From the IMG/VR virus record IMGVR_UViG_3300023184_000045, positions 1-64,000 of that record: a stretch of 64,000 nt of DNA. One strand, 5' to 3'. A program made the position numbers and the translations under genes. The stretch is from a virus. The notes below the pieces were generated by a model. That model ran no database searches. It was not told the DNA's origin and saw only the letters and a program-made list of their open reading frames with translations. How positions within the stretch are numbered: the first letter of the stretch is position 1; the number at the start of each line of letters is the position of its first letter. Shown here one piece after another: positions 1 to 64,000 of this stretch.

Positions 1-3000
1 CCTTATACTATTTACAGAGCTTAATGGTGCAATTGCCGGTGCTGCCACGTTGGCAGTTGGCAAACCCGTTGTTGTAATTAGAAAACTATTAACACTAGCA
101 TCCAGAGCCGGATACTGCGTAGTCAGTGCTGTTGAGTTAGTGTACTGCAATATGGTTGCACCATTGAAGTAGACACTGGCATATCCATCTGTTACAGGTG
201 TGGTCTGTGAGAATATGCTGGTGCTTACACTGCCATAATTCCTGTTAATAACAAATGAGTAAGGCCCATTGTCTTTGATCGTTAAATTTTGCAGTGCTAA
301 AAATGTTGTATTAGTTACGCTGGTTAAGTTGGTAGTCTGCGGAGTAAAATTAGCTGTGTAAACAGCAGTACCGTTGACCACACGCAAATTTGAAACGTAG
401 GCATTAATTGAATTAGTATTCTGTCCAGTGGCTGCGCCGTCCCTGATATTACCAATCCAGACAGTGCTGCTGGTTTGATTTAATGCACCTGTAAAAGTTC
501 CTGCAGTGGGATCTTGATAACCGTTGACCCAAAAATTGATGGTGCCACTCAGACGAGTAACAGCAACATGAGTCCATTGCCCAGTGGGAATTTTTATACT
601 ACCAGTGATTCTGCTGCCGTAATAAAAATCAAGACTGCTGGTAGGAGAAGTGTATACACCAAAGGCCCAGGTGCCCGCACCAACACCAGCTCTGGTGTCC
701 ACTATGCCGCCATAGTTAGAAGAATATGCATTAAGATAAATCCAGCACTCTACTGTAAAATCTCCCGTACCAAAACTAAACGGTGATCTAGTAGCAGCAG
801 CAGACACCGCAGTTGATGCTGGTGCCAGACTGGCGTAAGCAACATTACCAAAGTTGGTAACTGGAAAGTTATTTGTACTAGAATCAAGCAGTTTGTTTGT
901 ACTAGTAGAAACGGTCATCAGCACCGTGGTGTTAGCAGTTACAACCAATGGGGCAGCTGGATTAAATGCACTGGTATACAATGCCTGCCCTTTGGTTATA
1001 CGCACATTGGTGATATAACCAGTCCAGCGATAGGATGGTCCCAGACCTGACTGCCCAATGTATAATGCCGAAGATGCAGAGACGTTGGCAGGTGTTAGAT
1101 CACTGCTGCCAATGTTATCTGCCGTGGTTACGTCCACACCATTTACCCATATTTTTCCAGTGGTGCCAGATCTGGTCGCTGCTATATGGTTCCAAGAATT
1201 GCCCAGTGTTGCAGCAGCAGCATTGCCTGCGCCAGTGCAATACCAAAACGGTATATTAGTGCCGCCAAACAAGCTGCCATAACCTGATAATCGCCAATGA
1301 TTACTATAGTATTGCAGTTCCCAAAAACGATTTTCAGCGCCCGTCATATTACCTAAAATTGCATATTGACCGGCGTCGGTGGGCATGGTGCCTGGCCAGT
1401 ACACCCAGGCTTCTACGGTAAAATCACCAGAGAATGACCATGCCGATTGATAGGTAGCGGCAATGGTTAGGTATTGGCCGCTGGTGGCAAAATTTAAACT
1501 TCCATATGGTGTAGACGGAGCACTGCTATTAAAACCAACCGAACCCACTCTGGTTATGTTGCTGGTAAAATTATTAATACTAGAATCAGTTAAGTAGGTA
1601 CTAGAACTAGAAACAGATAGCAACAATTGGGTATTGGTAATATTGCCCAATGGCACAACAGGTGCAAAATTAGCTGTATAAACTGCGGTACCTTTAACTA
1701 TCCTGAAATTAGTAATGTAGCCATTCCATGATCTAACGGCGCCATTATAAGAACCCATATTACCAATACCAAAAATACTATTATTGGTATTGAATGATGC
1801 GTATGCTGTACTTGCTCCTCCTCCGTATCCTTGTCCATTTACCCATACAGTAGCAACTGTGCCTGTTCTTGTAACTGCCACATGATTCCATGTATTAGCA
1901 GCTATCACAGCGCCTGTTACTGTTATATTAGAAGTGCTAGTGGTTCCGGGCCCAGGGCCTATGCCTGCAAAAGTTATTGCGCCGCCTGCTTCCATCCACA
2001 GTACCCAGTCAATGGTGTTATTACCACTGGTAGTGGTAGCGGATGCTCCGCTTATATCCAAACGAGCCGCAGTTGAAGTTACATAAATCCAAGCTTCTAT
2101 AGTGAATGTGGCAGTACTAAGATCCAGTATTTGACCAGTTCCGCCAATTGGTAAGGTCAGATACTGACTAGTACCGCTGAAGCTCAAACTACCAGCAGCC
2201 GCTGGTGTTGGATAAGCAGCATTAAAGACAGCGCCGTTGTTTGTTACTGCATATTGATTAATACTGGAATCTACTGCTCTGTTAGTATTGTTGTTGACTA
2301 GTAATAATAGTTGAGTTGATGCAAAGTTAGCCAGTGGTACAGCCGTATTAAATGTTGAGGTATATAAAATAGCTTTGGATATACGCATGTTGGTCATATA
2401 TCCAGGAAAATAGAAATATGCGGTGCCGCCAACGTTAGATCGACCAATGGTTAAAGTATTTGAAGGAGCACCACTGCTGTATGCCAACGAGGCCTGTGCA
2501 GAAGTTACAACACTAGCACCATTTAAATATATACTTGCTGTTTTTGTACTTGATACAAATGTAACCGCAATGTGATACCATGTGTTTGTTGTAACTAGTC
2601 CACCTGCAGATCTCCAAGCAACATTACTGCCGACACCATTGTTTATGACAAAAAGTATCTCACCGGTGGTGGTATTACTAATTGAAATAAAAAATCCAAT
2701 ATTGCCAGGAGTAATAGACGTAGCATAAATCATTTTTTCACCAGACACCGAGGTTAAATAAACCCAGGCTTCAATGGTAAAATCTTGCAGGCCGTTGTGT
2801 AAGTAAGTCCAATTGGCAGCAGTGCCAACGGATAAGTATTGAGTTGATCCGTCAAATGACAAACTGCCTGGTGCAGAATACGCACTGGTATCCACTGTAA
2901 GATAATCGTAAGTGGCATACCCATTGAACCAATAACTGTACGTAGGTGAATATGGTATGATTGCACTTTCCATACCGCGGGTGCCTTGTTGTCCACCAGT

Positions 3001-3177
3001 GCCAACTATGACGTTGGCTGTTGACCCAGCTGGTATTTGCAAATTGCCAACGTAGATCAAGCCACCTGCGCCACCACCTGCCCCACGTAGATTATAATTA
3101 TTCCCACCACCGCCGCCGCCGGCTACTACCAGTGCTTCGACTTGAACGTTTGATGAAAATGAACTACTTATTGCCAT
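1..3177 (-). CDS. Multi-LamG (ConA-like lectin) plus glycine-rich virion/fibre protein, 3'-truncated by the window edge (>1059 aa); absent from the ORF track
   Basis: Hand translation from ATG at 3175-3177 gives MAISSSFSSNVQVEALVVAGGGGG... The same frame is open at the segments checked (1-180, 361-402, 721-885, 2750-3177). Four LamG cores (FTIEAWVY, FTIEAWIY, FTVEAWVY, FTVECWIY) and the NLRVVNGTAVYTANFTP motif. TAAATA lies 6 nt upstream. Confidence 0.9.
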   Translation of the reverse strand, partial: MAISSSFSSNVQVEALVVAGGGGGGNNYNLRGAGGGAGGLIYVGNLQIPAGSTANVIVGTGGQQGTRGMESAIIPYSPTYSYWFNGYATYDYLTVDTSAYSAPGSLSFDGSTQYLSVGTAANWTYLHNGLQDFTIEAWVYLTSVSGEKMIYATSITPGNIGFFISISNTTTGEILFVINNGVGSNVAWRSAGGLVTTNTWYHIAVTFVSSTKTASIYLNGASVVTSAQASLAYSSGAPSNTLTIGRSNVGGTAYFYFPGYMTNMRISKAILYTSTFNTAVPLANFASTQLLLLVNNNTNRAVDSSINQYAVTNNGAVFNAAYPTPAAAGSLSFSGTSQYLTLPIGGTGQILDLSTATFTIEAWIYVTSTAARLDISGASATTTSGNNTIDWVLWMEAGGAITFAGIGPGPGTTSTSNITVTGAVIAANTWNHVAVTRTGTVATVWVNGQGYGGGASTAYASFNTNNSIFGIGNMGSYNGAVRSWNGYITNFRIVKGTAVYTANFAPVVPLGNITNTQLLLSVSSSSTYLTDSSINNFTSNITRVGSVGFNSSAPSTPYGSLNFATSGQYLTIAATYQSAWSFSGDFTVEAWVYWPGTMPTDAGQYAILGNMTGAENRFWELQYYSNHWRLSGYGSLFGGTNIPFWYCTGAGNAAAATLGNSWNHIAATRSGTTGKIWVNGVDVTTADNIGSSDLTPANVSASSALYIGQSGLGPSYRWTGYITNVRITKGQALYTSAFNPAAPLVVTANTTVLMTVSTSTNKLLDSSTNNFPVTNFGNVAYASLAPASTAVSAAATRSPFSFGTGDFTVECWIYLNAYSSNYGGIVDTRAGVGAGTWAFGVYTSPTSSLDFYYGSRITGSIKIPTGQWTHVAVTRLSGTINFWVNGYQDPTAGTFTGALNQTSSTVWIGNIRDGAATGQNTNSINAYVSNLRVVNGTAVYTANFTPQTTNLTSVTNTTFLALQNLTIKDNGPYSFVINRNYGSVSTSIFSQTTPVTDGYASVYFNGATILQYTNSTALTTQYPALDASVNSFLITTTGLPTANVAAPAIAPLSSVNSIR

Positions 3178-3196
3178 ACTAGTTATTTAACTAAAA
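3178..3196 (-). promoter_or_regulatory. Late promoter TAAATA inside an inverted repeat (TAGTTA-AA-TAACTA); copy 1 of an identical 19-bp element
   Basis: Plus strand actagttatttaactaaaa, identical to 26970-26988; T4-type late consensus is TATAAATA. Confidence 0.7.
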
Positions 3197-3217
3197 CTGA
3201 ACTCTGGTATTTCATAT

Positions 3218-6200
3218 TTAGAAAGTAATGGTACCAGAAGTAATCCATTTGTATATTCTATAGCCACCCGATACCACTGGGTACCCGGCTGCTAGATTAG
3301 TTGTGCCGGCTGCTGCGTTATAGGTATCTGAATAACGAATAATAACAACACCGGATCCGCCGGTGCCGCCATGAGCCGGATTGTAGCCTGCGCCGCCGCC
3401 ACCACCGCCAGTGTTAGGTGTGCCATCGCCACCGTTAGTACCAGTAGCAGCACCTGTGCCGCCCTGTCCACCACCGCCTGTACCTCCTGCTCCGTTACCT
3501 ATCCAGCCACCACCACCACCACCTCCTGCATAATACATTGACGCACCAGTAATAGAACTTGATAGACCAACTCCGCCAACAGTACAATTAAATGCTCCGG
3601 CTGCATTACCGTTACCGCCTAACCCACCCGCGCCGCCGCCGCCGCCTGAATAGTCAGTATTGCCTGTACCGCCGCCTGCGCCGTCATATCCTTGACGAGG
3701 CGCACTTATATAAGGTGATCCGGGATATACTCCATATCCGCCATTATTGGCAACAGATCCATTTGGTGCGCCGCCGCCGCCCGAGCCACCGCTGTTTGCA
3801 AGACCGACATAAGTATTTTTTTGCCCGGCTCCCCCGCCATAAGCCACAATAGTAGTATTAAACGATGAATTGAGTCCATTTGTAGCTAGTGTATAGGTTG
3901 GTGTTCCGACACCATACGTGCCGCCAGCACCTACTACAACTGGAATCGCTGTGCCCAAATTTACACTGTAACCAGTTGCCGTTAAGAATCCACCTGCACC
4001 ACCCCCTCCACCGTACCAGGCTCCACCGCCACCGCCTGCTACTACCAAGTACTCAACTTGAATCACTATTGAATTAACAACAAATGTACCGTTGGAGGTA
4101 AATGTATGTATGGTATATCCACCAGAAGTTGTAACTGTTCCGCCAGTGCCTAATTGCAATAGACCGGCATAACGTATTATTGCAATACCAGGATTGCCAT
4201 TGTATGTTGATGCATTCGGAACGCCAGTACCATTGGCACCATATCCGTAATAACCTTGCAAGGTATTTGACCCATCATATCCAGTGGCATACACGGCACC
4301 AGCATCGCTATTCCCATACCCACCGCCGGCATATTTTGCACTAGATCCGCTAAATGACGATATCAATGGGGCGCCGCCGGCCACTAGCCCACCGGTACCT
4401 GTAGATCCTGCGCCGCCTGCGCCACCACCAGATCCACCGCCCCATGTACTGTTCCATGATGCGCCGCCTGCATAACCATACCCAACACCGCCAAATAACG
4501 GATAACTGGACTGAGTGCTTGCACCGCCTGCCGCGCTGTATTGACCACCTCCACCACCGCCCGACCCACCAGGGTGGCCAATAGTTGGTGGAGTATCGAA
4601 TCCAGTGTGAGAGCCACCGCCACCGCCGCCCTGCGCGGTAACTGTGCCAGTTATATCAATTGACAGCGAGGTAGGCTGTCCATCTGCGCCACCGGTAGTA
4701 GCAGTCTGGTCAGACGCACCACCTGTACCAATTGTAACAGTTACAACAGTGGCCAACTGTAATGCATATGCAGTACCAATTACCACGCCACCACCACCGC
4801 CACCACCGCCTACGTCGTAGCCGGCACCGCCGCCACCACCTACAATAAAGTAATCTACAGACAACGAACCGCCTAATGTCGTTAAATCAAAATAACCAGA
4901 TGAAGTAAATTTGTGCAACCAATAGTTAGTTCCACCATAGCTTACAGATTGCACTAGGGAGCCGCCATTTGCGCGTTGTGTGCCAGCATACCAAAAATAA
5001 GCTACACCGGCATTACCAGCAGTACCGTAACTGACACGGCTACCGCCCCCGCCATAGTTAACACTGGAATTAGACGTTAAACCGCCATCTGAGTAACTGG
5101 CAATGACATTGCCAAGTATGTTAACGGATATAGGACCATTGGTACCTGCGGCTGTTGGAACAACAGATGCATTGTAGGTAGCGTTGACACTGGTTACAGT
5201 AAGATTGTTTGTGCTAGAGTCTGTTAGGTAAGTTAGACTAGAATTAACTAACATTAACAGTGTAGTATTTGGCACTACAGATAACAATGTTGGGGTAAAT
5301 GCACTATTATATACAGCTCTACCATTAACAACTCTCATATTAGTCATGTAGCCTTTAAAATAAGTTGCGCCTGTTGTTTCGTTTACTGGATACCCAATTG
5401 CAAATGATCCAACAAAATTTACAGCACCAGACATTGTGCCAGCACCGCCTGCCGCACCATTTATATAAAATGTATATGCTGTTCCGCTCCTAACCAAGGC
5501 CACGTGGCACCATGCATTAAAAGTAACTGCCACAGTAGCAGTATAAGAACCACCAGACACTACAGTACCATTTCCAGATATAGACCAATCTAATCCCATG
5601 CGGCCATCAGTGTATAATACCCACATCCAACCTCGAGTTGGGCTTGCCCCGCCTTGATTATTCATAATTACACAAGGACTACTAGACCCCTGGTAATATA
5701 ACCAAGTTTCAAGTGTAAAATCAGCTGTTAAATTAAATGCTGCATTACTGGGTATAGTTAGTGTAGCACTAGTACCGTTAAAATAGATACTGCCGCCTGC
5801 TGTTGTAACTGACCCGCTTGCATTAGGAATCACTGTACTACTAAATGTGGCGCCACTGATAGTAGGAGTAAAATTGTTGGTACTGCTGTCGACTGCTCTA
5901 TTGGTGTTGTTACTAACTAACATCAACAATGAGGTGTTAGGAACAAGGCTTAATGGCACAGTTGGACTAAAACCGCTACTGTACATTGCCGATTTTACTA
6001 TTCTAACATTGGTTATGTATCCATTGAAGAACCAAGTTGGACTTGCTGAATCATTATTGGCACCAATAAATAACGGATCACTGCTACCTGTAATTGTCAC
6101 TGCTGTTGTAGTAGCAACTTGCTGCCCATTGAGATAAAGGTAAAAGTTGGCACTATTTCTAACAAAGGCTGCATGATACCAAGTATTTAAACTGGTGGTG

Positions 6201-8491
6201 CCACCACTCATGCTGCCGGACGTATTCCAACTTGCACTAATGCCGCCCGCTCCGTTATAACCAGCAGTCAATGTAAATGACCTTCCGCTGGATATATGCC
6301 ATAGGTCAATTAAACTGCCGCCTTGGCCAGATGGTGGATAAGCTGTTTGATAGAACCAACATTCGACAGTAAAGTCGCTTGACCCAAGCGCCCAGGCCGA
6401 ACTAGTTGGGTAACTCACGTAACTACTGCCATTGAATAGTAAACTACCTGCTGCGGCAGTGGCAGTAGCAGCAACCGATGGTACTATAGAAGAACTGTAC
6501 GTAATACCACCATTGTTAGTTACTGTAAAGTTATTTAAACTAGAATCTACTATTTTATTAGCGTCGCTGTTAACTAATAATAGTAAAGAAGTGTTAGTAA
6601 TAACAGTTAAAGGCAAGGGCAACGAAAAGGCAGCGGTATATACCGCTGTTCCTTTTACAATTCTAAAATTAGTCATGTAGCCCCCAAAGTAGGCCGTGGC
6701 GCCTGACCCGCTATACTTACCTATAACCGGACCATTTAGAACATAAGTATTTGAATCAGAGTAAGTGGAACCTTCTTGAATACCGTTTAGATACATTTTT
6801 GTAGAGCCGCTGGATTTAACTACAGCCACATGGTACCAAATACCAGTTGAAAGTGTAGTAGTCCCTGTTATTGTATTTGTGTTTGCTACGTTATACACTA
6901 AATTAGTTGATACCAGTATCATTGGACCTGCATTAAGAGTAATACCATTCCTCATATCAATGATAACACTACCTGAGGTAGAATTTAAATAAAACCAAGT
7001 TTCTATGGTCCAGTCGCCTGTGTCAAATTGAAATGCTGCATTACTAGGAATACTAAGATATTGGCTAGTACCATCAAATAACAAACTGCCAGCAGCAAAT
7101 GTGCTTACTGCATTTCCACCACTGCTGCCGCCAAGGCCGCCGGCAGATCCGGCTGCTCCGGCAGTTCCATAGCCGCCCCAAACACTACTAGGTTGTAAAC
7201 CAGTGCCGCCAATACCACTAACTGCACTAGATGTAAATCCACCACCCCCGCCCGACCCGCCAGCTGTACCCGAGGATCCAGTTAATGCGCTACCGCCTGC
7301 GCCACCGCCAATGGCAACCAAGTCATTAACACCAAACAAAGTAAAACTAACAACTGACGTGTTGCCGCCATTGGATCCAATACTGCCGCCGGTACCAACA
7401 GTGACTGCACAATTTGCTGCTGTATACGATAACAGTGAAGCGGATCCTAGTATAACCCCGCCGCCGCCTCCAGTTCCAGGTTGTGGTGCTGAACTGGACC
7501 CGCCGCTGCCTGCGCCACCGCCGCCAGCCACTACCAAATAATATAGATAAGCATCTGGTTTAAAAGTTAATGTATAAAATTTACTAATACTAATACCCAT
7601 TGACGAGGATGCTGTAACAGTAATAGTATATGCACCGGAATTTGACGCAAATTGTTGTTGGGTATATGAAAGGACACCAGTTGATGCATCTATTGCTAAT
7701 CCGCTGGGTCCAGTGTCAATAAAATAAGTTACAGTACCGCCATTGGAATCTTGGGCAGCAAACGTTTCAATTGTGGTGTAAGTACTATTAATAATAGTAT
7801 CGCTATCGCCGCCTGCTATCCAGTTCATATTAGCGCCACCTACACCGCCTGCAGCATACAATATGGTTGGCGTTGATGCCGATGAATCAAGGAAATAAGT
7901 TGCGCTGCCATTGTTACCAGCTATGTTACCCGGACTACCGCCTGCGCCAACAACAATAGTATAGTCACTTCCTGGCGTTACAAGATATAAATTATAGTAG
8001 TCAAGTAGGCCGCCATTGCCACCAGACCCGCCAGTGGCTTTTTGTTGCCCACCTCCACCTCCGCCAATGCCCGCCATGCTAACGGATGTTACTCCAGCTG
8101 GGCAAGTCCAGGTATAGGTGCCAGGTGAGGTATATGCTACGGTTGCATACGAGCTAACATTTGCAACAATATTACCATATGCAACGTTTAGTCCACTATC
8201 AAATAATGTAGTTGCACTCAAACTAGTAGTATTAGCCGACGATGTTGTAACAGTGGCAGATGCAACAGCAAATATTTGACCAATTTGATCAGGTGCGTAG
8301 CCGGTGGTTTTAATTGTATTAACCAGCGCTGGTGTAGTTTGCAATCCCACATTGCTAGTTGTGTTAACAACAGTTTCTCCGGGTGTTACGGTACCTACTG
8401 TAGTTTTAACCAGCGAAGAATCTTCTTCAACAGTAACTATCGTCGTTAGACGATTAACAACTAGATCAAGACTGGGTAGTATAGCAGACAC
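3218..8491 (-). CDS. 1757-aa virion protein: Thr/Val-rich N-terminus, 4 glycine-rich domains, an Ig-like module and 3 LamG domains
   Basis: GTG start preceded by GAGGA. Motifs YLVVAGGGG...GVVIIRY...YKWITSGTITF; GLAIDASTGVLS...YTITVTA (Ig-like); WTIETWFY, FTVECWFY, FTLETWLY. Confidence 0.9.
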   Translation of the reverse strand: MSAILPSLDLVVNRLTTIVTVEEDSSLVKTTVGTVTPGETVVNTTSNVGLQTTPALVNTIKTTGYAPDQIGQIFAVASATVTTSSANTTSLSATTLFDSGLNVAYGNIVANVSSYATVAYTSPGTYTWTCPAGVTSVSMAGIGGGGGGQQKATGGSGGNGGLLDYYNLYLVTPGSDYTIVVGAGGSPGNIAGNNGSATYFLDSSASTPTILYAAGGVGGANMNWIAGGDSDTIINSTYTTIETFAAQDSNGGTVTYFIDTGPSGLAIDASTGVLSYTQQQFASNSGAYTITVTASSSMGISISKFYTLTFKPDAYLYYLVVAGGGGAGSGGSSSAPQPGTGGGGGVILGSASLLSYTAANCAVTVGTGGSIGSNGGNTSVVSFTLFGVNDLVAIGGGAGGSALTGSSGTAGGSGGGGGFTSSAVSGIGGTGLQPSSVWGGYGTAGAAGSAGGLGGSSGGNAVSTFAAGSLLFDGTSQYLSIPSNAAFQFDTGDWTIETWFYLNSTSGSVIIDMRNGITLNAGPMILVSTNLVYNVANTNTITGTTTLSTGIWYHVAVVKSSGSTKMYLNGIQEGSTYSDSNTYVLNGPVIGKYSGSGATAYFGGYMTNFRIVKGTAVYTAAFSLPLPLTVITNTSLLLLVNSDANKIVDSSLNNFTVTNNGGITYSSSIVPSVAATATAAAGSLLFNGSSYVSYPTSSAWALGSSDFTVECWFYQTAYPPSGQGGSLIDLWHISSGRSFTLTAGYNGAGGISASWNTSGSMSGGTTSLNTWYHAAFVRNSANFYLYLNGQQVATTTAVTITGSSDPLFIGANNDSASPTWFFNGYITNVRIVKSAMYSSGFSPTVPLSLVPNTSLLMLVSNNTNRAVDSSTNNFTPTISGATFSSTVIPNASGSVTTAGGSIYFNGTSATLTIPSNAAFNLTADFTLETWLYYQGSSSPCVIMNNQGGASPTRGWMWVLYTDGRMGLDWSISGNGTVVSGGSYTATVAVTFNAWCHVALVRSGTAYTFYINGAAGGAGTMSGAVNFVGSFAIGYPVNETTGATYFKGYMTNMRVVNGRAVYNSAFTPTLLSVVPNTTLLMLVNSSLTYLTDSSTNNLTVTSVNATYNASVVPTAAGTNGPISVNILGNVIASYSDGGLTSNSSVNYGGGGSRVSYGTAGNAGVAYFWYAGTQRANGGSLVQSVSYGGTNYWLHKFTSSGYFDLTTLGGSLSVDYFIVGGGGGAGYDVGGGGGGGGVVIGTAYALQLATVVTVTIGTGGASDQTATTGGADGQPTSLSIDITGTVTAQGGGGGGSHTGFDTPPTIGHPGGSGGGGGGQYSAAGGASTQSSYPLFGGVGYGYAGGASWNSTWGGGSGGGAGGAGSTGTGGLVAGGAPLISSFSGSSAKYAGGGYGNSDAGAVYATGYDGSNTLQGYYGYGANGTGVPNASTYNGNPGIAIIRYAGLLQLGTGGTVTTSGGYTIHTFTSNGTFVVNSIVIQVEYLVVAGGGGGAWYGGGGGAGGFLTATGYSVNLGTAIPVVVGAGGTYGVGTPTYTLATNGLNSSFNTTIVAYGGGAGQKNTYVGLANSGGSGGGGAPNGSVANNGGYGVYPGSPYISAPRQGYDGAGGGTGNTDYSGGGGGAGGLGGNGNAAGAFNCTVGGVGLSSSITGASMYYAGGGGGGGWIGNGAGGTGGGGQGGTGAATGTNGGDGTPNTGGGGGGAGYNPAHGGTGGSGVVIIRYSDTYNAAAGTTNLAAGYPVVSGGYRIYKWITSGTITF

Positions 8492-8500
8492 AGGCCGTCC

Positions 8501-10405
8501 TCATACCGACACGCTGGCAATAATATTGCTGACGCCTCCGCCGGATATGGTGACTGCTGCATTGACATCTGCACTGGCACTTGTGGTAACAGTGGTAGTG
8601 TAATTACTGCCACCAAATAACATACTGCCACCATCAATAACCAGTTTGACTGTGGTGCTGATCCTATTACCACTTGCATCGAGTGCTTTAACTGCCAAGT
8701 TGCCTGTAATTGGTGTACCAGTATATGTGTATGTAGTAGCATCGGGAGTAACTACAATAGTTACCGGTACTGTCAAACTGATCAAATGTATACGACCCCA
8801 TCTATATGGGCCAGGCTCTACTGCCCATATACGTCCAGTATTGTCTCTACCAACTGCACTAAACTGGTATGGTAAACTAGCAGTACGTGTCCACCCACTT
8901 GCTTCAGTAAAAGTATAGATATAGAAATTGCTGTGGCAAAATACACCCAATATAGTCAGGCTGTCATTTAACCAAACAATATTTTTTGGTGTACTAGGAA
9001 CAGGAATATTACTGTGATATGTTAGTACTCTTGGATCTCCTGCATTTACGCTGTAGCAAACAAATGTACATGCTTTTGGAGTGGCGTCGGCAAGAGCTCC
9101 AGTACCGTTCAGTTGCATAAACAACAAATAACGATTTGATCCTACTGTAAATGTTTCGTTAGACCAAATTGATTGCATACCATGTGGTTGAGATATAGTA
9201 GCCGGGGCACTGGCGTCAGGAGTCCAATATGTACTTAAACTATTACCACCATAGCTAACAGTACAGTAGGCACTACGAGTAAATGCATCAGTTGTAGTAT
9301 TCCATTGGTAATACAAAGGTGCATAGTTGCCTGCACTATCTACGAACGGAACATAGAATCCGCGACTGTTTGCTGTTAGTGGATCTGTAAACCAACGACT
9401 GGCAAATTTAGATTTGTAGCTACCTTGTGTTGTTGTACGATCGGTGCCGTTGCTGCTGCCGCCGGCTGCAAGAATTGTACTGAATGTATTTAATGTAGTA
9501 TAGGTATTTGCACTGTCATTAAACTTTTGAAACACTTGGTTAAAATCATTTGTTGTGCCAATGCTTAATGTTAGCATATAGCCATCAACCAGGCTAACTC
9601 CAAGAAACTGGCAAGTGTAATTATTAGCAAGTTGGCCAGATGCTGGCGCTGTAATACCAGTTGCGCTAGACACAGCAAATGCTTGACCTAGATGAAACCC
9701 GGCTGCCGAGCATGGATAAATTCCAGTGGTAACAGACTGTTGATATAGTCCGTGATAAACCATATTGCCAGTACTAGGGTTTCTATACATAGGGTATGCA
9801 TGAGGGAAAAGTCCATTGATCTGAGTAGACGGCGCTATACTAGCAGTAGGAATTCCACCGGCAGCAATATCTGCACTAGTCCCATTTACTTTTGTAACAA
9901 TACGCATGTATTCGTTAATGCCTGTGATACTGCCAGCATTAACCCACTGTGTCCATATGGCTACACTGTTTGTTCCGTCGGTGAAATGCGACGCTGGCGT
10001 AGGTCTACGTGCAGGGTCCATTGACATAAAAGGGGCATGATCTAAGTTTACTCTATAATCGCCGGCGGTGGTAATAAAATGCCTACAGTGAGTAACTTCA
10101 CCATTTAATACCAATACACCAGTAAAAAATATTTGACTTATATTATATTGCGCACTTGTGGACCCACTCAAAATTGGTTGGCCAAAATTTGATTGACTGG
10201 ACAAAAAACCCATGTCAACGTTGATGCCGGGCGCTGTTGGTAAATTACCCGTTGGACTAAAATTATATTCTACATCAAATTGCGGTGCTAAACTGGTTTT
10301 ATTAACGCCGTCAGTTTGGAAATACATGTAGGTACTGCCAGGAATTGGATCTTCCAATATAGCTGCCGCCTGCATTGGTTTTTTAAATGTTCTTATAATT
10401 GCCAC
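8501..10405 (-). CDS. 634-aa beta-rich putative virion protein; paralog of 10698..12545
   Basis: GTG start with AAGGA SD. Shares MAIIRT..EDP.PGS..YFQ, SMDPAR, KFASR.FTDP and GRD..GRIWA with the upstream paralog. Confidence 0.85.
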   Translation of the reverse strand: MAIIRTFKKPMQAAAILEDPIPGSTYMYFQTDGVNKTSLAPQFDVEYNFSPTGNLPTAPGINVDMGFLSSQSNFGQPILSGSTSAQYNISQIFFTGVLVLNGEVTHCRHFITTAGDYRVNLDHAPFMSMDPARRPTPASHFTDGTNSVAIWTQWVNAGSITGINEYMRIVTKVNGTSADIAAGGIPTASIAPSTQINGLFPHAYPMYRNPSTGNMVYHGLYQQSVTTGIYPCSAAGFHLGQAFAVSSATGITAPASGQLANNYTCQFLGVSLVDGYMLTLSIGTTNDFNQVFQKFNDSANTYTTLNTFSTILAAGGSSNGTDRTTTQGSYKSKFASRWFTDPLTANSRGFYVPFVDSAGNYAPLYYQWNTTTDAFTRSAYCTVSYGGNSLSTYWTPDASAPATISQPHGMQSIWSNETFTVGSNRYLLFMQLNGTGALADATPKACTFVCYSVNAGDPRVLTYHSNIPVPSTPKNIVWLNDSLTILGVFCHSNFYIYTFTEASGWTRTASLPYQFSAVGRDNTGRIWAVEPGPYRWGRIHLISLTVPVTIVVTPDATTYTYTGTPITGNLAVKALDASGNRISTTVKLVIDGGSMLFGGSNYTTTVTTSASADVNAAVTISGGGVSNIIASVSV

Positions 10406-10426
10406 AATATTTTCCTTAATGTATTA

Positions 10427-10687
10427 TTATGCACCAGTTACTGAATCTGCCCAGGCAAAAGCATCTGCTGCATCTGCAAACGGTTCTCTGCCGCCGTCTG
10501 GTGTGCATTTCCACTGTTGATATACGCCAGATTCAACTATTTCATTTCCGTCTGCATCAACAGTCAGTAACCCAATTGTCAACTCGCCGCCTATGCCACC
10601 AGAATACACATACCTGAAAGTTTTAGTAGCAACGACTTGAGCTGTTTCATCACGCTGTTCTATTAGTCGATCATATATATCACTCAT
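10427..10687 (-). CDS. 86-aa acidic hypothetical protein between the two paralogs (possible assembly chaperone)
   Basis: ATG with AGGA SD; fills the gap between the paralogs in the same orientation. The function is inference. Confidence 0.75.
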   Translation of the reverse strand: MSDIYDRLIEQRDETAQVVATKTFRYVYSGGIGGELTIGLLTVDADGNEIVESGVYQQWKCTPDGGREPFADAADAFAWADSVTGA

Positions 10688-10697
10688 TTACAAATCC

Positions 10698-12545
10698 TTA
10701 TAAGGTTACAGTAGTACTAATTGTACTAACACCAGCACTGACTACAGCAGCATTAACTGTGGTAGTAGCACTTGCACTGGTAGTTACAGTAATTGTGCTA
10801 GTGGTAACTAGTATATTACTAGTATAAAATACAATACTAGTTCCAGTTGAAGTTAGTGTTACATTAGCAGCAATTCTAGCACCAGTTATATCATATGTAT
10901 CAATTGCATATGTAGTACCAATTGTAGCTCCTGAATAGTTATAGCTGTTAGCTGCCGGTGTTACGTTAATGGTAGCCGGCATACTGCCAGATAATAAGTG
11001 TATACGCCCGTAACCAAACTGCCCAGAGTCTTGGGCCCATATACGCCCTAAGCTATCTCTGCCTATGCTGTTAAATTGGTAATTGTAACTTGCTGTCAAG
11101 TTCCAACCAGATACAGCACTGTTGAAACTGTAGATATAGGTATAGTTATGTGCAACGACTGCCATCAAAGTTCTGGCATCATTCAACCAGCAGATGTTTT
11201 TTGGTGTGCTAGGTATCACAGTAGCACTGTGGAAAGTAGTCTGAGTATAATCAGTACTACTCACGCTATAGGTCAGAAAAGTACGAATAAATGTGTTACC
11301 ATCAAAAATACCGCCTGCGCCATGTAGCTGCATCATAGTCAGATATCTAGTGCCACTAAACACAAAACTTTCGTTGTAGACGACACGATTCATTCCAGAT
11401 ACCGAGTTAACACTGGTAGTAGTAGTTTGGTCAGGCCACCAGTAGGTATTCTGAGTACCCGCACCGTATACTGTAGTAACATTGGCAAATCTTTGGAATG
11501 AGTCAGCAGTTCTATTCCACAAAATATAATGCGGATGGTAGGCGCCAGCTGTGTCAAAATAAGGAACATAAAATCCAGTCTGTCCGGCCGGACCGGCCGG
11601 ACTAGTGTTTGGATCTGTAAATGTTCTACTGGCAAATTTAGGTTGGAATGTTCCGCCTACTGGTGTAGTTCTCGCACCGCCTGCACTGCCACCTGTTCTA
11701 ATATCAGCACTAGGGGTAGCTGTAAACGTACCCGGATTGGTAGCAGTAGTATTAATATCGTTGTACTTGTAGATGTTTTGTGTATAGTCATTACCGATGC
11801 TGTTATTAAAGAACATGGCCAGGCCATCAACACTAGACACACCTAAGAATTGTACAGTATTAGTGCCAGATGTTGCGCCTGCTGCCACTAAAGTTGGGGC
11901 GGCAGCACTAAACATACTGGGCATATGTGCCCCATTGGTTGCACCCGGAACATAGTTAGTAGCATGGTTGTTTGCAACTACTATCAAATTATTAGTGCCT
12001 GGATTTCTATACACTGGAAAACCAGTGTAGCTGGCTGTGTTGGTAGTATTTTGTAATGGAAATCCAGTACTGCTATCTGTTCCTACGTTAACTCGACGAT
12101 AATAAGTTATATATCCGGTGGTACTTGGCGTACTACTTTGCTGATTGTAAGTTATTAATACCTGATTATTAACACCGTCGGTTTCATATCTACTATGATT
12201 AATAGGACGAGCAGGGTCCATGCTGGCCCAAGCCGCTTGGTCTAGGTTATTTCTATAGTCGTTGTTGGTGTTGAATATCTGATGGCGAACAAAAGTCACT
12301 TCACCTTTGAGTAATAGCATGCCGCCTAATGCTTCCGGACCGGTCCCCGACACTGTATTACTATATCCAAATGTAGAATAAGCAGTACCAGTGGTACTCC
12401 AACTAATGGTTTTATCAAAGAAATGATTTAAGGTATTGGTATTGTATGCTTCGTTTTGAAAATAAATTTTTCCAGAGCCAGGATACGGATCCTCTGTGAT
12501 GGTAGGAACCTGTATACCGTATTTTGCTGTTCTAATTATTGCCAT
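10698..12545 (-). CDS. 615-aa beta-rich putative virion protein; paralog of 8501..10405
   Basis: AGGAG SD and two late-promoter boxes upstream; full-length similarity to the 634-aa ORF. Confidence 0.85.
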   Translation of the reverse strand: MAIIRTAKYGIQVPTITEDPYPGSGKIYFQNEAYNTNTLNHFFDKTISWSTTGTAYSTFGYSNTVSGTGPEALGGMLLLKGEVTFVRHQIFNTNNDYRNNLDQAAWASMDPARPINHSRYETDGVNNQVLITYNQQSSTPSTTGYITYYRRVNVGTDSSTGFPLQNTTNTASYTGFPVYRNPGTNNLIVVANNHATNYVPGATNGAHMPSMFSAAAPTLVAAGATSGTNTVQFLGVSSVDGLAMFFNNSIGNDYTQNIYKYNDINTTATNPGTFTATPSADIRTGGSAGGARTTPVGGTFQPKFASRTFTDPNTSPAGPAGQTGFYVPYFDTAGAYHPHYILWNRTADSFQRFANVTTVYGAGTQNTYWWPDQTTTTSVNSVSGMNRVVYNESFVFSGTRYLTMMQLHGAGGIFDGNTFIRTFLTYSVSSTDYTQTTFHSATVIPSTPKNICWLNDARTLMAVVAHNYTYIYSFNSAVSGWNLTASYNYQFNSIGRDSLGRIWAQDSGQFGYGRIHLLSGSMPATINVTPAANSYNYSGATIGTTYAIDTYDITGARIAANVTLTSTGTSIVFYTSNILVTTSTITVTTSASATTTVNAAVVSAGVSTISTTVTL

Positions 12546-12574
12546 ATTTTATAAAACTCCTAGACCTATTACTA

Positions 12575-12607
12575 TATTTATGCTCAGGCACGATCTAAGT
12601 ATTTATA
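12575..12607 (-). promoter_or_regulatory. Two T4-type late promoter boxes (exact TATAAATA at 12600-12607, TAAATA at 12575-12580)
   Basis: Direct motif match in the gap upstream of the 615-aa gene. Confidence 0.75.
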
Positions 12608-12614
12608 ACGAAAA

Positions 12615-13136
12615 CTAACTAGTTTGATTGTATTTAAGCTGAACGTAAAGATCGTTTCCTGGATTATTAGAGGAACCCACTTGAAGTATACTTATGGTTA
12701 TGTATTCTCCACTGTTCATTGAGAATGTCAACAGCGATGTAGCTGTGTATTGTGTGGCTAAAATTGTAACAGTTGACACAGTAGTACCGTTCTTTTTAAT
12801 AGCAAATATTAAATTAGTGTCTGGATATCCCACTAGGTTAGCTACTACCGATGTAACTGTTAAGTCATAGGGTGCATACCAACGCCTAGATCCATCAAAT
12901 ACATACAGAGAACCTGATGTGTAAATGTTAATAAAGCTAGGACCAGAACTGCCAGTGTAGCCCAGGCCGCCGCTGCCTGTATATCCAGTGCCAGAACTGC
13001 CAGTATAGCCCACACTACCTGTATAGCCAGACAATTGCCCTGACGCTACCCAGGCGCGGCCGTTGTAAACCCAGGTGCGACCACCGTATGTGTAGGGATC
13101 ACCCGTGCCAGGACCGTCGGGGAAATTTAATGCCAT
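12615..13136 (-). CDS. 173-aa fibre-type protein: MALNFP...WVYNG.AW N-terminal module, short GYTGS collagen-like stretch, small C-terminal beta domain
   Basis: The N-terminal module resembles that of 28381..37488; GYTGSV/GYTGSS repeats. Confidence 0.85.
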   Translation of the reverse strand: MALNFPDGPGTGDPYTYGGRTWVYNGRAWVASGQLSGYTGSVGYTGSSGTGYTGSGGLGYTGSSGPSFINIYTSGSLYVFDGSRRWYAPYDLTVTSVVANLVGYPDTNLIFAIKKNGTTVSTVTILATQYTATSLLTFSMNSGEYITISILQVGSSNNPGNDLYVQLKYNQTS

Positions 13137-13150
13137 AGCTTAATTGTTTA

Positions 13151-13531
13151 TTATTCAGGTATCTGCGGTGGTGCAAATTCGTCCCAACTCAGAGTATCTT
13201 CGTTCCATCTGTACAGTTTATCGCCTGCTGGTGCTGCATCTGCTGGCATAGGCGCCGGTGCTTCCCAGTTACATGTATCATTGTTTAATGTCCAACTTGG
13301 AAACGGCGAGGGTGCATAAAATGCATCTCTTTCGGCATCGTATGTATACCCGAGTCCTGCATAGTTCTTACGCATTGGAGTTCCACCTAAACGGTGTACC
13401 CCACCATAGGTATTATAACTAGTCTGAACCCAAAGAGTAGGGTCACCAACTAGTCCTGTATCGATAAAATCTTGTTCGGCTACAATAACTTGTGTTACTA
13501 TACCGTTTTCTACTTTGGCAAAATGGCTCAT
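13151..13531 (-). CDS. 126-aa conserved phage protein (MSHFAK...RKNYAG.GYTYD...DAFYAP...W.AP.PMP type), possible fibre assembly chaperone
   Basis: AAGGA SD and TAAATA upstream. I recognise the motif set as a family common next to glycine-rich fibre genes in aquatic phages. The chaperone role is inference. Confidence 0.85.
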   Translation of the reverse strand: MSHFAKVENGIVTQVIVAEQDFIDTGLVGDPTLWVQTSYNTYGGVHRLGGTPMRKNYAGLGYTYDAERDAFYAPSPFPSWTLNNDTCNWEAPAPMPADAAPAGDKLYRWNEDTLSWDEFAPPQIPE

Positions 13532-13558
13532 AAAATTTCCTTTAGATAAATTTATATA

Positions 13559-13564
13559 TATTTA
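13559..13564 (-). promoter_or_regulatory. Late promoter core TAAATA
   Basis: Intergenic, upstream of the SD of the 126-aa gene. Confidence 0.55.
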
Positions 13565-13589
13565 TTTGTTTTCCGATGACAAAATTTTG

Positions 13590-14300
13590 TTATCCCCAGG
13601 CGCCGGCGCTCATTGAGCCCGAGGCGGATACTGGGTATATACTGATAAAACTGCCAGGTTGTGTAACATAAGGCCCCAGTGGATCTGCACTTAGTGTATA
13701 TTGCGGAATAAACGTGCCGCCCACAGCTATGTTCACTGTTCCTTCAATAAAACAAACTATGTAACCGCCCGCCGATGCTACTGTAGTAATTACAGTACTA
13801 GCAGCAGTTGTAAGATATAGCTGTCCTACTTCTGCACTATTGATATTAGTAAAACTGGTACCACTCACTTTGTAATTTAAATTATAACCAATAGTGTTTA
13901 CTGTTGCTGTTCCACCAAAACTTAACGATACTGTATGCGACGTTGCACCAACATTTTTACCCAAAGCATATAGCGCGGTAAATCTGTAAACAGTCTGTCC
14001 AGCTAGTGTTATTCCTAGCCCGCGCCCGTCAACGCCTACACCAAATACACCTTGGGCCGTTGTAATTTGTCTGCCTCCAAAAGTTGTTTGTAATTGATAA
14101 TGATACTGTGGTAAGTACCCTGGATAACCGTACGTTGTAGCGCCAGTGAACACTTCGATCCAAGCAGGGCTAGTACCATTTTGTACCATAAACTTGTAGA
14201 GACGATTGGTAGTGGGGTTGAACCACTCGTCACCGATTTGCAACCCGGTTTGGGGTTGCGTAGTCAATGTCCAGTGTTTGGTATAATTTCTTGTGCTCAC
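13590..14300 (-). CDS. 236-aa putative virion protein with GDEWFNPTTNRLY knob motif and a C-terminal beta-sandwich
   Basis: GTG start with GGAG SD. The GDxWF/Y motif also occurs in 38076..38408 and 28381..37488. Confidence 0.8.
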   Translation of the reverse strand: MSTRNYTKHWTLTTQPQTGLQIGDEWFNPTTNRLYKFMVQNGTSPAWIEVFTGATTYGYPGYLPQYHYQLQTTFGGRQITTAQGVFGVGVDGRGLGITLAGQTVYRFTALYALGKNVGATSHTVSLSFGGTATVNTIGYNLNYKVSGTSFTNINSAEVGQLYLTTAASTVITTVASAGGYIVCFIEGTVNIAVGGTFIPQYTLSADPLGPYVTQPGSFISIYPVSASGSMSAGAWG

Positions 14301-14315
14301 AGGCCGTCTCCAGGA

Positions 14316-17300
14316 TTAGGCCTGAGCTTCCGTCCAGGATAAACGTGCAAAAATGTTACCCGATGTGGCACCAATGTTCTGGGCCATGACTGTAACCACG
14401 TCTGGCCCGTCGGGGTAAACACCCACGTTGGCTGCTGCAACACCGCCACCTAGGATACTGGTACCCATGTCGCGAACCAAGGTCAAGTCCTGCTGTGTAG
14501 TGGTATAGCCCGAACCTGTGGTGTTCAAGAAGAAGCCGAACACAGTCTCGCCGCCTGCAATAGTAGTTGCCGAAGTATGGAAAATGTACTGTGCCAAACT
14601 AGATCCGCCTACGCTAGCCCAGTTTGGTGTTGCGCTGCTGACTGTACCGTTAAGCACCAAGGTCATAAGGAACTGACCATTGGAGAAAACGTCCAGCTGT
14701 CGCAAAATCATCTGCATGCGGTTTACCAGTTCACGTATGCCCAACGTTGATCCAGCAACACCGCTACTGACACTAGGTGCAATACGGAAACTCATAACTG
14801 CATTGTTAACACCGTTGTTAACTGCCAGGGTTGTGGTCATACCTCTTGTAAACACGTATGATTTATCATCATCAAATCTACCGTCCATGATAACTGACGT
14901 ACCCCAGTGACTGATGGTACTGGCAAACAAGGGAGCATGTAAGTCGACTGCAATTGGAGCAGTGGCACTATATGTAAATGATTGCGCAGCACCGGCCATG
15001 GGCGAAAATACCAATGACTGCGATCCGGCTGCCATAGGTGCCTGGCTTAATGTCACGCTGGTATTTGGCACAAAGCTGACAACAAATGTGTTGGCAGGGA
15101 CTGCATTAGTAGTTGAAAATACATACTGTCCAATTTGTACACCGGTGGTGCTTACACCGGTTATAACCGGAGTTGCAGTGTTAGTAGTAAATGTTAATGT
15201 GGCACCAGCTTGTGCTCTAGTAACACCAGTTAATGTACTAACTGTGTATTGTCCTGCAATATTTGCAGTACCAACACCAGCAAAATTAACGTATTCATAT
15301 GCTGTTGCATTGCGTATTACTGCAATACCTGCACCACTAGTAGGCCATCCAGCTGGTAATGTGTTTACATAGATTGTTACATCACTGCTACCTAGTGTAG
15401 TACCACCATTGGCCTGTATATTAGCCAGCTGTGTGCTCTTACTAAATGTATTTGATTCGTATCTCGCCGGCAAGTTACCCGAACGCATGTAAGCCTGATA
15501 GTTTACGTTGTTGTTGGGACTCTTGTGACAGTACATAACGTCACCGTTGAGTCCACGGAATCCCCAGCGTATAAAGCCCGCACCGTACCACGAGTAATCC
15601 AAATAGAACATTTGCATTCTGCTAAGATCAAGAGTAAATCCGCTAACACCAGTACCGTCTGCACGATCAATGTTCCATGAACTTTGTGGTACACGATAGT
15701 CAATGGTTTTACTAATAACCGCCGCCGACAAGTTAACAGTACCACGATATGCTGGCTGAATTGTTAGTGCTGCATCACTGGTAATTGTTTCCACTTTATA
15801 GCTCATACCTTTAATAACTACAAAATCCCCAGGTACCAGCTGTTTGCTAAAAATAGGGCTTACACCATTGAGGGTAATACCAGTAACTGTGTTACTACCA
15901 GCATTGATACTGGCCCAACCGTTAATTTGATATGTACTGCTACGGCGTACTGCGTATATGGTCTGTCCGTCATATTCAAAAAACACACCGTTTTGATTAT
16001 CGAACATGCCTACGCGAGTATTGGCTCCATACCAATTGCTAACACTCAAATACGGCAAACCAGTAGGTGTTGCAATCGTCGGAATCGATCCAGTGGTATC
16101 TAATCTGTTGGTACTGATGTAGGTAAACTTGTAAGGATCAATTACGCTTGCAACCGTGTATGTACCATTATAAGCTGTTTGATCCAGTCCACTTATTATA
16201 ATAGTGATACCAGGATTGATATTGTGTTGCACCTTGGTAACTACTGTAATCACAGCACCAACTGCTGTGATTGAATCCAAATTCAAATTGGGTTTGAGCA
16301 AAGTACCAGTTGACATCTGGATACCTTTGCCTGATTGGTAGCGGAAATAACGTCGTGTTTGACGTATCAACTGTTGATTATGACTTGATGCATTGGTACT
16401 AAACGTAACACCGCCGTCAAAGGCGCGATGTAAAAAGTTACCCTGTGGGCGAACATATAGTGTGGCACTACCATATGCAATTGTACCGGTTGGCGTGCTA
16501 ATCACGTTGTAGGTAAACACCGTCGGGCTAGTAACTGTGGCACTGTCCACGATCCGTTTGGAGCATTGGTGCTGGCTGTTAAACCAATGATACCAATTTC
16601 ATTGCCCAGTAACAGTCCGTGCGGTACGCTACATGTAACAGTAACCACTGTACCACTGTAGGTCACTGTGCTAAGACTGATGCTGGCGCCAGTAAATACA
16701 TATCCTTGATAGATGTTGGTGGTATTGGCGTTGTTAATTGATCCAGTAGTGCCCGGATAGGCAATTCTGGCCGTATAGGTAAAGTTACTACCGCTGCTGG
16801 TTTCAATCATGAACAAGCCATCTGCACCGGCCCAGGTAGTATCTTGTATGAATACTGGAGTACCAACACCGGGGTTAGCGGTTGAGGTTACTGTAACAGT
16901 ACGACTCAAGTTGACAGCACTGACGTCACTGTATACCAGTGGGTTGTAGGTGTTGTAGTAGGCAAATGGACGATTGTTAATCAGTGCTATACTTTCCCAT
17001 TTGGTAGTCTGTGTACTATATTCAAAGTCAGTATCAATAAGTGCCTGTGGGCTACTGGTACGCAATTTATTAACCGGATCCATTAAAATTTCCATTGGTT
17101 GGAAAGTTTCGTTGGATTCCTCAACCAAGATAGCAATCTTATCAGTACTTTGCATAACACTGGTGGTGTCATACTTCAATACAATACTGGTAGTCGGTAC
17201 GTTATTAGTTATTATGCTAACAAAACTTACCAATGTATAAGTAGGGTCACTGAAGTTGAACAACACAGTATTTCTGGTGGTGTTAGTGATCAAAAGCAGT

Positions 17301-17386
17301 TGCTCTTGACGCAGGTAACGGTTGATCACGATAGTCTTGGTAGACGGGGTGAACGTGTAATATTCTGGTGTTATATGTTTTGCCAT
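14316..17386 (-). pseudogene. One ~1023-codon virion structural gene (T4-like/cyanomyovirus type) split by a -1 frameshift at ~16541 into the 294-aa and 744-aa ORFs; a real lesion or an assembly error
   Basis: Minus strand reads TGG ACA GTG CCA CAG; adding one G gives TGG ACA GTG GCC ACA GTT ACT AGC CCG = WTVATVTSP, joining both ORFs. Family motifs on both sides: YTFTPSTKTI..LLLITN, KLRTSSPQALIDTDFEY, RSGNLPARYE, SHWGTSVIMDGRFDDDK, RELVNRMQ. Confidence 0.75.
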
Positions 17387-17392
17387 TTTTGT

Positions 17393-17779
17393 TTAATCTC
17401 CAAATGCTATCGGGTTAACTGAGTAACTTGCAGTTCTGCGCTGTACGTATGTGCCAAGGGTGACTATAGTAACCATGGCGCGGTCGCCCAATTCTGGCGG
17501 GTTGTAAATAATAAGGTTGCCATTTGTTACTCGGTAATCTCCGTTTATATCGTATTCTACGCTCCAAGGCAGTGTGCGCTCTGCTATATAAGGACGTAAA
17601 ATTTGTCCATTTATGCTCACTTGTACTTGTCTTGAATCTGTTACTGTATTTATGGACACTTCATCGACGCTCAAGGGAAAGATTTGAGTGCTGCTATTAA
17701 AATAAACGCTAATGTCATCGCATACCGCTGGTAGCGTATACGTCGCTTGTAAATCAGTCAGTACCCTGGTTAGTGCCAT
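17393..17779 (-). CDS. 128-aa conserved phage structural protein (DDIS..FN....FPL...QVSINGQ type)
   Basis: ATG with GGA SD and TAAATA upstream; its end carries the GGAG SD of the next gene. Confidence 0.8.
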   Translation of the reverse strand: MALTRVLTDLQATYTLPAVCDDISVYFNSSTQIFPLSVDEVSINTVTDSRQVQVSINGQILRPYIAERTLPWSVEYDINGDYRVTNGNLIIYNPPELGDRAMVTIVTLGTYVQRRTASYSVNPIAFGD

Positions 17780-17798
17780 TTTTGTTCCAATGTTAGTG

Positions 17799-17804
17799 TA
17801 TTTA
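17799..17804 (-). promoter_or_regulatory. Late promoter core TAAATA
   Basis: Immediately after the 3047-aa stop, 19 nt upstream of the next ATG. Confidence 0.65.
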
Positions 17805-20800
17805 TCAAGAAACTATCTTGCTAGGAGGAGTAAATGCACTGGTGTATCTGGCCACACTCTTGGTCACACGTAAATCATCAATGTAACCGTTAAAATAGTT
17901 GGATATTGTTGCACCGCCGCTGTAGCCGGCTCCGATATTCACTATGCTTGCACTTATATATGCGGTAGTATCAGCCCATGGGGTTCCGGCTACTACACCA
18001 TTTATATACATGGTAGTGGTATTAACATAACGAACTAGAGCAATATGATACCATGTATTAATAGCAATTGCGCTGGCTGCACTGGTAATCCTGTCTGCTG
18101 TACTGACATAATATCTAACAGTTCCGTCACTGCTTAAATAGATAAGATGATACGCCCCGTTAGTTGATGCCGGTCTGGTGTCAAATAACTGTGCAGTTGT
18201 ACCCGGTAGTGCTGCGGCACGCATCCAAAATTCGATAGTAAAATCGGCTGAAGCACCAAAAATAAACTTGATGTCTGAATATGGAGAAAACACCGTTAGA
18301 TAATTAGTAGTTCCATTAAAATAAACAGATCCTGTGCCATACTTGTAAACGGAATTAACTACCTGCACTGCACCTGCTACACTCCTAATCAGACTTCTTG
18401 ATGTTGAATCATTGATAGCAGAATTTATTGTACTACCAAGTAATAAAGAAGTACCTTTTATTGCAGTTAACAGCCCAGTTGGCGGCGTAAATGCACTAGT
18501 GTACAGTGCAATTCCGTTAACTAGTCGAATATTGCTAATTGTGCCACTAAGGAATAGTGTATTACTGCCAGTTTGACGACCAATGCTGCCACCAGTGGTA
18601 GTTCCGGCAACGCCAAGACCGTCGGCTATTGTGCCCTGAGCATAGACTGCTCCGTTAACATATATTGTTGTCTGGTTTGTACCGGTTCCAGCTCTAACCA
18701 CTGCAACGTGATAAAGTTGACTTGGTAGCAATGCCGTGGTCCCAGTTATATAAAAAGTAGTACTAACGCCAGTGGCATAACCAAATTGTAAAAGTCCGGT
18801 TGCACTAAATCCCAGCTGCCATTGCCCAGTCTGGAACGCTGCCGCGATACCAATAAAGTTGTCAACTAACTTGGGTTGTGCTGTTAATGCACCAAGAGAG
18901 TTAAACCAGCATTCTAATGTAAAATTGGCTGTCCCTATTATCAATGAGTTAGCTGGTAAGGTCAAGTAATCTGTAGTACCATTAAATGCCAGGGCTCCAC
19001 CATACGTTGAATTTGACCAACTGCCAGCAGGAGGATATGGTGAAAAGTTTTCAAGACTAGGAAGGCCAGTTCTGGTTAATGTTCTAGCGTAAACTGATCT
19101 GTCAACTGCATAGCTATCTTTAAATAGTAACAAACTAGTACCAGCCGCAAACGGACTTGCTGTTGATACAGTAGCTGCGTTATTAGTTATAGTGTAGGCA
19201 TTGATGCTGGCATCTGCAATATTGGCAGACTGAGCGGCCAACAAATTAGTAATGCCAGTGCCAAACGGATTAACCAGTGGTGTAACAACCGGTAGTCCGT
19301 TGCCAGGCGATAAAGTAAAAGCATAAGGCCCAGCGTCAATTGGAGTACTAGATCTTGCTACAAACAAATTAGTATAACCAAACGGAACGGTAATACCACC
19401 ACTGGTGTACACAGGATTACCAGTGGTGGTTATTTCAACAGCATTAGTACTATTATCAATTGCTGCGTCCGATTGTGCGGTTAAAAATACAGTATTAGCA
19501 ACAGCAGTCAAGGATGTTGTTGACGGTAGGAAATTAACGGTTGTATATAATGCAGTACCACTTAGAATTCTAAGATTGCTTATATAACCAACAAACGGCC
19601 ACGGATTAGAATCTGCGTATCTACTACCCAATCGAACAGTATCAGACAAGTTAGAAAATGTAGCTGCCAATGAGCTGATAAACGTACCATTGACAAAGGC
19701 AAATAGTCTATTAGATCGCATTGTTAGTGCAATATGAGCCCAGGTGCTAGTTGGCAATGTCCATGGTATAAAATTCAGGCCTGCGCTGTTTGCATTAGCA
19801 ATCCCAGCGCCGTCGCGTGCCAGTATAAACCCTGGTGTGGTTTGAGTTGTGCTAGTTACAATACCTGCCAGACTGTTGGATGTAGGGCCAATCCATACCC
19901 AACACTCAATGGTAAAATCGCCAGTACCTATTATGAAGTTATTACTAGTAGCAGTTAGGTAACTGCTATCATTCAAGTATACGCTGTAAGGAGTAGTAGA
20001 TTGAGTTATAGCCGTTAGTCCGCTAGTAGGAACCACAAAACTAATCGATCGATATAGTGCTGCACTTTTTGTTATTCGAAGATTTGTCAAATAACCTACC
20101 CACGACGATGTAGTTGTTGCACTCCGTGATCCAATTACAGTTGACCCAGCGGAATAGTCAGCAGTGTCAGTGGCACTTGCACCAGCTTGACCATTGATGT
20201 ATACGGTTGTTGCACTGCTAGATCTTACCACAGCCACATGCGCCCATGTATTAATTGCTATAGTAGTAGGAGTGGTAATTAATAGTGTGTTGTTAACCGA
20301 GTAAAATATCACGGTGCCAGTGCTGTTATTAACACCAATTTGATATGTGCCAGCACCTACTCCAGTTCCAACAAAATAAGTTGGCCCAGTGGTTGTAGTA
20401 TAATATACCCATGCTTCAATGGTGAAATCGCCTGTTCCTAAACGCAATGCTACATTGTCAGGTGTAGTCAGATACGATCCTGCCGACGAAAGGACCGACA
20501 CTGGATATTCTGCGTTGTATGCAACAGGGCCGCCGTCATTGGTTAAAGTTAAATTGTAGCCGCCCGAGTCGGTTATATATCCTGCAGACCCTGTTACATT
20601 TAATAACAACGATGTATAACTTGCGGCCGGTATTGCCCGAGTATTGATCCCTCCAATGGGATTTGCTATTTGCGTTGATCTTAGTATATAATTTGGTGTA
20701 GTAAAACTAGCACCGGAGTATACGGCAAGCCCCTTGACTACCCTTAAATTAAACACATAGCCAGTGAATGCAGAATTTGCATTGCCTGATTGATCATCAC

Positions 20801-23800
20801 CAATGGTAATAAAAAGATTATTGCCAATGGTACCCAATTGATTAGCAGTTCCTGTGTTATTTAAAACACCGTTATAATACCATCTTGGTATAGTTGATTC
20901 TACTACCACAGCAACGTGTGTCCATTGATTCAGTGATATTGCCGACCCTGCATAAAATTGAACACCACCATTGGTACCATAGAATCCCATGTAATTGGGT
21001 GTTGCTGGATAAGTGGCGCTACCAAACAATCCAAATATCCAGTCTGCACTAGAGCCTGAGAAATGCCCGCCAATTATTTGTCCAAGGTTACTAGGACTTA
21101 CAGTTGGATATATCCAACATTCTACCGTGAAATCCCCTGTTCCAAATGCAAATATTGCATTTGGAGAGGTTGAAAGTTTAGTTCCAGCTGCGCCATTAAA
21201 ATATAAACTACCTGTGTCTGGGAAGACATCTACAATTTTAATAAAGTTAAGACTATAATTAGTTGGAACAGTAGAAATTGCTGCGGTTGCAGGAGTAAAG
21301 TTTGCTGTGTACAAGGCCTGACCATTTGTCACACGCAAATTAGATATATGCCCAGTGAATTTGCCAGCGCCCTGACCACCAATAACAGCAGTAGTAGCAA
21401 TGGTTCCCCATGTTCCAGTTTGTGCTATGCTACCAACTCTATTACCTGCTAAGTATATAGTTACTGTGTTTGAACTATTTACAAATGCCAGGTGTGTCCA
21501 AGTGCTCAAACTTGGTGTTGTTGCTATTACAGTTTGATAACTAAGTCCATTCCTTGCTGCTACAATATAACCAGTACTGGTAATACCCCAAGTTTGATAG
21601 CTGGTAACACCTGCATTACCAGTAATAATATTTCTAGAAGTTGCATACGTGATACCAGTAGCAGCAGTAGTCAGATACACCCAAGCTTCAACCGTATAAT
21701 CACTAGTCAATGTTGGTATCGCTGTTGACGAATAAACAAGTAAATTTGCTGTAGTACCATTGAACAATACGCTATATGTACCAGTACCTGCTACGGTGGT
21801 TAACTGTGTAATTGGTTGAACAGTTGTTTGTATACCTTTATCAATTTGCAAGTTAGATATGTATCCCGAGAAGTATGCAGTACCAGCCGGGTTTCTACCA
21901 ATGTTTAATGTATTAGTCGGTGCTGCGGTTGTATAGGCAAACGATGTATTGCTACTTGATCCTGAGCTGACATTATTAATATAAAAACCAATAGTTTTTG
22001 TACTGGCAGTAAAAGTAATTGCTATATAATTCCATTGGTTCAATTGCACCACTGGGTTAGAATTAAATGCTGGGTTAGTAAGCGTGCTGCCAGTGGCATT
22101 AAAAAATACCACAGATACACTGCTAGTCAAACCGCCATAGGTTGTATTGTTAAGTTCGATGCTCATTCCAGTTTGCCCAGCCACATTGGTAGTGGCCAGC
22201 GGAACCATTAGTGATGAGCTTCTTGGATACACCCAAAATCTCACAGTCCAATCTTCAATGCCGTTATGTAAAAATGCCCACTCAACGGCTGTACTGACTG
22301 TGTAGTAGTCTGCGGATCCATTGAATTGATAACTCCAACCAGTTAAGAATGAGTTGGTTGACCCTTGTGTTGTAGTACTTGCTCTGGTGACTAAAAAGTT
22401 ATTGAAACTAGTGTCTGAGAAGAAATTGTTGTTGTTTGATACATTGTATTGGCTAGTCAATAGGCTAGTACCAGCGTAGGAACCAAATGGGTTGTTTACA
22501 CTAACACCAGTTACACCATTGTTGGTAATAACAATACTATTCCCGCTGGTGTCCACAATGGTTCTGGACTGAGCTATCAATAAACCAGAACCGCCGACAA
22601 TAGCCCACGACGGAACACCATTTTGATCAGCTGTCTGCGACGATGTCAGTGCTGTGGTAGAGGGCGTAAAGTTAGCGGTGTAAACGGCTACACCTTTGAC
22701 CAATCGCATGTTGCTAATATAACCAGGAAAGTAATAAGTAACACCGCCGCCGTCGAGTGCAAAACCCACTGACAACAATGCAGTCGAAGCTGTAATGCTA
22801 GCAGGAGCCGCAACAGAACTAACCAGCGATCCATTAATATAAACATTGGCATTTGCAGTTGATTTGACCCAGGCCACATGATACCAAGTATTAGAACTAA
22901 TTGCACCGGCTGGCGACGATTGAGATAAATTACCATTCCAATCTACACGCAAGTTGCCATTCATTGTGCGCATCAAGAATGCTCTACCACCTGCTGCGGT
23001 CCACATGCTGACCACAGTGGCATTAGGACGAAAAGTAGTATCTGTTACATACATCCATGTTTCAACAGTAAAGTCGGCTGCGCCAAATGCATAATTAGCA
23101 CTATTTGGTGCAGTTAAGTATTGATTAACACCATTTAAGTATACACTATAATTCTTTACTGTTGGTTGTGTAACAGCTGAGATATTAGTACCAGATTCTT
23201 GCGTTGATGTTAAAGCTGTTGTAGCTGGAGTAAAATTACCAGTGTAGACCGCAGTGCCTAATACCTTACGGAAGTTACTGATATAACCAGTCCAATACAG
23301 GCCTGGTGTAGTGCCTGCTCCGCTGCCAATGGATAGTGGTGCCACATTAGTATGTACATTCCCTGTAACTGTTGTAGTACCTCCTAAATTACCGTTAACC
23401 CAGACCGACCACACATTACCTACTCTAGTAGCAGCTACATGATTCCATGCGCTGGCTTGAATAGATATAACCGAAGTAATACTAACTCCCCAAACAAGAC
23501 CATTCACACTTGCATTAAATACCGGTGCCAGTGTGCTTGAAAATCCCAGCTGGTAACCAGAAAATACTGCTGTTGTTCCACGTTTGGCAACTACTGTTCC
23601 AGTAGGAGCAGTGAGTGCAGTCCATATCCATGCTTCTACGGTAAAATCTAATACACCAACATTAAACTCTGGTGCATCTGCAATGGTAAAATAATCTGTA
23701 GTACCATTGAAATAAGTTGAACCTAACAATGCATCGGTGCCAGACAACGTGCTAGGGCTAGGAAATGCCACTGCGGCTTGAGTAGGTCTAATACTGGCAT

Positions 23801-26800
23801 AGGTATTTGTTAATGCAAAATTGTTCGGAGAGTTGTCAACAAATGTACTATTCTGTAATGTTAATATACTAGTTTGTCCAGCTTCAATTGCTGCTGACGG
23901 TATTCCATTTACGTTAATATCTTGTGTAACTGTTAACGGAACTGTTGATGGTGTAAAGTTGCCAGTGGTAATCACCAGTGTACCTTTTACCATGCGAATA
24001 TTTGTAATGGATCCAACAAATTGCCTACTAGGCCCATTGATCCACGCACCTATATAAGTTTGAAAACTTGAAGACCAATTAACGGATACCGTTGACACTG
24101 CCACTGATCCTATTAGGCCGGCATTTCTATACAGATACATAGTTGTACCTGTACGTATAAGTCGATAATAATACCAATTATTTGCCGCTATGACGCCCGC
24201 AGATTCTGTGATAGTGTACGCAGTAACTCCAGAGTATACAGTTGCAGTCATTGCAGCATTGTTCATTTCCAATACAATACCTTCATCTGCATTGGTAGTA
24301 ATTGTACTGTTTGAAATAGAAAACACACGTTGCAATCCGGTTACGCCGCCAGGATATATCCATAAATCTACTGCAAAGTTGCCGCTGCCAACTTGGAATG
24401 CTGCATTGTTTGCTACCTGTAGATACTGTATAACTTGACTTTGGTCAGTGGTTAATGTGTTAGGAAAACTTCTACCCGGGCCCCATATTATACGAACGGC
24501 GCCGCGGCCACCTTGTCCTGCCAACAGTGTTGGATGGTCACCCGGCTTATAGCCGAAGTTATATCCGCCTCCACCGCCGCCAAAATCCCCGCCAGGTGTT
24601 AATCCTATAGGCGAAGCTCGCAATCCTGTAAGTTCTATACCTGTATAAGGCCAACTATCGCTACCACCACTGTCACCGGTGCCAAATGGTGTTGCCAACC
24701 TATAGATGGCGCCATTGTTGGTTATTGTGTTTGGTGTTGTACTTGAATCGGTTATGTATGCTGCACTGTTTGCAGACAACAATAATAACGATGTTGCACT
24801 TGAACTTGCAATTGGCTGAATGTTAAGTATTGGGTTACCAGTCTGTGTTACAGTCAGTGGTGCAGTAGGTGGTGTGAAGTTACCTGTGTAGACTGCAACA
24901 CCTTTGACTATACGTAAATTAGTTACATAACCATTTTGATATATACTATTATATACACCCATATTGAGAGGGAGTGCAGCACTAGACTGCGGGGTTCCAC
25001 TAATTGCTGTTAGAGTTTGTGCTACTCCGTTTACAAATATTCTAATTCCGCCCGAGGTCTTGGTCATTGCAATGTGAGACCATGCACTAAGAGCTACTGT
25101 ATTTGTAGAAAGCACAGAATTTTGCGTACCATTAAAATAATAAAAACGAATTTGCCCAGTGGCACTACCAATGCCAAATGACCAATAATTAGTCGAAACA
25201 TTATAACCCATATTACCAACAACAGTTGGTCCATTTACGCTGGCGCTAGAATACCAATTGGCATACGACAATGGATATATCCAACATTCTAAAGTATAGT
25301 CAGTGGTCCACCAATCAAATAATGCTGTTGAATATGGTGTTGTTAGATAATTAGAATTATTAAAAAACAGTGCGCCACCCGGTGCGTATTCTGCTGACCC
25401 GCCGGCAGTAAATCCACCTGGATTACTTGAGGCAATTCCACTTGTTCCTTGCCCTAGTACTCCGGTGCCGCCGCCGCCCGATCCTACTATAGTACCATTA
25501 CCAATGCCACCGGCACCGGCGCCGCCAGACCCGGCACTAGCAGGGTCGATTGAGTACGACGAAACACCAAGGCCGCCAGCACCAACATATCCGCCTGCGC
25601 CTCCGCCCCCACCGCTATTAAAGGTAGGGTATATTGTGGCACCTGCGCCGCCTACTCCGCCACCGTCGCCAGCATAAGCACCACCTGCACCACCTGCATT
25701 ATTAATGGCGCCGCCGCCGCCGCCCCCGAACACGGTTGATGAATTTATAAAATAACTAGAGCCGCCAGCGGATGCAGGCACGTTGGTACCTAAATCTTGG
25801 CCACCAACTCCAGCTACAACTGTATAACTTTGTCCGGGCGTTACAGAAATGTTGTTTTTCCATCCCAGGCCACCTCCACCGCCGCCAGTGGCGCCCAGAT
25901 AGGCACTCCCCGACCACCCCTGATTTCCGCCACCACCTGCGCCAATGGCTACAACTGATACACTAGTAACACCAGGTGGGCATACCCAATTGGCATTACT
26001 TGTAAATAACTGTTGATAAACCAAATTAGCAGTTACTAAACTACCACCAGTGTCCAATGGTGTTAATGCGCTATAGGCAATTGGATAAGTTGCAGAGTTT
26101 AATACTGTAAATGCATTTGCACTAGAGTCTGTAATGTAAGTTGTGTCTGATGCTACATTTAACAATAAGGATGTACCAGCAACGTTTGCAGTTAGTGTAG
26201 TTGGCACCGATCCTCCATATAGTACAACGCCGTTGACAAATCTAAAGTTGTGTATATATCCAGTAAAATATTGGCCAATACTACTATTTCCGATAGTTAA
26301 CACGTTATCTGTAAAGTTATTTGTATTGGTTGTACTATTTGTTAGTGTTCCATTTAGCCAACAAGCGTGTACATTTGCGCGGCGGGTATATGCAACGTGC
26401 ATCCATGTATTGGTTGGAATGGTTCCCGCAAAGCCTCCATTTATAGCAGAACCATTATAATTTCGTACGCCTATACCATTGGTGTTGCTAATATACCAAT
26501 GCCATCCAGCATTACTATTACCAATTGTAGTACTAGCAATTGTTTCTGTTGCCCCACCGGGTACCGTAATATATACCCAACATTCTGCTGTAAAATCTCC
26601 TACTCCTGTAGCAAAAGCAGCAGAGTTTGCGGTAGTTACTATTTGGGCAGCACCATTAAAATAGACTGGGTAGTTAAGGCCAGATGTTGGAAAGAATGGA
26701 TTGTTTAAATCTGGACGGGCAGATCCAGCCGTAACAACTGCTAATGCATTTGAACTAGCATCTGCATTATATGGGGGTGCCAAAGTGTCGGCTTGTATTT

Positions 26801-26948
26801 CTAATATAACACTTTTTCTATAAGGATCATTTGTGGTCCATACATCAGTCCCAGTGTATTTGGCAGTGTCGGCCGTAGACCAAACTCCGCCATCTGCTGG
26901 ATATATTGTAGTTGATGTTATTAACCCACCTGGGAATTTTTTTGCCAT
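17805..26948 (-). CDS. 3047-aa giant lectin array: 12 LamG/ConA-like domains and one glycine-rich domain, partly nested
   Basis: Twelve (D/N)(F/Y/W)(T/A)xxxW cores counted, most followed by NLRxxxG.AxY..FTP; N-terminal MAKKFPGG motif. Confidence 0.92.
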   Translation of the reverse strand: MAKKFPGGLITSTTIYPADGGVWSTADTAKYTGTDVWTTNDPYRKSVILEIQADTLAPPYNADASSNALAVVTAGSARPDLNNPFFPTSGLNYPVYFNGAAQIVTTANSAAFATGVGDFTAECWVYITVPGGATETIASTTIGNSNAGWHWYISNTNGIGVRNYNGSAINGGFAGTIPTNTWMHVAYTRRANVHACWLNGTLTNSTTNTNNFTDNVLTIGNSSIGQYFTGYIHNFRFVNGVVLYGGSVPTTLTANVAGTSLLLNVASDTTYITDSSANAFTVLNSATYPIAYSALTPLDTGGSLVTANLVYQQLFTSNANWVCPPGVTSVSVVAIGAGGGGNQGWSGSAYLGATGGGGGGLGWKNNISVTPGQSYTVVAGVGGQDLGTNVPASAGGSSYFINSSTVFGGGGGGAINNAGGAGGAYAGDGGGVGGAGATIYPTFNSGGGGGAGGYVGAGGLGVSSYSIDPASAGSGGAGAGGIGNGTIVGSGGGGTGVLGQGTSGIASSNPGGFTAGGSAEYAPGGALFFNNSNYLTTPYSTALFDWWTTDYTLECWIYPLSYANWYSSASVNGPTVVGNMGYNVSTNYWSFGIGSATGQIRFYYFNGTQNSVLSTNTVALSAWSHIAMTKTSGGIRIFVNGVAQTLTAISGTPQSSAALPLNMGVYNSIYQNGYVTNLRIVKGVAVYTGNFTPPTAPLTVTQTGNPILNIQPIASSSATSLLLLSANSAAYITDSSTTPNTITNNGAIYRLATPFGTGDSGGSDSWPYTGIELTGLRASPIGLTPGGDFGGGGGGYNFGYKPGDHPTLLAGQGGRGAVRIIWGPGRSFPNTLTTDQSQVIQYLQVANNAAFQVGSGNFAVDLWIYPGGVTGLQRVFSISNSTITTNADEGIVLEMNNAAMTATVYSGVTAYTITESAGVIAANNWYYYRLIRTGTTMYLYRNAGLIGSVAVSTVSVNWSSSFQTYIGAWINGPSRQFVGSITNIRMVKGTLVITTGNFTPSTVPLTVTQDINVNGIPSAAIEAGQTSILTLQNSTFVDNSPNNFALTNTYASIRPTQAAVAFPSPSTLSGTDALLGSTYFNGTTDYFTIADAPEFNVGVLDFTVEAWIWTALTAPTGTVVAKRGTTAVFSGYQLGFSSTLAPVFNASVNGLVWGVSITSVISIQASAWNHVAATRVGNVWSVWVNGNLGGTTTVTGNVHTNVAPLSIGSGAGTTPGLYWTGYISNFRKVLGTAVYTGNFTPATTALTSTQESGTNISAVTQPTVKNYSVYLNGVNQYLTAPNSANYAFGAADFTVETWMYVTDTTFRPNATVVSMWTAAGGRAFLMRTMNGNLRVDWNGNLSQSSPAGAISSNTWYHVAWVKSTANANVYINGSLVSSVAAPASITASTALLSVGFALDGGGVTYYFPGYISNMRLVKGVAVYTANFTPSTTALTSSQTADQNGVPSWAIVGGSGLLIAQSRTIVDTSGNSIVITNNGVTGVSVNNPFGSYAGTSLLTSQYNVSNNNNFFSDTSFNNFLVTRASTTTQGSTNSFLTGWSYQFNGSADYYTVSTAVEWAFLHNGIEDWTVRFWVYPRSSSLMVPLATTNVAGQTGMSIELNNTTYGGLTSSVSVVFFNATGSTLTNPAFNSNPVVQLNQWNYIAITFTASTKTIGFYINNVSSGSSSNTSFAYTTAAPTNTLNIGRNPAGTAYFSGYISNLQIDKGIQTTVQPITQLTTVAGTGTYSVLFNGTTANLLVYSSTAIPTLTSDYTVEAWVYLTTAATGITYATSRNIITGNAGVTSYQTWGITSTGYIVAARNGLSYQTVIATTPSLSTWTHLAFVNSSNTVTIYLAGNRVGSIAQTGTWGTIATTAVIGGQGAGKFTGHISNLRVTNGQALYTANFTPATAAISTVPTNYSLNFIKIVDVFPDTGSLYFNGAAGTKLSTSPNAIFAFGTGDFTVECWIYPTVSPSNLGQIIGGHFSGSSADWIFGLFGSATYPATPNYMGFYGTNGGVQFYAGSAISLNQWTHVAVVVESTIPRWYYNGVLNNTGTANQLGTIGNNLFITIGDDQSGNANSAFTGYVFNLRVVKGLAVYSGASFTTPNYILRSTQIANPIGGINTRAIPAASYTSLLLNVTGSAGYITDSGGYNLTLTNDGGPVAYNAEYPVSVLSSAGSYLTTPDNVALRLGTGDFTIEAWVYYTTTTGPTYFVGTGVGAGTYQIGVNNSTGTVIFYSVNNTLLITTPTTIAINTWAHVAVVRSSSATTVYINGQAGASATDTADYSAGSTVIGSRSATTTSSWVGYLTNLRITKSAALYRSISFVVPTSGLTAITQSTTPYSVYLNDSSYLTATSNNFIIGTGDFTIECWVWIGPTSNSLAGIVTSTTQTTPGFILARDGAGIANANSAGLNFIPWTLPTSTWAHIALTMRSNRLFAFVNGTFISSLAATFSNLSDTVRLGSRYADSNPWPFVGYISNLRILSGTALYTTVNFLPSTTSLTAVANTVFLTAQSDAAIDNSTNAVEITTTGNPVYTSGGITVPFGYTNLFVARSSTPIDAGPYAFTLSPGNGLPVVTPLVNPFGTGITNLLAAQSANIADASINAYTITNNAATVSTASPFAAGTSLLLFKDSYAVDRSVYARTLTRTGLPSLENFSPYPPAGSWSNSTYGGALAFNGTTDYLTLPANSLIIGTANFTLECWFNSLGALTAQPKLVDNFIGIAAAFQTGQWQLGFSATGLLQFGYATGVSTTFYITGTTALLPSQLYHVAVVRAGTGTNQTTIYVNGAVYAQGTIADGLGVAGTTTGGSIGRQTGSNTLFLSGTISNIRLVNGIALYTSAFTPPTGLLTAIKGTSLLLGSTINSAINDSTSRSLIRSVAGAVQVVNSVYKYGTGSVYFNGTTNYLTVFSPYSDIKFIFGASADFTIEFWMRAAALPGTTAQLFDTRPASTNGAYHLIYLSSDGTVRYYVSTADRITSAASAIAINTWYHIALVRYVNTTTMYINGVVAGTPWADTTAYISASIVNIGAGYSGGATISNYFNGYIDDLRVTKSVARYTSAFTPPSKIVS

Positions 26949-26969
26949 TATTGATCCGTTTTACCCGAC

Positions 26970-26988
26970 ACTAGTTATTTAACTAAAA
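26970..26988 (-). promoter_or_regulatory. Late promoter TAAATA inside an inverted repeat; copy 2 of the 19-bp element
   Basis: Identical to 3178-3196; upstream of the 3047-aa gene. Confidence 0.7.
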
Positions 26989-26990
26989 AC

Positions 26991-27004
26991 AAATGTTAAC
27001 ATTT
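26991..27004. other. Perfect 14-bp palindrome AAATGTTAACATTT next to the palindromic late promoter
   Basis: Self-complementary, intergenic, 2 bp from the 19-bp element. Confidence 0.6.
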
Positions 27005-27022
27005 TTCATACAAACAATACCA

Positions 27023-28012
27023 CTACCAGACTATTGACCCAGATTGAGTAAATATGTAACTAATATTTACACCAGAAACGATTAAGGTAGGATTACCTGT
27101 AGTTGCGGTTGCATAACCATATGTAGCCGAATAACGCAGAACAACTGCGCCCGATCCACCAGTACCACCAATGCCACCGGCACCACTTACATTTCCTGCT
27201 CTACTTGTACCACCACCGCCACCACCGCCGGTATTTGCAGTTCCAGGATTTCCTGCGCTTAAGAATGTTGCTCCACCAGCGCCGCCGCCACCTATTCCTC
27301 CAGCACCAGGAATTCCGATAGAGGTATCCCCACCACCGCCACCACCGCCGGCATAGTAAGCAAAATAGCCGGCTATCGAGGAACCTAGGCCAGCGCCGCC
27401 AACCCCGCCGCTGACTGCTGGAGTTCCGGTGCCACCTACTGCATTTTTTCCACCTCCGCCTCCTCCAGCGCCGTTGCCTCCTCCAGTTGTAACGGCGCCA
27501 CCATCATTTCCTTGTCCTGCGGTTCCTGTACCAGCAGTTGATACAAAGTTAGCGCCACCACCAGACCCACCGTTCCTGACAACGTTTGTGCCAGAGTTTT
27601 GAATGCCGGAACCGCCACCACCACCAATGGCTGTTATTGTAGAGGTTCCGGCAATAATTGAATTTCCGCCAGCGCCGCCATTTCCTGTATTAAAATTAGG
27701 ACCAGCCGTGCCACCACCACCTACACTTATTATTATACTGGCGCCAGAAATAACAGAAAACCCTGTAGCAGTTAATAAGCCGCCGGCGCCGCCACCGCCA
27801 CCGCCTGTAGTATTGCCGTCTCCGCCACCACCGCCGCCGCCGGCTACTACTAAATATTCAACTGTTGGTGGAGCTCCTGATCCCAGAGACGGCCAGCGAT
27901 TTGCTTGTTTATTTTGCAACTGCTGAGATAAAGTCCAAATTCCACTGGTACTGGAAGAGGTAGGATTATAAATTGATCCTGAGATTATCCCTCCAGGATA
28001 TCGCTTGCTCAT
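27023..28012 (-). CDS. 329-aa glycine-rich-domain protein (putative fibre tip/adhesin) with MSKRYPGG N-terminus
   Basis: VEYLVVAGGGG...GTANTGGGGG...GAVVLRY...YIFTQSGSIVW; starts 1 nt after the upstream stop. Confidence 0.9.
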   Translation of the reverse strand: MSKRYPGGIISGSIYNPTSSSTSGIWTLSQQLQNKQANRWPSLGSGAPPTVEYLVVAGGGGGGGDGNTTGGGGGGAGGLLTATGFSVISGASIIISVGGGGTAGPNFNTGNGGAGGNSIIAGTSTITAIGGGGGSGIQNSGTNVVRNGGSGGGANFVSTAGTGTAGQGNDGGAVTTGGGNGAGGGGGGKNAVGGTGTPAVSGGVGGAGLGSSIAGYFAYYAGGGGGGGDTSIGIPGAGGIGGGGAGGATFLSAGNPGTANTGGGGGGGTSRAGNVSGAGGIGGTGGSGAVVLRYSATYGYATATTGNPTLIVSGVNISYIFTQSGSIVW

Positions 28013-28013
28013 A

Positions 28014-28376
28014 TTAGCTTATCTCTTCGTAGCTGACTGTAACTACTAGTGCGCTGGCCACTACTGCTATTGCAGTGATGCTGGTATTTTCTTCCAAGTA
28101 GTATTGACTAGTTTTATCAATAACGTTTAGTGTACTTTTAGACGGTACACTCACGTTTGCCACAATAGGGTACGCTGTTGCTCCATTGAAATAACTTACC
28201 GTAACCTCTACTGCTGCCGAAGTATTAGTATTAGCCACGTTGAGTACATTTACTTTAAAAACTTTACCCGAACTGGCACCATTGGTTAATACTGTTGTTG
28301 AAGTTGTACTGGTAAGTGATGTTCCAGTTGTTTTTCCTGTGATTGTTGCTACATTAATTATATTTGGCGCTGCCAT
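28014..28376 (-). CDS. 120-aa MAAPN-family small virion protein (putative adaptor); paralog of 42651..43007
   Basis: MAAPNI....ITGKT ... YYLEE..SI ... VSYEEIS, matching the paralog. Confidence 0.85.
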   Translation of the reverse strand: MAAPNIINVATITGKTTGTSLTSTTSTTVLTNGASSGKVFKVNVLNVANTNTSAAVEVTVSYFNGATAYPIVANVSVPSKSTLNVIDKTSQYYLEENTSITAIAVVASALVVTVSYEEIS

Positions 28377-28380
28377 ATTT

Positions 28381-31300
28381 TTATCCTCCGAATACTATTG
28401 TCATTGCAATAGATTTTCCTGCTGAAATTCCGCCCGAGCTGCCAGTGTATCCTGCACCAACGCTGCCTGCATATCCTATGCTGCCAGAGTAACCAGTTTG
28501 ACCTAGATCAAATATTTGGAATACTCCTACCATACTGCCATATGTATAAGACACATAGTACAGTGTAGCAGGTGCATCATATGGTACTGTAAATGTTACT
28601 GTAGCATTTGAACCACCGTTATTAGTTATCCCAGATGAGTAGTAATTGCTGGCTCCAGTAGTGCCAACAGTTTTAATAATAAACCCTTCGGATCCAACAT
28701 TAAAATAGTATGTGTATCCACGGGCTAGTGTTATTGTAGGATTGTTTACTCCGTTGATTACAAAAGCTGATGTAGTTGGTGATGTTACTGTGTAGTTAAC
28801 GCCGCCTGCAATACCTTGACTGCCAGTGTAGCCAATTGCCGTGCTGGCCGATCCGGTGTATCCTGTACCTGTACTACCTGTATAGCCCAAACTTCCAGTG
28901 CTACCTGTATATCCAGTGTCACCCTGGATTGCACCTGGCAATTCTCTAATTTGTATGATTACACCAGAACTAATGGTTCCTACCATGGTCAGTGTTGTGC
29001 CAGTGATTGAGTAGTCAACTGTTGGGCGCTGTACTACACCATTAGCCATTACCAAGGCGCTGTCATTGGTTATGCCATTGCTGACTGTAAATGTATTACC
29101 ACCAGTGGTAGTATACAATCTGGTCAAGAATGGTGTATAAGCTGGCCCAAATACCTGTGTAGTAATTTCAATTTGTGCTGCCAATGGAGGTGCTTCGCTA
29201 AATGTAATAACACTACCTAACAATGAATATGAACTCTTTAGCTGTATAACACCATTTAAGTTTATAGTTGTATTGTTTATGTTTCGAGGAGTAACACTAA
29301 GAGTAAATGCCAGTGTAGATCCATCACCAGTAAAAGTATCAACTATACCAGTGTAACTAAGTTGTCCAACTGACCCAGTATATCCTGCACCGATACTACC
29401 TGTATAACCAGGAGCAGTACTAACCGATCCAACATATCCTATGCTGCCACTGTAGCCAATTGAACCCGAATATCCAAGTGGTCCTATAAATCCAATTGAC
29501 GCGGCTTCAACCCATTGTGTGCTAGATCCGTCGTCTGTATAAGTGAGCAGTACGCCAATTGTTGTGTCAAACCATCTATCACCAGCTGCTGGACTTGTTG
29601 GCGCGGTGTCAGAGAAATAGTAAGCGCCTGCACCTGCTCCACCGCCGCCACCACCAGAGCTGTACGGAGAACCATTGGCCCAAAACACGCCGCCAGTGGT
29701 AACCAGTCGTCCACCAATGTATACGTTACCGGCAACACCGGCACCACCCCCAACTACCAGGGCGCCAGTTGTGCTACTTGTGCTGTCAGTTGGTAATATC
29801 GTTCCACTGGCTAAACCAGTCCAAGAAATTGACCCTGATGTAGTCCATATGTATGTTCTATATCCGCCCGCAACAGTAACAATAGGTGATCCTGTTGTTC
29901 CCGTTGCTGCGTCAAAGCTGTCTGGATATCGTATAACAACAATACCCGATCCACCGTTGTCAACATAGCCAACATATGGAGCCCAGGGATACTGGCCACC
30001 ACCGCCACCACCAGTATTTTGTCCACCACCGCTAATTGTAGCAGCATTATATCCACTGCCCATGGCTCCAGCCGCACCACCAGTTGCGCCACCTTGTCCG
30101 CCGCCTGCGCCGCCTGCGCCAGGTGTTGCGCCCGAACCACCGCCACCGCCTGCCCAATAGTAACTGGTTCCAGTAATTGAATTTGCCGCACCTATACCGC
30201 CGTTGCCACCTGTGGTACCAGATTGATTTCCGCCCGGACCGCCTGCACCACCGCCGCCGCCAGCTGCGCCTACAGCGCCGTCGCTTGAACCGCCTGCGTA
30301 CCCTTGCCCACTGGTTCCTGCACCAGGCGTGCCAACTGCAAGACCAGTGGAATAAGTGCTGCCCGCGCCACCACCTGACCCTCCACTAAGGCCATTCATG
30401 TTTTGATAATAGCCACCACCGCCACCACCACCAATTGCATTTATACCAAATGGTGATGTTGCGTTATATGTTGATATTGCACCATTGTTAACAATGGTAA
30501 ATGCATTGGTAGAATTGTCTACGATAGTAGCATCTTGCAGTGTTAACAAACTGGTTTGTGTACCAGTAATGGCACTGATGTTTGCTCCGCTGCTCTGTGT
30601 AGTAGATAGTTTGCTCGAAGGCGGTGTAAATGCTCCTGTATAGACTGCTACACCTTTGACTACACGGAAATTATTTATGTTTCCAGTCACGTATCCGCTT
30701 GCTAAAACGTCCCCAGTATCACCAATGTACCAATTTGAGCCTACTCCATTTAAATTTATGCCACTTGCATTGTATGGAGTACCAACAATTGTGCCATTCA
30801 CATATAAACTAAGTGTTCCACTATATCGTACCAGTGCTAAATGTACCCAAGTATTGTATACAATTGTACCCCCTTGTATTACTGGGAAAGTACCATTCAT
30901 TGCAACTTGATATGCTGTAATAGTTCCACTAGCGTGTCCTGCAATAAGACTTAGTGCGCCGCTTGTAAAACTATTATAGTTACTAAAAATAACTGGATAC
31001 GATGAAGTTCTGGCAGTTAAGTAACTCCAACACTCTACTGTGAAATCTCCTGTACCAAATTGAAGTGGCGAAGCTGAAGCTATGGTTAGATACTGACTAG
31101 TGCCATTGAAACTGCCTGAATAATTAAGTCTGTCGCTGATGTAGGAAGTACTACCACTGCCGCCTGCTGTGTATGCTGCTGTTGCGCCGATACCGCCAGC
31201 ACCAACGATTACAGCAACATTAGCATCAGTACTTACGCTGTAGCCAGATGCAGCCAAGTATCCGCCACCTCCGCCGCCTGCCTGAGTACCACCTCCGCTG

Positions 31301-34300
31301 CCGCCAGCAACAACCAAATATTCAATGGTAGACGGTGCTAGCCCAGTATAGGTCATTAGTCCACCAACATACAAGTTACCTTTAATGCCAGCACCGCCAC
31401 GTACTTGCAATGCACCTGTTAAGGATGTAGTTGCTACTGTGGTATTCGATATTACAATTTGATTGTTACCATCAAAACTGCTGCTGCCTCCGCCGGTGCC
31501 AGCACTACCTGTGTATCCTATACCAATCGACCCCGCGTAGCCGATTGATCCAGCATAGCCGATTGATCCAGCATAGCCAACTCCGATTGATCCAGTATAG
31601 CCAACTCCAATTGATCCAGTATAACCAACTGACCCGTTGTATCCGTTGCCGCTGCCCCCAGAACTAAATGGTGTTCCGTTGGCCCAGAATATACCATCGG
31701 TAGTAATTAATCTTCCACCAACATATACATTACCAGCAATACCAGCACCACCACTTACTACTAGTGCGCCACTAGTTGTACTTGTGCTTAAACTTAAATC
31801 TGGAGGAGTTGTACCTAAAGTTATTGTCCCGGCACCAGTGAATTTATATATTCTATATCCGCCGGTTGTTGTGTATGTAACTGTTCCAGTGGTCGCCGAT
31901 GCTGCATCATAGGTGTCAGCATATCGAATGATAACAACACCAGATCCGCCGCGGCCTTCAGCACCGTTATTTGTGCCTACGCTACCGCCGCCACCAGTAT
32001 TTGCTACGCCGTTTTGACCAGTGTTATTACCAACTTGAAGAGATCCGTTGCCACCGCCGCCAGTACCACCCATTGCGTAGTAGCTGGCGCCACCACCTGC
32101 ATAATATGTTCCAGAACCAGCTGGCCATTCTTTACCGGCGCCGCCTGCGCCAGGATACCCTGATCCAGCAGCGCCTGCACCGCCGCCGCCAGTGACATAG
32201 TATCCGCTGCTAGAAGCACCACCATCGTTACCATAACCGCCACTGGCGCTAGCTGGTTGTAATCCATAACCGCCACGGTCAGCAACCCTGGATGTTCCAG
32301 CACCCGATCCACCACTATTACCAATGCCATATTGTTGGCCGCCGCCGCCACCTAACGCAGTAATAGTTGATGATCCAGATAATTGTAAAGTTGAATCAAT
32401 ACCGTTAGTGGCAACAGCGCCGCCAGCGCCCACTGAAATGGTCAATGTATAGCCAGGGGAAACAGATGATGTTCCCATTACAAAACCGCCTGCACCACCT
32501 CCGCCGCCGTTACCGTCATTGCCTGTTCCGCCACCACCACCGCCGCCTGCAATCACTAAGTAATCAAATGCCGATGGCGCATTTCCTAAATCGGGTGAGT
32601 ATCCAACACGTAACCCTCTGCCAATGCCGGCACCGCCTGCTACTATTAATGCGCCAGTAGTAGTTGATGTCGACGGCGTAGTGTTGCTGGTTATGATCTG
32701 TTGTGTAGTTGTGCCGCTGAATGTACCAGCTGATCCTGCATAGCCAATTGATCCCGAGTAGCCAATTGATCCTGCATATCCTAATCCTGCCGAACCAGTG
32801 TAACCAGCTGGACCCGAACTGGTAAACGATGCACCATTGGCCCAAAATATACCACCACTGGTAATTAAACTGCCGGTAGTGGTAATATTTCCACTGGCAA
32901 CAATACTGTTGGCATATTCTGTATTGGTTATCGTTTCATAGTTTAATGTAGTAATGTTACCAGTTACTACTAAATTGCCACCAATGTATAAGTCGCCGGA
33001 TACGCCTACTCCGCCAGTGACTACTAATGCGCCTGTGTTAGCACTAGTACTTGGAATTGCACTATAGGATAGTGTGTTGTAGTATTGGCCAGCAGTATCT
33101 GTCAGTACCGTACCGGTGGTTGTTGCATCGTATGTATCTTTATGGTAATAAAGATTAATCTTATAATTAACGCTGCCAGATAAACTTACTGTTTCGGTGT
33201 ATACAACACTATCATTTGTATATAGGTAATTAAATGTTAGTGTTGATCCAGTTTTTCGTACTCGGAATCTAAATGCAATATTACCAACATTGGTGAATGC
33301 ATAATGTATCAAAGGTCGAGCCAGGCCAGCGGATGGATATGCCGTATAGCTGGCCATATCAAGTGCCGCAGTATAAGTGCTTGTGTCGACGTTTAAATAA
33401 CCTATCCCAATTTCGCCTGTGTACATACCAATTCCAGGGAATTCAATTTTAAAATCAAAGTCTGGGCTTGCTGTTGTAAATGTATAGTTAGCAGGATGAT
33501 TGTAACCCGTAGTAGCATTAGTTAACGATATTGAACTTATATACCCAGATGTTACTGCTGTTGCCGATCCAATGTATACATTGCCGTTAATTCCGGCACC
33601 GCCTGCGACTACTAATGCACCTGTTGTAGTGCTAGTTGACGCAGTGGTGTTGCTGGTTATAATCTGCTGTGTAGTTGTCCCACTAAAAGTACCTACTGAT
33701 CCAGCATAGCCAATTGATCCAGTATAACCAATTCCACCAACACTTCCGCTGTAACCGGTTGATCCACTATATCCAACACTTCCGCTGTAACCTGCTGATC
33801 CACTATATCCAATTGGGCCGCTACTAGTAAACGATGTACCATTTGACCAAAATATACCCTGCGTAGTAGGAATTACTAAATTACCGCCAATATATAAATT
33901 GCCTGCTATACCAGCGCCACCACTGACTACTAATGCGCCAGATGTGGTGCTTGTGCTAGTGCTAGTAGCATTGGCTGTACCCGAAGCATTAAAACTAATT
34001 GTCCCGCTGGTTAAGAACGTGTATATTACATAGCTGCCACTTGTAGTTACTGTTGCGTTTGTTGTTGTTGCGGTTGCATAGGTATTAGGATGACGAATAA
34101 TTACAATACCTGAGCCACCAGCACTACCATTACCGCCACCACCTCCGCCGGTATTTGCAGCACCATTTCTTCCCGGACTAGCGCCAGATCCGTTGCCACC
34201 TCCGCCCAGTCCACCAACAGTTGCACCAGTTGAGCCAGCACCGCCGCCTGCATAATACGTAGGAGTTCCAGAAATATTTGTTTGTACGCCGACACCACCA

Positions 34301-37300
34301 TCGGTTGGAGTATTGCTCAACGATGTGTTTAATGCAGCAGCGCCAGCACCGCCTCCACCGCCGCCTGCATAGTGTGTGGATCCGGTACCACCTGCATAAC
34401 CTTGTCCTGTTGTGCCAGAACCGGCTGGTACTGTAGGTTCTGCAGATCCACCGCCGGATCCACCATTGGCACCACCAGCACTCATTGATACACCGCCACC
34501 AGCATTGCCACCGCCACTGTTAGGTCCACCGCCACCACCACCTAGAGATACGATAGATACTGCACCGCCTATGATAGAAGAATTTCCACCTTTAAATCCG
34601 GTTACTTCTTCGCCACTAACAGCAGTTCCACCGTTACCAATTGTTACGGTATACGTTACACTAGCTGATACTGCTGCAGGAGATTCTGCGCTGGCTCCAC
34701 CGCCTGACATTTCTCCAACTACACTAGATCTATAACCACCTGCACCACCACCACCAGACCAATAATATCCACCACCAGACCCGCCGCCTGCAACTACAAC
34801 ATACTCAATAGTAGCAGGGGCGCCGGATGGGGTAGTGTACACTCCACCAACAAATAAATTACCAGCAATGCCGCCGCCGCCGGCAACCTGCAATGCGCCT
34901 GTTATGGCACTAGTAGATGGTGTTGTATTTGATGTTATTATCTGTTGTGTAGTTGTGCCGCTGAACGTACCCGTTGATCCAGTATATCCTGCATTACCAA
35001 TGCTTCCACTATAACCAGCCGAACCAGCATAACCGCTTGATCCGGCATATCCAGCAGATCCTGCATAGCCAACTCCGATTGATCCTGCATAGCCGCTTGA
35101 TCCGGCATAGCCAACACTGCCTGCATATCCGGCAGATCCTGCATAGCCAACACTGCCTGCATAGCCAACCGAACCAACGTATCCTAAATCACCGCGGTCA
35201 CCAGTCCTGGCAAATGTAACAATCAGCGATGTGCCATTAGTAAATGATCCCGGACCCGACAAGTAGGAGATGGGCACATGGAAATGGTTGTGTACCGGCG
35301 CGCCTTCTTCGGTATGATTACCAATAATTGCAAACATTGCATAGTTTGCATTGTTTCCATTTTCTACTACAGTAAAATGTCCCTTGATGCTGGATGTTGA
35401 GTCGTCAATAGTTTGTAAGAAACTGTAGGCCGATACTCCCAACTTATCATAAAAGTTGATGTACATTACCGTAGCAGACGATAGTGTAGTTGAATCAAAT
35501 TCAACGTTGCCTGATGTAGGATCGGTTATGGTAGTATCACTGCTGTAAGTGTAAGAAAAAGCCTCGCCACCAAAATTACCATCGTTACCTTTAGAACCCG
35601 TATAACCAACGCTGCCAGCGTATCCAGCACTACCTGCATAACCTTTACTGCCAGCATATCCCAACGCACCGCTGGCACCCTTAGGACCCTGACCGCCCTG
35701 AATACTATCTTCAATAGCTACATAATCAATTTGAGTTTGATGTGCTACATTGCCGGTGTTACTATGGTATAGTCTAATTGTGGCTGCTCCACTATTAACA
35801 TAATTAGTAGAATCTATTACTTCTAATGCAAACTGATAAAAGCCGCCTAATCCTGTATAAGATCCAATATTATCCCATACTGTTGTTAAATTATTATATA
35901 CTTGAACATAAATTATGTGGCCAGAATTCTGTGTATAATTAATATTTAATGCAACACGATTGAACTTAACGACACCAGTAAATCCAACAGTTACTATCCA
36001 AGCAGGTCCTGCATGCGTGCCGTCAGTAATGGTATAATAATTGCCATCGTTAAAAGTTTGTATGTCAGTCAACCCGCCAGACACATAAACACCATCAGTT
36101 AGCGATATTGATTGCGCTGTATAAGTCAACGATTCTGGTGTAATACCGCTAGCACCAACAGGGCCTGTTGCTCCTGTTGCACCAAATGATCCTGTATAGC
36201 CAATTGGACCTGTTGCGCCTTGGTTACCTTGTGGTCCAGTTACATTACCTACGTCTGCAAATGCAGTTCCTGACCAAACAGCCAAGTGACCATTTGCAGC
36301 TATAATGTAGCCATCACCAAAGTTGCCCACTACAGTATCGTCTGGCCCATTTAACCATGTTAAACTAGGAACTGATCCAAGTATGGTAATACTAGTTCCA
36401 TCAATACCTTTGCTACCTGTGTAACCAAGCGAGCCTGCATAACCAACGCTGCCGACATAGCCTTCGCTGCCTGTATAGCCGACGCCGATCGAGCCAGTAT
36501 AACCAAATGCGCCAGTTGATCCGCTGGCACCCATAACGCCTGTTGCACCAGATGATCCTACTGGGCCAACAATTTTTCCAATATCATTCCATTGTCCGGT
36601 TGACACGTTCCAGAACCATAATGCGCCATCTAAGTGGGCAGCACCGTCGCCGGTGGTAACTATCCAGCCGTAGCCAGCAAACGTATTCCAATCCATTGGC
36701 GCTGCGGGCAAGTCGGCAATAGTTGCTTTGGTACCTTGTAAGGTAACACTAACACCCTGCGCACCGGTTGGACCTGTTGCTCCAGTGGCTCCCGAAGCAC
36801 CAGCGCCTGTTGCACCACGACTGCCTATGTATCCAGCACTGCCGGTATAGCCGTTACTGCCAGAGTAACCCGAAGCCCCAGTGGCTCCAAATCCTGTAGC
36901 ACCCGTTGGACCAGTTGCGCCTTGTGTACCCGGTGTACCTCTGCTGCCAACATAACCATTTGACCCTGCATACCCAGAACTACCTGTGTAGCCAATTGGG
37001 CCAGTGGCACCAGTGTTGTAATACGGAACACCATTTGCGTAGAAATAATGGTCTGAGTATATATTACCAGTTATTGTAACATTGCCTGTGGCTGTTAAAT
37101 CTACTGTAGATATTAAATCGGCACCAGTGATAGCAGCATATGTACCAGTTGTTATAAAACTTTCTGCGTATACATTTCCAGTTACAACAATTGTATTAGC
37201 ATATTCTGTATTGGTTATTATTTCGTAGTTTAGTGTAGTAATGTTACCAGTTACTACTAAATTGCCGCCAACATATAAATTACCTGTGATACCTGCACCA

Positions 37301-37488
37301 CCTGCTACAGTTAATGCCCCTGTTGAATAGTCAGTGCTAGCTGTGGTATTTGCTACAAAAAATGTATTATCTGTGCCGTGAACTCCCTGTGCAACCCGCG
37401 ACCAGGCATTGTTTGTAGCAGAATAGATGTAGGTAATCCCATCTATCACTGTTACTGTATTGCCCGCTGGTGTTGTTGGAAATGTCAT
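28381..37488 (-). CDS. 3035-aa mosaic fibre protein: GYxGSx/GAT collagen shafts, repeated [22 protein letters not shown] connectors, 3 glycine-rich domains, 1 LamG, C-terminal FTGDG..F and cupredoxin-like modules, ending GKSIAMTIVFGG
   Basis: Uninterrupted ORF; modules read from the translation; TAAATA 5 nt upstream of the ATG. Confidence 0.92.
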   Translation of the reverse strand: MTFPTTPAGNTVTVIDGITYIYSATNNAWSRVAQGVHGTDNTFFVANTTASTDYSTGALTVAGGAGITGNLYVGGNLVVTGNITTLNYEIITNTEYANTIVVTGNVYAESFITTGTYAAITGADLISTVDLTATGNVTITGNIYSDHYFYANGVPYYNTGATGPIGYTGSSGYAGSNGYVGSRGTPGTQGATGPTGATGFGATGASGYSGSNGYTGSAGYIGSRGATGAGASGATGATGPTGAQGVSVTLQGTKATIADLPAAPMDWNTFAGYGWIVTTGDGAAHLDGALWFWNVSTGQWNDIGKIVGPVGSSGATGVMGASGSTGAFGYTGSIGVGYTGSEGYVGSVGYAGSLGYTGSKGIDGTSITILGSVPSLTWLNGPDDTVVGNFGDGYIIAANGHLAVWSGTAFADVGNVTGPQGNQGATGPIGYTGSFGATGATGPVGASGITPESLTYTAQSISLTDGVYVSGGLTDIQTFNDGNYYTITDGTHAGPAWIVTVGFTGVVKFNRVALNINYTQNSGHIIYVQVYNNLTTVWDNIGSYTGLGGFYQFALEVIDSTNYVNSGAATIRLYHSNTGNVAHQTQIDYVAIEDSIQGGQGPKGASGALGYAGSKGYAGSAGYAGSVGYTGSKGNDGNFGGEAFSYTYSSDTTITDPTSGNVEFDSTTLSSATVMYINFYDKLGVSAYSFLQTIDDSTSSIKGHFTVVENGNNANYAMFAIIGNHTEEGAPVHNHFHVPISYLSGPGSFTNGTSLIVTFARTGDRGDLGYVGSVGYAGSVGYAGSAGYAGSVGYAGSSGYAGSIGVGYAGSAGYAGSSGYAGSAGYSGSIGNAGYTGSTGTFSGTTTQQIITSNTTPSTSAITGALQVAGGGGIAGNLFVGGVYTTPSGAPATIEYVVVAGGGSGGGYYWSGGGGAGGYRSSVVGEMSGGGASAESPAAVSASVTYTVTIGNGGTAVSGEEVTGFKGGNSSIIGGAVSIVSLGGGGGGPNSGGGNAGGGVSMSAGGANGGSGGGSAEPTVPAGSGTTGQGYAGGTGSTHYAGGGGGGAGAAALNTSLSNTPTDGGVGVQTNISGTPTYYAGGGAGSTGATVGGLGGGGNGSGASPGRNGAANTGGGGGGNGSAGGSGIVIIRHPNTYATATTTNATVTTSGSYVIYTFLTSGTISFNASGTANATSTSTSTTSGALVVSGGAGIAGNLYIGGNLVIPTTQGIFWSNGTSFTSSGPIGYSGSAGYSGSVGYSGSTGYSGSVGGIGYTGSIGYAGSVGTFSGTTTQQIITSNTTASTSTTTGALVVAGGAGINGNVYIGSATAVTSGYISSISLTNATTGYNHPANYTFTTASPDFDFKIEFPGIGMYTGEIGIGYLNVDTSTYTAALDMASYTAYPSAGLARPLIHYAFTNVGNIAFRFRVRKTGSTLTFNYLYTNDSVVYTETVSLSGSVNYKINLYYHKDTYDATTTGTVLTDTAGQYYNTLSYSAIPSTSANTGALVVTGGVGVSGDLYIGGNLVVTGNITTLNYETITNTEYANSIVASGNITTTGSLITSGGIFWANGASFTSSGPAGYTGSAGLGYAGSIGYSGSIGYAGSAGTFSGTTTQQIITSNTTPSTSTTTGALIVAGGAGIGRGLRVGYSPDLGNAPSAFDYLVIAGGGGGGGTGNDGNGGGGGAGGFVMGTSSVSPGYTLTISVGAGGAVATNGIDSTLQLSGSSTITALGGGGGQQYGIGNSGGSGAGTSRVADRGGYGLQPASASGGYGNDGGASSSGYYVTGGGGAGAAGSGYPGAGGAGKEWPAGSGTYYAGGGASYYAMGGTGGGGNGSLQVGNNTGQNGVANTGGGGSVGTNNGAEGRGGSGVVIIRYADTYDAASATTGTVTYTTTGGYRIYKFTGAGTITLGTTPPDLSLSTSTTSGALVVSGGAGIAGNVYVGGRLITTDGIFWANGTPFSSGGSGNGYNGSVGYTGSIGVGYTGSIGVGYAGSIGYAGSIGYAGSIGIGYTGSAGTGGGSSSFDGNNQIVISNTTVATTSLTGALQVRGGAGIKGNLYVGGLMTYTGLAPSTIEYLVVAGGSGGGTQAGGGGGGYLAASGYSVSTDANVAVIVGAGGIGATAAYTAGGSGSTSYISDRLNYSGSFNGTSQYLTIASASPLQFGTGDFTVECWSYLTARTSSYPVIFSNYNSFTSGALSLIAGHASGTITAYQVAMNGTFPVIQGGTIVYNTWVHLALVRYSGTLSLYVNGTIVGTPYNASGINLNGVGSNWYIGDTGDVLASGYVTGNINNFRVVKGVAVYTGAFTPPSSKLSTTQSSGANISAITGTQTSLLTLQDATIVDNSTNAFTIVNNGAISTYNATSPFGINAIGGGGGGGYYQNMNGLSGGSGGGAGSTYSTGLAVGTPGAGTSGQGYAGGSSDGAVGAAGGGGGAGGPGGNQSGTTGGNGGIGAANSITGTSYYWAGGGGGSGATPGAGGAGGGQGGATGGAAGAMGSGYNAATISGGGQNTGGGGGGQYPWAPYVGYVDNGGSGIVVIRYPDSFDAATGTTGSPIVTVAGGYRTYIWTTSGSISWTGLASGTILPTDSTSSTTGALVVGGGAGVAGNVYIGGRLVTTGGVFWANGSPYSSGGGGGGAGAGAYYFSDTAPTSPAAGDRWFDTTIGVLLTYTDDGSSTQWVEAASIGFIGPLGYSGSIGYSGSIGYVGSVSTAPGYTGSIGAGYTGSVGQLSYTGIVDTFTGDGSTLAFTLSVTPRNINNTTINLNGVIQLKSSYSLLGSVITFSEAPPLAAQIEITTQVFGPAYTPFLTRLYTTTGGNTFTVSNGITNDSALVMANGVVQRPTVDYSITGTTLTMVGTISSGVIIQIRELPGAIQGDTGYTGSTGSLGYTGSTGTGYTGSASTAIGYTGSQGIAGGVNYTVTSPTTSAFVINGVNNPTITLARGYTYYFNVGSEGFIIKTVGTTGASNYYSSGITNNGGSNATVTFTVPYDAPATLYYVSYTYGSMVGVFQIFDLGQTGYSGSIGYAGSVGAGYTGSSGGISAGKSIAMTIVFGG

Positions 37489-37493
37489 ATTAG

Positions 37494-37499
37494 TATTTA
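37494..37499 (-). promoter_or_regulatory. Late promoter core TAAATA, 5 nt before the ATG (probably leaderless)
   Basis: Minus strand GTAAATACTAATATG; no SD between the box and the ATG. Confidence 0.65.
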
Positions 37500-37510
37500 C
37501 CCATTAATAA

Positions 37511-38062
37511 TCATGCGTTGCCTGCTGGAACTGCGCCTGCTGGCAAAGAATATACAAAAGGGCCGGTGCCCCAATTTATACTGCCAGACCCTGTACTAGA
37601 ACTTGTTCCGTCGTAAACAGCAAAATATAGCTGCCCCGATCCAAAAATTACCTGCGGTGCTGCTCCATCAAATGATACAGTTTGCGCATCTAAATCAACC
37701 AAAATCCTATAGGTAGTCCCGGTAATCATTGGTGCTAAAGATCTGCCCTGGCCGCCATTGCCGTTATAGCCTGATCCATCATGATAATTTCCTGCCCTGG
37801 TAGGCACACGTTGAACTCCTATGTAGCATCCGTAGCCGTCACTGCCTGCTTGTATTGATGTGAATTCAAAGTATATTTTACCCAAAGTTTGACGTAAAGC
37901 ATAAAGAACTGATGCAAATTGTCCTGTTGTAGTAACTGTATTTCCTGTAACCGTAAAACTGCCGCCGCTCCAAGTTGGGTCGTAAGTTAAATCATTTGCA
38001 ATTGTCTGACTAATAATTTTAATACCACCTGACAATGTTATCCCAGTTACAGTTAGTGCCAT
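37511..38062 (-). CDS. 183-aa SPRY/B30.2-like (ConA-fold) protein
   Basis: GKIYFEFT...YIGV...ILVDLD...V.F...LYFAV pattern typical of SPRY domains. Confidence 0.7.
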   Translation of the reverse strand: MALTVTGITLSGGIKIISQTIANDLTYDPTWSGGSFTVTGNTVTTTGQFASVLYALRQTLGKIYFEFTSIQAGSDGYGCYIGVQRVPTRAGNYHDGSGYNGNGGQGRSLAPMITGTTYRILVDLDAQTVSFDGAAPQVIFGSGQLYFAVYDGTSSSTGSGSINWGTGPFVYSLPAGAVPAGNA

Positions 38063-38075
38063 TTACTCAATTCCG

Positions 38076-38408
38076 TTAAAGTGTAGGCGATGTGCTTAAA
38101 TATTTTACTGTGGGCCCAGTAAAATCTAGCCAGAATGAGTAAGCGCCATTACTAACAAATTCGTACATTCTATCATTAGTTGTATTGTACCAGAAATCCC
38201 CCACTGTTGCTCCAGTGGGGCTAGTATTGCCTACTCGGGTTGTTGACGAACTAAATGCTTTTCCATTGGCCCAGAACATACCCTTGGTAGTGATAACCGA
38301 AGAAGTAGTAGAAATATTACCAGTGGTGATTATGCTGCCAGAATTGGCGTCAATGGTTAAATTGCCTACCGTGAGGCCGTTTTTTGCTACAAAATTTTTA
38401 GTTGCCAC
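38076..38408 (-). CDS. 110-aa small fibre-like protein (FVAKNGL..GN, FWANG and GDFWYNT modules)
   Basis: GTG start; carries the FWANG connector and GDxW knob found in 28381..37488. Confidence 0.8.
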   Translation of the reverse strand: MATKNFVAKNGLTVGNLTIDANSGSIITTGNISTTSSVITTKGMFWANGKAFSSSTTRVGNTSPTGATVGDFWYNTTNDRMYEFVSNGAYSFWLDFTGPTVKYLSTSPTL

Positions 38409-38436
38409 AGTTCATTTTCCCTATAGGCTTGTATGT

Positions 38437-38442
38437 TATTTA
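38437..38442 (-). promoter_or_regulatory. Late promoter core TAAATA
   Basis: Intergenic GATAAATAAC upstream of the 110-aa gene. Confidence 0.6.
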
Positions 38443-38473
38443 TCTAGAATAACTCAAGCTATGGGTGGCACTA

Positions 38474-39331
38474 TTATCCCTTACGTATTACATACCCGGT
38501 TGCAGTACTAGACCCTAGTGTAGTGCGCTGATAGGTAATTGTAACACTGCTGCTGTCACCAATTGCGTACAGATCAATGTTACCATCAGTTACGTCTGAT
38601 GCGTAGTTAGCTACTTCATAGTCGTTGTCACTTAACAATACTGCATATTCAGTGAAAAATGTCATGATTCCGTTGTTAATGCAATCAATTGTGCTAAATT
38701 TATATCTATTATTGATGTTGTCAACTGCACTTAGTAACCATCTCACAGTAGTGGTGCCAGACAACGGAGTATGATCAGCAACCACCAATTCATCTGCAAT
38801 AGTAACATGCCCATTGTAGATGTTGCTGTCAACTACATAAGGACTACCATCGGCATTTGATATACTGTCAGAATACACTTTTCCAGCAGTGATATTATCA
38901 GTAGTAATATTGCCAGTGGTAATACCAAAAGTATTAATAATGTTGCCAGAATAAACATTACCAGTGGTAATGTTGCTAGTAGTAATACCAAAAGTATTAA
39001 TAATGTTGCCAGAATACACTTTTCCAGCATTGATATTGCCAGTGGTAATGTTGCTAGTAGTAATACTAAAAGTATTAATAACGTTGCCAGAATAAATATT
39101 GCCAGCAGTAACGCTGGTGTTGCTAACAATATTACCGGCAGTAACACTAACAGCACTAATGTTGCCGCTTGTGCCACCAGATCCACTGATTGCTTTAATA
39201 TTACCGTCGGTGTGTTTAATATAAAGTATGGCATCGGCTGTGTTAACAGCAATTTCGCCCACTTCGAGGTCTCCAGCCACTGGAACTTTTCCAGGAACCG
39301 CAGATCGTTTTAATTTAATTGTGCTTGCCAT
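38474..39331 (-). CDS. 285-aa fibre protein: IKLKRSAVPGKVP...GEIAVNTAD..LY N-terminal attachment module (Mtd_N-like), NITTG-type repeats, C-terminal beta domain
   Basis: N-terminal motif widespread in phage tail-fibre proteins; internal 63/78-bp repeats. Confidence 0.85.
   Translation of the reverse strand: MASTIKLKRSAVPGKVPVAGDLEVGEIAVNTADAILYIKHTDGNIKAISGSGGTSGNISAVSVTAGNIVSNTSVTAGNIYSGNVINTFSITTSNITTGNINAGKVYSGNIINTFGITTSNITTGNVYSGNIINTFGITTGNITTDNITAGKVYSDSISNADGSPYVVDSNIYNGHVTIADELVVADHTPLSGTTTVRWLLSAVDNINNRYKFSTIDCINNGIMTFFTEYAVLLSDNDYEVANYASDVTDGNIDLYAIGDSSSVTITYQRTTLGSSTATGYVIRKG
38921..39095 (-). repeat. Three near-identical ~33-bp blocks spaced 63 and 78 bp apart (YSGNIINTFGI)
   Basis: aatac(c/t)aaaagtattaataa(t/c)gttgccagaata at 38921, 38984 and 39062. 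Confidence 0.85.
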
Positions 39332-39366
39332 AATTTATGGACCATCCTAAGTGCTATATAGCCAAT

Positions 39367-39401
39367 GCATAAAATAAAACCAGGATTTTGAAGCCCTGGT
39401 T
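39367..39401 (-). terminator. Candidate intrinsic terminator/attenuator hairpin
   Basis: AACCAGG-(10 nt)-CCTGGTT stem followed by TTATTTTAT on the minus strand. Confidence 0.45.
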
Positions 39402-39426
39402 ACCTGCATTATAAACTTCAATAAAG

Positions 39427-39432
39427 TATTTA
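39427..39432 (-). promoter_or_regulatory. Late promoter core TAAATA
   Basis: 4 nt after the collagen gene stop; heads a 95-nt leader. Confidence 0.55.
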
Positions 39433-39436
39433 TTCT

Positions 39437-42400
39437 CTAATAGAATCCGCCATCAATTGTTGCAGAAACATTGCCAACTGTTAGTGTTTTAGTAGTAGAA
39501 GCGTAAGTCATGTATTGATTGTCAGTTATAAACCCAGATGCGCCGGCAATTAGTACACGACCTTCAATTAAATGCGGATCCTTAAATTCATCTGCGGTAA
39601 CTGTACCAGTAAAATTACCAATGCCTTCCACTCTGATTGGCTTGCTAAATTCCCATGCATCGGTTGTATGAACGTAATTCATTGTTGCCGATCCATCGGT
39701 ACCTAAATTTAGAGTTATGCCGCCGCCACTGGATTGCTCGGCGTTTAGGGAGTCATTGCCTAATTCTATATTTAAATCTTTGATGCTAACTGTAGTTGCA
39801 TTTACTGTGGTTGTAGTACCTTGTACTGTTAAATTACCACCTATTAGCACATCACTTGTAGTTGTTATCGAATATGCACTAATATTGCCGTTGGCAACAA
39901 TGTCCTCCCCAACATAAACATTACCACCAATGCCAGCACCACCTACTACTTGTAAAGCACCAGACGTTGTACTAGTTGACGGATCTGTATTAGCTGTTAC
40001 TAGTTGCTCTGACCCCAAGAAAGTGCCAGCTGGTCCAACACTGCCTGTGTATCCAACACCTCGAGAACCGGCAAACCCAATTCCTGTAGGGCCAGTGGCG
40101 CCAGGTGGCCCTGACGCACCAATACTACCTGCATATCCTCTTAATCCAGTTGAGCCAGGAATTCCTTGTAATCCTTGTCCAGTTGCACCAGTTGGGCCGG
40201 TAGCGCCAGGTGTACCAGTAGGGCCAGTAGGGCCTACTGTTCCGGTATCTCCTTTAATACCGGCTGCACCCGAAAGATCAGTTGTGTAAACATAGCTGTT
40301 GCCAGTCCACAAGTATAGTCTAGAATCCTCTGCGTCATCAACGTTTCCAGTATCAATTATAGCAAATTGCCCAGGCACAATATCAATTGGGGTAGTATCT
40401 GCATCTAAATTAGATACTGAACTATAAGTTTTTGCAATTGAGAATCCTAATCCTGTTAAACCAGTGGCACCAGTTGGGCCGGTATCGCCAGTCTGGCCTG
40501 TTATACCCGTTGATCCCCTAGATCCTTGTGGTCCAGTTGCTCCTTGTAATCCAACTCCGGTTGCACCGCGTGGGCCAGTAAACCCAGTAGCACCAATTGG
40601 ACCAGTTGCGCCCCCTGGGTCTCCAGGAGAGCCGGTATTGCCTTGGCTGCCAGTGTAACCTATGCCGGTTGCACCAGTCGGTCCAGTTGCTCCTGTAGAC
40701 CCATAAAATCCAGTTGGACCAGTTGGACCAGTTGCTCCAGTTAAGCCAGTTGCTCCCAATATTCCTTGCAGTCCAGTTGCACCGGTTATACCCGAGATTC
40801 CAGTTGCACCTTGGGTACCATTTAACCCGTCGTTTCCTGAAATTCCAGTGGCGCCCCGGGGTCCAGCTACGCCAGTTGCTCCCTTTGGCCCAACTATACC
40901 AGTTGCTCCTTCCAATCCAGTGGCCCCATCTGGACCAATCGGCCCGGTTGCTCCAGGCGGGCCAGTGTCGCCAGTGACACCATCTGTTCCACTAATACCA
41001 GTTGCTCCAGTTAAGCCAGTTGACCCTATAATACCTTGTACACCGGTTGCGCCAACCGGGCCAATTTGGCCAGTGGCACCGGTGTTTCCAACTAATCCAG
41101 TAGCACCAATCAATCCTTGTGGCCCGATTACACCAGTTGCGCCTGGGATACCAGTAGCACCAAGCGGGCCAGCAACACCAGTTGCTCCTATACCAGTTGC
41201 CCCACGTGGACCAGTTAATCCTTGTGGCCCAGTTGCCCCGTCGGCGCCTGTTGCGCCTGCTACCCCTATAGCGCCAGTATCACCAATTGGACCAATTAGT
41301 CCTGTTGCACCAATTAGTCCAGTGTCTCCAGTGGCACCCTGGATACCAGTAGAACCTCTTGGCCCTGTTGCTCCTGGTGGGCCCGATGGGCCGACTAGTC
41401 CGGTTGCCCCTGGGATACCCGGGTCGCCGGTTAAGCCAGTTGCACCTAAAGAGCCAGTTGCACCTAAAGAGCCAGTTGCTCCAGTGGCTCCTATTCCTGT
41501 TGCACCGCGTAATCCTATTAATCCCTGTGGGCCAGTAGCACCGTCAACTCCGGTTGCTCCTGCCAATCCTTGTGGACCTGTTGCCCCTGTGATGCCAAGA
41601 GAACCAGTTGCACCGAGTAAACCAGTGGCACCTGTTTCGCCAGCACCGGTTGCCCCAATTGGTCCCGCTGGGCCTATTAGCCCGGTAGCACCGGCAACGC
41701 CGGTTGCACCTAAAATACCTTGTAGACCAGTGGCACCAGCCGGTCCAGTAATTCCAGTAGCACCACGAATACCAGTGGCACCAGTGGGACCCGGTGTACC
41801 AGCTGATCCTACTACTCCTGTTGCCCCCGGTGCACCGGTTGCGCCAATTGGTCCCATAACACCTGCGCCAGTTGCTCCATTTGCTCCAGTTGCACCTGTT
41901 AATCCTTGCAGTCCAGTTGCACCAATTTCTCCGTATAAAGTCCCATCTACGTGGCGTAATTGATCTGTATATATAGACCCTGCATATACATTGCCGCCAA
42001 TGCCTGCGCCTCCTGCAACAATCAGAGCACCTGTAATTGTACTAGTACTGTCTGTGCTATTGGATAATGTTAATGATCCAACATCAAATGTTCCTGCATT
42101 GCCTGTTATAACGCCACCTGCCGATGCTGTTCCATCAGAAATAAATTTCAAATGCCCAGTTGTATTGTCCCAGGCCAAAAATGCATATTTTTCTATTCCA
42201 TTGACTGATTTGTAATAATTAAACTCAATTCCGATATCTTTACCGTCGTCAACAGTTAGGGATGTACCATCAGTGTGTAAAATTATTAATGCATCATTTA
42301 TTGTTGTGTTTGTAGATTCAATAGTAGTCACATTGCCAGCTAATACTAGATTACCTGTTATTGTTAAATCCACAGTGGTTAGTGATGTTTGTACACCAAC

Positions 42401-42643
42401 TTGCGTAATATAAGGCTGCGATGCTGTTACTACTGTACCAGTTAATTGATCAGCAAATATATTATTTGCATATACATTGCCCGCAATGCCAACTCCCCCG
42501 GCTACTTTAACAGCACCAGTAGTGGTGCTGGTGCTTTCTGTAGTATTGGATACTCTGAATGTGGTTCCAAGTACCGTTGAAGTTACATTACTTGCTGTTC
42601 CAAGATTTTTTAATGGAGCAGGCTGTCGTAGATATCTAAACAT
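39437..42643 (-). CDS. 1068-aa collagen-like fibre protein (GAT-rich Gly-X-Y shaft)
   Basis: About 490 aa of G-X-Y with brief interruptions; flanking [21 protein letters not shown] and GAL.VAGG.GI.GN.Y modules. Confidence 0.92.
40445..41925 (-). repeat. Collagen-like Gly-X-Y coding repeat (GAT alternating with GPx/GLx/GIx)
   Basis: Direct translation; also explains the antisense PVAP ORF. Confidence 0.95.
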
Positions 42644-42650
42644 TTATGTT

Positions 42651-43007
42651 TTAACTCATTATTTCGTATGACATAACATACTGCAACACGCCAGCTGTTG
42701 TGGCAGAAACCCTTAACGAATCGCCTTCTTCAAGATATATGCTAGTATCTTTAGCAATAGCAACTAAAGAATCCCCCACTGGCACCGGAATAGCATTGCC
42801 AATTTTATAGCTTACCGAACTTCTGAATATATCAATGGTAACTTTGCTGTCAGACGCACTTAAATTAGTAACGTACATCACATTTATACGATATGATTGC
42901 GAACTATTAACCGAATTTGTTAATATCGCTGTGAGAGTATTAGGCACCCAATCGGCTTTGGTTTTACCAATAATAGATGTTGTAGTAATTAAATTAGGAG
43001 CTGCCAT
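42651..43007 (-). CDS. 118-aa MAAPN-family small virion protein; paralog of 28014..28376
   Basis: MAAPNL....IIGKT ... IYLEEGDSL ... MSYEIMS. Confidence 0.85.
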   Translation of the reverse strand: MAAPNLITTTSIIGKTKADWVPNTLTAILTNSVNSSQSYRINVMYVTNLSASDSKVTIDIFRSSVSYKIGNAIPVPVGDSLVAIAKDTSIYLEEGDSLRVSATTAGVLQYVMSYEIMS

Positions 43008-43057
43008 TTAAAATCCAATTCAGTAGCAAGGAATAACATAAATCTTGTTCGATTATG

Positions 43058-43063
43058 TATTTA
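43058..43063 (-). promoter_or_regulatory. Late promoter core TAAATA
   Basis: Intergenic CATAAATAC upstream of the 118-aa gene. Confidence 0.6.
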
Positions 43064-43092
43064 TGTCCGTTGCCAACTACGCTGATCAAGTT

Positions 43093-46000
43093 TTAAGCTA
43101 ATCTAATATAAAAACCGCACCATTTATCCAGATATCTGAGTGTAGTAACATCATTGGCGGTACTAGCAGCATAATTGGAATAATACCCTTCGTTGTACAT
43201 TTCAATGGTAACTTGCTGCCCAGGAGCAGCCAATCCAGCATGCACTACTGCAACAGACATGTCAGAATCTGCTGTGTAAGGCTGGCTACCCCAAACAAGA
43301 TTGCCAGTTAAACTGCCTGTTACTGTAACATTAGGATACGGCCCGCAAATAGTTTCTTCTGTGCCAGGCGGTGGCGGGGGAGGAGCAGGTGGCTGTGGGG
43401 GCGGTGGCGGGGGGGGAGCAGGTGGCGGGGGAGGAGCAGGTGGTTCATATTTTGTAATTTTTATATCAGTTACATACAAACTTGCACCTAGCGCAGTTCC
43501 ACCAGAGAAGTCAAAACTTCCACTTACAAAAACAAATTTATAACGCCCAGTTTGTCCAGATCCTACAGTGTAGGTTATTTGTGCCCAAGCTGTGGTTGCA
43601 CCACCACTGTCACCTGTTTGATTGAGCAATTCAATTGTAGCACCTGTATCAACGTTAAGTAAATAGGCAAAAATATCGTAAGCATCATTGCCGCCTTGCG
43701 CTTTCCACCAGAAATATATAACATCGTCGGTAACTAAATCTACAGCAGTTTTTGTAACCAAATATGGGCCATGTATAATACCATAGCCAACTGTAGTGCC
43801 TGTGCTAAACAAGTGTATTGACTTGGCGGGTGCAGTGATACTAGACGGTAAATCAGTATCTAAAGTTGCACTAAATGTAAAGCCGCTAGGCACTTGATCG
43901 TCGCCAACACCAAATCCGCCCGATCCCTGAGGATGTTGAGTTGAATCAGTTGGTGTTGGATATCCTTCAATTGTAGATAGTCCGTCTAATTTTATCTGGC
44001 TATTAAAAACTTTCCATCCTGGGGTTGATAGTGTATTGTCTCCATTGTCTAATAGCGATCCTTGACTAAAATTACCATTATAAAAAGTAAATAGTACTTT
44101 AGCAATAAACCCGCCGGACCAGCTTAGTGTTACTTTTTTAGACATTGCAGGCGATGTCCAATGTGCCCAAATTGTAATTCGAGCGCCGACACCGCCTATG
44201 CCAGTGATAATGCCTTCACCATTTACAGTAGTAATAGTTAAATTTGTAGGTCCGTACGTAACCCCGTTAACAATCATTGTTGTGCCCGGGTCGTCAACAA
44301 ATAATTCATAAGAAGTGGCCGTGCCTCCGCCAGTCTGAGTATCATTTGCAACTACTTTAAAGTTTAGAACTTCATTAAATCCACCACCACCTACTAGGTA
44401 ACCATTAGTGTCAACTGTAATATTTAATCCGCTAACATGTGAATTTTGTTCACCGTCGGTATAATACGCAGACCATGGTCCTCTACCCGGCGGTGGTGGT
44501 GCGGGAGGGCTCCCCGACGTGTCATTGACCCTGACAGCAGTTGAACTTGCAACTATTGGCCCATTGGTTGACCCAGTTCTTAAATTAATAGTTATTGTTT
44601 CAGGGCCTTCAGTTGTGAAATCATTCACCAACCGCCGTTTTAAGTAGCCTGTGTTATCTTTAATGTATATTGACCCAGAATTTGCTTGATCATCAAAGTC
44701 TGCACTATTAGTAGTTCCTTCGTTAGTCCAATAAACTATCGAGTCATCTGGAACATTTATTGTTTTGATAACGTAATTAACACTTCTATTTTCATCCAAT
44801 GTACTAATTGCACTAAATGAATTGGTTTGTTCAAATAGATTTAAAATTAATCCATGATTTTGAGAAAACAAATTAACTGGAATTGAAATAATTTCGCCTG
44901 TTTCTTGAACTTGTACAATGTCCCCTGAATGATATGTCACTGTAGTATCACACCCGGCATTATTTAAATCAATGTAATAGCCACCATCTTTAAAATTCTG
45001 CCCATACCCCCCTCGGATGCTCGGTAACACACTTATTTTAGTTTCGTCGGCAAATATATCATTGGCCGCCCCTTCACCTAAGAATATGCTCATGTTTCCA
45101 GCTGGAACATCATATTTGTATTTTTGAGCATTGGTTACTGTGCCTGTATTTGATTTAGGAGCATATATAACATTGCCGTTTACTCTCCACTGTCCCGGCA
45201 CTGCTATGCTTACAGCAACCATACTTAAATTGTTTAATTTGGTTGTGTCCCAGTTAGCCCACTCCCATTTTGCATAAACGTCTGGTGGACCTACAGCTAA
45301 TGTACCTGGCACTTGGTTGATTGCTACTACATGCCCGGGGGAACTATAAGTTGCTGCATAGATTTGATTATCAAATACAGGTGCGTCTAACCAAATTGGT
45401 AAATCAAATGCATTGTGCGAAGTAACCCATGTTATTATAGTCCAGTAAGCAGCAGAAATAGATGTAGTATCAGCAGGTGGGGAAAATTTAAATGTAGTAG
45501 CATGACTAACTGGATTATTTTTACTAAATCTACTGTAAGTTCTAACGCGGTAGTTGTCGCCAGGATACACATCTGCCATATCATGGCCATCATCATCGTC
45601 TTGCTCCCAGAGCTTGGTAGTACTCGTACTTCTAACCAAACTTGTTTTATTCTTATACCACCAAGTCAATAAGTTTGAACTGTTATCAATTGTGCCACCT
45701 GTGTAAATTGAATAATATTGTTCTGCAGGTATTAGATTTGTTATAGTAACCGGTGTTGCTGTTGCAACAATTATCCCAGACTCTGACTCTGTTCGTAATA
45801 CTAAAATCAGTCTCTGGTCGGACTCTGGCACGTTAGCAGCTATTTTTCTAGTAATTGCACCAGCATTGTTGGTGATTGTAACCGACCCGCTGCTGGCAGA
45901 ATCTGCAAAATAAGAACTTGCTACATTTCCAAAATTACTCCAATATAATACAGTATTATTTTCTACATTAGTAGTATAAACGTTAAATGTAACTGTTCCA

Positions 46001-47676
46001 TTTTCATTGACTATCTGTGTATCGGGTCTGACAAAATATGTTCTTTGAGTCTTAGAAGTATCGTATACCACTACCGTATCTGCTAGTGCAACAACCGGGC
46101 CGGCTAACGATTTTGTTCTAAGTTCCATTATTATTGTTTCGGGACCTTCGTCTAAATGGTCTGCTACTGCCGTTTTAGAAAATGTAGCAGAATTATTTTG
46201 TATTACAACACTTCCATGCCCTGTGCCGGTTGTTAATGCCCAGCTAATGGCAGCATATCCGCTATCACCATCTGCCGACAAAAAATCTGAATATGTTCCG
46301 CCGTTGTCAGCATAAGTTTGTGAAAATTCCAATGGAACTTCAGGAATCAGATCTCTACCGTCTGACCCACTGTATGCCCCATTATCGCCAGCGGTGCTAT
46401 ATAAAGTTCCGCTATCTCCGCCTAACCACCCGCCACCACCGCCACCACTTCCTGGACCATCGGTTGGTGTAGCCACTCCGTTGTTACCACTGGTTGTTTC
46501 GCTTGAAACATAAAGCTGTTGAGGTTTGCCGCTGCCATTAACACTAGATCCTGCACCGCCGCCACCGCCGCCACCAGCAGCTACAATTTTAAGTGAGTTA
46601 TTAACCAACAGCAGTGATGCGCCACCGCCGCCGCCGCCGGATCCAGAACTCCCCCAAGGGCCACTTTTACCCCCAGTGCCCCCATTGTATCCAATGGTTG
46701 TTACAAATAAATTAAATGCAGCAATATTGCCAGACAAGGTTGACACCGAACCAACATAACTTCCCGGTTTATATACTGTGCTAGTAGGAAGTATAGAACT
46801 ATTGTAAACAACTTGTCCGTGTACTATTACCCAATATTGTTGTGCTGTAGTAGCATCTTGAGTTACTTCATCATTCAGAGTGTACCATCCATTGCCAATT
46901 GTTATTGCAGCAGGATCATTGGTTAGATTGGCAACTAAACTAGAATAATATGTTGCATCTGTTCCCTGGCCGCCTGCGCCGCCATTGGCGCTGGCATTAA
47001 AATACCCGCCTCCTCCACCACCACCTATGTAAAATCTAAGTGTGTCCCCAGGAGTCACCGGTAACGTACCAGTAACTCTATGTCCAGGATAACCTGAATA
47101 ACCAGGATAGCGATCGTTGCCCCCTGCGCCGCCACCTGCACCAGCAATGTCAATTTCAACACTGTCAACATCTGCAGGTACAACCCAGGCATACATCCCA
47201 GGAGTATCGTATGTTGCCGTTGATTGAATTCCAAAATCAGCTGCCGATGTAGTACCTATATTGTTCCAATATAAAACTGTATCATTTTTAACATTAGTTG
47301 TAGTAATTGTATACGTCAAAGTTTCAGATTCTTTTATATACAATTTGTCTGGTGCAATAGTATAAGTTGGCGGATCTAATACATATACAATTTTAGACAC
47401 TGTTGGTGTTATACCAACTAATGTTACAGTCAATGGCTCGTTGTCGTCTGGCAAATAATCGTTTTTAAGATTTAAAACTAATTGCAAGAATCCCGGTTCA
47501 ACAGGTCCAACTACAAACTCGCCTGATAAGCTAGTAGGCGGCTTTCCGTTAATTTGATCAAAATCATCTAATGTTATCCCAGCACCAGAAATTACGTAAG
47601 GTATTCTGGTGCCGTCGGGCTTATTGGTTTTTAATGTAAATATAACATTTTTTCCATTTTCAAAAATTTGGTTCAT
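43093..47676 (-). CDS. 1527-aa multidomain virion protein: Calx-beta/Ig-like repeats, glycine-rich domain, adhesin-like beta-sandwich, Pro-rich linkers, C-terminal LCCL domain
   Basis: Three NE..T.T..I.T.NV....LYW...EGPET repeats; C-terminus VWGSQPYTADSDMSVAVVHAG...Y.ASTANDVTT matches the LCCL pattern VWG..YT.DS....AA.HAG. Confidence 0.88.
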   Translation of the reverse strand: MNQIFENGKNVIFTLKTNKPDGTRIPYVISGAGITLDDFDQINGKPPTSLSGEFVVGPVEPGFLQLVLNLKNDYLPDDNEPLTVTLVGITPTVSKIVYVLDPPTYTIAPDKLYIKESETLTYTITTTNVKNDTVLYWNNIGTTSAADFGIQSTATYDTPGMYAWVVPADVDSVEIDIAGAGGGAGGNDRYPGYSGYPGHRVTGTLPVTPGDTLRFYIGGGGGGGYFNASANGGAGGQGTDATYYSSLVANLTNDPAAITIGNGWYTLNDEVTQDATTAQQYWVIVHGQVVYNSSILPTSTVYKPGSYVGSVSTLSGNIAAFNLFVTTIGYNGGTGGKSGPWGSSGSGGGGGGASLLLVNNSLKIVAAGGGGGGGAGSSVNGSGKPQQLYVSSETTSGNNGVATPTDGPGSGGGGGGWLGGDSGTLYSTAGDNGAYSGSDGRDLIPEVPLEFSQTYADNGGTYSDFLSADGDSGYAAISWALTTGTGHGSVVIQNNSATFSKTAVADHLDEGPETIIMELRTKSLAGPVVALADTVVVYDTSKTQRTYFVRPDTQIVNENGTVTFNVYTTNVENNTVLYWSNFGNVASSYFADSASSGSVTITNNAGAITRKIAANVPESDQRLILVLRTESESGIIVATATPVTITNLIPAEQYYSIYTGGTIDNSSNLLTWWYKNKTSLVRSTSTTKLWEQDDDDGHDMADVYPGDNYRVRTYSRFSKNNPVSHATTFKFSPPADTTSISAAYWTIITWVTSHNAFDLPIWLDAPVFDNQIYAATYSSPGHVVAINQVPGTLAVGPPDVYAKWEWANWDTTKLNNLSMVAVSIAVPGQWRVNGNVIYAPKSNTGTVTNAQKYKYDVPAGNMSIFLGEGAANDIFADETKISVLPSIRGGYGQNFKDGGYYIDLNNAGCDTTVTYHSGDIVQVQETGEIISIPVNLFSQNHGLILNLFEQTNSFSAISTLDENRSVNYVIKTINVPDDSIVYWTNEGTTNSADFDDQANSGSIYIKDNTGYLKRRLVNDFTTEGPETITINLRTGSTNGPIVASSTAVRVNDTSGSPPAPPPPGRGPWSAYYTDGEQNSHVSGLNITVDTNGYLVGGGGFNEVLNFKVVANDTQTGGGTATSYELFVDDPGTTMIVNGVTYGPTNLTITTVNGEGIITGIGGVGARITIWAHWTSPAMSKKVTLSWSGGFIAKVLFTFYNGNFSQGSLLDNGDNTLSTPGWKVFNSQIKLDGLSTIEGYPTPTDSTQHPQGSGGFGVGDDQVPSGFTFSATLDTDLPSSITAPAKSIHLFSTGTTVGYGIIHGPYLVTKTAVDLVTDDVIYFWWKAQGGNDAYDIFAYLLNVDTGATIELLNQTGDSGGATTAWAQITYTVGSGQTGRYKFVFVSGSFDFSGGTALGASLYVTDIKITKYEPPAPPPPPAPPPPPPPQPPAPPPPPPGTEETICGPYPNVTVTGSLTGNLVWGSQPYTADSDMSVAVVHAGLAAPGQQVTIEMYNEGYYSNYAASTANDVTTLRYLDKWCGFYIRLA

Positions 47677-47734
47677 ATTATATCACCATCAAAAATATTA
47701 ACGTCTAGATCGTATGTGTATGTAATCGCACCAA

Positions 47735-50700
47735 TTACATTATATAAACGCATTTAGGTGGACCTATTTGCCCAGTCTGAGTCATTAAAGTATATGTAAA
47801 ACTATCAAGCCCTTCATAATCGGGAAACGGCACATAGGCAAACTTTTTTCTATCACTTGTTATACGCACATATCCGTGTTGTGGTTGAGATATTACTATT
47901 GGCTCTGAATACTTACCAACACCAACTCTAACATTTAAAAAACTGTTATACAAGTTAATAGCTTTTGTATCAGTTGCATCTACGACCACTGGATTGTTAG
48001 TAACTTTAGCATATGTAGGTGCATCGGGACTACCAGGGGCCCATCTGCCACGAGTGAATCGTTGCGTAAAAGTATCATAGTTTTGTATATTATCAATATC
48101 AATTACAGTAGCATTAACCGACACGTCCGGAGATGTATCGCATATAACTGTTACTATTCCGTATACTTCTTTTTTAAAAATTATTTTATTATCAAATGTA
48201 ATATTAAAAGTTTCAAACGGCATAGCCGACGTTTTTTCAGTTGCATAATGATAATTCAGTATTCTGGTTCCGTTAACTGGCGGAACATTACCTACTATAT
48301 TATAAAACGTAGGATTTATCAGTGGCACTAAATTTCCTGTTATATCCAATGCCTTAGGTATTGGCGGAAATATATCTACAGCAAATGGTGTTCCGTCTGC
48401 TGCAATTTCAAAATTAATTTCGCAATACGAATTATACGAACTGCACACATCCATTTGTGCAAAATCGTCTATCATTTTAAGATTATTAACACCTCTAGTA
48501 TTCCATATTATGGCGCCTGCCGGATTTGTCACTGTTGCTGCTACACCATTAATTTTATATTCAATTTCTTTTACACTCGACGTTGCCCATATTCTATTTC
48601 CGCTAGCATCTTTAATCACAGCACCTATGCCTGCTTGCGCAATTATATTCGATGCTGTTATTTTAATTATCCATATGCTAGCTTCCATAAAACTAGAACT
48701 AATAAACGCATTTTGATAGTTGTCACTGATCTCGGTTTGATTAGTTTCAACTATTAGTTCAAAATCAGAACTTAAATTGTTTTTATTTTTTATATATAAA
48801 CTTCCTATGCCGTCGGCTGAAAACTCAAATGTATATGTTTCGCTGCGAGGGATTATAACTTCCCAAATATAATCACCGTTGCCGTCCCAAACTCCGTATT
48901 CAGTTATTAAAGTATTCCAATTGCTATTTGACACCTTAGTTGCAGGATAATATTCTTTTGATTTAATCAATCTATTATAATCTGCTGCAAATATTTTAAT
49001 TTTATACCAACCACAATTATCAATATAATATGCAGTTGAATTAACAGTACTGTACTGGTCGTTAGGGGATCCAACTGTTTTAATAATTTCTATATTTCTT
49101 GCCTGCCCCGAAATTCCAGAACTTGACTGTAATTGTAAATTTGCTGTGCTATCTGCAGATATTGAAAAAACATATGTATCTGCTTTGGGTATAAACAAGT
49201 CCCATTCATAATATTTGTAATTCCATTTTAAACTAGATGTAATATTCTCAATTGTAAAATTAACCGAATCCATACCTGTTAATTGATCGCCTACCGCAAA
49301 TACTAAAATAGAAGTGCTAGTAAAAGTGTCAGGAACAACTAAAGTACCAACTTGAGAATCGCTATTTCTGCCAGATGTTGAATATATATGATGATATAGT
49401 GTTTCTGTCAGTGGCAACGTTACTCCTAGGGCAACATCCCATATCCAATATCCAATCCTAAAATAGTATTCAGCGTTAAACTCACATGCCCAAGGAATGT
49501 AATCACCAGATTCAACTATTCGCATTTGATTAATTGGTGTTGTAATTCCAAACTTCAATAAGTCAGCCGCAGTAACATTGTATCCAACTAATACTATATC
49601 TTCTGTAGAAGCAGCTCCTGTTACAGGAGTTAAATTTTTAATTAATGGAATAATTCCATTGTTAAATTCTATGTTAGTCCAAATACTTTCAGCGGGCGTT
49701 GTGATCATATCATTTGTAATGTCGCCGGACGTTTTGGCTACATTCCAAATACTAAAATGTGTAAGGTAGCCAGAGAATTGTGTTGTTGCATCTAGTTTTT
49801 TATTTCCTATTATTAAAGGGTTTGCACTAGCTTCGGATGTACGCACAATGTCGGATATTGTATCAATCAGGACTCCGTCAATATAAACTCTCAGGGTAGT
49901 GCCATTTTCTATTACCACTGATAAAAATGTGTTAACATTTGGGTAAATAGTTGCAGTACTATAATACCAAAATTCATCAATAGCATTGATTCCCCAATCT
50001 ATAGCAACTGAAATTTTTCCATTTGCCTCAATATAAATTTCGTATTCGTTATTTTTACTTGCAATTACTCCGCCTTTTGTTGATGTTCTATGCACCCAAG
50101 TTTGTATAGTGTAAGAACCAGTAGGATTAAAAGACAAATTAATCTTAGGCGAACTATCAACTGTAACAAAACCAACAGTGTTATTTGTACCAAATTTTAT
50201 TGCCATCTCGGATCTGTTAGGTGGTACAGCAAATGTAACATTATTTGATATAGTAACAGTTGCAGTAGGCTCGATTAAATCTATTAGATTATCGGCTGCA
50301 CTATTTACTTCTAACTGTAATAGTGGACCCAAAGTTGTTATTGTTAGTGTCCCCGATGCTACGCCACTTGTACTGCCACCATCTAATATTCCAGTTTTAA
50401 TTGTATACGTATTTTCAAAAATTCCTGATATGTTGCTTTCCCACACACTATACGTATTCAATAAAGTAGACCAATTTGGTGTTGTGGTTGTTACTATCTG
50501 GTATTGGTTGGCTCGTTCTCTATGGTTTGTTCCTACAATACCAACATTATTGTTATGCAAAATTGTGTTTTGATCAGTCGCATCATTGCATCCGCCGTAT
50601 GCTTCAATTCCGTTACCTTTTCCACACCCTGGAATTCCTACCAGGATATACGATGATCTAATTTTAAACAACGTAGATTCAAAAATTTCTTCGCTTGCAC

Positions 50701-51841
50701 CACATCGATACATAGCTTGAATTAATAACGGATCCAATCTATTAATCTTAGGATCGTTAAACGTGGTAATTATTACAATGTATTGGTCTGACGTTGCATT
50801 AAGTGTTGCGGCTAATTTTTTAGCTTCGTTGGGGTCAACTGACAAATTAAAATTTTTGTTGTATACTAATTTTCCAGTTTCTCTGAATATTTTTGATAAG
50901 TTATATGTGTCAGTTGTGGCTACTAATTTAGTATCTGTTTTACTATTATACACGCCAGCTTGTAAAATTCCGTTAGTGTCTCTAAGGCCGCGCGAAACAG
51001 CACGATAAGAAACATTATCACGCAAGTATAGCTCTAACCATCTATAAGAAAGAGGAGTAAAAGATAATTTTATTTCTTTTTCTCCATCTAAATAAAATTT
51101 TTCTTGATGATCTTTTCTATACCATTTATAAGGTGCTGGTGTTGTGCCAATATGTTTTAATATTGCTGCATTTACTTTTGGTGACAAACAAATGTCTACT
51201 ATATTTAAATATCCTAGTTGTCGAGGGTGAATACCGTCGGGCATGCTTCCTACCCACACACTGTTTAACTCGTACGCGTCGGCTATTAAATCTCCATAGA
51301 TAGCAGCGACTTGCCGCATTGCTATTGCATAAGGTTCTGTATTCCAATAGTAATTAAAGATAGGAGTCTGCCATATCATTTTCTGATCAGCTCGTAGTCC
51401 TTGTCTCAATGCAATTAAGTTATTTTTATATTCAAGGACCGGAATACCAAATTTAGCATCATTTAATCCGTGATTTATTACTACAATATTAGCTTCAATA
51501 GCGTCAGGCCAGGCTTCATTTACGCCGTCGGTGCCATTTAACAAATCGCCACTGGTACTATTGCCTTGCGATCGTGTAGTAATAATAAGTTTATATTGTG
51601 GTAGCAATCGAGTCAATAGCTGGGCAGGTGGCTCGGGGACTCTGGCAGTTATTGTATCTTCATTATTACAGACTCCGCATCTTGGTGCTAAAGAATCGGG
51701 ATCGCGCCCGCACATAATACTATCACCAAACAACTCAATGTGTATAAAGTCGTCAATTGAGGATGAAATTGACGCAACATTCATCCCTATATCGACGGTT
51801 TTAGGTACAATTACCTGGTGATTTGGTACAAGTAAAGCCAA
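47735..51841 (-). CDS. 1368-aa virion enzyme/adhesin: SGNH/GDSL esterase, ILEI/PANDER-like domain, LamG, PA14-like repeats, C-terminal Ig (Big_9-like)
   Basis: TTG start with GGAGG SD overlapping the upstream QGG* codons. FGDS, GLND and DGIH catalytic blocks; IVIITTFND..RSSYILVG..G (ILEI); QPQHG...YVP..DYEGLDSFTY (Big_9-like). Confidence 0.88.
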   Translation of the reverse strand: MALLVPNHQVIVPKTVDIGMNVASISSSIDDFIHIELFGDSIMCGRDPDSLAPRCGVCNNEDTITARVPEPPAQLLTRLLPQYKLIITTRSQGNSTSGDLLNGTDGVNEAWPDAIEANIVVINHGLNDAKFGIPVLEYKNNLIALRQGLRADQKMIWQTPIFNYYWNTEPYAIAMRQVAAIYGDLIADAYELNSVWVGSMPDGIHPRQLGYLNIVDICLSPKVNAAILKHIGTTPAPYKWYRKDHQEKFYLDGEKEIKLSFTPLSYRWLELYLRDNVSYRAVSRGLRDTNGILQAGVYNSKTDTKLVATTDTYNLSKIFRETGKLVYNKNFNLSVDPNEAKKLAATLNATSDQYIVIITTFNDPKINRLDPLLIQAMYRCGASEEIFESTLFKIRSSYILVGIPGCGKGNGIEAYGGCNDATDQNTILHNNNVGIVGTNHRERANQYQIVTTTTPNWSTLLNTYSVWESNISGIFENTYTIKTGILDGGSTSGVASGTLTITTLGPLLQLEVNSAADNLIDLIEPTATVTISNNVTFAVPPNRSEMAIKFGTNNTVGFVTVDSSPKINLSFNPTGSYTIQTWVHRTSTKGGVIASKNNEYEIYIEANGKISVAIDWGINAIDEFWYYSTATIYPNVNTFLSVVIENGTTLRVYIDGVLIDTISDIVRTSEASANPLIIGNKKLDATTQFSGYLTHFSIWNVAKTSGDITNDMITTPAESIWTNIEFNNGIIPLIKNLTPVTGAASTEDIVLVGYNVTAADLLKFGITTPINQMRIVESGDYIPWACEFNAEYYFRIGYWIWDVALGVTLPLTETLYHHIYSTSGRNSDSQVGTLVVPDTFTSTSILVFAVGDQLTGMDSVNFTIENITSSLKWNYKYYEWDLFIPKADTYVFSISADSTANLQLQSSSGISGQARNIEIIKTVGSPNDQYSTVNSTAYYIDNCGWYKIKIFAADYNRLIKSKEYYPATKVSNSNWNTLITEYGVWDGNGDYIWEVIIPRSETYTFEFSADGIGSLYIKNKNNLSSDFELIVETNQTEISDNYQNAFISSSFMEASIWIIKITASNIIAQAGIGAVIKDASGNRIWATSSVKEIEYKINGVAATVTNPAGAIIWNTRGVNNLKMIDDFAQMDVCSSYNSYCEINFEIAADGTPFAVDIFPPIPKALDITGNLVPLINPTFYNIVGNVPPVNGTRILNYHYATEKTSAMPFETFNITFDNKIIFKKEVYGIVTVICDTSPDVSVNATVIDIDNIQNYDTFTQRFTRGRWAPGSPDAPTYAKVTNNPVVVDATDTKAINLYNSFLNVRVGVGKYSEPIVISQPQHGYVRITSDRKKFAYVPFPDYEGLDSFTYTLMTQTGQIGPPKCVYIM

Positions 51842-51844
51842 CGG

Positions 51845-54800
51845 TTATCCTCCTTGAATATACCAGGTTACTGGGAATATTCTTCCTTTTTTAGGTACAC
51901 AGAAATGATGTTCGTTAAAGTAAATACGATAATTCCAGTAATCGGTTGTTGCAATTTTTATTGCATCTGCTGAATAGTATTTACTCGCTTTATCCATTGC
52001 ATCCTCGTAGGTTAGATATGCTTTGTCACCAATATATGTATATTCTTTTGTATATTCCATCATTGGCAATGTAGCCGATGAATTAATCAGACCAATTCCT
52101 TGACTTTGATTAGCAAATATACTTATGTATGTATTAAACACGCCGCCAATGTCAATCTGATCAGTGCCCCAGAATACTTCTTGATCTAATTCAAATGTCA
52201 CACGGTAATTTATTAATCTTTCAGCGTCAAGTTCAGGAACAATTTGGTCTGACACTAAATGTTCGTCTTCAACTACCAATTGGAAATTAGTATTGTCTAC
52301 TAGATGTTCGTCTTCGACTATCAGTGGGAATTTGTTAATTGTTAATAAATTTTCAGCATCAAGTTCCGGCGGCAATTCTGGTAGTACCAGATGTTCAGCA
52401 TCAAGTTCCGGCGGCAATTCTGGTAGTACCAGATGTTCAATTTCCATTTCTAGTGGAAAAGATTTAAATGTTGTAATTGATTCAATTTCCAATTCTGCCA
52501 ATGGTCTATTTGTTACTCCGTGTTCAAATTCTAATACTGGTGGCAGGTCTTGGAATACTAAATGTTCATTGTCTAAATTCATTGATGGCATGTTACCTGC
52601 TAATACCGTTTCAAATTCTAATACTGGTGGCAGGTCTTGGAATACTAAATGTTCATTGTCTAAATTCATTGATGGCATGTTACCTGCTAATACCGTTTCA
52701 AATTCTAATTCTATATTAGGTGCTAGTGTATCAATGATTGTTTCAATGTCTAATACCGGCGGTAAGGCCTTTGTTATTAAATGTTCAACGTCTATTTCTA
52801 CTGTAGAGGACGCAAATAGTTCGCTAAAAGTAGCTGCCCCTGTTGATAAAGGTGCATTAAACATCTCTGTTATTTGAGGTATTAATACTATATCCATTTG
52901 TGTTAGCGATTCAGATTGATGCAAATCTGGATTAGATTCAATTTTATCGCTTACGTTAATGGTATAGTTTGATTCGCTGATAACATCCCCAGTCTGGTGT
53001 GTGTTTAACGTCATTGGTACTGTTATTGATGTCTCAAACATCTTAATGTTTCTTTCAGTAACAAAAGTATACTCCACTGGGAACGCAGCCGGGCTAGCAT
53101 AACTATATGGGAAATTTAATACATTTTTAAGTGGCGCAATTTTTAGATACGAATACTTCATACCAATTGCAGCAACAAACTTAAACGGTTTAACATACGA
53201 GTAATTTTTGTCCAAAATAGACATATACTTGTCTGACTTTAAGTACGAGTAATTTTTAGTTAAAGCAGATTTATATGTATCCGACTCAATATACGAATAT
53301 AAAGCATACGGTATTGATGCGTAAGGAATTGATTTAAGTAACGAATATGTTGATCCGGGCGCTGCCGTATATGCGTTAGATTTTAAGTAGGCATAGGTTG
53401 CACCCAGTGCTGCCGTATATGCATTGGATTTTAAGTAGGCATAGGTTGCACCCAGTGCTGCCGTATATGCATTGGATTTAAACAAAGAATAATTTGCGCT
53501 TGGTACCGCTGTATATGCATTGGATTTAAACAAAGAATAATTTGAACCCAATGCTGCTGTATATGAATTAGATTTTAAGTAGGCATAGGTTGCACTCAGT
53601 GCTGCTGTATATGCTTTGGATTTTAAGTAGGCATAGGTTGAACCCAATGCTGCTGTATATGAATTAGATTTTAAGTAGGCATAGGTTGAACCCAATGCTG
53701 CTGTATATGAATTAGATTTTAAGTAGGCATAGGTTACACTTGGTGCCGCTGTATATGCTTTGGATTTTAAGTAGGCATAATTTGAACTCAATACTGCTTT
53801 GTATGCTTTGTATTTTAAGTAGGCATGATTTGCACTTAACAATGCTGCGGTGTACGTAATTGATTTAGCAAGTGAAGCTACAGAAAAAAGATTAGATACT
53901 AAAGGATTTTTAAAAACTGATGTTGCTGATAGCACTAATTTTGTGTTTAACTTGATACCAAATAAATTTACAGTTGATAATACAATATTCTTTTTAGGCG
54001 CAAAGCCTGTAGTCCAATTTGAAATAGCAGGCATCCGTGGTATATTTTTTATAGAAGTATTGTTGTCAATTAAATTAGTGGTTAACTTTTTTAATGCCAG
54101 TAATTGGTCTTGATCAACTACTGGCATAAGGGTAGATAGATTGTTAATGTTTTTTAACTCTGGTATTTCTGGGGTTAATAAAGTGTTGACTAAATTTGTT
54201 TGTGGTAACATTGATTGTGGTGCGCTAATAACTTTATTTTGCATGTTCCAAATACCAATTGGTATATAGACATTGCTTGATATAGCTGAATCAAATTTAA
54301 CTTGATAAATTGTAACTGGCGGCTCAGAATAATTAGCAATCAAGCGCGATATTGATATTTTGTTGCCATTGGTAACATTTGTTACATAACTACCTTTATC
54401 TACTCCGTCAATTAATATATTGGCATAAAGCGTATCAATATATAAATTACCAATGACTGTAGTACTTGCGGCCAATGTTATTTGGCTTGTAACAATGACT
54501 TCATTGGTAACTGTTACTGCATAATCAACTGTAGTATAAGTTTGTTGTCTAGCATAAGGATCAATTAAAGTTCCAAAATTTAAATAATCAAATACAGGAT
54601 TTTTTCTTGTTCTAACAGATATACGCAATGCTTGCGACGAACTGGTAATTATTATATCTCGCGAATCGTAAATAGCAAACGAAGTTATGATATTATCAAC
54701 ATCAATTTGGTCGCCGGCATTAAAATAATAATACTGCCCAGGAACAAGCCGTTGTCTGAATACATCTAAATTTGTCAGATAAAATTGAAGATCGTTGCCC

Positions 54801-57800
54801 GCATTGCTAACTTTTCTGTAATATTCTGGTATATAATACAAATCATCTATTGGTACAATTGCTGTTGCACTCATGTAAATGCCAAGGTCCTGGTCATCGT
54901 ACAAAAATAAAGTTTCAAAAATTGGATTTATTGCAGCATCTGACACCATTGGCAATACAATTTGTAATTCTGCAATACTAAGCATAGGTGCAACAACACT
55001 CAACGATAAATTATACGGAATAGTTAAAGAAATTACATCATTTTTTTGCAAGTATCTTGTACCAGTATAATCTGCACCGTTGACCGTAAGTTGCCCAAAA
55101 CTTGAAGCAATTAGAACATTGGCCCCAATTGGAAAATCTTGTGCTACAAAAAGTTCAACTTTGGATTCATTAGAGAATAATGGGGTCGATTTAAAAATTT
55201 CAAGTTGACCGTACGGAACATACCCTGAAGAATTTTCTGTAAAACCGCCTGCACCTAATAGGCTCCATTTTCCGTCGGCTATATCACTAGTGAATAACAC
55301 ACTAGTTTGAGTAGATGCGTGAGTTGAAATTGATGCACGTACCGAATCGTCTGATGAAATACCAATAATTCTAGACTGTGTATGATTATCGTTGTTATAA
55401 AAAAATTCTGCATATTGATAAGACAAACCACTATAAAATCCCACTTCGTAAGTACGTTCAATTAATGGAATTTTTGTTTTAAATAACAACGATGTGCCAG
55501 ATGATAATGTTTGAGGAGTATCAATGATTACAACTTGTTGTTGTATATTCAGTGGGCCTGTTATCAAATTGGCAACGCTATTAAGTGTTAATTCATCAAT
55601 TGAAAATCGAACAGTATCATTTGTAGAAATATATTGAGCAGTTATAGCACTTGCAAAATTTATTGCAGTAGTTGTAGTATTGAATTGATCGTTGACGCTA
55701 ACTGTTAAATTAGTATCAAATACTAATGCATAGTCAGTTGATACTATTTTCTTTTGTAAGATATAAACGTCATACAAAGGTACGTATTGATTTTCGTAAA
55801 CTTTATCGTAATCGGTTTGACTAACATATACCGTATTAGTTTCAGCAGGCACTCCGGTTATAGTTATAGTGTTTGTTGTAGAATTTATGCTTGTTACATT
55901 GGTTATATCAGTGGTTGTTGCCGGATGCGACAATAAAAGCATTGTAGCTGTTGCTGCAACAGCAGCCGACGGTATTCCATTTAAATCACTTAATTGTGCC
56001 TTTTTAAACGACTGAGTGGGTACAGCAAAGTCTGCTGTATACACTGCAACTCCTGCTACCAATCTAAGATTTGATATATACCCTTGAAAGTATTTTGCCG
56101 GTGCTGAATTATTATAACCAATGGATGCAGCAGTCATTGAGTTGTTCCATGTTCCTGCTAACGTCACACTGCCAACATTGACACCATCAAGATACACATT
56201 CATTGTATCATCTACATTAACAAAAGCAATATGAGCCCAATTATTTTTATTAGGTATTGTAGCAGATAAAAATGTATAGGTACTAACGGATCTATTACTA
56301 AACAAATACCCAGTGCTTGTTATAGACCAAATCATATTACCAGATGGTCCCATTGCAGACACTATCGGAATTGCAGTACTAATAGAATTTCCTGCACCTG
56401 GGTCGCTAGTTCTATATATCCAACATTCAATGGTGTAATTACTTTCAGTGCTAGTCCCCAAATTGTTTACTATCCAAGCCGGAAAACTTAAATATTGGTT
56501 AGTGCCATTGAATGTATATCTCCCAATTATACCAATTGGGCCTGCCGTTGTTAATCCAACACCGCCATAATTTATTATTTCTGCAGCATTGTCCGATCTA
56601 TCTATTATAATCCCAATGTTATCCACAGTTGTGGCTAGCATTTCAGTGCCGGTTAGTGCCCCTTCCTGAATAATTCTAGCACTAGGAGTTCCGTTAATGT
56701 TAGGTTCTTGCACAGCAGTCAATGGTATTGTTGACGGAGTAAAATCTGCTGTATAAACTTTTACATTATTGACTAAACGAAAATTACTTATATATCCATT
56801 GAAATATAGAGCATTTCTAACTATATCTAATCCAAATGTATAAGTAGCTTGAGTTGCATATGTGCTTCGATTAATCAACGTAAATTCAGATGTTCCAATA
56901 CCATCAACATACATTTTAGATGTTTCTGTAGTCAACGAATCATTGATATTATTTCTACCACCAACTATGGCAATATGAACCCATGTATTAATTGGAATAA
57001 TAGATGTAGTGAATAATTGGCTAGTGACGCCAATTGGACAATCTATTAGAATTTGTCCTGTACCAGGTGCCCTAAAAAGTGCCCACTTTTGGAGAGTGAC
57101 CATTCCAGGGTCAACAGACAATATACATTGAATAGTAGTATCATTAGTTACATAACACCAAAATTCTATAGTCCAACAGAACACTCCTGCGGCTACTGTA
57201 CCACCGAGACTTGCATCAAAGCGATTTGCACCATTAAACAACATACTACCAGTATTTGCAAACGGACCAAACGATGTTGGAATACAAGAATAAGTAGAAC
57301 TAGATATTGTTGGGCCTGTCCGACCTTTGTTAATAAAACCAGATAATGTTTTAGTAGGTAAATTTGGAAGACCAATTACATAATCAGCAGTAATAGAGTT
57401 ATCAATTGCGCCATCAACATATAAAGTAGTTGCAGCCGGGTTTACATATAATAATCTATCTGCGGTTGGTATTCCTGTTCTATAGTACCGTGAAGAAGTT
57501 GTTGCAGTTAGTGTATGATTTACTGTAGCCAATACATTTGATACCGTTGATGCTGTTTGTAGTGTTGTTATATCAAAGTCTGGAGTTGCCAATATAATTT
57601 TATTATTACCAGCATCAATTTTTCTTGCTACAACATGATATAATATACCCAGCTCGTATGCTGAAACACGAGTTGAAACTGTAATTCCTGTCCCACTGAC
57701 ATAGTCGCCGACATTTGTACTTGATGTGTTAGATACTATTAATCTAGTTGATGATGTTATACTTGACAATAACGAAACTAGGTTACCAGCTGGGTATGGC

Positions 57801-60532
57801 TGTGTTTCAATTCCCACCCAACGAAGTCTAAAATAGTTAAAATCATTCAAGCTGCCCGACGCATAGTACAAGCCGGGCGCAAGTATTGTTCTATTAAAAG
57901 GTACTTGAGTACTTTCAACACAATTTCCATTATTAATAATTGTTTGCCTATAACTACTAGTATCTACAAAATTATTTGTTAACAATAAACTTGTTTGTGA
58001 TACTAATGGTATAGCTGCACTTGGATATCCATCAACATTTGATTGCTGGGTGATAGCCAATCTTTCTGTCGCAGGAGTAAAATTTGCGGTATAAACTGCC
58101 ACACCATTAACAATGCGAATATTAAATAGATATCCATTTAAATATCCACTCCCTGAAACATTTGCCCCTATAACAATTCTAGTAGATACGTAATTATTAT
58201 TATCTGTGTACGTTGATCCTTCGCGGTCACCATTTAAAAACATGTTTGTGTCATTGCTATTTTTGGTAACAGCCACGTGGTACCAAATACCAGTTGAAAG
58301 TATGGTAGTCCCTGTTATTCTATCAATTCCGTTTACATAATATCGAAGACGGCTAGAAGTTATATATATTGTCGGTACAACTTCTGTAGGGTACGTAGCT
58401 CGATGATCTACAATTGTCTGAGTTCCAGAAACGCTATTAAATTTAACCCAAAATTCTATAGTAAAGTTATTATTTCCGTATGTAAATTGTGGGGCTGGTG
58501 CAGACACTTGAGTATATAAGTACTGGGCGGTTCCATTGAATTCCATGCTAACATCTTTACCTCCAATTGGCAACGGTCCAATATTTGCAGGATCAGAGTT
58601 GTCTATTACTGTGCCCATATACATATTAGTTAATTCTTCTATGTAAAAACAGTCAACATTTAAGTTGCCAAATTCAACCGGGCCATTGGCTCTGACAAAA
58701 TTATCAAACGTAATATACCCATCAGTTGACACATTTATGTCAGAGTATATATTTCCGTACATAACCCAATCAAATCCCAGTGGCAGGTGAGTTACTACTC
58801 CAGTATCCACTGTACCAAAATTTACAGTTGATGCTACTGTAATGTTTGTTAAGGTGCTAAATTGATTTAGCCTATTAGGTGCTACAGTATTTTTTAAAAA
58901 ATAGTCAGCGGACTTTGTTGACGATACTACAGTAAAATCGCAATCAAATGCTGTGTCACCTAAAATAACAGATCTTCTGAAGATACCGTTGGTGTACCCC
59001 CTAAAACTAATTCCAAAATAATCGTTACTGTTTAGACCAAATACATTATTTGTACCCGACAGGCCATTAACCCAATAAGTTAAATCACGGCTGGTAACAG
59101 GGGTTATATTTTCTTCGCCTAGCATTTTTATCTGCACAGGGGTAGTACCAATATTTGTTCTAGGACCCGGTTTACTGGATAATTGCACAGGTATTACTTT
59201 TCTAATTCCAGTTAGATCTAACGTCACAAACTCTTGTAAATAATGAACTGCCAAGTAGCTGCTGTTTACTACAGAAATTACAGTAACTTTATTATTAAAT
59301 TCTAATACCTCAATTCGTTTAGTACTACCAGCTGTTATATTATTATTTGGACTAGTAATTCGATATACTTGATTATTGTCGTGTCCAGTAACCCATAAAT
59401 TTTTTCCAAACTCTCTGACATACGCGGGTGCCATGTCTGGCGTTGCAAAATATGATATGGCTAGTGTACCTGCCTCAATTAATATCAACCGTTGATTGTT
59501 AGGGTCGGGTATTGCCACTAAACTATCATTATTAACATTTCCTGCTATGCCTAAAGCCTCAACAGTCATTAATAAAGTAAAATCACCCAATTCAGATATA
59601 TGATATACTTCGCCTAATTTAGTTACTCCAATAGCATCTGCACCAAGGCATGCAATACTAATAAATTTTGCAAACTGTTTTGAAAATTTTCCCACTACGT
59701 TAAACTGATTATCAGTGACAAACACTGTATCAAGCCCTGCTATCCATATACGTGTATTACTTGAATTCACCGACATTGTTTTTATTGGTGGATTTATTTT
59801 TGATTGATAATAACTGCGACGAGCATCAAGATAACTTTGCCCGCTGGGAGTGTCAGAATCAAACCATAATGCTTCTAATGAATTAACAGGAAGAACTGTT
59901 GGAGTATATGTGCCGCTATAGTAATATCGATGGTTAAATATTATGCGATACATTTTTCTGTTTCCGCAGAGTATCAACGCCTCAACTGTTTCTTTTCCGG
60001 TAAGTGGGTCAGTAACACGTAGTTTACTATATTCAATTGGACCAGCAGGAAGGCCAACTCTAGTGAATAATACTTGTTTGTCAGAATAAAAATAAACTGC
60101 ATCATTTATATGATCAAGTACAATATGAGTACGCTCCATATCAATTTGATTATAATTAAAACCAAATTCGCGCTGTTTATCTTCGCCATAAAATGTAATT
60201 AAAAATTTTCCTGGTACATAGTTATACCAAGATTTTCCTGCGTCGCCAGGTTTAACTGTAGGAGTATAACTATTTTTATTAACTACAGCAAAAGAATGAG
60301 TTTTAAAATCAAGTTGATACTCGTAAAATGTGTAGTCTAAGTATCCCGGAGGAGAGGTAACAGTAGCTTCGACATAATCAGTGATATTTAATTTAATTGG
60401 TCTAGTATTTGTTACCGTACCATTTATTGATACTGTGACATTTGACCATATATTAAACGTTTGATATTTGTCTGAATAAAAATTTACTGTAATAGGGCTA
60501 TTGGGGGCGCATGCCGAAACGCTGCTGAACAT
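51845..60532 (-). CDS. ~2895-aa giant virion protein: propeller-like N-terminus, split nidogen-like domain, 3 LamG domains, basic 16-aa repeat, acidic ~14-aa repeat
   Basis: The ORF track starts at TTG 60544, but GGAGG (60538-60542) is better spaced to the ATG at 60530-60532. LamG cores FTIEFWVK, WTIEFWCY, YTIECWIY. Confidence 0.88.
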   Translation of the reverse strand: MFSSVSACAPNSPITVNFYSDKYQTFNIWSNVTVSINGTVTNTRPIKLNITDYVEATVTSPPGYLDYTFYEYQLDFKTHSFAVVNKNSYTPTVKPGDAGKSWYNYVPGKFLITFYGEDKQREFGFNYNQIDMERTHIVLDHINDAVYFYSDKQVLFTRVGLPAGPIEYSKLRVTDPLTGKETVEALILCGNRKMYRIIFNHRYYYSGTYTPTVLPVNSLEALWFDSDTPSGQSYLDARRSYYQSKINPPIKTMSVNSSNTRIWIAGLDTVFVTDNQFNVVGKFSKQFAKFISIACLGADAIGVTKLGEVYHISELGDFTLLMTVEALGIAGNVNNDSLVAIPDPNNQRLILIEAGTLAISYFATPDMAPAYVREFGKNLWVTGHDNNQVYRITSPNNNITAGSTKRIEVLEFNNKVTVISVVNSSYLAVHYLQEFVTLDLTGIRKVIPVQLSSKPGPRTNIGTTPVQIKMLGEENITPVTSRDLTYWVNGLSGTNNVFGLNSNDYFGISFRGYTNGIFRRSVILGDTAFDCDFTVVSSTKSADYFLKNTVAPNRLNQFSTLTNITVASTVNFGTVDTGVVTHLPLGFDWVMYGNIYSDINVSTDGYITFDNFVRANGPVEFGNLNVDCFYIEELTNMYMGTVIDNSDPANIGPLPIGGKDVSMEFNGTAQYLYTQVSAPAPQFTYGNNNFTIEFWVKFNSVSGTQTIVDHRATYPTEVVPTIYITSSRLRYYVNGIDRITGTTILSTGIWYHVAVTKNSNDTNMFLNGDREGSTYTDNNNYVSTRIVIGANVSGSGYLNGYLFNIRIVNGVAVYTANFTPATERLAITQQSNVDGYPSAAIPLVSQTSLLLTNNFVDTSSYRQTIINNGNCVESTQVPFNRTILAPGLYYASGSLNDFNYFRLRWVGIETQPYPAGNLVSLLSSITSSTRLIVSNTSSTNVGDYVSGTGITVSTRVSAYELGILYHVVARKIDAGNNKIILATPDFDITTLQTASTVSNVLATVNHTLTATTSSRYYRTGIPTADRLLYVNPAATTLYVDGAIDNSITADYVIGLPNLPTKTLSGFINKGRTGPTISSSTYSCIPTSFGPFANTGSMLFNGANRFDASLGGTVAAGVFCWTIEFWCYVTNDTTIQCILSVDPGMVTLQKWALFRAPGTGQILIDCPIGVTSQLFTTSIIPINTWVHIAIVGGRNNINDSLTTETSKMYVDGIGTSEFTLINRSTYATQATYTFGLDIVRNALYFNGYISNFRLVNNVKVYTADFTPSTIPLTAVQEPNINGTPSARIIQEGALTGTEMLATTVDNIGIIIDRSDNAAEIINYGGVGLTTAGPIGIIGRYTFNGTNQYLSFPAWIVNNLGTSTESNYTIECWIYRTSDPGAGNSISTAIPIVSAMGPSGNMIWSITSTGYLFSNRSVSTYTFLSATIPNKNNWAHIAFVNVDDTMNVYLDGVNVGSVTLAGTWNNSMTAASIGYNNSAPAKYFQGYISNLRLVAGVAVYTADFAVPTQSFKKAQLSDLNGIPSAAVAATATMLLLSHPATTTDITNVTSINSTTNTITITGVPAETNTVYVSQTDYDKVYENQYVPLYDVYILQKKIVSTDYALVFDTNLTVSVNDQFNTTTTAINFASAITAQYISTNDTVRFSIDELTLNSVANLITGPLNIQQQVVIIDTPQTLSSGTSLLFKTKIPLIERTYEVGFYSGLSYQYAEFFYNNDNHTQSRIIGISSDDSVRASISTHASTQTSVLFTSDIADGKWSLLGAGGFTENSSGYVPYGQLEIFKSTPLFSNESKVELFVAQDFPIGANVLIASSFGQLTVNGADYTGTRYLQKNDVISLTIPYNLSLSVVAPMLSIAELQIVLPMVSDAAINPIFETLFLYDDQDLGIYMSATAIVPIDDLYYIPEYYRKVSNAGNDLQFYLTNLDVFRQRLVPGQYYYFNAGDQIDVDNIITSFAIYDSRDIIITSSSQALRISVRTRKNPVFDYLNFGTLIDPYARQQTYTTVDYAVTVTNEVIVTSQITLAASTTVIGNLYIDTLYANILIDGVDKGSYVTNVTNGNKISISRLIANYSEPPVTIYQVKFDSAISSNVYIPIGIWNMQNKVISAPQSMLPQTNLVNTLLTPEIPELKNINNLSTLMPVVDQDQLLALKKLTTNLIDNNTSIKNIPRMPAISNWTTGFAPKKNIVLSTVNLFGIKLNTKLVLSATSVFKNPLVSNLFSVASLAKSITYTAALLSANHAYLKYKAYKAVLSSNYAYLKSKAYTAAPSVTYAYLKSNSYTAALGSTYAYLKSNSYTAALGSTYAYLKSKAYTAALSATYAYLKSNSYTAALGSNYSLFKSNAYTAVPSANYSLFKSNAYTAALGATYAYLKSNAYTAALGATYAYLKSNAYTAAPGSTYSLLKSIPYASIPYALYSYIESDTYKSALTKNYSYLKSDKYMSILDKNYSYVKPFKFVAAIGMKYSYLKIAPLKNVLNFPYSYASPAAFPVEYTFVTERNIKMFETSITVPMTLNTHQTGDVISESNYTINVSDKIESNPDLHQSESLTQMDIVLIPQITEMFNAPLSTGAATFSELFASSTVEIDVEHLITKALPPVLDIETIIDTLAPNIELEFETVLAGNMPSMNLDNEHLVFQDLPPVLEFETVLAGNMPSMNLDNEHLVFQDLPPVLEFEHGVTNRPLAELEIESITTFKSFPLEMEIEHLVLPELPPELDAEHLVLPELPPELDAENLLTINKFPLIVEDEHLVDNTNFQLVVEDEHLVSDQIVPELDAERLINYRVTFELDQEVFWGTDQIDIGGVFNTYISIFANQSQGIGLINSSATLPMMEYTKEYTYIGDKAYLTYEDAMDKASKYYSADAIKIATTDYWNYRIYFNEHHFCVPKKGRIFPVTWYIQGG
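52352..52439 (-). repeat. Exact 42-bp (14-aa) tandem duplication
   Basis: EHLVLPELPPELDA twice; copies start at 52352 and 52394. Confidence 0.95.
52523..52707 (-). repeat. Exact 87-bp (29-aa) tandem duplication in the acidic repeat region
   Basis: LEFETVLAGNMPSMNLDNEHLVFQDLPPV twice; copies start at 52523 and 52610. Confidence 0.95.
53105..53830 (-). repeat. Coding tandem repeat, 48-bp/16-aa unit (YAYLKSNAYTAALGAT); ~10 conserved plus ~5 degenerate copies
   Basis: Plus-strand unit ttttaagtaggcataggttgcacccagtgctgccgtatatgcattgga and variants. Confidence 0.95.
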
Positions 60533-60547
60533 CATGCCCTCCAATAT

Positions 60548-60556
60548 ATTGTATCA
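60548..60556 (-). promoter_or_regulatory. Possible sigma70-type extended -10 (TGATACAAT)
   Basis: TGn plus TACAAT about 6 nt upstream of GGAGG; no well-spaced -35. Confidence 0.25.
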
Positions 60557-60587
60557 TTTCCACTATGTAATGTTTTGTAAATTTAGA

Positions 60588-62024
60588 TTAAGGTGCAGGA
60601 TTACCAACTGTATGACTATCTTCAGACTCGGTATTATACGTGTCCACTGATCCATCTTCGTCCCAACCTGCGGCAGTTAAAACCATTAACCTCATACCAG
60701 TGCCGTAACGTTCTGTGCCGTATAATGCGGTATATTTGCGTTTGCCTAACGTAGGGCCACCAACAATAATATCACCATTGTTATCATACCCGCCGTCGTT
60801 TTCGTTATAAACATCAACAGTAATAGTTGTGCCTGCGCCAACAACAGCAGCAGACACTGTTCCTAGCATGTCTAGCTCGTCTGCATATCTGAATCTAGGT
60901 GAACTTAAATTATTCAAGAAAGTAACAACAAATTCACCACTCTCAGTCAATGACTGCTGTGGATACGGATTTAATATTGCTGGATTATCTTCTGACTGTA
61001 TAGTAGCCGGTCTTTTCCTACTAGGAACCGGAACATCGACTTCTCTTCCAATAAATTTTACAAACTGCTGCGGAGACGATGACCCGCTAACTACAAACAA
61101 CGGGCATCGACTTGTTTCTTGCGTAATATTGTTATTTGCTGGATTTCCGTTTACAATTCCGCGGAAAACTGCACCGCCGCGCACATGCCCTGTAATTCTA
61201 TCTACTGCTCGTTGAATTAAAACCCAACGCAAGGGGCTATTTCCATACGGCTTACTTGGGTTAGGGTTATTAACTGGATCCCAGGTACCTTCGGGAGTTT
61301 CTTCTTGACTACCTTCCCAAACTGCTAAAAACATCCCTCTATTAGTCATTGTTAGTGTATAACTCATTGGATAAGCTGCTTCAGACCCAGTAATGCTTGC
61401 AGTACGATCTAACCAAATTTTGTTAAATGCAGTGGGCATCGCGCCCGGTGTTGCAGCAGTCCAATCGAGAGGCGAGACATTGCCAACTGGCTCTGTTATT
61501 GTTCCACCTGTTAATGCTCTGGTACTATACTGTGCAATGATACCAGTGTTTGACAATTGCATTTCTGTTGCAATATGTATTGCTAGTTGTGAGTCAGACA
61601 ATTGATTAAAACAAATTCTCCAATTTGACGAATTTCCAGCAGCTGAGTAATAACTGCCAACTTGGTCTTTATAAGCCAATGGATCTACTGCTACATTTGA
61701 CGATAATATCACTATACGAGAACTTCCAGTGCCAGCGCCACTTGCAGGTGGCGTTTGAGTTCCTGTTCCAAACGAATCGTATACTAGGTCAAAATACATC
61801 GATCCAGGGTCAGTATAAGTATTAACAGTCGCTAGCCCCCGAGCGGGTCTTGTAGTCCATGACGACCCGGTATTATAAGGAGAAGCTACTCTATTATCGC
61901 CCCCTAATGTTTTTGGACCCCATGGTTGAATTATGCCAACATTGCCGGTCATTTCACTTACTATGTCATTAAGTATGGTTTCTACACTTGTAAACCCGTA
62001 CTTTGTAATATTAAAACATGCCAT
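60588..62024 (-). CDS. 478-aa putative virion structural protein; paralog of the upstream gene
   Basis: AGGAG SD. Shares YP..YT.T.TNRG.F..VWEG, W.L.QR.V.R.TG, RCP.F.V and PRFRY..ELDM.G. Confidence 0.85.
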   Translation of the reverse strand: MACFNITKYGFTSVETILNDIVSEMTGNVGIIQPWGPKTLGGDNRVASPYNTGSSWTTRPARGLATVNTYTDPGSMYFDLVYDSFGTGTQTPPASGAGTGSSRIVILSSNVAVDPLAYKDQVGSYYSAAGNSSNWRICFNQLSDSQLAIHIATEMQLSNTGIIAQYSTRALTGGTITEPVGNVSPLDWTAATPGAMPTAFNKIWLDRTASITGSEAAYPMSYTLTMTNRGMFLAVWEGSQEETPEGTWDPVNNPNPSKPYGNSPLRWVLIQRAVDRITGHVRGGAVFRGIVNGNPANNNITQETSRCPLFVVSGSSSPQQFVKFIGREVDVPVPSRKRPATIQSEDNPAILNPYPQQSLTESGEFVVTFLNNLSSPRFRYADELDMLGTVSAAVVGAGTTITVDVYNENDGGYDNNGDIIVGGPTLGKRKYTALYGTERYGTGMRLMVLTAAGWDEDGSVDTYNTESEDSHTVGNPAP

Positions 62025-62043
62025 TATTATTAAACTCCTGATG

Positions 62044-63999
62044 TTAGTGTGGTATATCTTTGAGTGCGCAGATTCTTAGGCCTGTGTTGTATGGTAAGTT
62101 AGAAGGCATTGCTCTGTAAACACGCGGCGTGCTTTCGTTATATACCCCAGATCCATTTGGTTTTTGTAATACTACATCATTACCACCTGCGCAAACATCT
62201 GCCGAAGTTTGCCCAACCATATCCAATTCTTCAGAATACCTAAATCTAGGTGTTGTTAAATTATGTAAGAATGATATTAGATATGTATTTGTCTCAGTTA
62301 GTGCAATTTGATTTGTTGTATTTAATATTGCATAACTATTAATAGTATGTGAATCTGCTGGTATTCTATACGCTGACAACATATTACTTTGCATCCATGC
62401 AGTACCAGCAGTAGCATCGCTTGCAGCACCTAGGGCGGCAAGTTGTTGATAACCTGGCAGGGATGCTGAACCCGACCCAATATATGCTATCATCGACCTA
62501 GGGTCAATTGTATCTCTGTAAGCGTCAGGGTCGCCTTGTTGCGGGTGTAAGATATCTTCTTCACGTACAACAAATTTCCAATATTTATATCCAACACTAT
62601 TAACGCAAAATACCGGGCATCTTCCTTTAGTTAAAGTTTTTCCAGTGTATCGGTTAACCGGCCGTTGTACTAAAAACCAATTAAAGAAATTATCTTTATC
62701 GGTAACACTTCTAACTGAAGTTTTTTGTATTACGCTCCAATTGCCTTCCCATACACCAAAAAATAGTCCTCTATTTGTTACAGTCATTGTGTAATTTAAC
62801 GGATATATTTCAGGGGATCCAGCAACACGAGCTTCTCTATTTAAAAATCCTTCGGCTGTTTTGTCTTTGTCAGGTGCAATCATACTACCACTATAACCCG
62901 GCGTCTGATGTGGAACATTGTTTGATCCATTTGAACCACCAAAGAATACATACTTTGTTGGTTGGGAGCCCATCATCCCAGCGCGGTCAATAGGATATTG
63001 GCCTGCAGAATTAAATATATTACTAATACCACCGTCATCTTGCAATTGCAACGGTGTACCAGCATAACAGTTTAAAGTCTGCGCTCCTACACCTACTTTG
63101 TTGTACACGCTTGTGTTGCTTACAACTTCAAATGCCAGGCGCCATGGTTGTCTATACGATTCGGGAAAACTAAATTCCAATAGGTCGTGCATCGTTAATG
63201 ATGCTTGACTATCTAATCGCACGTTGGCTTTGAGATTGTTTAAATTACTTAGATTGTCGTTTACGCTAACAACAGTGCCAATTAGCACCGGGTCACCGGC
63301 GCCTAGTAGCGTTACATTTTGCCCTTCGTAGATGATTCCTCGTTTGGTAGTGGCACTATTAGATAACTGATCTACTTCAATGTACACATTACTAGAAGTA
63401 CTTGCAGTTATGTTACCAGTAACTACGCGGCTGCTATTCAATGGATCGGTTCCACCATTAGCCTCTATAATTATTAAAAACCCAGCTGCTGTTATATCGT
63501 CGGTATCTTTTGCTTTTGCTCCGGCACCTCTAACTACAATTTTGTCATCTTGGTTAATAGTAATCTCATTACTGACTCCAAACCAAGTATAAGTTGACGA
63601 ATGTTGTTTCCAATTCTTTGCGCCGGGGCCGCTCCATTCTACAATTCCGTCAACCACCAGAATAGGATTAATACTAGTAATAGTAGTGCCAGGAGGAATA
63701 ATACTTGATGGATTAGATTCCGTTGGTTCAAGTAAAATTTCTTGACCAATAAAAAATCCTGTACCGGGTACACCACTAGTAGCATCGGTATACAGCACAT
63801 TTGCCCAAAAACCATCTCTAGGCCATAAATCAATTGATCCGTTGGCTCCGTGGGCATTTTGCCAGGTCAGGCCTGCGCCTTCAGGCTGCGCCACCGGGTC
63901 CAGGCCTGTTACTCCAATTGACAAGTATGCTGCTTCGGTATAGGGGTTTATAGTGGGGTTTATAGTAGTAGACAGTTTCCCGCCATGCTGAGAATAACT
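62044..63999 (-). CDS. >652-aa putative virion structural protein, 5'-truncated by the window end; paralog of 60588..62024
   Basis: The frame stays open upstream of the track's TTG (63924) to the window end (...SYSQHGGKLSTTINPTINPYTEAAYLSIG), so the true start is outside the window. Confidence 0.85.
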   Translation of the reverse strand, partial: SYSQHGGKLSTTINPTINPYTEAAYLSIGVTGLDPVAQPEGAGLTWQNAHGANGSIDLWPRDGFWANVLYTDATSGVPGTGFFIGQEILLEPTESNPSSIIPPGTTITSINPILVVDGIVEWSGPGAKNWKQHSSTYTWFGVSNEITINQDDKIVVRGAGAKAKDTDDITAAGFLIIIEANGGTDPLNSSRVVTGNITASTSSNVYIEVDQLSNSATTKRGIIYEGQNVTLLGAGDPVLIGTVVSVNDNLSNLNNLKANVRLDSQASLTMHDLLEFSFPESYRQPWRLAFEVVSNTSVYNKVGVGAQTLNCYAGTPLQLQDDGGISNIFNSAGQYPIDRAGMMGSQPTKYVFFGGSNGSNNVPHQTPGYSGSMIAPDKDKTAEGFLNREARVAGSPEIYPLNYTMTVTNRGLFFGVWEGNWSVIQKTSVRSVTDKDNFFNWFLVQRPVNRYTGKTLTKGRCPVFCVNSVGYKYWKFVVREEDILHPQQGDPDAYRDTIDPRSMIAYIGSGSASLPGYQQLAALGAASDATAGTAWMQSNMLSAYRIPADSHTINSYAILNTTNQIALTETNTYLISFLHNLTTPRFRYSEELDMVGQTSADVCAGGNDVVLQKPNGSGVYNESTPRVYRAMPSNLPYNTGLRICALKDIPH

Positions 64000-64000
64000 T

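What the first reader, a model, noticed from the sequence alone, without database searches (positions are those of the whole stretch)
1..64000. Recursive 'matryoshka' construction of virion adhesins across at least six genes
Seen in sequence: domains repeatedly sit inside other domains rather than in tandem. This happens in the edge ORF, 1757-aa, 3047-aa, 3035-aa, 1527-aa and ~2895-aa proteins, with LamG in LamG, LamG in Gly-rich, Gly-rich in LamG, Gly-rich in Calx-like and LamG in nidogen-like. Many guests share a signature (GSLxFxG...TSLLLxV....DSS). Established: single domain insertions are known, but multi-level nesting repeated across a gene cluster is unusual. Inference: this lineage diversifies its receptor-binding arsenal by inserting whole lectin cassettes into permissive loops, giving branched rather than linear proteins. 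I do not know this as a described system.
Basis: partly seen in the sequence, partly recalled or inferred. Interest (0 to 1): 0.8.

Follow-up and report, generated by a model that had tools for sequence, protein, structure and literature searches.

The report
Nested lectin cassettes in phage proteins
A large T4-like cyanophage relative builds its giant virion proteins by putting whole lectin-type (LamG) and glycine-rich domains inside loops of other domains, sometimes several levels deep, and related phages differ by the presence or absence of these inserts.

Summary
The core observation holds, but not every listed case does. The window is the first 64 kb of a 123-kb viral contig related to T4-like cyanophages.

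Shown by profile coordinates:
- A Gly-rich domain splits a Calx-like unit in the 1527-aa protein at positions 51/50. The joined halves score like intact copies.
- LamG cassettes split Gly_rich_2 domains in the 3035-aa and 1757-aa proteins and probably the 3047-aa and edge proteins.

All 24 LamG cores are contiguous, so LamG-in-LamG rests on displaced hairpins. The support is:
- a stack-like core/hairpin order in 125 homologues;
- covariation of the hairpin with the first strands of the preceding core;
- one AlphaFold2 model, low-confidence at that hairpin, in which a core takes a hairpin across a complete guest.

Orthologues differ by whole cassettes at these junctions.

Not supported: Gly-rich inside LamG. 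Unverified: the nidogen-like host. Pfam finds no Calx-beta in the unit.

Recursive nesting is already known in cyanobacterial RNA polymerase SI3, so this is a new variant of a known kind. Receptor binding is inferred only.

The parts
47230..47343 (-). 1527-aa protein, N half of the split Calx-like unit (residues 112-149)
   Evidence: Matches unit profile positions 14-51. The profile was built from 219 uninterrupted copies.
46237..47229 (-). 1527-aa protein, Gly-rich guest (residues 150-480) inside the Calx-like unit
   Evidence: Pfam Gly_rich_2 matches residues 158-247 at 28.9 bits against a 24.3 cut-off. Orthologue P0127 carries an extra LamG+hairpin inside this guest.
46060..46236 (-). 1527-aa protein, C half of the split Calx-like unit (residues 481-539)
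   Evidence: Matches unit profile positions 50-108. The joined halves score 107 bits as one hit.
31126..31347 (-). 3035-aa protein, N part of its third Gly-rich domain (residues 2048-2121)
   Evidence: Matches my Gly-rich profile positions 19-99.
30475..31125 (-). 3035-aa protein, LamG core plus hairpin guest (residues 2122-2338)
   Evidence: LamG profile positions 5-167, followed by a hairpin at about 2310.
29824..30453 (-). 3035-aa protein, C part of the same Gly-rich domain (residues 2346-2555)
   Evidence: The C piece matches my profile positions 82-295. Joined to the N part it gives one hit over 20-295 at 115 bits.
7106..7579 (-). 1757-aa protein, N part of a Gly-rich domain (residues 305-462)
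   Evidence: Matches my profile positions 12-169.
5171..7105 (-). 1757-aa protein, three LamG+hairpin guests (residues 463-1107)
4889..5065 (-). 1757-aa protein, C part of that Gly-rich domain (about residues 1143-1201)
   Evidence: Matches my profile positions 233-294.
2962..3162 (-). Edge ORF, N part of a Gly-rich domain (residues 6-72). The rest lies beyond the contig end.
   Evidence: Pfam Gly_rich_2 scores 31.3 bits. My profile matches positions 19-93, the same break point as in the 3035-aa protein.
2881..2946 (-). Edge ORF, orphan LamG first-strand segment (residues 78-99)
   Evidence: Matches LamG profile positions 4-23, weakly on its own (E 0.26).
835..2874 (-). Edge ORF, three complete LamG+hairpin units (residues 102-781)
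343..798 (-). Edge ORF, fourth LamG core lacking its first strands (residues 794-945)
   Evidence: The profile match starts at position 19. Joined to the orphan segment it scores 112 against 104 bits and covers positions 4-167.
24873..25997 (-). 3047-aa protein, Gly-rich N part (residues 318-521) followed by guest core L2 (522-692)
   Evidence: Pfam Gly_rich_2 positions 5-210 of 226 at 23.6 bits, just under the cut-off.
24504..24800 (-). 3047-aa protein, hairpin F2 (residues 717-749) and Gly-rich C part (about 750-815)
   Evidence: Seen in the sequence. The Gly-rich C part (about 750-815) is at low confidence in model B. My Gly-rich profile does not score it.
22368..23729 (-). 3047-aa protein, block L4 L5 F4 F5 (residues 1074-1527)
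   Evidence: Two cores are followed by two hairpins. P0009 has a 683-aa balanced unit between the L5 tail and F4.
19065..22343 (-). 3047-aa protein, block L6 L7 L8 F6 L9 L10 F7 F8 F9 F10 (residues 1536-2628)
   Evidence: Five cores and five hairpins in a stack order, conserved in P0007, P0008 and P0009.
20037..20510 (-). Core L9 (residues 2147-2304), host of the one predicted discontinuous LamG
   Evidence: In the model, solved pentraxin and LamG-like folds align over model range 666..1048-1065 with 167-180 aligned residues.
19407..20000 (-). Guest L10 plus F7 (residues 2317-2514)
   Evidence: Model range 830..1038 aligns to 4dqa (Z 18.3, rmsd 2.7, 190 aligned).
19290..19379 (-). Hairpin F8 (residues 2524-2553), placed on L9 in the model
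   Evidence: pLDDT is under 50 here.
57890..58561 (-). 2899-aa protein, LamG+hairpin (residues 662-885) between two conserved flanks of unproven identity
   Evidence: The flanks are kept in orthologue P0212 (72% identity). The NIDO reading is only a weak lead.
27023..28012 (-). 329-aa gene, an uninterrupted Gly-rich domain and the guest-free counterpart of 554-556-aa genes in relatives
   Evidence: Matches my profile positions 20-294 in one piece. The N-terminal stretch is 63% identical over 56 aligned residues.

Best explanation
The giant proteins of this T4-like cyanophage relative are built from a portable cassette. The cassette is a LamG (concanavalin-like) beta-sandwich core followed by a roughly 35-residue hairpin that completes the sandwich next to the core's first strands.

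Inference: because the hairpin ends next to where the core begins, the two ends of a cassette lie close together. That would let it be spliced into a surface loop of another domain.

Shown: cassettes and arrays of them sit inside Gly_rich_2 domains at two recurrent loops, and a Gly-rich domain sits inside a Calx-like unit.

Probable: a cassette can also be inserted between the core and the hairpin of another cassette. This gives core-core-hairpin-hairpin orders that read like nested brackets. In the 3047-aa protein they are up to four deep by stack matching, or three under an alternative reading.

Shown: related phages differ by whole balanced cassettes at these junctions. Two cores, L2 (guest in Gly-rich) and L8 (innermost in block 2), are replaced by unrelated LamG cores while their flanks stay conserved.

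Inferred only: the result is a branched display of many lectin-like modules on the virion, varied by cassette gain, loss and swapping.
For: Split hosts:
- Host halves are contiguous in profile coordinates and score like intact domains when joined.
- Uninterrupted hosts are common: 219 Calx-like units and 87 Gly-rich domains in the fetched sets.

The hairpin belongs to the fold:
- Solved LamG and pentraxin folds align over core plus hairpin. Model A 426..671: PAPP-A, Z 19.1, rmsd 3.0, 214 aligned. Model A 830..1038: 4dqa, Z 18.3, rmsd 2.7, 190 aligned. Model B 738..1008: PAPP-A, Z 21.4, rmsd 2.7, 197 aligned.
- Hairpin columns covary with columns 6-15 of the preceding core, about 170 residues upstream. 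Top corrected mutual information is 0.17-0.19, against 0.09 for the following core and 0.02 for shuffled pairs.

Nesting:
- Core L9 plus hairpin F8 align as one fold across the L10-F7 guest (8pvq, Z 17.3, rmsd 2.9, 167 aligned; 6lvb, Z 17.1, rmsd 2.8, 180 aligned).
- In 125 homologues only 5 of 1161 hairpins are unmatched by stack matching, against 56 +/- 9 when run order is shuffled (0 of 2000 shuffles reach it).
- Distal stack-matched pairs fit the coupling model better than the same hairpin with other cores of the same protein (-0.29 against -2.78).

Cassette polymorphism between orthologues.

The architecture is identical in independent assemblies from three sources.
Against: - Both AlphaFold2 models are mediocre (mean pLDDT 62.5 and 56.0; pTM 0.37 and 0.41). 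F8 itself is under 50, and F9 and F10 were not placed.
- In model A, hairpin F5 was put on the following core L6 (range 7..232), so the predictor may simply take the nearest hairpin.
- Last-in-first-out pairing beats first-in-first-out pairing only weakly (30 of 50 blocks, p 0.012, with orthologues not removed).
- Inserting core+hairpin units at any unit boundary always yields bracket-like strings, so the grammar alone does not prove 3D nesting.
- Under the rule that the hairpin follows its core, most family members keep an unpaired leading hairpin and an unpaired last core.
- No binding, virion or expression data were obtained.
Confidence: 0.7

Rival explanations
1. Linear beads. The hairpins are independent linker modules, the LamG cores are complete without them, and core-core-hairpin-hairpin orders only record where cassettes were pasted into linkers. 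No LamG domain is discontinuous. Only the Gly-rich and Calx-like insertions are true nesting.
For: All 24 cores are contiguous full-length profile matches. Pfam's Laminin_G_3 model does not include the hairpin. Inserting core+hairpin units anywhere yields bracket strings by construction. Hairpins F9 and F10 were left unplaced by AlphaFold2.
Against: Solved LamG and pentraxin folds align over more residues than the core holds, so the alignment runs through the hairpin. The hairpin covaries with the far N-terminal strands of the preceding core. The model places F8 on L9 across a guest. Distal stack-matched pairs fit better than other pairs in the same protein.
Confidence: 0.15
2. The displaced hairpins do complete LamG cores, but not in a nested order within one chain. 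They pair in a crossing (first-in-first-out) order, or between chains of an oligomeric fibre, as in strand swapping.
For: The test of last-in-first-out against first-in-first-out pairing is only weakly decided. Family members systematically keep a leading hairpin and a final core without partners: 204 of 278 proteins end in a bare core. The leading hairpin fits the adjacent first core worst. Neighbouring genes carry collagen repeats, which usually form trimers (the trimer point is from general knowledge).
Against: The one distal pair placed by the model is the nested one, L9-F8 around L10-F7. Short linkers between successive hairpins and between successive cores suit nesting. The models were monomers, so inter-chain pairing was not tested.
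Confidence: 0.12
3. Artefact. The orders come from misassembly of repeats, frameshifts or wrong gene calls.
For: The source is a metagenomic contig. One neighbouring gene is split by a frameshift.
Against: The cores are only about 25-38% identical to each other, too divergent to collapse in assembly. The reading frames are open over 9 kb. Orthologues from independent samples and sources have the same element order.
Confidence: 0.02

Closest known systems
SI3 insertion of cyanobacterial RNA polymerase beta' (nested sandwich-barrel hybrid motifs)
   Same: Like domains are inserted into like domains recursively, in the pattern A1-B1-C-B2-A2. Six levels are reported for Prochlorococcus rpoC2 (PMC13114784).
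   Different: The fold, protein class and setting differ. Here the unit is a LamG core plus hairpin in phage virion-type proteins. The nesting spans several genes and mixes three host families. Orthologues differ by whole cassettes. Depth by stack matching reaches 8 in a relative, but that rests on sequence order only.
Ordinary single domain insertion (A1-B-A2)
   Same: The host halves are contiguous in profile coordinates and the guest is a complete domain. Insertion is reported in about 20% of multidomain proteins (PMC13114784).
   Different: Here the same cassette is reused many times, at recurrent loops and in stacks.
LamG-bearing virion structural proteins of cultured T4-like cyanophages (S-PM2, S-RSM4, Syn1, S-H9-1)
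   Same: The neighbouring virion structural gene is 43-47% identical. A contiguous core+hairpin unit matches their 'virion structural protein' and 'baseplate wedge subunit' genes at about 35%.
   Different: The matches in the cultured phages cover only part of the query, and in some records a single core+hairpin unit. Their domain order was not examined. No nested order has been reported for them in the papers I could search.
Circular permutation in concanavalin-type lectins (from general knowledge, not tested here)
   Same: The two chain ends of this fold lie side by side. That would explain why the hairpin can sit before the core in bacterial LamG proteins (recalled from memory, not checked here) and after it in these cassettes.
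   Different: Here the permuted arrangement is encoded in the gene and used as an insertable module.

Membership tests
Laminin_G_3 (PF13385) | Profile match above the curated cut-off | tested here: met
   Scores of 65-567 bits against a 27.6 cut-off in the edge, 1757-aa, 3047-aa, 2899-aa and 1368-aa proteins. In the 3035-aa protein only my own profile finds the core.
Laminin_G_3 (PF13385) | LamG/pentraxin-type beta-sandwich fold | tested here: met
   Predicted models align to PAPP-A LG, PTX3, 4dqa and neurexin LNS domains at Z 16-21, rmsd 2.5-3.3, with 155-214 residues aligned. These are models, not structures.
Gly_rich_2 (PF21722) | Profile match above the curated cut-off of 24.3 bits | tested here: met
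   1757-aa 136 bits, 3035-aa 80.2, edge 31.3, 1527-aa 28.9. The 3047-aa protein scores 23.6, just below.
Calx-beta (PF03160) | Profile match of the repeated unit of the 1527-aa protein | tested here: not met
   An intact unit gave no Pfam family even at E up to 10. Some homologues carry precomputed PF03160 hits, but their position was not checked. I therefore call it 'Calx-like' as a description only.
NIDO (PF06119) | Profile match of the flanks around the LamG guest in the 2899-aa protein | tested here: inconclusive
   Neither flank has a Pfam hit. The nearest language-model clusters carry NIDO in 32-38% of members, at a score of 0.85, below the level the tool treats as reliable.
Domain insertion (discontinuous host, A1-B-A2) | The two host pieces are contiguous in the host profile and together make a full domain | tested here: met
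   Calx-like 14-51 and 50-108. Gly-rich of the 3035-aa protein 19-99 and 82-295. The joined pieces give single full hits.
Domain insertion (discontinuous host, A1-B-A2) | Homologues with the uninterrupted host exist | tested here: met
   219 intact Calx-like units and 87 intact Gly-rich domains. The window's 329-aa gene compares with 554-556-aa counterparts carrying the guest.
Domain insertion (discontinuous host, A1-B-A2) | The host pieces pack together in three dimensions | tested here: inconclusive
   For LamG, one distal core-hairpin pair is placed together in a model, at low confidence. For Gly-rich, the model was too poor. For Calx-like, no model was made.
Recursive nesting of like domains (as in RNA polymerase SI3) | A guest that is itself a host of the same family | tested here: inconclusive
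   Sequence order, covariation and one modelled pair support it. Pairing order is only weakly resolved.

The most novel reading that the evidence does not exclude
LamG arrays of this phage lineage follow a true stack grammar. Any cassette can host others between its core and its hairpin, giving branched single-chain trees of lectin domains. By sequence order these are 4 deep here and 8 deep in relative P0015, which would exceed the six levels reported for RNA polymerase SI3.

In addition, the systematically unpaired leading hairpin and final core may complement each other. That would either close the whole protein into a ring or join chains head to tail.
Probability: 0.25. Interest if true: 0.85.

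Novelty: new variant of a known kind. Interest (0 to 1): 0.62.

Why it matters
If the nesting is real in three dimensions, these proteins are branched trees of lectin-like modules rather than strings of beads. That changes how such fibres should be modelled, how domain boundaries are called, and how host-range variation is read in marine cyanophage genomes.

The family is large. A search with a 461-residue stretch of the 2899-aa protein that contains one LamG cassette found 22,716 representative proteins at E <= 0.001. Of 278 array proteins examined, 80 show a matched depth of 2 or more.

The cassette, a permuted LamG with its two ends probably adjacent, would also be a natural example of a domain suited to insertion, which is of interest for protein design. 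The cassette differences between close relatives point to the positions where these phages vary most.

Tried and rejected
- A near-identity DNA search against cultured phages found nothing.
- A pattern-based search for related viral loci with the 1527-aa protein found nothing.
- Sequence searches of solved structures gave only a weak LamG hit (4qvs, E 0.0014), and for Gly-rich only antibody-linker noise.
- The first attempt to widen the hairpin profile drifted into the LamG tail and produced false hairpins. I discarded it and rebuilt it with fixed columns.
- Model A did not place hairpins F9 and F10. Model B did not fold the first 480 residues, which hold L1, F1 and the Gly-rich N part. The three-level case (LamG around Gly-rich around LamG) therefore could not be tested.
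- The whole-library search with the nidogen-like region was swamped by LamG matches and returned only one orthologue with the same layout.
- The junction of the 683-aa indel shows no microhomology or shared target motif.
- No orthologue of the edge ORF was recovered, so its missing Gly-rich C part remains an inference by analogy with P0318 and P0319.
- I did not build the tree of the 24 LamG domains. I used unit-by-unit identities to orthologues instead.
Full report
CONTEXT

The window is bases 1-64000 of a 123,497-base IMG/VR viral contig that CheckV rates as about 35% complete. All large genes are on the minus strand.
- Small neighbours match phage virion families. A 'virion structural protein' (phrog_5838) and two tail-sheath-like genes are.
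- The 744-aa structural protein is 43-47% identical to virion structural proteins of T4-like cyanomyoviruses such as S-RIM32, S-RSM4 and S-PM2.
- Close relatives occur on metagenomic contigs of up to 348 kb.
- The source is therefore a large T4-like cyanophage relative.

INVENTORY

Pfam finds Laminin_G_3, Gly_rich_2 and collagen repeats in the giant proteins. A LamG profile built from the window's own copies finds 24 full-length, contiguous cores.

INSERTIONS SHOWN BY PROFILE COORDINATES

1. 1527-aa protein.
 - A profile of its Calx-like unit, built from 219 uninterrupted copies in homologues, matches residues 112-149 at positions 14-51. It matches residues 481-539 at positions 50-108.
 - A 331-residue Gly-rich domain lies between the two halves.
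 - Joined in a script for scoring only, the halves give one hit of 107 bits. Intact paralogues score 106-118 bits.
 - Pfam itself does not call the unit Calx-beta.
2. 3035-aa protein. The third Gly-rich domain is cut between profile positions of about 93 and 95 by one core plus hairpin. The joined pieces give one hit over positions 20-295 at 115 bits.
3. 1757-aa protein. Three core+hairpin units lie between Gly-rich positions 12-169 and 233-294.
4. Edge ORF. Its Gly-rich N part stops at the same position (93) as in the 3035-aa protein. LamG units follow, and the contig then ends.
5. 3047-aa protein. A Gly-rich match just under Pfam's cut-off is followed by core L2, hairpin F2 and a short C part that ends in the usual strand.

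In the fetched proteins, 87 Gly-rich domains are uninterrupted. The clear splits cluster near profile positions 75-98 and 221-238.

ALLELES WITH AND WITHOUT GUESTS

- The window's 329-aa gene is a whole Gly-rich domain. At the same place in three related contigs, genes of 554-556 aa share the N-terminal stretch (63% identity over 56 aligned residues) and carry a core+hairpin inside the Gly-rich domain.
- P0127, the orthologue of the 1527-aa protein at 53% identity, has an additional core+hairpin inside the Gly-rich guest. That makes three levels.
- P0317, an orthologue of the 1757-aa protein, has guests in the Gly-rich part of the protein, where the window's protein has two uninterrupted domains.
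- P0009, an orthologue of the 3047-aa protein, has 683 extra residues. They are placed exactly between the tail of core L5 and its hairpin, with flanks 80-90% identical. The insert reads core (core hairpin)(core hairpin) hairpin, which is a balanced unit.
- Cores L2 (guest in Gly-rich) and L8 (innermost in block 2) are only 32-38% identical to their positional counterparts, while the other cores are 72-88% identical. The region around L8, including its hairpin, is conserved.
- The DNA junction shows no microhomology.

LamG IN LamG

In the 3047-aa protein the order of cores (L) and hairpins (F) is:

F0 L1 F1 [Gly L2 F2 Gly] L3 F3 L4 L5 F4 F5 L6 L7 L8 F6 L9 L10 F7 F8 F9 F10 L11 F11 L12

. Cores without a hairpin are later balanced by runs of hairpins.

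The family shows the same rule.
- In 125 homologues, core-core and hairpin-hairpin steps correlate (Spearman 0.71).
- Only 5 of 1161 hairpins stay unmatched by stack matching, against 56 +/- 9 when the order of runs is shuffled (0 of 2000 shuffles reach it).
- One relative, P0015, has eight cores followed by eight hairpins.
- This grammar would also arise from pasting core+hairpin units at any boundary. It therefore proves cassette insertion but not 3D nesting.

IS THE HAIRPIN PART OF THE FOLD, AND OF WHICH CORE?

Two AlphaFold2 models were made, with mean pLDDT 62.5 and 56.0. Only the ranges from structural alignment to solved chains could be read.
- Solved LamG and pentraxin folds align over core plus the following hairpin.
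 - L8+F6: PAPP-A, Z 19.1, rmsd 3.0, 214 aligned.
 - L10+F7: 4dqa, Z 18.3, rmsd 2.7, 190 aligned.
 - L3+F3: PAPP-A, Z 21.4, rmsd 2.7, 197 aligned.
 - These aligned lengths exceed the length of the core alone.
- For L9, many chains align over model range 666..1048-1065 with 167-180 residues. That range is the L9 core plus hairpin F8, reached across the complete L10-F7 guest. This is the one direct model-based sign of a discontinuous LamG, and F8 has pLDDT under 50.
- F5 was placed on the following core L6. The predictor may therefore favour whichever hairpin is nearest.

An independent test used about 1,400 neighbouring pairs.
- Hairpin columns covary most strongly with columns 6-15 (the first strands) of the preceding core, about 170 residues upstream.
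- The top corrected mutual information is 0.17-0.19, against 0.09 for the following core and 0.02 for shuffled partners.
- A score built from these couplings rates distal stack-matched pairs above the same hairpin with other cores of the same protein (-0.29 against -2.78; Mann-Whitney 1.6e-12, not corrected for related sequences).
- It separates nested from crossing pairings only weakly (30 of 50 blocks, p 0.012).

CASES THAT DO NOT HOLD OR STAY OPEN

- Gly-rich in LamG. Adding the proposed strand at residues 298-308 to core L3 gains no score, and the model is too poor there.
- Edge ORF. The orphan first-strand segment plus the truncated fourth core gain 8.5 bits and full profile coverage. This is moderate support only.
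- Nidogen-like host. There is no Pfam hit, only a weak lead, and no guest-free homologue.

AN UNEXPLAINED REGULARITY

204 of 278 array proteins end in a core with no hairpin, and 114 begin with a hairpin. That leading hairpin fits the adjacent first core worst, and fits the last core slightly better than the others.

COMPARISON WITH WHAT IS KNOWN

- Domain insertion is common. Six-level recursive nesting of like domains is described for the SI3 region of cyanobacterial RNA polymerase (PMC13114784).
- I found no paper on nested LamG or Gly_rich_2 domains in phages.

VERDICT

- It is probable for LamG in LamG.
- It is unsupported for one listed case and unverified for another.
- It is a new variant of a known kind.
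- A receptor-binding role is a reasonable inference that I did not test.

Noticed in passing
window 14316-17386 (-): The 1020-aa virion structural gene of the relatives (L009:21561-24620) is split here into two overlapping ORFs of 294 and 744 aa. They are 83% and 81% identical to residues 1-285 and 283-1020. This implies a frameshift near 16502-16550, which could be a sequencing error or real.
   Followed up: partly
family-wide; in the window, 3047-aa protein residues 45-80 (26709-26816) and 2871-3040 (17829-18338): Most LamG-array proteins start with a hairpin and end with a bare core. The leading hairpin fits the adjacent core worst and the last core slightly better than the others. This may reflect ring closure or head-to-tail strand complementation.
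   Followed up: partly
P0015 residues 1507-3319 (relative, not in the window): Eight LamG cores in a row are followed by eight hairpins in a row, the deepest bracket pattern seen among 278 proteins.
   Followed up: partly
window 20699-21224 (core L8) and 24873-25385 (core L2): These two cores are only 32-38% identical to their positional counterparts in P0009, while neighbouring cores are 72-88% identical. The hairpin after L8 is conserved. This looks like core swapping at the tips of the tree.
   Followed up: partly
window 7577-7828 (-), 1757-aa protein residues 222-305: A He_PIG-type Ig domain (E 1e-7) sits between a first Gly-rich N part (residues 121-222, profile positions 1-102) and the start of a second Gly-rich domain. 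No C part for the first one was found.
   Followed up: partly
window about 51848-54600 (-), C-terminal third of the 2899-aa protein: Two runs of short tandem peptide repeats are visible in the translation. One is a unit of about 16 residues of the type YAYLKSNSYTAALGST, repeated many times. The other is made of EHLV...PPELDA-type units.
   Followed up: no
window 43096-43347 (-): The C-terminal end of the 1527-aa protein gives an LCCL hit just under Pfam's cut-off (22.2 against 22.6 bits). It follows a long proline-rich stretch.
   Followed up: no
window 60588-63924 (-): Two adjacent genes (478 and 626 aa) both match the C-terminal part of the same tail-sheath family (phrog_12249).
   Followed up: no
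window 27926-28012 and 26850-26948 (-): The 329-aa Gly-rich protein and the 3047-aa protein begin with a similar short N-terminal motif (M.K..PGG.I...). The 554-556-aa proteins of the relatives share it, so it may be a common attachment segment.
   Followed up: no

Follow-up and report, generated by a model that had tools for sequence, protein, structure and literature searches.

Sequence and model evidence for probable recursive nesting of LamG domains, closed by a run of four hairpins, in a 3047-aa phage protein

Residues ~1535–2640 of a 3047-aa protein encoded in the window (the whole 64,000-nucleotide stretch of viral DNA that was analyzed) probably form recursively nested pentraxin-like LamG domains. 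In the proposed architecture, each domain would consist of a ~170-aa core (C) and a ~38-aa, three-stranded C-terminal closing hairpin (s). The chain would build cores 6, 7, 9, and 10 in succession, with the C8+s6 domain inserted in the first loop of C9, and would then come back via s7, s8, s9, and s10, completing C10, C9, C7, and C6 (in bracket notation, C6[C7[C9a[C8 s6]C9b[C10 s7]s8]s9]s10). The outcome would be a two-stranded ‘ladder’ or rod of lectin-like domains with entry and exit points side by side and every rung tied by two chain connections. The bracket logic and the reading of the hairpin as a closing segment are largely supported by AF2 fold alignments, the order of units in LamG guests, hairpin counts, natural indels, and a weak complex-prediction score. 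The preliminary description had proposed a four-deep nest that closes last-in-first-out; the closing role, bracket counts, and indels agree with this proposal, whereas its specific pairings (s8–C9, s9–C7, and s10–C6) and order are suggested by linker lengths and indels.

The gene (17805–26948, minus strand, as are all features below) encodes 12 Laminin_G_3 stretches (567 bits, compared to a curated cut-off of 27.6 for PF13385) and one Gly_rich_2 domain, which is split. Using custom HMMs built for the core and the hairpin, we parsed the protein into 12 cores and 12 hairpins (~38 aa each) in the order s C s [Gly] C s C s C C s s C C C s C C s s s s C s C. The N-terminal hairpin (s0, aa 46–86; 26691–26813) has no core ahead of it, and C12, the end of the protein, has no hairpin after it; these are the best-conserved units of the protein among orthologs. 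A smaller, two-level nest in the HMM parse (C4 [C5 s4] s5, aa 1073–1534; 22347–23732) lies 5′ of the main nest, and C11, s11, and C12 (aa 2647–3046; 17811–19010) complete the protein, with s11 closing C11 in the structure model. The neighboring genes match PHROG virion structural and tail-fiber families and include collagen-like and Gly-rich fiber proteins, one structural gene having 47% identity to virion proteins of Kyanoviridae (Synechococcus phages). The 3047-aa protein thus appears to be a virion protein of a cyanophage-like phage, encoded among the virion and fiber genes of a T4-like-cyanophage relative. Its LamG array most likely serves as an appendage that binds glycans multivalently, a predicted function that we infer from membership in the Laminin_G_3/concanavalin A-like lectin superfamily.

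Within the module, C6 (aa 1536–1720; 21789–22343), C7 (aa 1722–1891; 21276–21785), and C9 (main part, aa 2154–2312; 20013–20489) are each directly followed by another core with no hairpin between, and four hairpins stand after C10 (aa 2317–2481; 19506–20000). This agrees with what had been noticed from the sequence at the outset: one own hairpin for C10 and three owed to C6, C7, and C9, so that the count balances. The four closing segments singled out at that time (aa 2487–2502, 2525–2540, 2566–2583, and 2604–2618; window positions 19490–19443, 19376–19329, 19253–19200, and 19139–19095) are all present. They belong to s7 (aa 2486–2524; 19377–19493), s8 (aa 2526–2563; 19260–19373), s9 (aa 2567–2600; 19149–19250), and s10 (aa 2604–2639; 19032–19139), which are separated by only 1–3 residues from one another. 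We propose that s7 provides the own closing strands of C10, the innermost domain, that s8, the first owed hairpin, closes C9 (level 3), and that s9 and s10 close C7 (level 2) and C6 (the outermost host), respectively. The linkers are 4–5 aa from a core to the first hairpin and 1–6 aa from hairpin to hairpin, therefore the first hairpin must lie against the last core and each later hairpin beside its predecessor. A recent tandem duplication does not explain the run, as s7–s10 are strongly divergent and each is 65–80% identical to its own ortholog.

C9 also holds a guest in its first loop. Core C8 (aa 1909–2089; 20682–21224) and the hairpin s6 (aa 2112–2149; 20502–20615), which would close it, part a detached first strand of C9 (NYSLNF, aa 1897–1902; 21243–21260) from the rest of that core (SAGSYLTTP, 20460–20486), and the core HMM match to C9 begins only at model position 10. 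That unit 8 sits within the first strand of unit 9 had been proposed before, and it is borne out by ortholog P0005, which lacks exactly C8+s6 and has a continuous C9 first strand; its s8 is degenerate yet present. C8 is poorly conserved among orthologs (25–37%, compared to 70–90% for other units). The host sequences are interrupted by complete guests: the hairpins of C6, C7, and C9 appear only after further complete units, and C10+s7 is a complete fold.

To examine the fold, an AF2 model of the whole module (aa 1493–2645; 1153 aa, mean pLDDT 59) was compared with known structures using VIA-align. Complete pentraxins align onto model residues 826–1037, which correspond to C10+s7 (pLDDT 75–93). 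Residues 4–204 of the 204 in 1sac_A align with a Z-score of 16.6 (rmsd 2.9, 185 aligned), residues 1–217 of 3flp_A with 18.5, and the PAPP-A LamG module with 19.9; overall, pentraxin and LamG structures match C10+s7 with Z-scores of 16–20, rmsd 2.7–3.9, and 183–198 aligned residues at 11–18% identity. When two hairpins were made to compete for one core in an AF2 model of s10-C11-s11, these folds covered C11+s11 (model residues 49–258; Z 12–13.8) and left out s10, which C11 does not use; s11 past its first strand has a pLDDT of ~35 and s10 of 55–70. Both C10+s7 and C11+s11 form the two-sheet LamG/pentraxin jelly roll in these models. Because pentraxins cover the core and the following hairpin in two AF2 models, the hairpin is the C-terminal closing piece of the modeled jelly roll, as shown by the models for C10/s7 and, with less confidence, for C11/s11. 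The main part of C9 (model residues 657–816) aligns to CBM40. An AlphaFold check of the module had been suggested in the preliminary description, and it recovered C10+s7 as a whole pentraxin fold but left s8–s10 disordered (pLDDT ~30), probably due to shallow alignment (only 4–17 rows at C6/C7 and s8–s10). The same poor alignment caused C6 and C7 to be mis-built, half of each being fused with s5 into one chimeric domain, and the model was set aside as an uninformative test of the long-range pairings. The chimera took s5 as its N-terminal strands, which implies that a hairpin on either side of a core can occupy the site.

The order of units in simpler contexts is consistent with the closing role. 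Just ahead of C2, the Gly_rich_2 match breaks off at position 210 of the 226-position profile, and the terminal GxGAVRIIW-type strand of the Gly-rich domain resumes after s2. Gly-rich hosts in two neighboring genes carry a single C+s guest (28381–37488) and CsCsCs guests (3218–8491), such that LamG guests are in C-then-s order throughout the three genes. Among relatives, P0116 is purely (Cs)9, and the nest CCCsss of P0044 ends against a non-LamG region.

To determine if hairpin counts follow the number of open cores, we analyzed 67 dereplicated relatives. Of their 38 multi-hairpin runs, 20 close exactly all open cores and one over-closes, compared to 7.8±2.4 exact closures when the run order was shuffled 2000 times, with 16 as the maximum and the observed value never reached. 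Hairpin-run length in these sequences therefore tracks the number of unclosed cores ahead of it beyond chance. The four-hairpin run is kept in close orthologs (~70% identity over the region), and closed nests reach a depth of eight in P0016 (CCCCCCCCssssssss), six in P0028, and five in P0015. Many cores of relatives appear to have no hairpin in the HMM parse (e.g., 135 ‘CCsC’ cases), and some of the 40–50 aa gaps there probably conceal divergent hairpins. Mutual information between a hairpin and its preceding or following core exceeds that of shuffles for both, and is stronger with the preceding core; we do not use it as evidence of pairing, because the same pairs recur at a distance of two units and position-specific orthology classes are visible in the joint tables.

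If domains are nested, balanced blocks (core + hairpin, or whole sub-nests) could enter or leave the stretch from a core to its hairpin with the other domains intact, and orthologs display exactly such gains and losses. In P0002–P0005, the C5 and s4 orthologs are separated by a contiguous extra block, CCsCss, and the flanking units are conserved (C4 78%, C5 81%, s4 83%, and s5 78% identity). In addition to the absence of C8+s6 from P0005, a separate lineage shows C[Cs]s in P0057 and Cs in P0071, the outer hairpin being an 86%-identical ortholog. These three hand-checked events (CCsCss, Cs, and Cs), which are the whole of the indel evidence, are all balanced bracket blocks between a core and its own hairpin, showing that guests are gained and lost as self-contained units. 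Unit-level indels called automatically for every pair of proteins were dropped, as most were single ‘s’ or ‘C’ events that represent HMM misses. A search of homologs for nesting, also suggested earlier, thus found it at depths of 2–8 among relatives, although the cultured-phage proteins that were checked (Syn1 and S-H9-1) have no hairpin runs. When deposited phage genomes were searched with C10 and the four hairpins, no record covered ≥80% of the query, and the matches end after the first hairpin.

Complex prediction of C6-C7 with s9-s10 yielded an ipSAE of 0.38 (best control 0.00), which weakly supports docking. Among solved complexes, 58 of 80 reach the mark, as do 2 of 110 mismatched pairs; the band of ≤0.60 contains only seven of those solved complexes and both mismatched pairs, and these calibration counts hold only roughly for our own alignments of cut pieces. 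Contacts agreed between runs by at least 91%, and the partner reached a pLDDT of 75–78 with C6-C7, compared to 25 with an unrelated protein in their place. These models weakly suggest that s9-s10 dock on C6-C7.

A different assignment would give each hairpin to the core after it, the arrangement of ordinary LamG_3 domains, whose LLLxF..DxSxN hairpin is N-terminal. Under this assignment, s5 opens C6, s10 opens C11, and s11 opens C12, only s7–s9 are displaced, and circularly permuted units form a nest of three levels (C7 around C8 or C9, which contains C10). The family consensus does start with s and end with C, hairpins equal cores in number with no orphan (12/12 here; 15/15 in P0003 and P0004), AF2 gave s5 the role of N-terminal strands in a core, albeit a chimeric one, and s10 is modeled with a pLDDT of 55–70 beside C11. 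However, we consider this assignment unlikely, given that pentraxin alignments span C10+s7 and C11+s11 without s10, that the pieces of LamG unit 2 and of the Gly-rich domain would cross instead of nesting, and that the single and triple guests in neighboring genes have no hairpin ahead of their first core. The unit orders of P0116 and P0044 and the weakly supported docking of s9-s10 on C6-C7 also stand against it.

It is improbable that the hairpin-less cores are complete by themselves, with the four hairpins forming a small beta module or flexible spacer and their counts being a by-product of duplication. Count matching far exceeds that of shuffles, indels are balanced blocks between core and hairpin, and the modeled pentraxin fold takes its last strands from the hairpin, so that a bare core misses part of the sandwich. 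Moreover, s9-s10 reach a pLDDT of 75–78 only with C6-C7 present and AF2 did not fold the hairpin run alone, although the disorder of s8–s10 in the 1153-aa model and the many cores without a detectable hairpin in relatives fit such a spacer. Owed hairpins could instead close the cores of a neighboring chain (a swap) or pair in crossing order, given that phage fibers are usually oligomers, that all hairpins are homologous, as are all cores, so that any hairpin could fill any vacancy, and that the orphan s0 and unclosed C12 hint at inter-chain or end-to-end pairing. We judge this very unlikely: the short linkers (1–6 aa between hairpins and 4–5 aa from the last core) favor the adjacent, nested solution, balanced contiguous indels are a prediction of the intramolecular nest, and the present data do not indicate oligomerization of the protein. 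A bolder and unlikely reading is that bracket closure is a rule for the whole family, with every core owed one hairpin. The leftovers s0 and C12 would then pair together or across chains, making the protein a giant closed bracket or a donor-strand self-assembling chain.

Nested domain insertion is already known, whereas a fold is rarely inserted into itself over many levels, with Si3 of cyanobacterial RNA polymerase as the solved example. The nesting proposed here is legible from sequence as matched brackets, recurs in many uncultured-phage proteins, and evolves via gain and loss of balanced blocks. If true, it would represent a new phage-fiber architecture, a doubly connected rod of lectin domains with its ends together, and a natural model of extreme-contact-order folding, in which the outer domain waits ~900 residues for its last strands. 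It would also call for caution in annotating and modeling such regions, which are mis-assembled by domain callers that assume tandem repeats and by shallow alignments (cf. the chimeric AF2 domain).

Literature searches on LamG nesting in phages turned up no relevant report. The whole fold of pentraxins and LamG domains, including the C-terminal strands, matches the core and following hairpin (SAP, 1sac; Limulus SAP-like, 3flp; PTX3; and the PAPP-A LamG module). However, these known domains are continuous in sequence, whereas the last strands in the phage protein would lie up to ~900 residues downstream. Ordinary tandem Laminin_G_3 arrays, as in Kyanoviridae structural proteins, belong to the same Pfam family and show an alternating core-hairpin repeat; the cultured relatives checked (Syn1 and S-H9-1) show only CsC..C, and the nested form comes from contigs of uncultured phages. 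A further parallel is circular permutation in the concanavalin A-like fold, which moves one piece within a single domain. The likeness is that the core can receive its strand pair from either its N- or its C-terminal side, both modes being present in the AF2 models, but the phage hairpin would be parted from its own core by whole further domains, recursively.

The closest precedent, as an architectural analogue only, is the set of nested sandwich-barrel hybrid motif (SBHM) domains in the Si3 insertion of cyanobacterial RNA polymerase beta′, where the chain ‘folds over itself’ and builds domains from distant sequence pieces into an elongated rod (PMC10895346). In both systems, many copies of one small beta fold are arranged other than in simple tandem. 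They differ in the fold (SBHM in Si3; a LamG/pentraxin jelly roll, outside the SBHM fold, in the phage protein) and in context (a loop of a cellular enzyme compared to a phage virion protein), and Si3 nesting was solved experimentally, whereas the phage nest is proposed from sequence and predicted models. The phage split always falls at one place, ahead of a stereotyped 38-aa hairpin, so that the sequence can be read as brackets. A 2026 survey of ECOD domains places the extreme of nesting at six levels, in Si3 (PMC13114784), and relatives of the phage protein reach eight. If true, no recursive domain insertion deeper than the eight-level nests (P0016) would be known, and these nests would offer a natural setting in which to study the order of folding over very long range.

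The ORF with LamG repeats at 17805–26948 (minus strand) encodes a 3047-aa protein, residue i of which corresponds to window position 26948 − 3(i − 1). Pfam recognized Laminin_G_3 in 12 stretches (567 bits) and a single Gly_rich_2 domain. Two HMMs were built from the protein itself using repeats anchored on conserved motifs, one for a core of ~170 aa (hereafter, C) and one for a hairpin segment of ~38 aa (hereafter, s; pattern TSLL...D.S.N..iT..G....PF). They identified exactly 12 cores (C1–C12) and 12 segments (s0–s11) in the order s C s [Gly-rich] C s C s C C s s C C C s C C s s s s C s C. The preliminary description, which saw cores 6, 7 and 9 as lacking their own closing segments and four such segments in a row after core 10, is confirmed in this respect because each of the three cores passes straight into the next core and the four segments, spaced 1–3 residues apart, do follow C10; these four segments and the two strand fragments it cited are also present where it placed them. 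At the chain ends, s0 (26691–26813) is an orphan N-terminal hairpin and C12 (17811–18338) a C-terminal core without a hairpin. These are the best-conserved units among orthologs (88–91% and 89–90% identity, respectively, vs. 63–86% for other units), and they may possibly pair, either with each other or between chains.

In ordinary LamG_3 domains, the LLLxF..DSSxN hairpin forms the N-terminal part, and the family consensus has s at the start and C at the end; for these reasons, we asked whether each hairpin belongs to the preceding core (closing phase) or to the following one (opening phase). In the opening phase, C6 would own s5 and C11 would own s10, giving a nest of three levels; hairpins and cores being equal in number, with a hairpin first and a core last, the unit string fits this arrangement too. 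In the AF2 model of aa 1493–2645, s7 was the only well-modelled hairpin (pLDDT 75–84), and complete pentraxins and LamG modules aligned to model residues 826–1037, which comprise C10 and s7 (VIA-align; PAPP-A: Z 19.9; Limulus SAP-like 3flp_A residues 1–217: Z 18.5; SAP 1sac_A residues 4–204 of 204: Z 16.6, rmsd 2.9, 185 aligned). The N-terminal side can also fill the hairpin site, and AF2 used s5 in this way in an artefactual chimeric domain. When one core was offered two hairpins (s10-C11-s11, aa 2601–2870), pentraxin/LamG folds aligned to model residues 49–258, i.e., C11 and the first two strands of s11 with s10 excluded, in a weaker model (mean pLDDT 61; s11 ~35 past its first strand).

Wherever a LamG unit lies inside another domain, in this protein and in neighbouring genes, the order is core then hairpin. 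The Gly_rich_2 domain (24435–25994, aa 319–838) is split, with profile positions 5–210 of 226 preceding LamG unit 2 and the last Gly-rich strand, of the GxGAVRIIW type (GGRGAVRIIWG), returning only after s2, therefore unit 2 is a guest inside the Gly-rich domain. Neighbouring minus-strand genes carry a single C+s guest (28381–37488, aa 2122–2347) and a CsCsCs block (3218–8491, aa 467–1111), neither with a hairpin before its first core, and the LamG units of the edge ORF (1–3177, minus strand) keep this phase, running CsCsCsCss. The units of one relative read (Cs)9 throughout, and a second relative ends a CCCsss nest against a non-LamG region. Based on the model alignments, the guest order, and these two relatives, we infer that segment s closes a pentraxin-like jelly roll as its C-terminal hairpin, the closing role originally assumed for it.

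The HMMs were iterated over 121 homologs (1.7–5.1 kaa) obtained by protein search. Multi-core runs precede multi-hairpin runs in this set, and directly matched (core, hairpin) runs include (2,2) in 22 cases, (3,3) in seven, and (4,4) and (8,8) in one each. When the strings were read as brackets (a core opens, a hairpin closes), 20 of 38 multi-hairpin runs in 67 dereplicated proteins closed all open cores exactly and one over-closed, compared to 7.8 ± 2.4 exact closures (maximum 16) when run order was shuffled within proteins (2000 trials). Closed depth is four in the 3047-aa protein and its orthologs, five in the homolog P0015, six in P0028, and eight in P0016. Linkers in closed nests measure ~16–18 aa between cores, 4–5 aa between the last core and first hairpin, and 3–6 aa between hairpins. 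The P0016 gene (L001:4610–10087, Logan SRR27758067 contig) encodes eight LamG cores followed by eight hairpins (aa 1507–3327) with regular gaps (16–18 aa core-core, 3–5 aa hairpin-hairpin), the deepest nest seen. A C-terminal ‘CC’ junction conserved in the family contains a 40–50 aa gap unmatched by the hairpin HMM (e.g., relatives’ loci L003: aa 2388–2433; L004: aa 2328–2377; L005: aa 2082–2126). This gap probably hides a divergent hairpin which, if real, would make core and hairpin numbers equal in ordinary family members too.

Insertions and deletions among orthologs were compared at the unit level. Four orthologs (P0002–P0005), ~70% identical to the 3047-aa protein over the region, contain CCCCsCssss vs. 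CCss here, and unit-by-unit identities equate C4, C5, s4 and s5 with their two outer cores and final two hairpins, which leaves a single contiguous balanced block, CCsCss, as the additional material between C5 and its hairpin. P0005 is missing exactly C8 and s6, and the short strand found ahead of C8 in the 3047-aa protein (NYSLNF) there joins directly onto the remainder of C9. C8+s6 is thereby confirmed as a guest within the first loop of C9, in line with the preliminary description, which placed unit 8 inside the first strand of unit 9. In a separate lineage, P0057 contains C[Cs]s vs. Cs in P0071, and the outer hairpin is the ortholog (86% identical). All three indels are as an intramolecular last-in-first-out nest predicts. 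The guest core C8 (20682–21224) shares only 25–37% identity with the equivalent core of orthologs whose identity elsewhere is 70–90%, suggesting either much faster evolution or replacement of this unit.

Long-range closure was examined by modelling. In the AlphaFold model of the module (aa 1493–2645), C10+s7 was well modelled and s8–s10 were disordered, with an alignment depth of 5–8 rows there. Deeper alignments were built from pieces cut from the loci of relatives; s9-s10 and C6-C7, given as separate chains, scored 0.38 (best control: 0.00), sharing at least 91% of contacts between runs. Partner pLDDT was 75–78 with C6-C7 and 25 with an unrelated protein in its place. Among 80 solved complexes, 58 attained the mark, as did 2 of 110 mismatched pairs; those attaining it at 0.60 or under numbered only 7 of the 80 complexes, plus both mismatches. 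Because the alignments were custom-built, such counts apply only approximately here. The two-chain prediction weakly suggests that s9-s10 binds C6-C7. Any vacant core may accept any hairpin, so the result bears on complementation rather than on specific pairing; the assignment of s8 to C9, s9 to C7 and s10 to C6, and the order of closure, would follow from linker lengths and indel logic. Of the proposed four-deep nest, C6[C7[C9a[C8 s6]C9b[C10 s7]s8]s9]s10 (~aa 1535–2640), the counts, the indels and, in the models of C10+s7 and less firmly of C11+s11, the hairpin as closing piece stand, the individual pairings and their order are proposed, and we consider the four-level last-in-first-out reading somewhat favoured overall.

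Neighbours of the gene in the window encode virion structural, collagen-like, Gly-rich and tail-fibre-like proteins. Given this context, an adjacent structural protein with 47% identity to counterparts from Synechococcus myoviruses (Kyanoviridae), and a closest named homolog from an uncultured Caudovirales phage, the 3047-aa protein is read as a putative virion appendage bearing many lectin-like domains. The nest would form a doubly connected rod with its two ends together, and superfamily membership suggests that the LamG array may bind glycans. Two adjacent minus-strand ORFs (16502–17386, 294 aa; 14316–16550, 744 aa; 49-base overlap) match consecutive parts of the PHROG virion structural family phrog_5838 (profile 2–296 and 294–705) and appear to be a split or frameshifted structural gene. 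G+C content is 0.34–0.36 at 48000–60000 vs. 0.41–0.48 elsewhere, and this region covers a 2899-aa ORF (51845–60544) that also contains LamG units.

Hairpin runs were absent from the cultured cyanophage relatives checked, and nested LamG domains were not described for any phage protein in the literature searched. A solved case of one fold recursively inserted into itself is the Si3 insertion of cyanobacterial RNA polymerase, in which SBHM domains 2–5 are assembled from distant parts of a chain that folds back on itself (PMC10895346); a 2026 survey lists its six levels as the extreme (PMC13114784).
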